Part shown: positions 1 to 32,000 of the stretch, piece after piece
Position numbering within the stretch: position 1 is the stretch's first letter
Layout of the letters: each line of letters begins with the position of its first letter
Assembly (NCBI GenBank): GCA_031288835.1
Contig: JAITQO010000006.1
Span: 3,024 to 35,023 of the forward strand
DNA from: Rickettsiales bacterium
GTDB lineage: Bacteria; Pseudomonadota; Alphaproteobacteria; Rs-D84
Direction: 5' to 3'
DNA: 32,000 bases
Notes under the pieces: model-generated
What the model was told of the DNA's origin: nothing
Seen by the model: only the letters and a program-made list of their open reading frames with translations
Database searches by the model: none
Program-made: the position numbers and the translations under genes

Positions 1-2107
1 CGCGATTTTTTTCGTCTTCCTTGTCTTGCAAAAATTGCAGCTTGCCGTTTATTTTCGCCAGGCAGTCCCCCCTGTCTTTCTGAGCCGGCGATTCGCATTC
101 GCCATCTGCACCATCTGCAAGCTCCGCTTCTTTGCCCATTCCCATAAGCGCTTGTTTTATACCTCTGATCGCTTTGCTGAAATCAGTGCTGGACATTGAT
201 TGCAGTCCCGGCATATTGTTTCGTATGCAGGAAATGGTGTCCGCGCGGCTTTTGTTTCTGCAATCGATTTGACCGGCCACCGTGTCGCTGGACGTGGACG
301 ATGAAGACGAACCGGACGGGGCGCCGGCGGCCTCGGCCTTCGCGGTCATGACGGATTTCTGCATCTGCGTCTTGATTTGCTTTACCATCGATGTCAGGTA
401 ATCGCTCTGCTTTTTCAACTGCTGGGCGATTACAGTTGATTTCAAGGCAATGATTTCATCCATTTGGGATTTAACATCTTTGACTTCATTATTATTTGTT
501 TTCCCAACGTTATATGCGTGCGTCGAGCACATTCCATACAACTGGTTCGCGTAACAGGCATCTTCTTCGTCTAAATCGCATTTGCTGCAAATCTCTGCGG
601 GTTTTCCATTATCATCATATTTGCACAGGATTGCTCCATATTTTCTTGAACTTATTTTTGTGCGCAAGTCATCCACATCATTGATATCGACCGCGCAATA
701 ATTTCTGGCGGTGTCCAAAGATGCGTTGCTCTTCGGTTCATCCTGGTTGATGATGATTTCCAATGCGTCTATGTCCATGTTGGAAGATTTTTTGCGGCTG
801 CGGCGGGCAAAAATGCCGGATTGCAAAAGCCCGTCGCTCATGCACGCCATGCGGATGTTAGTCCCGTCCTCGCTGGCCGCCAAAATATAATTTTGCTGGA
901 TTTCATCGCGCTGGTCGTTGCGATACATCTCAACGAACGTACATTTGGGATTCACAGTCTTTTTTACTATGTTTTTATAGCCATCCTCCCCCGGGGTTTT
1001 CTTATTAGCGTCCTTTGCCCATTCGTATGTTTTACACTTATCACTGTCAACATATATTTTGTTTCCCCTATTGATAGGGTCTTCTCCACTCGGGTCTTTA
1101 TACTGTCCACCTTCGCAATAAACGAATGGGCTGTCGTTTTTATACGTGCACAGATATTTTCCCCACTGATTGCACGTGTTGTTCAACATCATATAGATGT
1201 CCGAAACGTCGATTCCGGCCGCCATCGCCGTGTAAAGCGAGTTTTCCAGCGAATCCAACACTCCGTCATACGGCTCGAAAAACGCCTGCGCCTTTTTGCG
1301 GAACGCCGCCACGCGCCGCGGCCCGGCGCAGCTGGTGGCGTTGTAGTCGCATTTCGCGTAATCCAAAACGTCCTTTACTATCTGTTTCAGAGATTTTAAT
1401 CCAGCATCCACTCCGTCAAGCGAACTCATGACCTGCCCCACAATCTGCTCGCGAGCAATCGCGTCCGCCGATACGCCCTTGTCAATTGCCGTCTGCACGC
1501 TTGCCGCCGGAGCCGCCGCCTGCTGCTTCGCCAATTCGGCCTGCTGCGCCAACGCCGCCTGTTGCTGCTGTGCCAGCGCCTGTTGCATTTGCTGCGCGCT
1601 CGACTCCTGCTGCGCCGTCATTTGCTGTTGCATCTGCTGCATCTGCTGCTGCATTTGCTGCATCTGTTGCGCCGATTGCGCCTGGGCCGCCGCGGCCTGC
1701 TGCTGCGCCGCCTGCGCGGCCGCTTCGTTCGCCTTTTTCGTATTCGATGCCACTATTTGCGCCGCAATCGCCTGTATCAGCGCATCGCCGTGTTTTTTGC
1801 ATTCCGACGAATCCGCCACGCAGCCCGCCACAATCGGCGTCGCGACGCCCATGTCCGTGCAGCCGCCGTTTCCGCATTTGGGCGTAGCGCACCGCAAAAT
1901 CAGCGCGTTGCAGTTACCAAAATCCGCCGTTGCCCCACCGCCGCCGCCCGCCGCCCGTTCCGGATTTATCATCTGATTGTATTGGTTGTTGTTCACGGCG
2001 CCCTGCTGGTTGCTGAAGGACGTAAGATTTCCGCCCGGCAGCACGTCGGCGGCGCAGAGGGACTTCGCGGCGAACAGCACGGCGAAAAAGGCGGTTGAAA
2101 ACTTCAT
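1..2107 (-). CDS. Secreted cysteine-rich protein with a Gln/Ala/Met-rich segment. The N-terminus is in the window and the C-terminus runs off the left edge (at least 702 codons).
   Basis: Not in the ORF track because it has no stop inside the window. I read the minus frame codon by codon (plus-strand triplets starting at 2, 5, 8...) and found no stop between 2 and 2104. ATG is at 2107..2105. The N-terminus MKFSTAFFAVLFAAKSLCA/AD looks like a Sec signal peptide. The mature part has about two dozen Cys. Confidence 0.75.
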   Translation of the reverse strand, partial: MKFSTAFFAVLFAAKSLCAADVLPGGNLTSFSNQQGAVNNNQYNQMINPERAAGGGGGATADFGNCNALILRCATPKCGNGGCTDMGVATPIVAGCVADSSECKKHGDALIQAIAAQIVASNTKKANEAAAQAAQQQAAAAQAQSAQQMQQMQQQMQQMQQQMTAQQESSAQQMQQALAQQQQAALAQQAELAKQQAAAPAASVQTAIDKGVSADAIAREQIVGQVMSSLDGVDAGLKSLKQIVKDVLDYAKCDYNATSCAGPRRVAAFRKKAQAFFEPYDGVLDSLENSLYTAMAAGIDVSDIYMMLNNTCNQWGKYLCTYKNDSPFVYCEGGQYKDPSGEDPINRGNKIYVDSDKCKTYEWAKDANKKTPGEDGYKNIVKKTVNPKCTFVEMYRNDQRDEIQQNYILAASEDGTNIRMACMSDGLLQSGIFARRSRKKSSNMDIDALEIIINQDEPKSNASLDTARNYCAVDINDVDDLRTKISSRKYGAILCKYDDNGKPAEICSKCDLDEEDACYANQLYGMCSTHAYNVGKTNNNEVKDVKSQMDEIIALKSTVIAQQLKKQSDYLTSMVKQIKTQMQKSVMTAKAEAAGAPSGSSSSSTSSDTVAGQIDCRNKSRADTISCIRNNMPGLQSMSSTDFSKAIRGIKQALMGMGKEAELADGADGECESPAQKDRGDCLAKINGKLQFLQDKEDEKNR
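1508..1729 (-). repeat. Imperfect CTG/CAT/CTG-type triplet-rich tract encoding a Q/A/M-rich segment (AAQQQAAAAQAQSAQQMQQMQQQMQQMQQQM...)
   Basis: The plus strand reads cat ttg ctg ttg cat ctg ctg cat ctg ctg ctg cat ttg ctg cat ctg around 1619..1670, flanked by ctg/cgc/ggc-rich codons. It lies inside the 1..2107 CDS. Confidence 0.7.
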
Positions 2108-2122
2108 TGCTCTCTCTTGGCT

Positions 2123-2131
2123 ATTTTATCA
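2123..2131 (-). promoter_or_regulatory. Extended -10-like element TGATAAAAT, 15 nt upstream of the ATG at 2107
   Basis: The reverse complement of attttatca (2123..2131) is TGATAAAAT, which fits TGnTAnAAT. It lies just downstream of the infC terminator hairpin. Confidence 0.4.
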
Positions 2132-2162
2132 GAAAACGTGGAAAAATGAAAGGAAAATTGTA

Positions 2163-2193
2163 AGATTCTTTGCGGCTTTGCCGCAAAGAATCT
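2163..2193 (-). terminator. Rho-independent terminator candidate after infC
   Basis: Perfect 14-bp inverted repeat agattctttgcggc / gccgcaaagaatct with a 3-nt loop (ttt). On the minus strand it is followed by TACAATTTTCCTTTCATTTTTC. The hairpin overlaps the infC stop codon (2192..2194). Confidence 0.6.
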
Positions 2194-2737
2194 ATGCGCG
2201 CACAGGCACGATTATTATTGATTTTCGAAGCTCGTCCGGCCTGGACTTGCTCTCCAGCACGGCGCGGCCCGCAAGCAGCGCAAGCACTTTGTCAAACAGG
2301 GTATTGATTGCGTCGCGGTTTCTCAACACTTTTTTATCCCTGCGCGTCATCGCGGAAATCTTGACCTTGCTGCCGTCGTTCAGGAACTCCTCGACCTTCT
2401 TCATCTTGATTTTCAAGTCATTGTCGTCGATAAACGGCTTCATCCAGATTTCTTTCAATTCGTTTTGTTTTTGGTTTTTTTTGGATTCCGACGCGCGCTT
2501 TTTCTGCTCGTATTTATACCTTCCGTAATCCATGATTTTCACAATCGGCGGAACGTTCGCGCCGTTTATTTCAACCAGGTCGAGCCCGGCATCCGCGGCC
2601 ATGGAAAGCGCCTGGGCGAGCGGCATGATGCCGATGTTCTTGCCGTCGTTGCCAATCAATTGCACGGATTTGGCAAAAATCCGGCCGTTTATGCGGGGAC
2701 CGGCGTCCCGCTTTCTATCAATGTTAAAGTTTGCGAT
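2192..2737 (-). CDS. infC: Translation initiation factor IF-3
   Basis: The track ORF 2192..2665 is IF-3-like (QLIGNDGKNIGIMPLAQALSMAADAGLDLVEI..., KEIWMKPFIDDNDLKIKMKKVEEFL). The frame stays open upstream and encodes I-A-N-F-N-I-D-R-K-R-D-A-G-P-R-I-N-G-R-I-F-AKS, the usual IF-3 N-terminus. AAAGGAG lies 6 nt before an ATC codon at 2737..2735, and no ATG/GTG/TTG sits at that position. Confidence 0.85.
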   Translation of the reverse strand: MANFNIDRKRDAGPRINGRIFAKSVQLIGNDGKNIGIMPLAQALSMAADAGLDLVEINGANVPPIVKIMDYGRYKYEQKKRASESKKNQKQNELKEIWMKPFIDDNDLKIKMKKVEEFLNDGSKVKISAMTRRDKKVLRNRDAINTLFDKVLALLAGRAVLESKSRPDELRKSIIIVPVRA

Positions 2738-2751
2738 ATTCGTCTCCTTTA

Positions 2752-2988
2752 TTAATGAATTGTCTGCAATTGAACAAGTGTATTTCTCATTTCATTTGCA
2801 ACACTCTCGACAATTTCGGCGTCCGTAAAGTCGCGCGGGACAAGCCCTTTCGCCGCCTCTTCCTCGCGCCGCCGGCGTTCGGCATGCATTTTCTCCTCAT
2901 ATTCGCGCAATCTCGGGTCCATAAGACTTATTTTCCGTTCATAACCAGCGTATGTTTCGTTCATTTTTTCGTTATCTTCTCTGCCCAT
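2752..2988 (-). CDS. Hypothetical highly charged 78-aa protein
   Basis: Internal Met of track ORF 2752..3048. AAGGAAG lies about 6 nt upstream of the ATG at 2988, 15 nt after the tRNA 3' end. The longer ORF version would overlap the tRNA. Its stop TAA (2752..2754) abuts the infC Shine-Dalgarno sequence. No family recognised. Confidence 0.45.
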   Translation of the reverse strand: MGREDNEKMNETYAGYERKISLMDPRLREYEEKMHAERRRREEEAAKGLVPRDFTDAEIVESVANEMRNTLVQLQTIH

Positions 2989-3003
2989 TTTTTCTTCCTT
3001 TTT

Positions 3004-3080
3004 TGGTCGGAGTGACTGGAATCGAACCAGCGACCTCTTGCACCCCATGCAAGCATTCTACCAGGCTGAACTACACTCCG
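3004..3080 (-). tRNA. trnP: tRNA-Pro, anticodon GGG, with encoded CCA
   Basis: The reverse complement is CGGAGTG TA GTTC AGCCTGGTA GAAT G CTTGC ATGGGGT GCAAG AGGTC GCTGG TTCGATT CCAGT CACTCCG A CCA. It has a perfect 7-bp acceptor stem, a 5-bp anticodon stem, loop A-T-GGG-G-T, and a T-loop TTCGATT. Confidence 0.93.
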
Positions 3081-3727
3081 TTCGTTGCGATTATATCCGC
3101 TCCATCCCGGACAATTTTTCCGCCCGCCTCGTTCACCAACAGTTCGCCGGCGCAAACCTCGGCGTAATCCAGCGGAGGAAGGACAATCCTGTCGAACTTT
3201 CCCGCCGCGACATACGCCAAATCCAGCGCCGGACATCCCGTATCGCGCCCGAATCCGTCCGCGTTCGGCGACACATGCAGACGCTGGGAATGATACGGCG
3301 CGAACAGATACGCGCCCTCGCCCGCCTCGCCGTAGAACAAAACATTATCGACCGGGGAATATATCAGCGCGATTCTCGTATCTCCGTTCGTCCGCAGCGC
3401 CAGGGAAATCGCGAAATGCGAAATCCCGCGGACAAAATTCTCCGCCCCGGACAGCGCCAGCGCGAATTCGTCGCGCCCGTCACCCTCGCGCGAAACATTC
3501 GGCGTCAAGAGTCCGGCGCGCGGCCGCACCAGCGACAGGTCGGACAATATCATCTGCTCTATCCGCTCGGCGGCCTTTTTCACGAACCCGCGCGCGGAAG
3601 AGAGCGTCTGCTGCAGATTCTCAACCTCGCCGAAATCGCGGCGCAATCCGTCGGCGGTTCGCCTTAGCGCCATAAACATTTGGTTCAATTCGATGGAGCC
3701 GCGAATGAGTTTTTCTTGAAAATCCAT
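3071..3727 (-). CDS. Inositol monophosphatase/SuhB-family protein, short (218 aa), with a degenerate metal-binding motif
   Basis: C-terminal blocks match the IMPase family (ALDLAYVAAGKFD, AGELLVNEAGG, HFAISLAL). Where the family has W-x-I-D-P-L-D-G-T-x-N-F, this protein has FALALSGAENF. The start ATG abuts the rpmE stop. Confidence 0.7.
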   Translation of the reverse strand: MDFQEKLIRGSIELNQMFMALRRTADGLRRDFGEVENLQQTLSSARGFVKKAAERIEQMILSDLSLVRPRAGLLTPNVSREGDGRDEFALALSGAENFVRGISHFAISLALRTNGDTRIALIYSPVDNVLFYGEAGEGAYLFAPYHSQRLHVSPNADGFGRDTGCPALDLAYVAAGKFDRIVLPPLDYAEVCAGELLVNEAGGKIVRDGADIIATNGV

Positions 3728-3937
3728 TTAGAACTTAAAGCCGGAAAACTTTTTCTTGAACTCCTCCGCACGCTGGCCGCGGTCCTGCGCAATCCGCTGG
3801 CCCGTCCATGCGGGATGGTTCAGGTTGTCGACGGCAAGCGTCAAATCCTTGGTCGACGTGGAATACATTTTTATTTTCGTTCCGTCCGATTGAGTAACGG
3901 TGATTTCGTTATACTCCGGATGAATGCCCTTTTTCAT
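3728..3937 (-). CDS. rpmE: 50S ribosomal protein L31 (form without the Cys motif)
   Basis: MKKGIHPEYNEITV...NHPAWTG...FKKKF is the L31 signature. It lacks CxxC pairs. Start taken at the internal ATG (MKKGIHP), with GGGGA upstream. Confidence 0.9.
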   Translation of the reverse strand: MKKGIHPEYNEITVTQSDGTKIKMYSTSTKDLTLAVDNLNHPAWTGQRIAQDRGQRAEEFKKKFSGFKF

Positions 3938-3963
3938 CTTATAAATCCCCAATTTGTTTTCAA

Positions 3964-3991
3964 ATTATAGCAACAAAAATAATGTTTGCAA
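3964..3991 (-). promoter_or_regulatory. Sigma70-like promoter for rpmE: TTGCAA - 16 nt - TATAAT
   Basis: The minus strand reads TTGCAAACATTATTTTTGTTGCTATAAT. The -10 (3964..3969) lies about 26 nt upstream of the rpmE ATG. Confidence 0.55.
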
Positions 3992-4045
3992 GTATTTTAT
4001 GGCCGCGGTTCCGACAAAGAGCGGCTTTCCGTTTTCACGCGATTA

Positions 4046-4054
4046 TGGTATAAT
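4046..4054 (+). promoter_or_regulatory. Extended -10 element TGGTATAAT
   Basis: An exact TGnTATAAT match on the plus strand, 23 nt upstream of the ATG at 4078 and divergent from the rpmE promoter. Confidence 0.45.
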
Positions 4055-4077
4055 TATGCAAAAAAAAGGAGCGAACC

Positions 4078-4224
4078 ATGGGCGCAGTTGACGACAATTC
4101 CACAAACAACCTCAGAAACAGCAAACGGAGCAAACTTGTTCAGGCCGGAAAAAACATTGAAACCAAATCGAACAATATGACCCTGCTCAAATTGAATCTG
4201 TTCAGCAAAGTTCAAGACAAATAA
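4078..4224 (+). CDS. Candidate 48-aa small basic protein (below the ORF-track size cutoff)
   Basis: AAAGGAG lies 6 nt before the ATG. Translation: MGAVDDNSTNNLRNSKRSKLVQAGKNIETKSNNMTLLKLNLFSKVQDK, stop TAA at 4222..4224. It is preceded by TGGTATAAT and followed by a GC hairpin. No homology recognised. Confidence 0.35.
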   Translation: MGAVDDNSTNNLRNSKRSKLVQAGKNIETKSNNMTLLKLNLFSKVQDK

Positions 4225-4230
4225 CGGCAG

Positions 4231-4258
4231 GCGCGTGAACTTTGCTTATTTCGCGCGC
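4231..4258. terminator. GC-rich hairpin between the convergent small ORF and truA
   Basis: GCGCGTGAA (4231..4239) pairs with TTCGCGCGC (4250..4258), giving 9 bp with one G-T wobble and a 10-nt loop. There is no clean U-tract on either side. Confidence 0.3.
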
Positions 4259-4265
4259 GCGGCCT

Positions 4266-4988
4266 TTAATAGTCGGCCGACATGAAAAAAAGGGCGTTGG
4301 CCGGGGCGGCGGGTCCAGCTGCGGCGCGGTCACGGGCATTCAGAATCCTTTCGATATCCATCGGCTTTCCGCGCCCGATTTCAACCAGAGTCCCGACCAT
4401 GCTCCTAACCTGGCGATGCAGGAACGATTTCGCGGAAAAATCGAGCATGATTCGTGATTCTTTGGATGTGATTGCCAGACTATCCAATGTTTTTACCGGA
4501 CTTTTGGCCTGGCATTCGGCGGCGCGAAAGGATGAAAAGTCATGATTGCCGACCAATTTCTCCGCCGCCGCGCGCATTGCGCATATATCCAGCTTCTGCG
4601 GAATCCACCATGCAAAATCCCTGTCGATTACCGGCGGGAAATCCTGATTCAGAACAACATACCGGTAATTCCGGCGAATGCATGAAAACCTGGCGTGCCA
4701 GTCATCCGGCGCTTCCTCGCACGAAACGACCGCCACCGGCGAATTTGCCAGATAAAAGTTCAGGGCCTGTTTAATCCTATCACGCGGTTTTTGCAAATTA
4801 AAATGCGCCGGCATCGCAAACGCATGCACGCCGGCATCCGTCCGGCCGCAGCCGACAACCTCCGCCCGTTCGCCGCAGAACTTGAACACGGCGTCCTCGA
4901 CCAACGACTGAACGCTATCGCCGTCCTTGTTCTTTTGGAAACCAATCAGATTCGTCCCATTGTATTCAAGAATCACCTTATATCGCAT
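4266..4988 (-). CDS. truA: tRNA pseudouridine synthase A
   Basis: MRYKVILEYNGTNLIGFQ... and the catalytic-Asp block GCGRTDAGVHA are typical TruA. Length is 240 aa. Confidence 0.9.
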   Translation of the reverse strand: MRYKVILEYNGTNLIGFQKNKDGDSVQSLVEDAVFKFCGERAEVVGCGRTDAGVHAFAMPAHFNLQKPRDRIKQALNFYLANSPVAVVSCEEAPDDWHARFSCIRRNYRYVVLNQDFPPVIDRDFAWWIPQKLDICAMRAAAEKLVGNHDFSSFRAAECQAKSPVKTLDSLAITSKESRIMLDFSAKSFLHRQVRSMVGTLVEIGRGKPMDIERILNARDRAAAGPAAPANALFFMSADY

Positions 4989-5806
4989 TTTTCATGCTGT
5001 CCGTTCATGAAATCCGCCCAGCCCATCGGTTTTTTGCCCGCCGGCTGAACGGTTTTGATTTCTAATTCCCCGCCCGCGATTTCTGTTTCAAGAATCTTGA
5101 TTTCAATTCCGTTGATTATAGTCCGACCTCCGATTGCCCGGATTTGATTATGAATCTCGCGCGGCGTTTTTTTCCAATCAACGGACAAATCATCGTTCGT
5201 GATTTTGCGCGTGAACGTCGGCTCGCCCGACTGCGGCACAGGCGGAAAACCCTCCGGCGCATCCAGATATCGCAACACCATATCGCCCGCGGCCTTCGAT
5301 ACCTTCTTTTCAATATCCGCGGTCGTTTCATTTTCGCCAATCGGAAGCCGTTCGCACAGCAGGACGTCGCCCGCATCTACTTCCTCCGCCATTTTCATCA
5401 AGCACACGCCGGTTTCCGCGTCGCCGTTCAGAATCGCCGATACGATAGGCGCAGCGCCGCGGTATTTCGGGAGCATTGACGGATGAATATTCAGGCATGG
5501 AGCAAAATCCAGCGCCTCCTTCTTCAATATCACGCCATACGCGGCGACGACGATATAATCGGGATTCGGGATTCGATTTGTCATTCCGGCAAAGGCCGGA
5601 ACGGGATTCGCCAGTTTGTTTATGTTTGTGTAAACGGGAATATTTTTTGATTCCGCCCAAGCATGCACGGGCGTTTTTGTGATAATTTTCTTTCGCCCGA
5701 CGGGCTTCGGGGCGCGCGTAAAGACGGCCTCTATTTTATGCCGCGACGCGATTTTATCAAAAATCGGAACGACAAATCCGGGTGTCCCCATAAGTATCAG
5801 TCTCAT
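4973..5806 (-). CDS. fmt: Methionyl-tRNA formyltransferase
   Basis: MRLILMGTPGF..., NIHPSMLPKYRGAAPI and DAETGVCLMKM match Fmt. At 277 aa it is slightly short. It overlaps truA by 16 nt. Confidence 0.9.
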   Translation of the reverse strand: MRLILMGTPGFVVPIFDKIASRHKIEAVFTRAPKPVGRKKIITKTPVHAWAESKNIPVYTNINKLANPVPAFAGMTNRIPNPDYIVVAAYGVILKKEALDFAPCLNIHPSMLPKYRGAAPIVSAILNGDAETGVCLMKMAEEVDAGDVLLCERLPIGENETTADIEKKVSKAAGDMVLRYLDAPEGFPPVPQSGEPTFTRKITNDDLSVDWKKTPREIHNQIRAIGGRTIINGIEIKILETEIAGGELEIKTVQPAGKKPMGWADFMNGQHEKCDIR

Positions 5807-5870
5807 AAAAAAACTCCATTTTTAATTATAAGTTTTTCGCCTTCGGCAGAAATAGTCGCAAGTTATAATT

Positions 5871-6392
5871 TTAAAAAACGCTCTTGCGTTTTTTAACCTT
5901 CCTCATCACCATCTCGCGCTTCGCGCTTGAAAGATAATCTATGAACAGAATCCCGTCAAGATGGTCCATTTCGTGCTGGATAGCGCGCGAGGCATATCCG
6001 CCGAACTCTTCCCGCCGCGTCCGTCCGGTTTCGTCCGTCCATTCGACCAACACGGATTCCGGACGCCTGACGTCCGCGAACACGGGGCCGTTCGGGCCCT
6101 GAATCGACAGGCACGCCTCGTCTATTACAATCTGTTTTTCCGACCTGGAAACTATTTTTGGATTTATGATTTTATAAACAACGCCGCTTCCGCGTTTTCC
6201 GATGTCGGCGAACACCAGCATGCGCAATAAAACCCCGACCTGCGGAGCGGCCAGCCCGGCCCCGTTTTCCGCGCGCATAGTTCTCTCCATTTTATCCAAA
6301 GTCGCGCGTATACCGTCGTTCACCTCGGAAACCGGAGCCGCCTTTTCGCGCAGAACCGGGTCGCCGACAAACCTGAGATTCATCTCACTCAT
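5871..6392 (-). CDS. def: Peptide deformylase
   Basis: All three PDF motifs are present: GAGLAAPQVG, EACLS (usually EGCLS; the Cys is kept) and HEMDHLDG. Confidence 0.92.
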   Translation of the reverse strand: MSEMNLRFVGDPVLREKAAPVSEVNDGIRATLDKMERTMRAENGAGLAAPQVGVLLRMLVFADIGKRGSGVVYKIINPKIVSRSEKQIVIDEACLSIQGPNGPVFADVRRPESVLVEWTDETGRTRREEFGGYASRAIQHEMDHLDGILFIDYLSSAKREMVMRKVKKRKSVF

Positions 6393-7512
6393 CGGCTTCT
6401 CCTTCTATCGCCAGTTCCTTTGCGGTTTGGATTCCGCCCAATTCCGCCAGCTGGTTGAACCGAGAAGACAAACCTCCGCGTCCCGACAATTTAACCTCGG
6501 CATTCTTATACGACTTCAAGGCGTCTTCAAGTTTTCCTTCGACGCCCACGAAGTCTTTCGTGAAACCGGCGTATTTCTCATAAAGGCCGGACAGCATCCC
6601 GATTACTTTTTCCGTGTTTTTGTTCTGTTTTTCGATTTTCCACAAATTGCCGATTGTCCGGACCAGCGGCAGCAGCAATGACGGCGTGGCCAGCATAACA
6701 TGCCGCGAGAACGCGTAATCGCAAATCTTCGGCTCGAATTGCAGCAAATCCAGATACGCATGCTCGAGCGGCATGAACATCACGACAAAATCCAGCCTGT
6801 TGTCGCCCTTGATTTTGTTCTGATATTCCTTTGACGACAACGATTCGATGTGTTTTTTGGTCGCGGCCGCGAACTGCCGCATATGCTCGCTTTTTTTCTC
6901 TTCGTCATCTTCTCGCACATAGTCGGCGTAACTGTTCAGGGTGAACTTCGAATCGACGACGATGCGCCTGTCGTCCGGCAGAATGATTACAAAGTCCGCA
7001 AAGAACCTGCCGTCTTCGTCCGCGGAATATTCCTGGCAGGTATAGTCGCGCCCCTCGGCAAGCCCGGCGATTTCCAAAATGCGCTTTAACTGCAACTCGC
7101 CGAAGTTGCCCAGAATCTTTTTGTCGCCGCGGAGCGCCCTTGTCAAATCCGACGCCTCCTTTTGCAACGTCCCGCTGGTTGCGAGAAGGCTTTTGATTTG
7201 CTGCTCGAACGAAGCCTTGTTTTCGGTCGCGGATTTCTCGATTTTCTCCATCTGCTCCCTGAACGGCCGCATCAGCTCGTCTATTTTTTTCGCCTGCTTT
7301 TCGCCCGTCGATTCCAGCGCGCGGTTGGACAGAAGTTCGATTGCCTCGGGCAGCCTTTTGTTCAGAGCGCCCAGTTCGGCGTTCGCGCGAATAAGATTTA
7401 TGTTTTCCCTGTTCACGCGGTCCAGGTTTTCCTTCAGGGCATGAACATCGCCCTTTGGCTTCAACAGCCAACCCAGCGCAAAACCGGCAATCAATGCGAA
7501 CGCGATTTCCAT
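6385..7512 (-). CDS. rmuC: DNA recombination protein RmuC
   Basis: It has an N-terminal TM helix (MEIAFALIAGFALGWLL), a long coiled region, and a C-terminal block DFVVMFMPLEHAYL...ATPSLLLPLVRTI typical of RmuC. Start placed at ATG 7512 rather than the TTG at 7530 (see promoter). Confidence 0.85.
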   Translation of the reverse strand: MEIAFALIAGFALGWLLKPKGDVHALKENLDRVNRENINLIRANAELGALNKRLPEAIELLSNRALESTGEKQAKKIDELMRPFREQMEKIEKSATENKASFEQQIKSLLATSGTLQKEASDLTRALRGDKKILGNFGELQLKRILEIAGLAEGRDYTCQEYSADEDGRFFADFVIILPDDRRIVVDSKFTLNSYADYVREDDEEKKSEHMRQFAAATKKHIESLSSKEYQNKIKGDNRLDFVVMFMPLEHAYLDLLQFEPKICDYAFSRHVMLATPSLLLPLVRTIGNLWKIEKQNKNTEKVIGMLSGLYEKYAGFTKDFVGVEGKLEDALKSYKNAEVKLSGRGGLSSRFNQLAELGGIQTAKELAIEGEADE

Positions 7513-7518
7513 GCGGCG

Positions 7519-7546
7519 ATTATACAACAAGAAATCTCTTTTTCAA
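7519..7546 (-). promoter_or_regulatory. Sigma70-like promoter TTGAAA - 16 nt - TATAAT, with the -10 only 6 nt from the rmuC ATG
   Basis: The minus strand reads TTGAAAAAGAGATTTCTTGTTGTATAATCGCCGCATGGAAATC. The -10 is at 7519..7524 and the -35 at 7541..7546. Confidence 0.5.
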
Positions 7547-7600
7547 TACAATTAAACGCGGTATAATGCGGAAAAGAAGAAAATTATAGATAATTTCCAT

Positions 7601-8101
7601 ATGTTATCTTTATTGATGGCGAAATACGAACAAATTGTCGGCGCGGCGTTGGCTCTGAAAGAAGCAAAAGAACGCCAGGGGTTTTTCGAAGTCATCGCAG
7701 AGGCTGTCAAATCGCACAAACTGCAATTCATCAGGGATGTTCGGGAAATCATCAAAGACGCGAAATCGCGCATATCGAAATCCAGCATAAACATCGGAAT
7801 TATCAACCAATGACCGTCCGTCGGATTATTCGACAGCGACGAAAAATTGACCTTACAGGCGGATTTATTCAACACAATTTACGCATTCCAGATACCGCTG
7901 CTGCCGGAAGACCAGCCGAATGAGACAGAGGTGGAAAGATTTGGAATGTGGCGGAAAAACAAGCCATTCTCGAGAGAATTACAAAATAAAATGATTTCGG
8001 CAGAGCGTCCGTATAATTCAGAAATTCAGCTGATATCAGCTGATAAACGCAGCTTTCCGCGCGTTCAGCGGAGACGAAACAAAGTCGACATTAATGAGTG
8101 A
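7601..8101 (+). pseudogene. Possible decayed gene: two same-frame ORFs (70 and 84 codons) separated by a TGA, in an AT-rich gap
   Basis: 7601..7813 and 7847..8101 share a reading frame. The frame also stays open for about 40 codons after the TGA at 8099..8101. No SD and no recognisable family. Confidence 0.2.
8026..8043. repeat. 18-bp perfect palindrome TCAGCTGATATCAGCTGA
   Basis: Read directly from the sequence. It is self-complementary around the central AT. Confidence 0.9.
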
Positions 8102-8423
8102 AGAGGAATTGGCGACAGCAAAAGCCGCCCTGTCCAAAATCAAAACATCGTCGGGATTGTGAAAATTACCGCATGCGCTTACAATAACGCAAGGACGGCG
8201 GTGCGGACGCATTGCGAATAATAGTCCGCGCAATAGAACGCGCATTCATACACAACGGATATGCTCGAAACTGTCGACTTGTTGAAAATCCTCGGCCTGA
8301 AAAAGCCAGAGATATTGAAATTGATTGTAAATCCGATTTAATCGGAAAGTCGATATCCGGAATGACAAAGGGATAGAAGCGCAACGGGATGGCGAACCGC
8401 GCCCGTGAGCCATGGATTTCGAA

Positions 8424-11400
8424 CTATCGAATTTTCAACACTTTCCTTCTCAGCCTTTCCATCAGCACGAACAATGCCGGCGTCAGCAGATACGTCCACA
8501 CTAGCGCCCCGACCATTCCGCCAATCAAAACCGCCGACATGGATACCTTCGTTCCGTCTGTCGAGAACATTTGCGGCAACATTCCGGCGACAATCGCGAT
8601 TGTGGTCATCAGCATCACGCGGTGCTTGTCGTTATATTGCTCCCACAGCACGTCCGTTACGCCTTTCCCTTTCGCAATTTCCGATATGACGGGCTCGAGC
8701 ACCAGAATATTATCGTTCACAACTAGCCCCACCAGCATGATTACGGAGAGCATCGCCGCTATGTTGATTGTCCCGCCGGTCAGAAACAGAAATGCGAACA
8801 CGCCCGAGAACGCCGTGATAATCGAGGTAGCAATCGTGAACGGGTGGGTCAGCGAGTTCATAATCGCCGCCAGCAATATAAACGTCAGGATTGTCGCCAG
8901 CAGGAACGTCTTGCCCATTTCTCCGGTGGTCTCATCCTGCATTTCGGACATTCCGCCGTAAATCACGCGGTAATCCTCGGGCAGGTTCATGTCGCGAATA
9001 ATCGCGTTGATTTTCGTGCGGACGGGGCCGATTGTCGATTTTCCGAGGTTGACGTTTATCTCGGTCTGGCGGTGCTTGTCCACGCGGTAGATGTTGCGGC
9101 TTGCCGGGCGGTATTCCAGTTTGCCCAACTCAGACACCGGGACCATTCCGCGCTGCGTGGGAATCAGGATGTTCGAGACCGAATCCACGGTCTTGTAAAG
9201 TTTCGAGAACTCTATAATCAGCGGATATTCCTCTCCCTTTTCGCGGAACTTCAACGTGTCGTCGCCATAAATCGCCGTGCGGAGGGCCACGCCGACGGCC
9301 GCGTTCGACGTCCCCCATTCGTTCATCCTCCGTTGGTTCGGAATAAACTGGATTTCTTCGGTCGGCGTCTGCTCGGCCAGCAGCGCGGACTGCACCTCCT
9401 CCAGCCCGTTTATTTTCGCCATCAATTCGTCGGCTATGCCCTCCCGAATCGGGTCGTCTTCCCCCAAAACGCTGATTACCATGTCCGCGGCGCTGCTCGG
9501 ACCGCCTATCTCGCCAGCTTTTATCAAGAAATCCGCATCCGGAATATCCGCGAACGCGGCGACCAGGCGCTGCGCGATTTCCTTGTCGGACGCCCGCCCG
9601 GACGACGGCACAAGGGTCAGGCTCGCGCCGATGTTTTGGATTCCGCGGCGCCCGATTTTAAAGGACGCGGCCGCGACCTCCGGAAACTCGGCCAATTTGT
9701 CCTCAATCCTTTTCGCCAGCTTGTGGGTCTTGTCGAATGTCGCCCCCATCGGCGCGCGCGCGGTGATGTTGATTTCGCCGGTGTCCGCCGACGCCGAGAA
9801 CTCGTTCCCGACAAACCGCAGCAGAAACGACGAGGCGAACAGAACGCCGACCGCGAGCCCCAGCCACCGCCACGGATGCTTCATCTCGGAATTGAAAATG
9901 CCCTTGAACCAATTTAGCTGCATCTTTTCGTGCTTCAGCGTGGCGGCGACTTTTTTCTTTTCGGCCTTTTTCATGAACTTCGCAATCATCATCGGCGTCA
10001 GGGTGAACGAGAACAAAAGGGACATTACCGTCAGATACACGACCGTCATTCCGAACTGGTTCATGAACAATCCCGCGATGCCCTCCATGAACGCCAGCGG
10101 CAGAAACACGACTATGTTCGTGCCGACGCCCGCAAAAATCGCCACGGCCGCCTTTTTCGCGCCTTCGATTGCGGCGTGCTCGGGCTCGTGCCCTTCCTCC
10201 AAAAGATTCAGGCTTGATTCAATCAAAATAATCGCGTTCGCAATCAGAGTTCCCAGCGCGGACGCAATCGCCAACAGCGTCATCGAATTGATTGAAAATC
10301 CGCTGCTGTTCATGAACAGGAATCCGGACACCAGCGACACCGGAATCACGACGCCCGCAATCACGGTTGAACGCCAGTTCTTGGTGAACGCGAGCAGAAC
10401 GATGACCGTGAGAATTATTCCGAAAATGATTCCCTGCAGGGTGGAATCAGTCTCCCTTCGGATTGATTCGGCGGAATCGTATGTGATTTTTATGTCCGCA
10501 TTCTCGTTCTTCAGACCTTGCTTCACCAGTTTTTTATAATAATCCAGGCGCTGGCGCACGCCGTCGGAAATCTTCACCGCATTTCCGTCCGTCGCCTTCA
10601 CGATGGATATAATCAGGACGTCCTCGCCCGCATATCGCCCGCCAAAGCTCGGGTCCTTCGCGGTATCCATGACCTCGGCGATATCCTTCAGACGGAACCG
10701 AAGCCCCTCTGCCGTCGTGATTGACATGTTTTCAATCTGTTCGACGGTCGCGAATTCGCCGATGAAGCGTATGGAGTTCGCCGCCCATTTCGATTCGATT
10801 TTCCCGGCCGGCACGTTCAGGTTGTGCGCGGTTACCGCCTGCAGAACGGCCGAGATTGAAACGCCCTTGGCGGTCATGCGCTGCGGGTCCAGGAACACGC
10901 GTATGGCCCGCTCGCGGCCGCCGAATACCTCGACGTCCGCGACGCCGTGGACGGCCGTTATCTTCTGGGACAAAATGGTATCCACGAATTCATACGCGTC
11001 GCGCAAATCGGCGCCGGAAATCGCCAGCTCCATCACCGATTGCTGCATCAGGTTCAATTTTCTGACAACCGGCTGTTCCAAATCGTCCGGCAGATTGTAG
11101 GCGATGGAGTCAACCATTCCCTTGACTTCCTGCTGCTTTTCGAGCGCGTCTTCGCCAAGGTTGAACTCCGTCACGATATAGGCGTAGTTGTCGTAAATCT
11201 GCGACGTGATTTTCTTTATCCCGGAAACCTTGGAAATAGTGTCTTCGACCGGCTTCACGACCTGCGATTCGATTTCCGCCGGACCGGCTCCGGGATAGAG
11301 CAGCGTCGTCGTCACCATGGGCAAATCCATCGGCGGCATACGCTCCACATTCATCTTAGGATAAGACACGATTCCCATAACGACCCAGAACAGGACGAAC

Positions 11401-11441
11401 ATTATTGTGGTAATGGGACGCTTTACGAAAAACTCTAACAT
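8424..11441 (-). CDS. RND efflux transporter, AcrB/HAE family inner-membrane permease (1005 aa)
   Basis: MLEFFVKRPITTIMFVLFWVVMGIVSYPKMNVERMPPMDLP is a classic AcrB N-terminus. The size suggests 12 TM helices and two large periplasmic loops. GAGGTG lies upstream of the ATG at 11441; the track's longer start is unlikely. Confidence 0.9.
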   Translation of the reverse strand: MLEFFVKRPITTIMFVLFWVVMGIVSYPKMNVERMPPMDLPMVTTTLLYPGAGPAEIESQVVKPVEDTISKVSGIKKITSQIYDNYAYIVTEFNLGEDALEKQQEVKGMVDSIAYNLPDDLEQPVVRKLNLMQQSVMELAISGADLRDAYEFVDTILSQKITAVHGVADVEVFGGRERAIRVFLDPQRMTAKGVSISAVLQAVTAHNLNVPAGKIESKWAANSIRFIGEFATVEQIENMSITTAEGLRFRLKDIAEVMDTAKDPSFGGRYAGEDVLIISIVKATDGNAVKISDGVRQRLDYYKKLVKQGLKNENADIKITYDSAESIRRETDSTLQGIIFGIILTVIVLLAFTKNWRSTVIAGVVIPVSLVSGFLFMNSSGFSINSMTLLAIASALGTLIANAIILIESSLNLLEEGHEPEHAAIEGAKKAAVAIFAGVGTNIVVFLPLAFMEGIAGLFMNQFGMTVVYLTVMSLLFSFTLTPMMIAKFMKKAEKKKVAATLKHEKMQLNWFKGIFNSEMKHPWRWLGLAVGVLFASSFLLRFVGNEFSASADTGEINITARAPMGATFDKTHKLAKRIEDKLAEFPEVAAASFKIGRRGIQNIGASLTLVPSSGRASDKEIAQRLVAAFADIPDADFLIKAGEIGGPSSAADMVISVLGEDDPIREGIADELMAKINGLEEVQSALLAEQTPTEEIQFIPNQRRMNEWGTSNAAVGVALRTAIYGDDTLKFREKGEEYPLIIEFSKLYKTVDSVSNILIPTQRGMVPVSELGKLEYRPASRNIYRVDKHRQTEINVNLGKSTIGPVRTKINAIIRDMNLPEDYRVIYGGMSEMQDETTGEMGKTFLLATILTFILLAAIMNSLTHPFTIATSIITAFSGVFAFLFLTGGTINIAAMLSVIMLVGLVVNDNILVLEPVISEIAKGKGVTDVLWEQYNDKHRVMLMTTIAIVAGMLPQMFSTDGTKVSMSAVLIGGMVGALVWTYLLTPALFVLMERLRRKVLKIR

Positions 11442-11559
11442 TTTTTCACCTCTGGGTGTATGATATGCGAAACGTAAAAAGCGATATGTAATATGACTTT
11501 TGTTTAACGGCGATAAACACACCATAATTCATATCATATGCCACATATCACTTTTCACG

Positions 11560-12054
11560 TCATTTGATTACAATCCTTTCTCCGTCTTTCAATCCGGCAA
11601 CAACCATTCGCTGGTTATCCTTTGCGACGACCTTCGCTCCGGCGGGCAGCACGGCGTCAACCGGCAGAAAGAATCCCGTGTATTCGCGCAGGGCCATCAC
11701 GTTCCCGGTTATATTTCCAGACACGCGGACGATGAACATTCCCGTGTCCAGGTCGATGTCTCTGGAAACAAACGTTATATTGGCGTCTTTATCCTTGATT
11801 TTCTGCCCTGTCGAAAACATGTGGACTCTGTCCGCGGACACCAGCGCGCGGCCGTTTTGCACGAATAGCGGCTCTTCCAAGAAATCCGTTGTTTTTTCCG
11901 CGACCACGTATTCGTGCGGACTGCCCTTTTCCTTGTGAATCCTGACGATATTGTTGACATGCCTGACGCCCTCCTCGCGCAGTTTTTGAATGCGGTATCC
12001 GACCAGGACGGACAATAAGAGAATCGATAAAAATATTGCGGCTTTCTTTTTCAT
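11560..12054 (-). CDS. Membrane-anchored mini periplasmic adaptor-like protein (164 aa)
   Basis: It has an N-terminal TM/signal anchor (MKKKAAIFLSILLLSVLVGY) and a C-terminus ...AKVVAKDNQRMVVAGLKDGERIVIK that resembles the terminal beta-strands of MFP/HlyD-type adaptors. It sits between the tolC-like and RND genes, with a 4-nt overlap with tolC. Confidence 0.5.
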   Translation of the reverse strand: MKKKAAIFLSILLLSVLVGYRIQKLREEGVRHVNNIVRIHKEKGSPHEYVVAEKTTDFLEEPLFVQNGRALVSADRVHMFSTGQKIKDKDANITFVSRDIDLDTGMFIVRVSGNITGNVMALREYTGFFLPVDAVLPAGAKVVAKDNQRMVVAGLKDGERIVIK

Positions 12055-13325
12055 CGCGTTTCATATTTCCTAATGCTTTCTTCCGTCGTCAAGATTTGCA
12101 GTTTCGCGTTGAACACGGCCATTTCCATCTGCGACATAGTGCGCTCCACATCCGACAGTTCCGTTGCCGAAGTTTGTCCGGCCAAGAACCTGCTTTTCGA
12201 CAAGTCATATGCTTTTTCGGCCAAATCCTTAGCCCTCAGAATATCTTTCAGCGACTGCCGCAGATGCGCATGCTTCTGAATCAGCTCGTTGTATTCGGCG
12301 GTTTTGATTTTCCGCGACTTGTCCAGGTCTTCGCGCGCGGAAATCGCGTTCATGGCGCTTGCCGTCGCCTGCGCCATCCTCGCCCCGGCGTCGAACAGGG
12401 GCATCGTGACTGATATTCCCACATTGGAAGATTTCAGAGCCGGATAAAAACTGCCGATGTTTTCCAACGAATCGGAAAGCCTGAGATAATTATACGAGCC
12501 GGTCGCCGCGATTGTCGGAAGATATCCGGCATAGTTCTGCCTTTTCTCCGCGTCGGCAATCTTGGCCTGCAATTCGTAAATATGCCATTCCAAAGGATTT
12601 ATTTCCTTTTTTGTCTTCGCGGCGAAACTGTTCGGAAAATCCGAGGTCAGGACCATGGGCTCGTATTCGCCGATTCCGGCGTAAACTTTCAGCATGCGGT
12701 GGGCGGAATCCCGATTGAATTTCGCGTTCTCCAAATCGATTTCGCGCGCGGCCACATCGGCTGCGATTTTGACAAGATTGCTGCGGTTCGCGCGGCCGGT
12801 GGCGGTCAGCTGCCTTTGCGCATTTTTCGTGTTTTTCAAGGATTTTTCGGCAACCCTGACGGATTCGTCGGTCACCTTCGCCGTCCAGTATAGCTGAACC
12901 GCCGCGGCGCGGGTTTCTATTTCCGCCAATTCCCTGGATTTCTTCGCAATTTCAACGCCCCCGCGCGCCATGTCCAGCGCATATCCGATTTTGCCAAACG
13001 AATATATCGGCATCGATGCGGAAACGCCGAGCGCACCGATATTGTCGATAGCCGCCGGAACGGAAGCCGAAGCGCTCGCCTGTATGGGCAGTCCGAAGGC
13101 GTTCGTCTGATACGAGGCCGTGGCGTCGAGCTTCGGCCAGCGGGCCGCGGCGGCGGCGGTCAGAATCGCGTCCATCCTTCTCACGTTCGCCTCGGCTTTC
13201 CTTATGTCCTGGGATTCCTCCAAAACCAATCCGATTGCCTCGTCCACGCCAAGGCTGCGCGCAAACCCGTCGCCGAATTGCGCAATGAATAGCCCTAGAA
13301 AAATAAAAAACATTATTTTTCTCAT
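12051..13325 (-). CDS. TolC-family outer-membrane efflux protein
   Basis: It has a signal peptide (MRKIMFFIFLGLFIAQF), is 424 aa long, and shows a duplicated helical/beta pattern (LVLEESQDIRKAEANV..., YLPTIAATGSYNY) typical of OEP/TolC. Confidence 0.85.
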   Translation of the reverse strand: MRKIMFFIFLGLFIAQFGDGFARSLGVDEAIGLVLEESQDIRKAEANVRRMDAILTAAAAARWPKLDATASYQTNAFGLPIQASASASVPAAIDNIGALGVSASMPIYSFGKIGYALDMARGGVEIAKKSRELAEIETRAAAVQLYWTAKVTDESVRVAEKSLKNTKNAQRQLTATGRANRSNLVKIAADVAAREIDLENAKFNRDSAHRMLKVYAGIGEYEPMVLTSDFPNSFAAKTKKEINPLEWHIYELQAKIADAEKRQNYAGYLPTIAATGSYNYLRLSDSLENIGSFYPALKSSNVGISVTMPLFDAGARMAQATASAMNAISAREDLDKSRKIKTAEYNELIQKHAHLRQSLKDILRAKDLAEKAYDLSKSRFLAGQTSATELSDVERTMSQMEMAVFNAKLQILTTEESIRKYETR

Positions 13326-13335
13326 GATTTCGCCT

Positions 13336-13794
13336 TTACTGACTGCACTTTATTCCGTTCAATATTTCATTTATCTGGCGGAGGGCGCCGACCAATTTTT
13401 CTCCGTCTTCGCGGCTGATTTTCTCAAAAAAATCGGATACCCGGCGATGCAGGGATTTTATGGCCTCCCTGGCGGTGGCGGCGCCGGCCTTGGACACCGA
13501 ATACCAGGTATTCCGACGGTCGGCGGCGTCAACCTCGCGCAGAATCAATCCGTTCGATTCCAGCTTTCGGAACGCCGCGCACAGATTGGCGCTCGGGATG
13601 CCCTCGCGCCGCGCTATGTCTTTCAGGCGGGCGCGGCCCGCGGTATTCAGCCGGACCAGGATTTTCAATTGCGGGCGCGAATACTTCTTGAAGCTCTCGT
13701 CTTCGCCGTTCCGCCTCAGGTTATCCCTCAGCCAGTCTATAATCATAATATTTTTCTCTATAAGATTCGCAAACTCCCGCCGCAACATAATCAA
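13336..13794 (-). CDS. MarR-family transcriptional regulator
   Basis: A winged-helix block (LKDIARREGIPSANLCAAFRKLESNGLILREVDAADRRNTWYSVSKAG) matches MarR. It is the first gene of the efflux operon. Confidence 0.85.
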   Translation of the reverse strand: MIMLRREFANLIEKNIMIIDWLRDNLRRNGEDESFKKYSRPQLKILVRLNTAGRARLKDIARREGIPSANLCAAFRKLESNGLILREVDAADRRNTWYSVSKAGAATAREAIKSLHRRVSDFFEKISREDGEKLVGALRQINEILNGIKCSQ

Positions 13795-13799
13795 AACCT

Positions 13800-13842
13800 T
13801 TAATTATTAAAACATTTAATCATTCTACATTTTAATAATTAA
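13800..13842. promoter_or_regulatory. Candidate MarR operator: perfect 13-bp inverted repeat TTAATTATTAAAA - 17 nt - TTTTAATAATTAA
   Basis: Arms at 13800..13812 and 13830..13842, starting 6 nt upstream of the marR start codon in an AT-rich leader. Confidence 0.5.
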
Positions 13843-14010
13843 ATGTCAAGGAAAAAAATCACACCGTTTGGATTGCAGGATTATATGACAAAAACAATAA
13901 AAGTCAAGAGAAAGCGCCCGACTAATAATTTAGTTCGAAACCCGAAATCCGGAAATCAGCAATCAATAACAAATTGTCGCGGGGCCGATATTTATTCAGA
14001 TTTCGATTTA

Positions 14011-15042
14011 TTAAGATTCGACTACTTTAATAATATTATTCACAGCGTTGTTCGGGACATGCGCAAGCGTCGCCATTTTTTGCAATTTCTCAGGATTCGA
14101 CAGCAATTTCTCCAACGTTTTGCCCAGCAATTCCGGCGCAAAATCTTTCTGCTCGATTACAATTCCACCGCCGTTTTTCGCAAACTGCTTCGCGTTCGCC
14201 AACTGGTCCGGATTGATGCCGAGCGGCACAAGAACGGCCGGCACCCCGACCGTCTGCATTTCGACGACCGTGCCTGCGCCCGCGCGGCTGATGACCAATG
14301 ACGCCGCCGACAATTCGCCCGCCATGTCTTTTATGAATGACAAAACGTTATTCTTGACGCCGCCCGCGGCATACGCTTTGCGCAATTTCTCGACGTTCTC
14401 GGGCCGCGTCTGATGAATCACGAACAGGGATTTTTTTATTTTTTCGGAAAGACTTTCAATCGCCGCCGGACACGTCTCGTCCAAAATCCTCGCCCCCAGC
14501 GACCCGCCGGTGACAAGAAGCCGCCGGCCATAGTTCATGCTCAGCGGTTCATCTCGGCGACGGAATCCCTGTCTGACCGGCAGACCGACATGAACGCCGG
14601 CGCCAATCGGAAACGTGGTCATCAGCGTTTTGACAAACGGCATGGCGAACCTGTTCGCGCGGCCGATTGCCGCGTTCTGTTCGTGCATAAACGTCGGAAT
14701 GCCCCAAATCCAGCCCGCAATCAGCGGCGGAACGCTGGAGTATCCCCCGAACGCGACGATTTTATCCGGACGGGAAAAAACAAAACGAACGGACAACGCC
14801 AGCGTCGACACGCCAATCTTGAGCAAAGACCAAAATTGAAACAACGGATTTTTCGCGCCGACGCCGGAGGCCCAGACGAACGCGCGCCGATAATTACGGA
14901 CATATTTTTTCCCGCGGCCATCCGTCGACACAATCACTTTGCGACCGCGCGCAATCAGCTCGTCCGCGACCGCCAGGGCCGGAAAAATATGCCCGCCCGT
15001 GCCGCCGGTAGCAATCCAGAACTTTTTTATGTCGCGCACCAT
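14011..15042 (-). CDS. murG: UDP-GlcNAc:lipid I N-acetylglucosaminyltransferase MurG
   Basis: ATGGTGGHIFPALAVADEL is the N-terminal G-loop. Also GGYSSVPP and a C-terminal SRAGAGTVVE block. Confidence 0.9.
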   Translation of the reverse strand: MVRDIKKFWIATGGTGGHIFPALAVADELIARGRKVIVSTDGRGKKYVRNYRRAFVWASGVGAKNPLFQFWSLLKIGVSTLALSVRFVFSRPDKIVAFGGYSSVPPLIAGWIWGIPTFMHEQNAAIGRANRFAMPFVKTLMTTFPIGAGVHVGLPVRQGFRRRDEPLSMNYGRRLLVTGGSLGARILDETCPAAIESLSEKIKKSLFVIHQTRPENVEKLRKAYAAGGVKNNVLSFIKDMAGELSAASLVISRAGAGTVVEMQTVGVPAVLVPLGINPDQLANAKQFAKNGGGIVIEQKDFAPELLGKTLEKLLSNPEKLQKMATLAHVPNNAVNNIIKVVES

Positions 15043-16112
15043 TTGCCCTGCCTTATCAATGACAGAATGATAGCAAACAATATGCTGAATGCAAGCAGCG
15101 ACGAGCCCCCGTATGATATGAAGGGCAGCGTCGTTCCCTTCATGACCCCCCCGAGAGCGGTCAGAATGTTCATAGCCACATGAATGGCAAACAATAGCGC
15201 CGCGCCGAAAATGACCAACGACGAAAATTCGTCCTTGTTTTCAACCGCGCGGCGGAACAGCAGGCAGAACAAAACGAACATCGCGCCGACCAGGGCGGCG
15301 CACGCGACCGCCCCCCACATTTCCGCCAACCCGGCGAACACAAAATCGTTGTTCGCCATCGGGACGTTTTGGAACAGGAAACTTTCGTCTCCGCGCCCCC
15401 ACAGCCCGCCGTTCCTGATTGCGTCAAGCGAGCGTCCAATCTGATACCCGTCGGACCCGCCGAATATCCTCATGCGGAAATGGGAATGCGTCAGAGACAC
15501 CAGAAACGCGGCCGCCCCCGCGCCGACGAACGCGAGGACATACCGCCACCTCATTCCCGCCCAAAACAGCATCGTGCCGAAAACCGAGATATACATGAAC
15601 ATGTTTCCCAAATCCGGATGGAAAAACATAGAGAGCAGGATGGCCATAAACGCCGCCAGATAGGCCGGCCACCATCCGCCTTTCCAAAGCGGCGCGGCGC
15701 CAATCCAATCATCCGGCGCCCGCCTTTTGACCTCGGTTATGAACCATGCGGTCAAGACGATGAACGCGGGCTTCATCAAATCCGCCGGCATGACCGAAAA
15801 TCCGCCGATTCGCGCCCACCGCAGGGAATTGTTGATTCTGTGCGGGTCGGCGTATGTCAAAAGGAACAACGCCATGCATGCGGCGAACAACAGCCACATC
15901 AATCCGATTATGGTCTTCTTCCTGCCAATCATCGGAACGAACAGGAAAATCACCAGGGAAACGCCGTAGAACAGGAATATCTTATCCAGAACGTGAAGGG
16001 AATGAAAACCGGCGAGCAGCCCGACGAACGAGAACGCGAAAACCAGTCCCAGAATCCACCAATCAATCTGAAACCACCAGTTTGTGAACAAAGAACGGTC
16101 AGACCTTTTCAT
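15027..16112 (-). CDS. ftsW: SEDS-family peptidoglycan polymerase FtsW/RodA
   Basis: Polytopic membrane protein with NDFVFAGLAEMWG and TTLPFISYGGSSLL motifs. It sits between mraY and murG and overlaps murG by 16 nt. Confidence 0.85.
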   Translation of the reverse strand: MKRSDRSLFTNWWFQIDWWILGLVFAFSFVGLLAGFHSLHVLDKIFLFYGVSLVIFLFVPMIGRKKTIIGLMWLLFAACMALFLLTYADPHRINNSLRWARIGGFSVMPADLMKPAFIVLTAWFITEVKRRAPDDWIGAAPLWKGGWWPAYLAAFMAILLSMFFHPDLGNMFMYISVFGTMLFWAGMRWRYVLAFVGAGAAAFLVSLTHSHFRMRIFGGSDGYQIGRSLDAIRNGGLWGRGDESFLFQNVPMANNDFVFAGLAEMWGAVACAALVGAMFVLFCLLFRRAVENKDEFSSLVIFGAALLFAIHVAMNILTALGGVMKGTTLPFISYGGSSLLAFSILFAIILSLIRQGKWCAT

Positions 16113-16203
16113 TTTTCAACCTTTGGCCCAAAAATAATTATAAATTATGAATTACTTTCGATACCAAAAAATCTCATAATTAAATCGCAAAATGTCATGC
16201 GTC

Positions 16204-17253
16204 TTACAATTTCAGCACTGCGATGGCGATTCCGGCGAATATGATTGACGCGATGAAAAAGCGCTCGACTATTTTCGTTTCCGACCACCCTTTCAGCTCA
16301 AGATGGTGATGCAGCGGCGCCATCAGGAACGGAGGTTTTCCCTTCGGCGCGACAAACCTGTAATACATCATCTGGGCGAACGACGATAACAGCACCAAAA
16401 CCATCACGGCGCTTGCCACGGCCATGACGATTTCGGATTTCATCAGCAGCGCCGACGTTCCGAGCAAACCGCCCAGCGCAAGCGCCCCTACGTCGCCCAT
16501 AAAAATGCTCGCCGGCTTGGCGTTGAACCACAAGAACCCCATGACCGCGCCCATAGTCGCGCCGAAAATCGGGAACAACGCCGCCGCCTCGGGCAGAAAT
16601 ATCAGGGACGGCATGAACCCGACGCGCGTTATTCCAACCAGCGCGACAACCAGAACGGACAGCGGGCACAGAATGACTTTCGCCAGCATGCCGTCCAGTC
16701 CGTCCGTTATGTTCGCGGCGTTGGCGGTTCCGACAATCACAAGATACGACCACACGAAATAAAGCATGCCCAGCGGCAGAATGATTCCGAACGGCAGAAC
16801 CACGGACAGCATGGGAACATACGCGGGCATCGTCATGTCTATCAGGAACGACAGGAACACCGCTATCACGCCCGCGGCCAAAAGACGCCCCATTTCGGAC
16901 AACCCGGCATAGGCGTTTCCACGAATAACCTTGTTGTAATCGTCCAAGAATCCCATGGCGCCGAACAGAACCAGCGCAATCAGGGGCGTCCACGCGACCA
17001 AGCTGGACCAATCCATAAACAAAAGCGACGCGGTTATAATCGCCGGAATGAACACCAGGCCGCCCATTGTCGGCGTGCCTTTTTTCTCGTCGACATGCTT
17101 TTGGATTCCGTCCGTTCTTACCGGCTGGCCGCGGCGCTGCCATTTTTTCAGCGCGGGAATAAGCAGGCGCCCGAATATCAGAACCAAGACGAACGCCGCC
17201 GCAAATGCCGCGGAAAACGCCACGCTGTTTTTTGATAGAAAATCAGTTATCAT
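16204..17253 (-). CDS. mraY: Phospho-N-acetylmuramoyl-pentapeptide transferase MraY
   Basis: KKGTPTMGG, NAANITDGLDGM and FMGDVGALALGG, plus the C-terminal APLHHHLELKGW, are MraY signatures. Confidence 0.92.
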   Translation of the reverse strand: MITDFLSKNSVAFSAAFAAAFVLVLIFGRLLIPALKKWQRRGQPVRTDGIQKHVDEKKGTPTMGGLVFIPAIITASLLFMDWSSLVAWTPLIALVLFGAMGFLDDYNKVIRGNAYAGLSEMGRLLAAGVIAVFLSFLIDMTMPAYVPMLSVVLPFGIILPLGMLYFVWSYLVIVGTANAANITDGLDGMLAKVILCPLSVLVVALVGITRVGFMPSLIFLPEAAALFPIFGATMGAVMGFLWFNAKPASIFMGDVGALALGGLLGTSALLMKSEIVMAVASAVMVLVLLSSFAQMMYYRFVAPKGKPPFLMAPLHHHLELKGWSETKIVERFFIASIIFAGIAIAVLKL

Positions 17254-17271
17254 TACATAGTCCTTTTTTTG

Positions 17272-19758
17272 TTATGAATCCGCTATCGGGCATACTTTTG
17301 GGGTTCCTGTAATCTTCCCCGTTTTTTGGCATTGACAATATGGGGATATAATACCTTTTGCCCCATCATTTCCATTGTTTGCGACATTATAGCATTCACC
17401 CGTTCCCGTTGAAGGGCAGGTACCATCAGCGGCGCATGTTCCAGTGCATGTATTGATAACCGACACCGAGTTACTCGGACAAGTGTTGCATACGTTACCG
17501 AAAACGTAATATCCCTCATAGCATTTGCAAGTTTCACTGACATATCCGTTTTCAGTGCCGTTGGCAGAAGGAGTATTGCTACTGCCGGCATATCCCGAGT
17601 TTGCCGGGCAGGCGGGCGCCGATGCGGGAATCTGCGCGCACGTTCCGACGGAAACATAATATCCGCTGTTGCACTTGCAGTTGGAATTGATATATTTGGA
17701 TTTTTCAGCGGGCACGACGCCATCGCTGTCCTGCAACGTGTCGCTCCAAGTAGAGTTCAGCGGGCACATCAATGTCTGATAGAACATATTTGACAGTCGG
17801 TCTATCAATGCATTCTGTTCGGTGACGCTATCGCGCGCGCCGGCGGTCGAAAACACCACATACGCGCAGGACAGCGCGACGCTGCGGCACGCGCCCATCA
17901 ATATAGGCCTTACTATGGACGGCGACAAACTGGTTCCGATGCCGTATGAGTTGGCGCTGGTAATCTGCCCGTTATAGCATGTGGAAACGTCTGTCAGGCA
18001 TGTTTTGGCGTATTCCGCAATAACGCCCGACTGCGCCGCGATGATTTGCGACATGGTGCGCTCCATATACGATTTTATGACGGTATTGTTGTCGACATAC
18101 TGCCCGTCGCTGTAGGTGTATCTGCGGCATTTGTCCAGCACCGGGCGGCAGAATCCGGACACGACGCGCCCGTTGTTGTCCATCACGCCGATTTTGGATT
18201 TCAGATAATCGACGATTTCCTTTCCATTTGTCTCGTTTGCCGCGGTGGCGACGTCGCAGCTGGCGGGCTCCGAAACGGATGAATCCAGCAGGCGGGCGAG
18301 ACACCTTGCATCGTAGGTGCTGGCGTATTCTTTCAGCGCGACAAGGTCGCCGCCCGGAATGACGTTGCCGTTTTCGTCAATCGCCCTTTTGCTCGGGTCG
18401 ACGCATTTGTAGTATTTGTCGCCGCAAACCATCTCGTCCCTCATGCATGAATCCAGCGCGCTGACGCAACCTTTGGCGTCATAGGCGTTCTGTTCGCCGA
18501 GGACGGTCAGGCGCGCCTTTTGCAGCATCTGCGTCGCCGAGCGGATATTCGTCTTGACGCCCGCGGTGGCCTTCTTCAGCCCCGCCTCGTATTGTATGCA
18601 CGCCTTGTCTATCTCGATGTCGTATTGCCCCGAGATAATCGACTGGTCCGCCTTTTTGGCCGCGCAGCGGGTAAGAATCGGCTTGCACTTTTTCTTGGCG
18701 GCGGCGTATAGCTCGGTTCCGCGCATATTGGCGAACGACTCGTTGTCGCCGAAGAGGGAGCTCAGGTCAAAATCGTCGCCCTCTCCGGAAAAATCCAAAC
18801 TAAAATCCAAAGAAGACGAACCGCCGGAACTGTAATCCGCAGTCGGCGATTTTATTAATTTCTCAATTTCTTCAAGCATGCTGCGCGACTGAGTCCTGTC
18901 CTCCGTCGTGCTCATGACCTTTTCCGCCTCGGTTTCTTTCATAATGCTGCGGATTTCGTCCGCGGCCAGGCCGACATAGCGGATTTGCTGGGCGACATTG
19001 TTCAGCTCGTTGTTCGCTTCGGTCAGCGAATCCTCGACCTTTTTATACTGCGACAGACGTCCGGAGCACGAGCACTGCTTCTGGTTCGCATCCAGAACGT
19101 TGCAGAACTGGTTCATGCAGTCGAAATACGACGCGGAGCAGTCCGCCAGCTCGCTGGCAGCGCTCGGCGCCTCGGCCGATTCCGCCGTCCCTTCGAACAT
19201 GGTGTCGACAGCCGCGCGGGAGCGGCGCGAAAGTTTTCTGGAAACCTCATCGTCAATATTCTGGCCGGCCGCAGCCTGGGCGCGCCCCGTGACGGCGCGT
19301 CCGTCTACTTCGACGAAAGACGGGCGCGAACCGCCGCCGCCGCGCGTTGAAGCGCCGCGGCCCGATTGGGATTGCGCCGCCGCGCTGCGCGTGGCGGTGG
19401 CGGCCGGGGCGCCGGAGCGGCCCCGAGAAACAGCGGCGCGAGAAATCGTCTTTGCGCCCGCCGCAGACGCGTCGCGGGATGTCGCCGCCTGGGCGGCGGC
19501 CGATTCAGCCTCCTCAGCCTCCGCGGATGCCCTTGATTGCTCCTTATTCGCCTGGACGGCCATGCGCGACGGGCGGCCGGCCGCAGACTGCTCGTTCTTG
19601 CCTGCCGCCGCCTTTGCGGCCGCGGCACGGGATATCTTTTGAACCTCCCCGGCCAGCGGCGACGGACCGACGGAAACAACGCGCGACGAACGCGCCGTAT
19701 CGTCCGCGAAAACCGCACTCGAAACGACAGCCAGAAAAACTGCGAGAACATTCTTCAA
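17272..19758 (-). CDS. Large secreted protein (828 aa): signal peptide, R/A/S/G-rich low-complexity region, Cys-rich core, C-terminal furin/EGF-like Cys repeats
   Basis: N-terminus MKNVLAVFLAVVSSAVFA/DD. Residues about 21-195 are low complexity. It shares the motif CSASYFDCMNQFC...CSCSGR with the 25353..27338 protein. The C-terminus has CKCNSGYYVSVGTC and CKCYEGYYVFGNVCNTC. The predicted start is TTG. Confidence 0.75.
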   Translation of the reverse strand: MKNVLAVFLAVVSSAVFADDTARSSRVVSVGPSPLAGEVQKISRAAAAKAAAGKNEQSAAGRPSRMAVQANKEQSRASAEAEEAESAAAQAATSRDASAAGAKTISRAAVSRGRSGAPAATATRSAAAQSQSGRGASTRGGGGSRPSFVEVDGRAVTGRAQAAAGQNIDDEVSRKLSRRSRAAVDTMFEGTAESAEAPSAASELADCSASYFDCMNQFCNVLDANQKQCSCSGRLSQYKKVEDSLTEANNELNNVAQQIRYVGLAADEIRSIMKETEAEKVMSTTEDRTQSRSMLEEIEKLIKSPTADYSSGGSSSLDFSLDFSGEGDDFDLSSLFGDNESFANMRGTELYAAAKKKCKPILTRCAAKKADQSIISGQYDIEIDKACIQYEAGLKKATAGVKTNIRSATQMLQKARLTVLGEQNAYDAKGCVSALDSCMRDEMVCGDKYYKCVDPSKRAIDENGNVIPGGDLVALKEYASTYDARCLARLLDSSVSEPASCDVATAANETNGKEIVDYLKSKIGVMDNNGRVVSGFCRPVLDKCRRYTYSDGQYVDNNTVIKSYMERTMSQIIAAQSGVIAEYAKTCLTDVSTCYNGQITSANSYGIGTSLSPSIVRPILMGACRSVALSCAYVVFSTAGARDSVTEQNALIDRLSNMFYQTLMCPLNSTWSDTLQDSDGVVPAEKSKYINSNCKCNSGYYVSVGTCAQIPASAPACPANSGYAGSSNTPSANGTENGYVSETCKCYEGYYVFGNVCNTCPSNSVSVINTCTGTCAADGTCPSTGTGECYNVANNGNDGAKGIISPYCQCQKTGKITGTPKVCPIADS

Positions 19759-19767
19759 TATGCTTCA

Positions 19768-19776
19768 ATTATAGCA
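19768..19776 (-). promoter_or_regulatory. Extended -10 element TGCTATAAT, 9 nt upstream of the TTG start at 19758
   Basis: The minus strand reads GTTCTGCTATAATTGAAGCATATTGAAGAATG. Confidence 0.4.
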
Positions 19777-19892
19777 GAACACAGGGCGATTATGAAGCGA
19801 TTATTAGTCCGAAATCCGAAACCCATGGCCCAATCCCCACCGTCATTCCGGCGCTTTCCCCTTGCGGTTTCGAATATCTCTCATCCATTTCG

Positions 19893-20249
19893 CTATTCAG
19901 CCAGGATTTTCTTCGCCTGTTCAAGCAAATCTATTGCGGTTTTAATGTTTTTTCCCGCGTTTTTTTCCGACGACGCCGCCGCGGGTTTCGAGATATCCGC
20001 CGGAGCGGCATTGAACCCGCCGGAGGCAAGCAATTTCTTCACGCCGTCAATCGTATAGCCGTCGGCATACAGGTATTTCTTCAACGCGAATACATTGCCG
20101 ACGGTCTCCTGCCTGTAAAATCTGCGCCCTCCGGCGCCGACGGTCGGCGCAATCAGCGACGGAAACTCCTTTTCCCAATATCTAAGCGTGTGCGCCGGGA
20201 CATCCAGTTTCCTCGTCAGTTCTCCAATCGGCATAAAGTATTCCGTCAT
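19893..20249 (-). CDS. MerR-family transcriptional regulator
   Basis: The helix-turn-helix block MPIGELTRKLDVPAHTLRYWEKEF...GGRRFY is the MerR N-terminal domain. Start placed at the ATG that overlaps the upstream stop (ATGA). Confidence 0.8.
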   Translation of the reverse strand: MTEYFMPIGELTRKLDVPAHTLRYWEKEFPSLIAPTVGAGGRRFYRQETVGNVFALKKYLYADGYTIDGVKKLLASGGFNAAPADISKPAAASSEKNAGKNIKTAIDLLEQAKKILAE

Positions 20250-20503
20250 CTCGCCGCCCCCTTGCATGCAACCGCGGTTCTGACATAATCCATTGCCCGC
20301 CCCACATCGAAATTATGCAATTTTCTCACGAACGGAGCAATTTTTTCATTGTATGGAAAAATGAACTCGCGTTCCGGCATGCCGCGGCTCGTCGCGCCGT
20401 CGTGGCACCGGATGCCGGGCTCCCGCGGGCCGGTCTGCGGCAAAGAGACGGCGCCGTCCGTATTCCCGCGCAAATCCGAACAGGTCATATATCTTAGAAT
20501 CAT
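20246..20503 (-). CDS. Hypothetical 85-aa protein, translationally coupled to the MerR-family gene
   Basis: GAAGGAAG lies 6 nt before the ATG at 20503. Its stop forms an ATGA overlap with the MerR start. No family recognised. Confidence 0.4.
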   Translation of the reverse strand: MILRYMTCSDLRGNTDGAVSLPQTGPREPGIRCHDGATSRGMPEREFIFPYNEKIAPFVRKLHNFDVGRAMDYVRTAVACKGAAR

Positions 20504-20557
20504 TTTTGCTTCCTTCGTCAAAACGCGTCCTCAACCCCAAACATTCGACGCGCGCGG

Positions 20558-23329
20558 TTACTTTTCCTCCAAATCCTCTTCCTCGTGCTCTATCGCCGTC
20601 GCGCTGATGACCTTTTCCCCGTCCGCCGTGCGGAACAGCGTCACGCCCGCGGTTGCGCGGCCGGCGACCCGGATTTGCCCGGCCGGCGTCCTGATGATTT
20701 TTCCGCCGTCGGTCACCAGCATCAAATCCATGCCGTCGGCAATCGGGAAACTGGCCGCGACGGCCGTGTTCTTGCCGCCCAGTTTTATTCCCGCGAAACC
20801 GTTTCCGCCGCGGTGCGTCGTGCGGTATTCGTAGGACGACGTCCGTTTTCCGAACCCGTTCTCGGAAACCGTCAGAATGAATTGCTCGCATTTTTTCATT
20901 TCCGAATATTTTTCCGGGGGCAGAACCAAAGACGTTGTTTCTTCGTCGTCGGACGCCTCTTCCTCAATTCCTGTCGCCGCCCGGCGCTCGGCGCGAGACT
21001 GCCTTATATAGGCCGAGCGCGTATCGGCGTCCTCGAAGACGTGAGCCAGAACAGCCATGTCTATCACATGGTCGTCGGACGCCAGCCTTATCGCGCGGAT
21101 TCCGTCGGACGCGCGACCGGCGAACACGCGGACTTCATCGACGGCGAAGCGGATTACTTTGCCGCGGTATGTCGACAGCAGTATGTCCTGGCTTTCGCGA
21201 ACCGGACGGACGGCAATCAGTTCGTCCCCTTCGTCCAGCTTCATCGCGATTTTTCCGTTCGCGCGAATCGATTCGAAGTCGCTGATTTTGTTCCTGCGAA
21301 CGTTTCCGTTCTTCGTCGCGAACATCAGGTATTCGGAGCCGTTCTCGGGCGCGGGCAGAATCGTGGTGATTGTCTCGCCTTCCGAAAGAGGCAGCAGGTT
21401 GACCAGCGGACGCCCCTTCGCCGCGGCGCCGCCCTCGGGCAGCTTGTATGTCTTCATGCGATAGCACATCCCGGACGACGAGAAGAACATCAGCGGCGTG
21501 TGCGTGTTCGCGATGAAAATGTCCGCGACGAAATCCTCGTCCTTGGTGGTCATGGCGTTGCGCCCCTTGCCGCCGCGCCTTTGCGAGCGATAGGTGTCGA
21601 GCGCGACGCGCTTTATGTATCCGGTTCCGGTGATTGTGATTACCATGTCCTCCCGGGCAATCAAATCCTCCATGTCCATATCCATCTCGGCGTCCGTGAT
21701 TTCCGTCTTGCGGGCGCCGCCGAAGCTTTCGGCAATCGCCGCGGACTCCGCGCGGATGATTTCCGTGATTTTCTCCGCGCTGCCGAGAATATCGAGCAGA
21801 CGCTTTATTTCCGCGCCCAGTTCCGCCAAATCGCCGTGGATTTTCTCGCGCTCCAAGCCTGTCAGTTTGTGCAGCTGCAACTCCAGAATCGCCTTTGCCT
21901 GGCTGTCCGACATATAAAACATCCCGTTATTCTCATCATACCGGCAGTCCGGATCGTCAATCAGTCTGATATAGTTTTCTATATCTCTGGCCATCCATCC
22001 GCGGTCGAGCAGGCGCTCTTTCGCAACCTCGGGCGACTCGGAGCCTTTAATCAGTTCGATTATCTCGTCCAGATTGCCGACGGCGGCCGTCAGCCCCAGC
22101 AATGTGTGCGCCTTGTTCCGCGCCTTGTTCAGCTCGTATATCGTGCGCCTGCGCACGACTTCGCGCCGGAAACGAACAAACGATTCCAATACCCCCTTGA
22201 CCGAGAATTGAACCGGACGCCCGTTTTCCAGCGCCATCATGTTGATTGGGAACGAGCTCTGCAACTCGGTGTATTGGAACAGCCGATTCAGAACGACGTC
22301 GCCGATTGCGTCGCGCTTCAATTCGATTACCACGCGCACGCCCTCGCGCGAAGATTCGTCGCGCAGTTCGCCGATTCCCTCCACGCGCTTTTCTTTCGCC
22401 AATTCCGCGATTTTGATAATCAGCTGGGCCTTGTTCACGGCGAACGGAATCTCGTCCACGATAATCGCGGTGTGGTCATTGAAATCCTCGAAATGCGTTT
22501 TCGAGCGGACAATCACGCTGCCGCGGCCGGTCAGATGCGCCTTGAGCGCCCCAGAGCGGCCGAGCATGATTCCGCCCGTCGGAAAATCGGGGCCGGGAAT
22601 AATCCTGAACAAATCCTCGTCCGAAATACGCGGATTATCCAGTATCGCCAGCACGCCGCTCATAACCTCGCCAAGATTGTATGTCGGAATATTCGTCGCC
22701 ATTCCGACCGCAATTCCCGACCCGCCGTTGACCAAAAGATTCGGAAATTTCGCGGGCAGAACGCGCGGCTCCTGCAAGCTGCTGTCGAAATTAGGCATCC
22801 AGTCGACGGTATCCTTGTCCAAATCGTCCATCAAAAGGTTCGCGAGTTTGGTCAGCCGCGCCTCGGTATACCGCATCGCCGCCGCGCCGTCCCCGTCGCG
22901 CGAGCCGAAGTTGCCCTGGCCGAATACCAGAACCTCGCCCATCGAAAACCCCTGCGCCATACGCACCATCGCCTCGTAAATCGAGGAATCGCCGTGCGGA
23001 TGGTATTTACCCATGACATCTCCGACGATGCGGGCGGACTTGACGGTGGGCTTCGATGCGGGCGCGACGTCGGACATGACGTAAAGAATCCGGCGGTGAA
23101 CGGGCTTGCACCCGTCGCGCACATCCGGGAGTGCCCGGTCTGTAATCACCGACATGGCATAGTCCAAAAACGACACCTGCATTTCATGTTCCAATGGGGA
23201 CGTCGGAACCGGCGGGCTGCCGGGCGGCACGCCGCCGCTATTTTGCGGCGCGGACGGCGCCGAGGGCGCGCCGCCGCCAGCTTCCCGCCCCCCGTTCCCT
23301 TTATTCATGATGTCAAGCAAATCGGCCAT
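20558..23329 (-). CDS. gyrA: DNA gyrase subunit A
   Basis: Motifs [43 protein letters not shown] and the active-site [10 protein letters not shown] are present, followed by a C-terminal beta-pinwheel region. It also has an N-terminal P/G/S-rich extension of about 30 aa. Confidence 0.95.
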
Positions 23330-23678
23330 ATGTCTTCCTTTATGTTACGGACAACTATACAAAACCGCGGAAAACCTTGCAAGAAAATAATTTCGCGCAT
23401 GTGTGGCTGAAAAAACGGCCTTTTCTGCGATTTTATTTTTCTAGAAAATTACATTAGAAGTCAAAAAGAAACGCATGCCGGCCGATTATATGCGCTAATT
23501 ACTATAAGTGCAAACTTTATCATAACAATCTTTATCATCGCATGCGCTTTCTGGCGCGGGTAAAGCAAGGTTGTTATCGACATCATACCACTTGTTTCTT
23601 GTCATTTTGCCTCTCACCGCTTATTTTATTTGTATTTTCCATTCGCATCTTTTACCATATATGTTAAAAAGGAAAAAG

Positions 23679-24338
23679 ATGCTCAGAACGATTTTGTTCA
23701 AAACCGCCCTTGCGCTTTGGTTCGTCGCCTGGTCGCCCCTGCTTTTGGTCGGGTTGGCTTCGTCGGGATTGAGCCGCAGGTTCGTTTTGTGGGACGCGCG
23801 CGGCGTCCTGTGGCTCGCGCGCGCAATCGTTGGAATAAAATATGAAATTCACGGGCGCATTGAACCCGGGACAATCATCGCGTCGAAACACATGTCGATT
23901 CTCGAGATTGCGATTCTGGCAATCAAATGCCCGAACGCGTTTTTCATAATAAAGCGCGAGCTTTTCTGGATTCCGGTTTACGGCTGGGCGTTTTGGCGCA
24001 TGGGGTTCATCGGAGTGAACCGGGCGAAAGGGGCGACAAACATGAAGATTCTGACCGCACGCGCGGCGGAGAAAATCAGGCGGGGACGAACGCTGATTAT
24101 TTTTCCCGAAGGCACCAGGGCAAGACCCGGACAGGTCGTCAGGCTAAAGCGCGGGCTTTTGTTTATCGCCGAACAGGCGCGCATTCCGATTCAGCCGGCC
24201 GGCACGGACGCGGGGTTGTATTGGCCGAAAAAAGGGCGGATGCGCGGCGGAATCGCGCATTTGTGGCTTGAGCCTCCGCTGCCGTTCGACGCGCCGCTGG
24301 ACAAAATCGCGGCCGAAATCGCTAGACATTCCGCCTGA
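23679..24338 (+). CDS. plsC: 1-acyl-sn-glycerol-3-phosphate acyltransferase (PlsC family)
   Basis: N-terminal TM helix, an H-x4-D-like box KHMSILE (acidic residue is E) and an FPEGTR box. Start at ATG 23679, preceded by AAAAGGAAAAAG. ATG 23661 is an alternative. The track's longer start is unlikely. Confidence 0.8.
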   Translation: MLRTILFKTALALWFVAWSPLLLVGLASSGLSRRFVLWDARGVLWLARAIVGIKYEIHGRIEPGTIIASKHMSILEIAILAIKCPNAFFIIKRELFWIPVYGWAFWRMGFIGVNRAKGATNMKILTARAAEKIRRGRTLIIFPEGTRARPGQVVRLKRGLLFIAEQARIPIQPAGTDAGLYWPKKGRMRGGIAHLWLEPPLPFDAPLDKIAAEIARHSA

Positions 24339-24342
24339 TTTT

Positions 24343-24351
24343 TGATATAAT
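24343..24351 (+). promoter_or_regulatory. Extended -10 element TGATATAAT, 14 nt upstream of the ATG at 24366
   Basis: An exact TGnTATAAT match, immediately after the plsC stop. Confidence 0.4.
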
Positions 24352-24365
24352 GCTCCAAACATGGA

Positions 24366-24917
24366 ATGAAGAGAATAATTCTGTCATTATATGCGATTAT
24401 GGCGTTGCCGTTCGCGCTGTTTGCCGCGGACGAGAGGTTCGTCGACTGCGGCGAGGGATATGTCATCGCGAACGCCAGTCCGCGCGACGGCATTCCGGCG
24501 AAGGAATGCAAAAAATTATGGTGCCGAGACCTTGAAAACAACAAAAGCATGGGCAGGGAAAACACCGCCGCGGCCGGATATGTCGCCACGACATCGCCCG
24601 TGGAGATTTGCGACAGCCAGAATAATTGCATAAAATGCTTCGGGAAAAGAAAATGGTGCACCGACAACGGCGACTTCAACCCGGAATACGGCGTTTACAC
24701 CAAGGGGAGCAGCAGACTGCACCGCAGCGTTCTTTCGGGCAACTGCTATAAATGGCAGATGCTGAACCACAACTGCGGCCCGAACGAGGTCGCGATAAAC
24801 GACGGCGATTCATGGATTTGCCTGAATCAAAGCGGCGGCACCGAGGCATCGCGCGCAGCAATCAAGTCAAAGGCAATCCGCAGGACGACCACAGCGCCGA
24901 TAATAAGGAAAAAATGA
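24366..24917 (+). CDS. Small secreted cysteine-rich protein (183 aa)
   Basis: Signal peptide MKRIILSLYAIMALPFALFA/AD. The mature part has 14 Cys, including a CGEGYV motif that echoes the CxxGYY repeats of the 828-aa protein. Confidence 0.65.
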   Translation: MKRIILSLYAIMALPFALFAADERFVDCGEGYVIANASPRDGIPAKECKKLWCRDLENNKSMGRENTAAAGYVATTSPVEICDSQNNCIKCFGKRKWCTDNGDFNPEYGVYTKGSSRLHRSVLSGNCYKWQMLNHNCGPNEVAINDGDSWICLNQSGGTEASRAAIKSKAIRRTTTAPIIRKK

Positions 24918-25321
24918 GGGGGAACAAAAAGATTCTCGTCGGATTCGCGACAAAAACCTCGGCTGTTTTGCCGAGTTTTTTTTGCGCGCTGTTCCGTCAT
25001 TGCGCAATCGTCGCCGACGGAATGCTGATTCAGATTGGAACGGATAAAATCCGGCTGTTCCGCGTCCGCGCGCGCGAAATCAGAAAGTTGGAAAACGCAG
25101 GATGGGTGTTTGTTAAAGTCAATAGTCCAAAGTCGATAAAGAACGGCCGCACAAGCGAAAGCCGGCTGTCGGCCATTGACTTTGGACTATTGACCTTTTT
25201 GACCTGCGTGGGATTCGCGAAACGGGCGCTTGGAATCCGCGCGCCTTTCGTATGGACGCCGGACCAATTGTTCAGAATGCTTGCAACACGCGACCTTAAG
25301 CGGCGCGGAAAAAACTTATAG
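24914..25321 (+). CDS. Hypothetical 135-aa protein; possible permuted papain-like (NlpC/P60 or YiiX-like) fold
   Basis: The ATG overlaps the upstream stop (ATGA). A His-containing block FRHCAIVADGMLIQIG is followed about 75 aa later by the Cys block LTCVGFAKRALGI. This weakly resembles the His-then-Cys order of permuted papain-like amidases. Confidence 0.4.
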   Translation: MRGNKKILVGFATKTSAVLPSFFCALFRHCAIVADGMLIQIGTDKIRLFRVRAREIRKLENAGWVFVKVNSPKSIKNGRTSESRLSAIDFGLLTFLTCVGFAKRALGIRAPFVWTPDQLFRMLATRDLKRRGKNL

Positions 25322-25352
25322 GCTCTTCACCCCCGGCAAAAAAAGTTATCAA

Positions 25353-27338
25353 TCATGGAGTCGCCGGGGCCGACCAGCCGCGGATTTCGCCCACATTCAG
25401 CGTATTCAGCATGCAGCTCTCCGCCGGCGCCTGGCTTGCCGCGACGATTTCCGACAACAGAACGGTATTCCGCGACGAATCGGAAACCGAGGAGTTTATA
25501 CCGGTCGCCTCCTGGTTGCAAACCATCTGCTCGTAGCATGTCGGAACGTTCGACATCTGGTTGCAGAAGTTCTTTATGCGCGTGGTGTTTCCCGTCCATC
25601 CGCTCTCGCGGTTCTTATCCTGGCGGCACTGCATTATTTCGTCTATGCATTTCAGATAATTCTCCTTCGCAGTGGCCAGCGACTGCAATCTGTTGTTTTC
25701 CTTTTCCGTCGTGAACTCGAGCCTCTTTTTCTGAAGCAGCTGCGTGGCGGCGATTTTCTGATACGCCATGTTCTGCGCCTGCTTCTTCAGCTCCTCCCCG
25801 TAAACGTCGCAATCCGCGTTCGCGTCCAGAACATACTTTTGCAGGATGGACAGGCGCGCGTCCGCAATCGGCTGGCGCAATGTCGAATACGGGTCGCCCG
25901 ACGTGCTGGTGTATCCGAAGCACGCCGCGGTTCCGGTGCTGGCGGTCGTTCCCTTCGGCGTCACGAATTCAATGTCGTTTCCGTTCACGGTTATGTCGCT
26001 GTTCATGTTATACGGCCCGCTGCCGCCGCCCTGGGACGTCGGGCGGTTTCCGCACATCTCGTAAATGCCGTTGAAGCACGAATCCAGGACGCGCCCGCAC
26101 ACGTTGTTGTGCGCGTATTGGAACAGCTCGTATCCCCATGTCTGCGCCAGTTTGTCCACGCTGGTCTCCGTTTCAAACACGGAATTGCTGCCGTTGACAA
26201 TCAGGTCGACATTGTTGAACGAGCTGAACAGGTTGTCTTCATTGGAATAGTTGAACGTGTTCACTTCGTTTAAAGTGTCCGCGTATGTCTGCAGAGACGT
26301 CAGAATGTCGGAATCGGCGCCGTTCAGAATGTTCATCCATGCGTCGCCGGTTCCGTTGCCATACAACGTGTTGCAGGTCGAGTTCATCGACGACTCGCAC
26401 GACGCGGTGTCCAGCATCAGATGCGCGTCGCACCACGCCTTCATCGACGCGTTCGCCCCCAGGCGCTTTTTTTCATCCCGGAACGACACGCAGTTCAGGG
26501 ACTTTTCCGCATCGGTCAGCTCGAACGCCGAATGGATTGATTCGCCTTTCGATGCAATCAGAAGCGACAGTTCGCCCGAAACCTTCAGCAAATCCTCCTT
26601 GGCCGTCTGCAGGGTCGCCTCGACCGTATTGAACGTCTTCACGCGGCCGGCGCACGCGCAGCGCCTTTGTCCCGGATTCCGCGCGGTGCAAATCTCGTCC
26701 ATGCACGTGTAGTATGAAGACAGGCAGTTGGAATAAGAATCCGCCGACAGCATTCCGGTCGTCGGGTCAATCAGGTTGCTGTATGTGGCCTGCGCGAGCT
26801 TTGTCGTCAGAGTGCTGCCTATCGTTCCGGTTGACGCGCGTATTGCCGAGCCGGTCAATCCGACCCGCGCCTGCTGAATGCCGCCGCTGCGCGCGATGAC
26901 GCTGCGGGCCTGTCCCGTGGCGCGGATGGCCGCCGCCGGCGCGCGCGAGCGGACCGTTCTTTGCGCCGCCGCGGCCGTCGTCCTTGTCGCCCCTCCGCCG
27001 CGCACGGCCACTCCGCGCGACTGCACCGACGGCAGCGCGACGGCCGCCGTTGCTTCCCTGCCATTATTCGCATTTTGCTGAACCGAACGCGAAGACCTCG
27101 TATTGCCGGACGCGCCGCGGACGCCGCGGACGGCGCCGCCGCCCCTCTGAACACTCGCGGAAAGGATGCCGCGCGGACTTTGCGCCGACGCGGCGGCAGG
27201 CAGAACCTCCGCCTGCACAGGGTCGGCGAACGCGGCGGACACCGAGAAAACCACAAGAAAAATGAACAGAAATCCGGCGGTCAAAAACAGGCTGCCCACA
27301 AGACCCTGGATTCTGGCATATAATTGGCGAGACTTCAT
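25353..27338 (-). CDS. Large secreted cysteine-rich protein (661 aa), paralog of 17272..19758
   Basis: Signal peptide ...FLFIFLVVFSVSAAFA/DP, an R/A/S/G-rich region (residues about 39-180), then CLSSYYTCMDEICTARNPGQRRCACAGR, which aligns with the other paralog at nearly the same residue number. AGGGAG SD lies 7 nt before the ATG. Confidence 0.75.
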   Translation of the reverse strand: MKSRQLYARIQGLVGSLFLTAGFLFIFLVVFSVSAAFADPVQAEVLPAAASAQSPRGILSASVQRGGGAVRGVRGASGNTRSSRSVQQNANNGREATAAVALPSVQSRGVAVRGGGATRTTAAAAQRTVRSRAPAAAIRATGQARSVIARSGGIQQARVGLTGSAIRASTGTIGSTLTTKLAQATYSNLIDPTTGMLSADSYSNCLSSYYTCMDEICTARNPGQRRCACAGRVKTFNTVEATLQTAKEDLLKVSGELSLLIASKGESIHSAFELTDAEKSLNCVSFRDEKKRLGANASMKAWCDAHLMLDTASCESSMNSTCNTLYGNGTGDAWMNILNGADSDILTSLQTYADTLNEVNTFNYSNEDNLFSSFNNVDLIVNGSNSVFETETSVDKLAQTWGYELFQYAHNNVCGRVLDSCFNGIYEMCGNRPTSQGGGSGPYNMNSDITVNGNDIEFVTPKGTTASTGTAACFGYTSTSGDPYSTLRQPIADARLSILQKYVLDANADCDVYGEELKKQAQNMAYQKIAATQLLQKKRLEFTTEKENNRLQSLATAKENYLKCIDEIMQCRQDKNRESGWTGNTTRIKNFCNQMSNVPTCYEQMVCNQEATGINSSVSDSSRNTVLLSEIVAASQAPAESCMLNTLNVGEIRGWSAPATP

Positions 27339-27362
27339 ACAAAACTCCCTATAATCTCTCTG

Positions 27363-27371
27363 ATTATACCA
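27363..27371 (-). promoter_or_regulatory. Extended -10 element TGGTATAAT, 24 nt upstream of the ATG at 27338
   Basis: The minus strand reads GTTGGTATAATCAGAGAGATTATAGGGAGTTTTGTATG. Confidence 0.45.
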
Positions 27372-27399
27372 ACTTTTCGAAACCTGTCCAAGGGTATTT

Positions 27400-28581
27400 T
27401 TACCAACTCATGCTTTTATATGTCTTGGCGGACACCGTGTCGCCGAACATATCGCGCTTTTTCTCGGACAATGTTTGGAATGTATCGCTGGAAATCACGC
27501 GCAAAACGAACGAATCGTCGTTTCTCTGCGACAACACCGGAATAATCCGTCTGTCTATAATCCCGGAATCCTTCAGTACCTGCTCTATGATTGCCAGCCT
27601 TCTCGCCGCCAGTTTCCGCCCGTCATACGTCCGCGTGCCGCGCTCGGAGATGGAAACCTGAACCGCGCGTTTCGGATTCGCCGCGACTATGCCGGCGTAT
27701 TCGGCGAGCAGGTTATAATTGTCGCGCGACAGCGCCGAATCGTCGTCGTTGAACGCGATTTTGATTTCAAGCGGGCGCACGCCGCCGCCCTCGGACAAAT
27801 CCCGGGACGAATCGAACCCGACTGTGGATTCGCTGAAAGACGCTTCGTCGAATCCATCGTCAACCTGATATGTCGACAAATGCTTGTTTTCCGACGTGAA
27901 TGTCTTCTTGAATGCCTTTTTCAATTGGGACGGCGACAATTTGGTCAAAGGAACTTCGCCTTTATATGCAAACTCATCATCCAAAGAGGCCATGTTTTCG
28001 GCATTCGGGGCGGGCGTTTTCTTGACCGGAACAAAGCGCGGTGCCGATTTGATTACGGACGGCGCCGATTTGGCGGCCGGAACAACGTTTTTTTTGCGCG
28101 GCGAGTCTTCGCCGGAATCATTCCCCCTGACTACGACATCAACGTTTTTCTTCGCGCGGCCGACGCTGTTTTGAACCGGCTGAACGCGAACTTTCGCGGG
28201 GGCCACGACCCTTGACGCCGCGAAAAACCTTTTCGGCTCGTCATCCAGAGTTTCCTCCGGCAGGAAAAAATCCGACGAAGACGCCACAGAATACTCGGAT
28301 TCGTCCGGCATGCGCAGCGGGGCCTCCCCGCTGTTCGACCACAAGTCCACGGCCGGCTTCCTCGGAATCAAAAGTTCGCGACTCGCGTCTCGCGTCTCGC
28401 GACTCGCGGTTCTCGGCGGTTCGGGCGTCGTATTTGCAAACTTGGGAACATATGCCGGCTCCACCCCGTATAAATCCAGCGCGGACACGGTTTTCGCCGG
28501 GTTTACTGGCGGCAGCTCGCCGATTGCGAACGCGTTTGCCGCAAACAAAGCGGCCGGCAATGTCAAATGGATTCTGGACAT
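27400..28581 (-). CDS. Secreted/periplasmic protein with a degenerate C-terminal OmpA/MotB-like domain (393 aa)
   Basis: Start at ATG 28581, preceded by AAGGAAGGAAAGGA. Signal peptide MSRIHLTLPAALFAANAFA. A long low-complexity middle region is followed by the C-terminus IKIAFNDDDSALSRDNYNLLAEYAGIVAANPKRAVQVSISERGTRTYDGRKLAARRLAIIEQVLKDSGI, which follows the OmpA-C pattern (F..dsa.L......L....I.i.G.tD.....N..LS..RA..V...L...Gi). Confidence 0.6.
   Translation of the reverse strand: MSRIHLTLPAALFAANAFAIGELPPVNPAKTVSALDLYGVEPAYVPKFANTTPEPPRTASRETRDASRELLIPRKPAVDLWSNSGEAPLRMPDESEYSVASSSDFFLPEETLDDEPKRFFAASRVVAPAKVRVQPVQNSVGRAKKNVDVVVRGNDSGEDSPRKKNVVPAAKSAPSVIKSAPRFVPVKKTPAPNAENMASLDDEFAYKGEVPLTKLSPSQLKKAFKKTFTSENKHLSTYQVDDGFDEASFSESTVGFDSSRDLSEGGGVRPLEIKIAFNDDDSALSRDNYNLLAEYAGIVAANPKRAVQVSISERGTRTYDGRKLAARRLAIIEQVLKDSGIIDRRIIPVLSQRNDDSFVLRVISSDTFQTLSEKKRDMFGDTVSAKTYKSMSW
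28376..28409. repeat. Tandem heptanucleotide array TCGCGAC TCGCGTC TCGCGTC TCGCGAC TCGCG
   Basis: Read directly from the sequence. It lies inside the OmpA-like CDS and encodes TASRETRDASRE. Confidence 0.8.
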
Positions 28582-28655
28582 TCCTTTCCTTCCTTGGATG
28601 AAGTTTAGAAAAAATTGCCATTGCCACGCAAGCATTTTTTTTGTAATCTGTGCGC

Positions 28656-30101
28656 ATGTGGGAGGGAGATATAAAATCCTCGGGCAATTTCATGTTGCAG
28701 GCATTGCTGGCGCTGGCGCTGGTCATCGCCTTTCTGCCAATGTTCGTGAAGAAAGTGGCGGACAAAAACACGAACCGCGAAAACATCGCGGTTGTCCAGC
28801 AAATCACGTCCGCGTTCGACGCCGCGCGCGCGTTCATATATGAGGAGTTCGACAATTTTCCCAACGGCGTGGAGACATTTTCCGGCGATGAATTCGTCCG
28901 GACGCTCGAGCCATACGGACTGCCGCTCGGCTTTGTTCCCCGCACGCCCCTCGGGCAAAGCATTTCACTGGTGGTCAGCAAGAACGGGAAAGACATTCTT
29001 GCGGCGCTTGTCGTCGACGGCGGGAAACTCGGCCGGTTCCGCCGCGCGGAAATCATGGCGCGCATAGGATTCTGGGGTATGCTGGCCGACGGGGACGGCC
29101 CGCTCAAAGGGGCGACGGGCGGGTGGAGCATGTCCGACGTTCCGAACGGCGTAACCTTCAATCCGGACGACATTCTGGTTCTTGTTCCCGAAGAAGAGGA
29201 GTTTTCTGAGCTGATTCTGCGCAATGCAAAGAATCCGGACAAAAACATTTTCCACACAAACATCAAAATGGACGGAAACAACATAACGTCCGTCGCCGCG
29301 CTTTCGGCGAACAACGGGAAAATCAAAAACGTCGCGGCCAGCGATTTTCTGCTGTCGGGAATCGAAACCGACAGGAAAAATAAGAACGACATCGGCCTTG
29401 TCCGCGCAAGAAAGGTTTGGTTTTCGGCGGCGAACGGAAATCCTTTGACCATCGTCCGCTCGGATTTGCGGACGGGGCTTTTCTCGGCGACGTCCGTCGC
29501 GAACTACGGAGACGCGCCGAATTTGACGGCAAGAAACGTCGAGGTGCGCGATTTCAGCATGGCGGCGGGAAAGACGGGCTTTGCCGGGCCATCGCAATGG
29601 AACATAAACACGACCGCAAGCTTCACGAATATAACCCTGAATGTCGAAAGGCTGAGCCTGTCGTCGTTTCTGGACACCAGCCGCGGCCAGGACATATTCC
29701 TGAACGAAGACGGCAGCAGTTTGGAATACATGGCGGGCAGCGGCATCCGCGCGAAGACGCTCAGAACCGACAACATAATCTTCCGCGACCAGATTTCAAG
29801 CGAGCTTCTGAGCGGCGGCACCGGCGCGGCGCTTTTGGAAATCCGGCCGGCCGGAACCACTTCCCTGCCCGACGCGTCGCTTGCCGGAATAAACAACGAC
29901 CAACTGAAGATTCCGATATCGGCCGAAGACAACTCCGGAAAACTGGAAACATGCAGGGCAATAATCTCGCGGCTCGGCGGAAAATACAACGCGGCGTCGC
30001 TGGCGGACAACATCGTGTGCCGCTTCGTCCTATACAACAGGATCGAGCGGCGCATAGAAATAAAAAAATGCCTTCTCGACGGAGGAACGCAATGCATCTA
30101 G
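28656..30101 (+). CDS. Large pilin-like protein 1 (481 aa): prepilin-type N-terminus and PilV-like blocks
   Basis: The N-terminus MWEGDIKSSG/NFMLQALLALALVIAFLPMF is a short polar leader ending in Gly followed by about 20 hydrophobic residues. It shares blocks with the next two genes. The start is uncertain (GTG 28650, ATG 28656 or ATG 28692) and has no SD. Confidence 0.6.
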   Translation: MWEGDIKSSGNFMLQALLALALVIAFLPMFVKKVADKNTNRENIAVVQQITSAFDAARAFIYEEFDNFPNGVETFSGDEFVRTLEPYGLPLGFVPRTPLGQSISLVVSKNGKDILAALVVDGGKLGRFRRAEIMARIGFWGMLADGDGPLKGATGGWSMSDVPNGVTFNPDDILVLVPEEEEFSELILRNAKNPDKNIFHTNIKMDGNNITSVAALSANNGKIKNVAASDFLLSGIETDRKNKNDIGLVRARKVWFSAANGNPLTIVRSDLRTGLFSATSVANYGDAPNLTARNVEVRDFSMAAGKTGFAGPSQWNINTTASFTNITLNVERLSLSSFLDTSRGQDIFLNEDGSSLEYMAGSGIRAKTLRTDNIIFRDQISSELLSGGTGAALLEIRPAGTTSLPDASLAGINNDQLKIPISAEDNSGKLETCRAIISRLGGKYNAASLADNIVCRFVLYNRIERRIEIKKCLLDGGTQCI

Positions 30102-31216
30102 AACGCGGAGCGTCTTTGCTGGAAATGATGTTCGCAATCGCGATTGTCGCGGTCGCGATGCCGTTCGCATACCGCCAGGTGTCGGATATCGGGCGAAACA
30201 TGAAAATAATGGCCGAGGCGCGGAAAATCATATCCGACGCGGACCCGATAAAAAACCATATTCGCCTGCATGACGCCGAGTTCGCGCCGGACGAGCTGAC
30301 GCTGGTTGAAACGGACGACGAAAACAAAAGATTCTACGTCTCCAAGACAGGCGGCGGAACGACCGCGTTTCTTGTCGTGAAAAACGGATGGGACGGCCTC
30401 TCCGCGCACAAAATCGCGCGCGCAATCGGAACCGACGCCGCGGTCTCCGAAGAGGACGGCGCGGCATACGGCGTTTCCGGCGAATGGGCGATTTCGTTCG
30501 ACGGGCTGGAACCCGGCGACATAGTGTATAGAATCGACGCCGCGAAATCCGGCGGCGACACGGCGAAATACCTGCACAGGACGATTTTGTCCGAAGGAGA
30601 ATTGTCGACGATGAAGAGGGATATGTCGATGGGCAACTTCTCGATAAGAAACGCGGGCGGGATTGCGGCGAAGAAACTGAACGCGTCCGAGCTGAACGCG
30701 TCGCTGGTGAAGACGCCGGCAATCGCCGCGAATTCGCTTTACTTTTCCGACGGGCTGAACCTGAATCCGGACAAGGCGAAGTTTCCGGGCGTCCGCGTGA
30801 ACGGCGACGCGGTATGGTTCAGAAATCTTTTCGCGGACGATTTCAACAGCGGACACGGGACGCTAACCGCCGACCGCGCCTCGATTTCCGACAAACTGAC
30901 GGTATCGAACAAGTTCGAAGTCAAGTCGTCATACTCCCGAACAATCAGCGGCTTTGCGGGCGTCGCGGCCGGAATCGCCAGAACCGCGTTCCTGGACGCC
31001 GACAGCCTGACGTTCCTGCCTGGATTCGGACTGACCGTTTCAAGCGAGCTGTTGTATTCGGCGACGCCGCCAGTCAAACTCGGGTCGTGGACGTTCCCCA
31101 ACTCGTCCGGCGCCGGGCCGAAGTTCAATTCATTGAGGCTGCGGAACCTGGGCGGCGGCGAGATTGCGCCGAACGTTTCGGATTTTTCCAAAATATTGAA
31201 GGAGGGTTGGCGATGA
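30092..31216 (+). CDS. Large pilin-like protein 2 (374 aa)
   Basis: GGAGGA lies 5 nt before the ATG at 30092. There is a 10-nt overlap with the upstream stop. N-terminus MHLERG/ASLLEMMFAIAIVAVAMPF has Glu at +5. The Arg-rich 225-codon extension in the track ORF (29417..) overlaps gene 1 and is rejected. Confidence 0.7.
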   Translation: MHLERGASLLEMMFAIAIVAVAMPFAYRQVSDIGRNMKIMAEARKIISDADPIKNHIRLHDAEFAPDELTLVETDDENKRFYVSKTGGGTTAFLVVKNGWDGLSAHKIARAIGTDAAVSEEDGAAYGVSGEWAISFDGLEPGDIVYRIDAAKSGGDTAKYLHRTILSEGELSTMKRDMSMGNFSIRNAGGIAAKKLNASELNASLVKTPAIAANSLYFSDGLNLNPDKAKFPGVRVNGDAVWFRNLFADDFNSGHGTLTADRASISDKLTVSNKFEVKSSYSRTISGFAGVAAGIARTAFLDADSLTFLPGFGLTVSSELLYSATPPVKLGSWTFPNSSGAGPKFNSLRLRNLGGGEIAPNVSDFSKILKEGWR

Positions 31217-32000
31217 AGGGCGAGCGCGGCGCCGGTTTGCTGGAATTACTGCTGGCCATGGCGATATTCATGGAGATTCTTCCGTTCGTATACAACTTCG
31301 TGAAAAAACACAGGGAGCAGGCGGAGAATGTCGCGATTGTAAAAAAAATAAGGACTGTGCAAAACGCCCTCGAGCAATACATTTCGGACAACAGGCAGAA
31401 ACTGCTCGCGCCCGTGTCCAAAAACGTCGCGCGCGTCCGTCTGTCCGAGCTGAAGGGAGTTTCCCCTGACGAACTCGGCGCCGCGAAAATAGAACTGCGC
31501 GTGGTGAAGTCAAAGGATTCGGCCGGGCATTCGTTCGTGCAGGGGATTGTGATTTTCGATTCGCCGTCGCTGTCGCCGCTCCGGACCCGGCAAATCGCGG
31601 CGGCCGGCGGACAGGCGGCGGGCTTCGCGGACGGGCTGATGCTTTACGGCTCGTTCGGAACATGGCAGGCGCCGATGTCGTCAATCGGCGCGGCAGTCGG
31701 CGGCCATTCGATTCTGGCGGAAACGCGGACGTTCAGAAGCGGGGGCGACTATCTGCAGCGCCTGCCCAGCGCGGACCCGCTGGACGCGACTATGCAGTCG
31801 GACATGGACCTCGGCGGGCACGACATAGAGGACGCGAAGACAATAACATCGGTCGGCGCCAGATTCCTCGACACAGTGGAAACCGACGGGATAGAGGCCT
31901 CGAAAATGACCGTTCTGAACCGCATGGACTGGACTGCGCCGCTCGAAACGTTCGGCGACGCGACGGTGAACGGCGCGATTTCGTCGGACGGGCGCTCGAT
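31213..32000 (+). CDS. Large pilin-like protein 3 (partial, at least 262 codons; runs off the right edge)
   Basis: Not in the ORF track (no stop in the window). I checked the frame and it is open from 31213 to 32000. GGAGGG lies 6 nt before the ATG, which forms an ATGA overlap with the upstream stop. N-terminus MKGERG/AGLLELLLAMAIFMEILPF. Confidence 0.7.
   Translation, partial: MKGERGAGLLELLLAMAIFMEILPFVYNFVKKHREQAENVAIVKKIRTVQNALEQYISDNRQKLLAPVSKNVARVRLSELKGVSPDELGAAKIELRVVKSKDSAGHSFVQGIVIFDSPSLSPLRTRQIAAAGGQAAGFADGLMLYGSFGTWQAPMSSIGAAVGGHSILAETRTFRSGGDYLQRLPSADPLDATMQSDMDLGGHDIEDAKTITSVGARFLDTVETDGIEASKMTVLNRMDWTAPLETFGDATVNGAISSDGRS

Follow-up and report, generated by a model that had tools for sequence, protein, structure and literature searches.

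Exported cysteine-rich protein families of the gut Alphaproteobacteria of order Rs-D84, including an ancient paralog pair that may form a disulfide-stapled envelope structure

Disulfide cross-linking of the OmcB and OmcA proteins gives the envelope of Chlamydia its rigidity. The four secreted cysteine-rich proteins described here, called A, B, C and D, resemble OmcB and OmcA in being Sec-exported, in containing about 4% cysteine and in belonging to a host- or partner-dependent bacterium with a reduced genome. However, the models predicted here, unlike OmcB, are mainly alpha-helical or coiled-coil, and order Rs-D84, in contrast to the chlamydial case, retains peptidoglycan synthesis genes. Membership in an OmcB-type family was rejected, as neither the four proteins nor 177 family members gave a match in Pfam or NCBIfam.

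Three other systems offer partial parallels. The Helicobacter Hcp proteins (Sel1-like repeat) are likewise secreted and helical, with regularly spaced cysteine pairs that staple neighbouring helices, an arrangement that the predicted models here recall. Sel1/TPR membership was also rejected (the window proteins had no match at E ≤ 1, and family members none at E ≤ 0.01), and our proteins differ from Hcp in being much larger and in having long single helices and basic tails but no regular repeat array. In the twin CX3C/CX9C (CHCH) proteins of the mitochondrial intermembrane space, cysteines lie at a fixed spacing on one helix face and form disulfides to a neighbouring helix; the corresponding spacing in A, B and D is C-x6-C (i and i+7, one heptad apart), whereas CHCH proteins use CX3C/CX9C. 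The CHCH proteins are not homologous to ours and differ in size (about 100 aa against 660-830 aa), spacing, compartment and oxidation machinery. Braun's lipoprotein, Lpp, is comparable as an exported helical or coiled-coil protein; a role in setting envelope architecture is proposed here as well, together with a genomic link to cell-wall genes. Unlike Lpp, our proteins have no lipobox, are much larger and cysteine-rich, and show no homology to it.

Rs-D84 is an order of gut Alphaproteobacteria that do not respire, have genomes below 1 Mb and are predicted to depend on a partner cell (PMC12306168). The source genome, from an uncultured bacterium, is about 0.9 Mb, and the window, that is, the whole stretch of DNA analysed, covers 32,000 nucleotides. 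The four genes are as follows.

1..2107, minus strand: gene A (LBT45_00770), secreted Cys-rich protein, 702 aa in the window (translation)
17272..19758, minus strand: gene B (LBT45_00860), encoding a secreted Cys-rich protein of 828 aa that is the paralog of D; TTG start (ORF, homologs, profile alignment to D)
24366..24917, plus strand: gene C, encoding a secreted protein of 183 aa that has 10 Cys and ends in a basic tail (ORF)
25353..27338, minus strand: gene D (LBT45_00895), encoding a secreted Cys-rich protein of 661 aa that is the paralog of B (ORF, homologs)

All four ORFs are real and lie where the original prediction had placed them. The full-length A protein is P0241 (708 aa), identical over the part inside the window, which drops the last 6 codons. 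By inspection, each protein carries a Sec-type signal peptide whose cleavage site is of the A-x-A type, and homologs keep this signal; the signal-peptide ends quoted earlier were read correctly. The mature regions had also been called Cys-dense, and indeed cysteine makes up 3.56% of A, 4.35% of B, 5.46% of C and 3.03% of D, compared with 0.53% in the 20 other genes of the window pooled. We found no family match for A, B, C or D in Pfam or NCBIfam, and PDB sequence searches and Foldseek returned no solved structure, by sequence profile or by fold; the description of the proteins as exported and of no recognisable family thus held up.

The A, B and D families have hundreds of full-length homologs in uncultured gut Alphaproteobacteria of order Rs-D84. 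The searches gave 874 homologs for A, every one annotated as hypothetical, 555 for B, and 1185 for D, which has relatives in 284 species-representative genomes. Homologs are 40-80% identical over their full length, conservation of the Cys columns reaches or approaches 100% in each family, and most of the genes occur in single copy and show strong conservation across the order. A and B/D, three of the four genes, constitute families conserved across Rs-D84 that match no known family or solved structure. The window very probably encodes three unrelated Sec-exported families (A, B/D and C) whose cysteines are all disulfide-paired. The families are new, though of a general kind already known, and any function given to them is a proposal.

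The features of B and D are as follows.

19159..19701, minus strand: B low-complexity tail, residues 20-200, Ala/Arg/Ser/Gly-rich, net charge +8 (composition)
19066..19140, minus strand: B 5-Cys motif C207-x6-C214-x4-C219-x9-C229-x-C231, 100% conserved, aligning Cys-for-Cys with D
17275..17841, minus strand: B C-terminal extension, residues 640-828, not in D, with CKCxxGYYV...C repeats (the B-D alignment stops at B607)
26754..27221, minus strand: D N-terminal tail, residues 40-195, basic and of low complexity, net charge +16 (composition)
26652..26726, minus strand: D 5-Cys motif C205-x6-C212-x4-C217-x9-C227-x-C229 (conservation, alignment to B)
25611..25877, minus strand: D residues 488-576, predicted as one unbroken helix of 89 residues with heptad-type periodicity (helix 294-382 in the AF2 model, pLDDT 80-93)

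The two proteins had been called clear paralogs, and the all-vs-all alignment proposed with that claim bears it out across the whole proteins. Profile alignment with hhalign gave a probability of 98.9% (E = 2.8e-17, 487 columns), the Smith-Waterman score was 188, where shuffled sequences averaged 53 (z = 18), BLASTP gave 52-55 bits, and the HMMs of the two families matched each other reciprocally at 1e-15 to 1e-18. The alignment contains 12 Cys-Cys columns, among them those of the 5-Cys motif and of two C-x6-C pairs. Judged from these alignments, B and D are ancient full-length paralogs from an old duplication, which share a Cys framework beyond mere composition. Residues 207 of B and 205 of D, given as motif starts, are right as the positions of the first cysteine, whereas the strings quoted with them begin at 205 and 203, respectively.

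All 20 cysteines of D are conserved, and the first three of its motif lie on one predicted helix (residues 5-23 of the AF2 model). In the 89-residue helix, the hydrophobic power is 0.56 at a period of 3.5 and at most 0.08 at other periods. B has 36 cysteines, and its tail includes the invariant residues R139, R145, P146, R154 and A155 in a 62-sequence alignment. Only the C-terminal extension of B, with its short C-x-C-x2-G-Y-Y-V...C units, resembles TNFR, ephrin-receptor and EGF repeats; weak matches to PF23091, PF07699, PF07562 and PF12946, all below the curated thresholds, occurred in 1-2 of 62 members of the B family, and the window B protein itself gave no match of this type.

The number of mature cysteines is even in 113 of 117 A, 111 of 117 B, 109 of 119 D and 11 of 12 C homologs (about 95%), and counts shift in steps of two among homologs. 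Variable cysteines co-occur as pairs, as seen in D for positions 434/441 (r = 0.96) and 614/622 (r = 1.0). Because the cysteines are near-invariant, even in number and gained or lost in pairs, they are probably disulfide-bonded. Respiratory chains are reported absent from Rs-D84 (PMC12306168), and the usual DsbA/DsbB-quinone route of disulfide formation may therefore be missing.

We then considered the genomic context. As the original prediction had noted, infC, mraY and plsC are neighbours of these genes. In 12 loci, B comes immediately after D on the same strand, and the stop and start codons overlap in L001; 44 of 80 loci have no B within 10 kb of D. The D-to-B order is an ancestral tandem, frequent in other genomes, and in this genome a merR-gyrA-plsC-C block lies between the two genes. 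The density of such genes that had been called unusual owes something to chance in this genome, since D and B form an ancestral tandem in relatives. Downstream of B is a cell-wall cluster.

14011..17253, minus strand: mraY-ftsW-murG, directly downstream of B with an 18-nt gap (Pfam; junction sequence and scan)

A scan of the junction between B and mraY revealed no terminator-like site. In 13 of 81 loci, D or B has PBP1A-mraY-ftsW-murG within 10 kb (15 loci for PBP1A), and the genes are arranged in at least 5 different ways. We regard this link to peptidoglycan synthesis as weak to moderate evidence, because genomes of about 0.9 Mb put almost any gene beside housekeeping genes and because the loci share phylogeny and are not independent. 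The placement beside core genes, which had been thought unusual, is in itself normal in a genome of this size, though the repeated connection of D/B to this cluster may carry meaning.

With modest confidence, we propose that the exported proteins are disulfide-stapled helical or coiled-coil envelope proteins. More specifically, D and B may form a heteromeric disulfide-stapled helical or coiled-coil rod that is a structural part of the envelope, to which we assign a probability of roughly 35 to 40%; the functional analogy to chlamydial OmcB/OmcA underlies this reading. The same-strand adjacency of D and B suggests that they act together, and the position of B upstream of mraY and the recurrent proximity of the cell-wall cluster point to the envelope. 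A rod-like build is suggested by the AF2 models of D and A, which are of moderate confidence (pLDDT 75 and 71, pTM about 0.5) and mainly helical, with helices of 50-89 residues, and by the heptad periodicity. The long, basic, flexible N-terminal tails of D and B would form a structural element of the envelope, either periplasmic or on the outer-membrane face. Such a rod could provide a minimal cell with mechanical stability or spacing and would be functionally connected to peptidoglycan synthesis. Against this proposal weigh the 44 of 80 loci in which B is not near D and the possibly missing DsbA/DsbB-quinone route.

Large extracellular proteins of helical build, stabilised by disulfides, are a typical form of parasite surface protein. 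This likeness favours the main rival, somewhat unlikely in our estimate, in which the proteins are surface adhesins or attachment or nutrient-acquisition parts that bind a partner cell (a bacterium, a gut protist or host epithelium), with disulfides resisting gut proteases. The lineage is predicted to depend on partner cells and to interact with cells through "hypothetical membrane-bound proteins" (PMC12306168), and the sub-threshold EGF-, TNFR- and ephrin-receptor-like Cys repeats of the B extension point the same way, as does a 1035-aa, 41-Cys module-bearing protein of L003 that ends in C-terminal transmembrane segments. A PilV-like pilin cluster adjoins D here, in L001 and in L003, yet only 5 of 81 loci have it near D. 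Profile searches detected neither an anchor for the outer membrane nor an autotransporter or a known sorting signal, and no secretion system for crossing the outer membrane was identified here. An identity of 40-50% across the order with invariant cysteines makes the proteins look more conserved than typical adhesins. Genes that are strongly conserved and for the most part single-copy fit a core structural role better than a variable adhesin or effector.

The four loci had also been taken as one family, and A and C were compared with B and D. The relevant features of A are as follows.

2051..2107, minus strand: A signal peptide, residues 1-19, ...KSLCA/AD (read from the sequence; Sec-type N-termini conserved in homologs)
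1799..1912, minus strand: A N-terminal 6-Cys block (C66, C73, C78, C83, C96, C103), containing the C-x3-h-x2-C-h-x3-C module (Cys conservation)

By pairwise and profile-profile comparison, A against B/D and C against the rest are at chance level, and the one-family claim is not supported. For A, the Smith-Waterman z values against B and D were 2.5 and -0.3, the HMMs gave no cross-hits, and hhalign detected no homology, with a probability of about 1% for whole proteins (E 0.05-0.07) and 0.2% for the motif regions alone. C showed no detectable homology to A, B or D, since hhalign aligned only the signal peptides and Smith-Waterman z was at most 1.1. C, with only 23 cluster representatives among 1.84 billion proteins, is on this evidence a separate small family, unrelated to the others; the gene order plsC-C-next gene is kept in L086.

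The "looser version" of the motif attributed to A does exist: the same C-x6-C-x4-C spacing is present, and it occurs in 2.6% of shuffles of A. A, B and D have in common a module of about 13 residues, C-x3-h-x2-C-h-x3-C (h, hydrophobic residue), and C contains neither pattern. Among 1189 ORFs scanned, the strict module matched 119 times, only in A, B and D ORFs, against about 1 match in shuffles, and the L003 protein has it in three copies. In A, 20 of 25 cysteines are conserved in at least 78% of homologs (n = 120), those of the 6-Cys block at 96-97%, and all three module cysteines lie on one predicted helix (63-78) of an AF2 model with helices and a small beta region (mean pLDDT 70.6). We infer from such models that the module helix may staple neighbouring elements by disulfides. 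In 9 of 80 loci, A is found no more than 10 kb from D.

There is a slim chance that all four genes form one divergent superfamily in which A and C have diverged past sequence detection. The module starts the folded region in A, B and D alike, C-x6-C is the most frequent Cys spacing in all three, and the predicted models of A and D each open with a three-Cys helix followed by long helices; against this stand the profile probabilities for A, and C without the module, matching the others through its signal peptide only. The module of A, B and D would be either shared or convergent, and common descent of the whole proteins does not follow. The genes fall into three sequence families, B/D, A and C, with A and C tied to B/D only by a signal peptide, Cys richness and, for A, the module. 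In the envelope-rod proposal, A would be a second, independently evolved component working by the same principle, and C a small accessory Cys-knot-like protein.

That the proteins are secreted effectors or toxins against competing microbes or host cells is very unlikely: exported Cys-rich orphans would suit a partner-dependent organism, and two B homologs have weak LXG-domain matches (best E = 2e-4, below threshold), but a Pfam/NCBIfam scan of the four proteins and the 177 family members found no toxin, enzyme or immunity-gene signature, and the genes are syntenic and located in housekeeping operons, not in mobile or variable regions. Next to no chance is left for cysteines that bind Zn, Fe-S or haem in periplasmic redox or storage proteins, for which the high Cys content and invariant positions might speak, because CxxCH is absent from A, B, C and D, each has at most one CxxC and 0-1% His, the even parity and pairwise gain and loss suit disulfides, and the lineage lacks respiratory chains (PMC12306168).

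Beyond the D/B rod, a wider and rather improbable reading is that A, B/D and other Rs-D84 proteins, such as the L003 protein, share an undescribed disulfide-stapled helical module and build an order-specific extracytoplasmic lattice or attachment structure underlying partner dependence. If this were so, the formation of 10 to 18 disulfides in each protein would call for a non-canonical route of oxidative folding, since respiratory chains are absent from the lineage.

The proteins encoded by A, B, C and D, the four Cys-rich genes of the window, all carry a Sec-type signal peptide with an A-x-A-like end, which is kept in their homologs and by which all four are exported. The original prediction, which proposed a single secreted Cys-rich family at four loci, had placed all four reading frames correctly.

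Cys-rich genes and other named genes of the window
1..2107, minus strand: A, 702 aa in the window (full protein, 708 aa)
17272..19758, minus strand: B, 828 aa, TTG start
24366..24917, plus strand: C, 183 aa
25353..27338, minus strand: D, 661 aa
minus strand: infC, inositol monophosphatase, truA, fmt, def, rmuC, acrB, tolC-like, marR, murG, ftsW, mraY, merR, gyrA
plus strand: plsC

The window (GC ~54%) is a housekeeping stretch with the majority of its genes on the minus strand. Cys made up 3.56% of A, 4.35% of B, 5.46% of C and 3.03% of D, compared with 0.53% for the other 20 window genes pooled. Other envelope proteins of the window (the TolC-like protein, AcrB and a 411-aa neighbor of D) had ~0% Cys, and the other signal-peptide families near D in the related loci had a median of 0.78%. 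Thus, Cys enrichment is specific to A-D, and we rejected the possibility that the whole secretome is Cys-rich. We also noticed a 164-aa exported protein without a family (11560..12054, minus strand) between the tolC-like gene and acrB; it occupies the position expected for a periplasmic adaptor (membrane fusion protein) and is far shorter than usual adaptors.

We compared B and D by pairwise and profile alignment. The Smith-Waterman score was 188, against 53 ± 7.5 for shuffled sequences (z = 18), and profile-profile alignment of the 120-member families gave a probability of 98.9% (E = 2.8e-17) over 487 columns, joining B4-607 with D23-657. The alignment pairs 12 cysteines, comprising a five-Cys motif, C-x6-C-x4-C-x9-C-x-C, and two later C-x6-C pairs. 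The two proteins are therefore paralogs, as had been proposed, and the relationship spans their whole length with an aligned Cys framework; the motif strings quoted for them begin at B205 and D203, and the residues originally given, 207 and 205, are the first Cys of each motif. After the signal peptide, both have tails of 150-180 residues rich in Ala, Arg, Ser, Gly and Thr, with net charges of +8 (B) and +16 (D), and the B tail has invariant Arg and Pro at some positions. B alone continues into a C-terminal part of ~190 residues with CKCxxGYYV-type repeats.

Extension of this family to all four genes was not borne out, since alignment supports homology neither of A with B/D nor of C with the others. 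For A against B or D, hhalign gave a probability of ~1% (0.2% for the motif regions alone) and pairwise z-scores were 2.5 and -0.3; on these alignments, A is a separate family. C matches A, B and D through the signal peptide only, and a set of 1.84 billion clustered proteins contains just 23 representatives of it; as far as sequence comparison goes, it is a third, small family. The original observation was largely right, and its claim of one family at four loci only partly so.

What A does share with B and D is a short module. C-x6-C-x4-C opens the folded region of all three proteins and was found in 2.6% of shuffles of A. The stricter form C-x3-h-x2-C-h-x3-C, in which h is a hydrophobic residue, matched 119 times in 1189 ORFs of the window and 80 related loci, where gene calls are crude, compared with ~1 in shuffles. 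C-x6-C was also the commonest spacing of consecutive Cys in A (P = 0.045), B (P = 0.0005) and D (P = 0.0145). These statistics indicate that the "looser version" of the motif reported in A is real, either as a shared module or by convergence; it does not unite all four genes in a single family. The strict matches fell in members of the A, B and D families, plus three copies in a 1035-aa secreted protein of a human-gut Rs-D84 genome (L003 5057..8164, plus strand). This protein has 41 Cys and hydrophobic segments at its C-terminus, its gene lies between rluD and the A ortholog, and the A, B and D HMMs did not match it; it may represent a fourth module-bearing family.

Two further observations concern these families. 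In four genomes (L028, L037, L046 and L077, about 7700..9240), D and the full-length A ortholog flank a second, short A-like ORF of ~260 aa (176-182 bits with the A HMM). A short basic motif, [ASG][IV]RR[AT][GTAS], was found in the N-terminal tail of B (residues ~130-170, window ~19250..19370; 61 of 120 homologs) and in the C-terminal tail of C (residues ~165-183, window ~24858..24914; 6 of 24). Among the 1189 ORFs it was confined to the B and C families, with 12 matches vs. 0-4 in shuffles; this signal, which may reflect a linear motif common to both tails or coincidence, is too weak to carry an interpretation.

Scanning A-D against Pfam and NCBIfam, and 177 family members individually against Pfam, returned sub-threshold or low-complexity matches only; a TFIIA match in A was below the cutoff and caused by a Q-rich region. 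Sequence-profile searches of PDB and Foldseek searches of PDB and BFVD gave no match. A literature search for Cys-rich proteins of this lineage or the CX6C motif found nothing relevant, and a 2026 preprint on Cys-rich repeats describes a different repeat. By these searches, B/D, A and C are three new orphan families; their general kind, exported proteins rich in disulfides in host-dependent bacteria, is known.

Exact protein matches came from a termite-gut MAG annotated "Rickettsiales bacterium" (locus tags LBT45_). A, B and D each have hundreds of full-length homologs with 35-80% identity, all annotated hypothetical (best 120 matches per search), and every named one among the matches listed belongs to a MAG of an uncultured gut bacterium labeled "Rickettsiales" or "Alphaproteobacteria". 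D has relatives in 284 species-representative genomes, sampled from the guts of termites, ruminants, horses, rodents, birds and humans. The relatives include "Candidatus Enterousia", which has been assigned to Rs-D84, a GTDB order within the Alphaproteobacteria (PMC12306168, 2025). Rs-D84 bacteria are widespread, living in the guts of humans, ruminants, rodents, birds and termites. These gut bacteria have genomes of <1 Mb with about 850-900 genes, are predicted to be obligate symbionts or parasites of other cells, and are reported to lack respiration (PMC12306168). Conservation of families A, B and D extends across the Rs-D84 genomes sampled.

Within each family, Cys columns are at or near 100%. 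Cys totals vary (16-34 in A, 26-57 in B and 20-40 in D), and the variable Cys occur as co-occurring pairs. The mature Cys count is even in 113 of 117 A, 111 of 117 B, 109 of 119 D and 11 of 12 C homologs. CxxCH is absent from A-D, CxxC occurs at most once per protein and His makes up 0-1%. Together with the export signals, parity, pairing and this scarcity of ligand motifs argue strongly, if indirectly, for pairing of all Cys of A-D in disulfides; haem or metal binding was rejected on motif grounds. A regular-expression search of the related loci for DsbA-like CxHC proteins returned mostly spurious antisense ORFs.

We then analyzed the genomic surroundings of D. B often directly follows D on the same strand, in 12 related loci, with overlapping stop and start codons in one (L001). 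Of 80 loci, 32 have B within 10 kb of D, and 9 have A; in the window, D and B are separated by merR-gyrA-plsC-C. The peptidoglycan-synthesis block PBP1A-mraY-ftsW-murG lies ≤10 kb from D/B in 13 of 81 loci, and PBP1A in 15; at least five gene orders were seen (D>PBP1A>mraY, D>B>PBP1A, murG>...D>B, B>mraY and others). Other D/B neighbors are mostly housekeeping genes. In the window, 18 nt separate the B stop codon from the downstream mraY start, and no terminator-like site was found between them.

In dcw clusters, murF is usual at the position upstream of mraY. Here B occupies this slot, where relatives carry PBP1A, and mraY, ftsW and murG follow directly with no murD between (14011..17253, minus strand). 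A strong promoter-like site, TTCATA-17-TATAAT preceded by TG (10 of 12 matches; 19768..19796, minus strand) ends 10 nt before the TTG start of B, suggesting that the B transcript would have a very short leader or none. C follows plsC both in the window and in L086, a metagenome contig. A 135-aa ORF (24914..25321, plus strand), which is among the gene calls of the source contig and has no Pfam match, overlaps the C stop codon, and the C homolog of L086 is likewise followed by a gene, suggesting a putative plsC-C-135aa operon. Directly upstream of D is the gene of the exported, Cys-free 411-aa protein (27400..28635, minus strand), which has an Arg/Ser/Thr-rich N-terminal part, ~100 conserved last residues and no Pfam match; 13 related loci carry it, often immediately behind murG.

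The AF2 model of D195-661 (64 sequences; mean pLDDT 75, pTM 0.52) is mostly helical, with C205, C212 and C217 on its first helix, a small beta subdomain and a single 89-residue helix (D488-576, pLDDT 80-93) with heptad-type periodicity. The model of A (pLDDT 70.6) likewise opens with a three-Cys helix (63-78), then has long helices and a central beta region. We propose that D and B would work together in a disulfide-stapled helical or coiled-coil assembly, part of a minimal-cell envelope; this envelope-structural role is tentative, with a probability of roughly 0.35-0.4. The closest analogy is with the cysteine-rich envelope proteins of Chlamydia, which are, however, unrelated to A-D in sequence and predicted fold.

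The main rival, a surface adhesin or partner-contact role, is somewhat less likely. It fits the predicted Rs-D84 lifestyle and the EGF/TNFR-like C-terminus of B (sub-threshold matches), and a PilV-like pilin cluster is nearby, but that cluster lies ≤10 kb from D in only 5 of 81 loci, so we rejected a general tie between the two. The five-gene cluster (28650..31216, plus strand) continues past the window end (L005 3678..8647) and is kept in this genome, L001 and L003. It encodes pilin-like proteins of 483, 374 and ~427 aa with class-III-signal-like N-termini (e.g., GASLLEMMFAIAIVAVA), together with a small secreted protein and a membrane protein with a zinc ribbon, and rluD comes next. With 31.4 bits, the 483-aa pilin-like protein exceeds the Pfam Shufflon_N (PilV) cutoff. 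In the published description of Rs-D84, type IV pili are mentioned for another lineage only (PMC12306168). Effector or toxin roles, and metal-binding roles, are unlikely.

The A-D families are well conserved and are still conserved hypothetical proteins; for annotation, three protein families are newly defined, along with a diagnostic motif. If they are ordinary periplasmic structural proteins, the impact would be confined to the Rs-D84 lineage. A, B and D together take up ~6.6 kb of a ~0.9 Mb genome, and this share, their conservation across the sampled order and the lack of any known match make them good candidates for the envelope architecture of the lineage or for partner-cell contact. Because Rs-D84 reportedly lacks respiration, disulfide formation in A-D is a puzzle, and it poses a testable question: by what route a non-respiring, minimal-genome anaerobe oxidizes dozens of extracytoplasmic cysteines.

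Follow-up and report, generated by a model that had tools for sequence, protein, structure and literature searches.

The three-gene locus

We analyzed a window of 32,000 nt, meaning the whole stretch of DNA examined, from Rickettsiales bacterium GCA_031288835.1 (contig JAITQO010000006.1, positions 3,024–35,023 of the forward strand), an uncultured termite-gut alphaproteobacterium. Its end carries three adjacent, overlapping plus-strand genes, here called P1, P2, and P3 (Table 1). P3 runs off the edge of the window; its full length of 427 aa, ending at approximately window position 32496 (~0.5 kb beyond the window), was read on the Logan contig L001 (11122–12405), which carries an identical P2 gene and supplied both the complete P3 and the downstream sequence. 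The stop codon of P1 is TAG at 30099–30101, and P1 and P2 therefore overlap by 10 nt, while an ATGA overlap joins P2 and P3 at 31213–31216. The first-pass annotation had described three consecutive, translationally coupled genes, and its coordinates, both overlaps, and both Shine-Dalgarno sequences were all correct. On the other side of P1 lies a divergent OmpA-like gene, whose start was taken from the gene call (L001 position 8490, corresponding to window position 28581). A simple scan of the region between the two genes found no consensus promoter.

Database gene calls place the start of P1 at 28692 (469 aa), which loses the leader. The residues before Met13 are conserved in orthologs, which supports the start at 28656 chosen in the first-pass annotation. 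Many database entries for P1 orthologs start at an internal Met and so lack the signal, which obscures what these proteins are.

Table 1. Positions of genes and sequence features in the window
Feature	Position	Strand	Details and basis
Divergent intergenic region, OmpA-like gene/P1	28582..28655	.	74 nt; presumed promoter site
P1	28656..30101	+	481 aa; ORF and translation; nearest to PilV among the three
Class III (prepilin-type) signal and alpha-1 helix start of P1	28677..28745	+	Exact string match; ortholog alignment
Block i of P1	28995–29135	+	Exact string match
Block ii of P1 (ILRNAKNPDKNIFHTNIKMDGNNITSV)	29214..29294	+	Aligns with PilV stretch; end of PilV-shared region
GGAGGA Shine-Dalgarno of P2	30081..30086	+	Inside the end of P1
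P2	30092..31216	+	374 aa; ORF and translation
Class III signal and alpha-1 helix start of P2	30101..30166	+	Exact string match; ortholog alignment
Block i of P2	30362–30499	+	Exact string match
Block ii of P2	30569..30652	+	Exact string match; HMM/PilV and hhalign alignments
GGAGGG Shine-Dalgarno of P3	31201..31206	+	Inside the end of P2
P3	31213..32000	+	First 262 of 427 aa inside the window; runs off the edge
Class III signal and alpha-1 helix start of P3	31222..31287	+	Exact string match; ortholog alignment
Block i of P3	31534–31674	+	Exact string match
Block ii of P3	31750..31833	+	Exact string match; HMM/PilV and hhalign alignments

Prepilin-type N-termini and homology to PilV

In each of the three proteins, a short basic leader with Gly as its last residue precedes approximately 20 hydrophobic residues, which form the single N-terminal hydrophobic segment. 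With the predicted cleavage site marked by a slash, the N-termini read MWEGDIKSSG/NFMLQ (P1), MHLERG/ASLLE (P2), and MKGERG/AGLLE (P3); position +5 is Gln in P1 and Glu in P2 and P3, and all three have Pro at +18. Gly(−1), Glu/Gln(+5), and Pro(+18) are kept in the orthologs of each protein (alignments A3, A1, and A4 for P1, P2, and P3), with RGAS(L/M)LE conserved among P2 orthologs. The Gln of P1 is invariant within its clade, and remote P1 orthologs (L012 and L014) have Glu. Of 109 representative relatives, 81 had the pattern G-x4-[E/Q/S]-x12-P. That Gly(−1), Glu(+5), and Pro(+18) persist argues for the pilin class, since nothing would constrain these positions in an ordinary membrane anchor. 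The class III signal noticed in all three proteins at first reading, with Glu(+5) in two, is thus borne out by its conservation. General pilin models did not add to this: P2 scored below the cut-offs of Pfam N_methyl and TIGR02532 (18.0 vs 21.2 bits and 16.1 vs 16.3 bits, respectively), P3 was also below (score 14.2), and P1 had no match to either. A six-frame motif scan found no further class III N-termini in the window or L001.

The three proteins are related to one another. Pairwise BLASTP E-values were 5e-6, 9e-5, and 1e-3, and hhalign comparison of the families gave probabilities of 98.9% for P2 against P1 (E 3.8e-17), 99.3% for P3 against P2, and 99.1% for P3 against P1, the E-values of the three pairs ranging from 4e-17 to 3e-20. 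Both shared blocks reported in the first-pass annotation were recovered, each quoted string being found exactly, and the profile comparisons agree with them. Judged by sequence, P1, P2, and P3 are paralogs across their first 230–345 residues. The C-terminal halves had been called non-homologous; the P1/P2 family alignment runs further than this implied, to 345 columns, with weak confidence in its C-terminal part.

PilV is the tip adhesin of the type IVb thin pilus of IncI plasmids (IncI1/R64-type), which serves mating; in enterobacteria, these plasmid mating pili are known to carry a single PilV adhesin, varied by a shufflon. P1 matched Pfam Shufflon_N (PF04917) at 31.4 bits, above the gathering score of 27.5. 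Of 24 P1 orthologs, 7 matched it at E ≤ 0.01, and P2 and P3 gave no direct match to this model. In a tblastn search of plasmids, P1 matched 1,521 records, and the 15 matches listed were annotated pilV genes. We used for comparison an authentic IncI-type PilV from a real pil operon (L011), whose pil genes adjoin DotD/TraH-family and traJ transfer genes. The family HMMs of P1 (A3), P2 (A1), and P3 (A4) matched it at 45.9, 38.1, and 39.6 bits, respectively, across approximately 240 residues that begin at the RG/ cleavage site and finish with block ii. On these profile matches, all three proteins are homologous to PilV in its constant N-terminal region, as the first-pass annotation had suggested. 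The likeness comprises a prepilin-type leader with a terminal Gly, Pro(+18), a predicted pilin-like domain, and, closing the constant region, the block ii motif L-Y/H-R ... N-x-M ... D-M-G-x-x-x-I/L; the PilV examined has Pro(+18) and lacks Glu(+5), as does P1.

The differences from PilV are also clear. The trio lies in the chromosomes of uncultured Alphaproteobacteria, surrounded by housekeeping genes, and consists of three paralogs in fixed order, whereas PilV is one gene. Shufflon segments, sfx-type repeats, and an Rci recombinase are missing from the trio, and pilS, pilU, pilQ, pilR, and pilN do not adjoin it, in contrast to the real operon in L011. Its C-terminal parts are conserved and unrelated to those of PilV.

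Could three unrelated membrane-anchored proteins have acquired pilin-like N-termini by chance? The subthreshold N_methyl and TIGR02532 scores and the non-significant fold searches of the PDB would fit such a reading. However, hhalign probabilities of 98.9–99.3% among the three families, a Pfam match above threshold, three independent HMM matches to authentic PilV, and a motif conserved in most of the representative relatives stand against it. We regard it as extremely improbable, and the hhalign comparisons together with the HMM/PilV matches effectively refute it.

Predicted fold and C-terminal parts

AlphaFold2 predicted a helix at residues 12–64 of P1 followed by beta strands (blockwise mean pLDDT ~67–93 over residues 11–180), and a helix at residues 9–59 of P2 followed by beta strands up to residue 150; the middle and C-terminal parts were modelled at low confidence. 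The confidently predicted long helix at the N-terminus and the strands after it support the pilin-like reading of the first-pass annotation. Foldseek found nothing significant in the PDB. The top match was that of P2 (probability 0.91, E 0.24) to a chain of the XcpGHIJK type II secretion pseudopilus model, and CofB and TcpB were absent among the matches.

The Xcp match bears on the possibility that the trio is the tip of a type II secretion-like pseudopilus, an analog of GspI-GspJ-GspK with P1 on top, which would push substrates out and have no role in adhesion. Both sets are three different pilin-like proteins in a row, one of which lacks Glu(+5): Gln(+5) is invariant in the P1 clade and GspK is also without Glu(+5), while P2 and P3 keep it. 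Weak N-terminal matches to GspG and GspI models (E 0.05–0.15) point in the same direction. However, these matches are confined to the hydrophobic helix and lie far under the cut-offs of the NCBIfam equivalogs (13.7 vs 88.9 for GspG; 13.2 vs 44.4 for GspI), so the comparison with pseudopilin models proposed at first reading turned out negative. The trio proteins exceed GspI/GspJ in size by a factor of three to four, Glu(+5) is present in remote P1 orthologs, no Gsp machinery lies near the trio, and the homology demonstrated is to PilV, a pilus adhesin. We therefore consider a pseudopilus tip improbable.

The C-terminal parts are strongly conserved inside each orthologous group, and four Cys are invariant in that of P1. 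A search for shufflon repeats found imperfect inverted pairs only, none recurring at several sites as sfx would. No Pfam recombinase family matched the scanned ORFs of the window, and none was found in the called genes of L001. The C-terminal conservation and the absence of shufflon repeats argue against "variable" tips, and the earlier suggestion of variable adhesive tips, with possible shufflon-type inversion, is abandoned.

Genomic context and proposed role

We found the P1-P2-P3 order 1:1:1 in nine further triad contexts (L002–L007, L009, L012, and L014), even in lineages with only ~20–30% identity, and gene overlaps recur in the called coordinates of L003, L007, and L014. Triads occur in many distant uncultured gut Alphaproteobacteria, all in a chromosomal housekeeping context. 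Relatives of P1 number at least 262 at 90% clustering; the P1 search returned 375 representatives at E ≤ 0.001, PilV-type proteins included. The N-terminal domain of PilV thus appears here as a fixed chromosomal trio of paralogs, shared by Alphaproteobacteria of guts and termite guts that form a large group with hardly any cultured members.

The window's large ORFs represent housekeeping genes (truA, fmt, def, rmuC, acrB with an outer-membrane factor, murG, ftsW, mraY, gyrA, and plsC). Neither the 32-kb window nor the 7 kb downstream contains a major pilin, ATPase, platform protein, secretin, or prepilin peptidase, and the same genes are absent within ~10 kb, or up to the contig end, of the nine other triads. 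A shufflon and a recombinase are likewise missing from the window, from the 7 kb downstream, and from the surroundings of the nine other triads. The remark in the first-pass annotation that no pilus machinery was in sight therefore holds within the window and in the 7 kb beyond it. No prepilin peptidase was found in the ~39 kb of this genome read.

With moderate confidence, and by analogy with known tip complexes, we propose that P1, P2, and P3 together form a heterotrimer of minor pilins, the tip or initiator complex of a type IV filament whose genes lie elsewhere. The N-terminal hydrophobic helix would insert each protein into the inner membrane, and a prepilin peptidase encoded elsewhere would cut it after the conserved Gly. 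Joined through their N-terminal helices and beta-rich C-terminal parts, one copy each of P1, P2, and P3 would then form a heterotrimer, which would cap and prime the filament and bear its binding surface. The analysis shows the homology, the signal motif, the paralogy, the conserved order, and the lack of a shufflon; that the proteins are cleaved, assemble 1:1:1, and sit at the tip, and that filament machinery exists, we infer.

Such a complex would correspond to the homotrimeric CofB/TcpB initiator/tip complexes of type IVb pili, with three genes in place of one. The remainder of CofB trimerises into a tip/initiator complex (PMC6048534, PMC5207764, PMC9565799), and TcpB behaves like CofB (PMC5207764, PMC9565799). 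CofB and TcpB are likewise large (400–500 aa), with a pilin-type N-terminus and a beta-rich remainder (predicted in the trio), and the gene trio would yield the same three-subunit layer. Conversely, CofB and TcpB (of CFA/III and TCP, respectively) are single genes that form homotrimers and lie inside full pilus operons, and profile searches of PDB sequences detected no similarity of the trio to them. The match between three genes and a trimeric tip is only suggestive. If the heterotrimer is real, it would offer a system for studying the priming of type IV filaments by tip complexes and the specialisation of the individual subunits.

A different apparatus could be involved. The trio might serve a type IV secretion or conjugation-like system as an accessory adhesin, in the manner of PilV but adapted to a chromosomal T4SS. 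PilV serves IncI conjugation, and the pil genes of L011 stand beside transfer genes. In addition, a distant relative of 990 aa in L016 is separated by 10 kb from a gene for a VirB11-type ATPase; in L019, a homolog of this ATPase stands with CagX/VirB9 and TrbI/VirB10 genes. Yet this VirB11-type linkage is missing around a related protein of ~1,040 aa in L017 and around every triad, and PilV depends on the type IVb pilus machine, not on a T4SS. We find this reading very improbable.

It is also conceivable, though unlikely in our view, that P1–P3 are repurposed pilins that make no filament at all and, cleaved or not, stay anchored in the inner membrane as a fixed periplasmic or envelope-spanning complex with no dedicated ATPase or major pilin. 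All ten triad contexts (the window and the nine others) are flanked by housekeeping genes with no machinery adjoining, the C-terminal modules are not variable but strongly conserved, and the recurrent ZitP-like neighbor described below might, in this clade, place the complex at a pole. On the other hand, Gly(−1), Glu(+5), and Pro(+18) are kept over deep divergence, a signature of processing and of helices packed within a filament. Because pilus genes are often dispersed over the chromosome, the absence of machinery within 10 kb is weak evidence. If these small genomes do lack pilus machinery, they would provide an example of pilins that function in the absence of a pilus. A more radical version, which we hold to be quite unlikely, dispenses with type IV machinery altogether: the PilV-derived trio would be an autonomous heterotrimeric spike with a three-helix pilin bundle in the inner membrane and beta-rich stalks, positioned by the ZitP-like protein and perhaps carrying the small secreted protein P5. 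If true, it would be a pilin-built envelope structure needing no pilus motor.

The ZitP-like gene (P4) follows the triad in L001, L004, L006, L007, and L009 and lies nearby in L014. Its product has a putative zinc ribbon, a membrane segment, and a putative DUF3426/FxLYD domain; in P4 itself, CxxC...CxxC is accompanied by a membrane segment at residues 37–64. ZitP has an N-terminal MJ0042-type zinc ribbon, one membrane segment, and a periplasmic DUF3426 (PMC5182063, PMC5182065), and Caulobacter requires it for the biogenesis of its Cpa pili (PMC5182063). The apparent resemblance of P4 to this architecture is one point of likeness with the pseudopilins TadE/TadF/TadG of Tad/Cpa pili, which also occur in Alphaproteobacteria and have a G/xxxxE-type site and large members (TadG). 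However, the trio has Pro at +18, as in the PilV examined, and did not match Pfam TadE (PF07811) or Tad_N (PF13400) at E ≤ 1. Among P4 orthologs, the Zn_ribbon_4 (22–25 bits, cut-off 30.3), DUF3426 (18.6, cut-off 27.7), and MJ0042_CXXC (19.7, cut-off 20.9) scores fall below threshold, whereas FxLYD passes (25, cut-off 23). P5 often follows the triad along with the ZitP-like gene.

Three paralogous genes with a prepilin-type signal

The triad comprises three paralogous PilV homologs, P1, P2 and P3, which share a conserved prepilin-type signal, carry distinct conserved C-terminal modules and are kept in a fixed order under purifying selection. Inspection of the open reading frames (ORFs) reproduced the layout of three plus-strand genes described in the first-pass annotation, and all nine peptide blocks quoted there (9/9) were located where it had placed them. 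At every locus read, the genes stood in the order P1-P2-P3, and each matched its own family profile best. An exact look-up of P2 led to a Logan contig (L001) with an identical P2 gene, extending 7 kb beyond the window. P2 is tagged LBT45_00910 and labelled "MAG: Rickettsiales bacterium" at NCBI, as are the three closest genome matches, whose isolate codes we take to be those of a termite-gut MAG set. The G+C content of the cluster (58%) is near that of the window (54%).

Coordinates of the triad and other features
Feature	Location	Strand	Remarks
P1	window 28656-30101	+	ORF; TAG stop at 30099-30101, 10 nt into P2
GGAGGA preceding P2	window 30081-30086
P2	window 30092-31216	+	ORF
GGAGGG preceding P3	window 31201-31206
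ATGA common to P2 and P3	window 31213-31216
P3	window 31213, exits window	+	ORF; 427 aa on L001
Sigma-70-like promoter match	L001 12501-12528		immediately ahead of P4
P4 and P5 (downstream genes)	L001 12541-13570 (= window 32632-33661)
Secreted protein, 393/411 aa	window 27400-28581	-	weak OmpA/Pal-like C-terminus; divergent from P1; no Pfam family
661-aa Cys-rich protein	window 25353-27338	-	Ala/Arg/Gly-rich N-terminal region; no Pfam family
828-aa ORF	window 17272-19758	-	paralog of 661-aa protein, ~25% identity over 300 aa; no Pfam family
Second-subfamily proteins	L016 9291-12973; L017 9316-13123
1,618-aa lone protein	L015 1286-6142		same PilV-like N-terminus (G↓SVIVE, Pro at +18)
T2SSE-family ATPase	L016 1-350		10 kb upstream of a 990-aa relative
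Locus with a homolog of that ATPase	L019 1-10357		homolog follows CagX/VirB9 and TrbI/VirB10 genes

Public gene calls begin P1, like many P1 orthologs, at an internal Met (window 28692 versus 28656; 469-aa versions), so that the leader is lost together with the Gly cleavage site. Conservation in orthologs of the residues upstream of the internal Met shows that the true start is the longer one. The family leaders end in a conserved Gly (P1, G↓NF(L/M)LQ; P2, RG↓AS(L/M)LE; P3, G↓xxLLE; arrow, cleavage site), and Pro at +18 is invariant in the ortholog alignments of all three families. Gly, Glu(+5) and Pro(+18) are kept by P1, P2 and P3 in remote orthologs from two other lineages (L012 and L014), and G-x4-[E/Q/S]-x12-P was present in 81 of the 109 full-length representative relatives (residue +5: E in 53, Q in 26, S in 2). 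Each protein has one hydrophobic segment, at the N-terminus. Scores of the curated short N-terminal models fell just under their cut-offs, probably because +1 is S, N, A or G, not F or M. Judged from sequence, the N-terminus of P1–P3 is a class III signal.

Pairwise BLASTP among P1–P3 gave weak but significant matches (E = 5e-6, 9e-5 and 1e-3). We built an ortholog alignment for each protein (A3 for P1, A1 for P2, A4 for P3) and compared these profile to profile, which was decisive for paralogy at the sequence level: P1 matched P2 with a probability of 98.9% (E 3.8e-17, 345 columns), P3 matched P2 with 99.3% (E 3.3e-20, 232 columns), and P3 matched P1 with 99.1% (E 1.3e-18, 216 columns). The common region starts at the cleavage site, takes in the first shared block (block i) and ends just beyond the second (block ii), past which only P1 and P2 align, weakly. 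AlphaFold2, run with the family alignments, gave a mean pLDDT of only 54–58 overall, with confident N-terminal domains. In the P1 model, a helix at 12–64 leads into strands and short helices that extend to residue 180 (blockwise pLDDT ~67–93 from residue 11), and a confident C-terminal helical module at 405–480 holds four invariant Cys; the P2 model has a helix at 9–59 and then strands to residue 150. Central parts were modelled as long strand pairs with low confidence. Foldseek against the PDB gave no significant match, and a sequence search for solved structures returned none for any relative of the PilV or P1–P3 families; the predicted pilin fold is thus supported by modelling, with no database match behind it.

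Relationship to PilV

P1 matched Pfam Shufflon_N at 31.4 bits, above the Pfam threshold of 27.5; 7 of 24 P1 orthologs matched it at E ≤ 0.01. A tblastn search of 72,556 plasmids with P1 hit 1,521 records, mostly from Escherichia and Salmonella; the 15 records listed all fell on annotated pilV, over residues 28–270 at ~25% identity. For comparison with an authentic PilV, we used one of these, which a Serratia plasmid encodes in a pil gene cluster together with a T2SS-F-family protein, a major pilin, a lytic transglycosylase and a prepilin peptidase. The P1, P2 and P3 family HMMs matched it at 45.9, 38.1 and 39.6 bits, respectively, with alignments running from the RG↓ site to a 29-residue stretch that is the counterpart of block ii; this PilV has Pro at +18 but lacks Glu at +5. 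The Pfam, tblastn and HMM matches show that the PilV likeness noted in the first-pass annotation is real; its finding holds and its interpretation is supported. That P1–P3 are unrelated proteins whose N-termini look pilin-like by chance is scarcely credible beside three independent family HMM matches to this PilV.

P1–P3 belong to the PilV N-terminal domain family, yet are without the PilV shufflon system. Shufflon-type inversion, which the first-pass annotation had raised, was not borne out: an inverted-repeat search across the operon found imperfect inverted pairs only, none of them recurring, and no recombinase was found. Neither the pil-operon context of PilV nor its shufflon was found at the triad loci. 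The paper titles found for PilV-like or Shufflon_N proteins all deal with plasmids and islands of enterobacteria, except for one domain-wide survey of programmed inversions; searches on pili in these lineages were uninformative.

In gut MAGs labelled Alphaproteobacteria or Proteobacteria there is a second subfamily (~830–1,130 aa) whose first 230 residues are PilV-like (G↓S(M/I)M(V/I)E, Pro at +18). After its N-terminal part, the protein on contig L016 carries GNVTA-type tandem repeats that hint at a beta solenoid, with a weak FapA match there; weak DUF2345 matches fell on the proteins P0226 and P0311. A ~225-aa gene precedes the second-subfamily gene in both loci read (L016 and L017), and the L017 gene adjoins fliL and fliM. 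The 1,618-aa lone protein has housekeeping neighbors (UDG, OmpA, a TPR protein and a RuvB_N/MgsA_C-family AAA ATPase).

Proposed tip layer and its alternatives

We propose that a prepilin peptidase encoded elsewhere cleaves P1–P3 after Gly, and that one copy each of P1, P2 and P3 would form a three-subunit layer priming and capping a type IV filament. The main weakness of this proposal is that no assembly machinery was seen at the loci read. CofB, a minor pilin of type IVb pili, is a homotrimer with a pilin domain and beta-rich domains that acts as a trimeric tip initiator (PMC6048534), and TcpB is arranged likewise (PMC5207764, PMC9565799); the proposed layer would follow this pattern with one copy of each protein in place of a homotrimer. 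P1 may be the outermost subunit, Glu(+5) having been lost in its clade as in the PilV examined. Conservation of the C-termini speaks for a fixed ligand or partner rather than a variable adhesin.

PilR, PilS, PilT and PilU from a real pil operon had no tblastn match in ~237 kb that included the window and the triad-bearing loci, and in a motif scan of the window and L001 (~39 kb) P1–P3 were the only proteins with class III N-termini. A motor-less, membrane-anchored complex would fit these searches; set against the conserved Gly(-1), Glu(+5) and Pro(+18), we regard it as unlikely. P1–P3 matched no Tad or Gsp families, and we consider it quite improbable that they form the tip of a secretion pseudopilus. 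The T2SSE-family ATPase near the 990-aa relative was dropped as a pilus motor lead: it appears to be a VirB11 belonging to a type IV secretion system, given the gene order around its homolog on L019, and the linkage is missing from L017. The 1.79-Mb assembly containing L019 has many split genes. A type IV secretion accessory role, to which this ATPase might point, is very improbable. Phage origin was likewise dropped, since P1–P5 and the long relatives had no match in PHROGs.

Distribution and gene neighborhood

Only 27 relatives of P2 could be detected, almost all of them in 'Rickettsiales' MAGs, whereas P1 has at least 262, which come from metagenome contigs and from MAGs labelled Rickettsiales, Alphaproteobacteria or Proteobacteria and lie on contigs of up to 532 kb. 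Searching 1.84 billion representatives by profile gave 375 proteins at E ≤ 0.001, of which 50 reached E ≤ 1e-30. The triad is flanked by housekeeping genes that depend on lineage (dnaX, nusA/infB, lptD/lptF, recO/parC or lpxA/lpxB). We considered both the OmpA-like gene and the gene for the 661-aa protein as unit members and excluded them: among the relatives, just the closest (L005 and L006) have them beside the triad, which puts them outside the conserved unit.

Downstream of the triad, P4 and then P5 come next in five contigs (L001, L004, L006, L007 and L009), and all of these except L004 continue with an RluD-type pseudouridine synthase. P4 (~160 aa) combines a CxxC...CxxC zinc ribbon with one membrane segment and a DUF3426/FxLYD-type domain, an architecture resembling that of ZitP, a polarity and pilus factor whose periplasmic DUF3426 is required for Cpa pilus biogenesis in Caulobacter (PMC5182063, PMC5182065). 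P5 (~155–180 aa; 181 aa in L001) has a signal peptide, is Cys-rich and belongs to no family; speculatively, it might act as a secreted partner like CofJ or TcpF. In contig L014, a P4 homolog lies with rluD on the opposite strand, 3 kb off the triad; the P4–rluD pairing may therefore be older than the P4–triad linkage, which is only suggestive. About 4 kb downstream of the cluster, L001 (16277-18158, minus strand) encodes an RE_R_Pab1-family restriction endonuclease and an adjoining 379-aa gene, probably its methyltransferase partner; codon usage of both is A+T-rich compared with the surroundings.

Elsewhere the window consists of ordinary chromosomal sequence (truA, fmt, def, rmuC, acrB with an outer-membrane factor, murG, ftsW, mraY, gyrA and plsC). 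A 941-aa ORF (20585-23410, plus strand; no family) was rejected as a gene, being a shadow ORF antisense to gyrA (20558-23329, minus strand). Long ORFs occupy several frames of either strand in the G+C-rich stretch at 1400-2000, none with a family match, including a Cys/Ala-rich 182-aa ORF (1428-1976, plus strand) and an Ala/Gly-rich ORF (1482-1892, minus strand). The sole RNA gene detected in the window was tRNA-Pro (GGG) at 3004-3080 on the minus strand.
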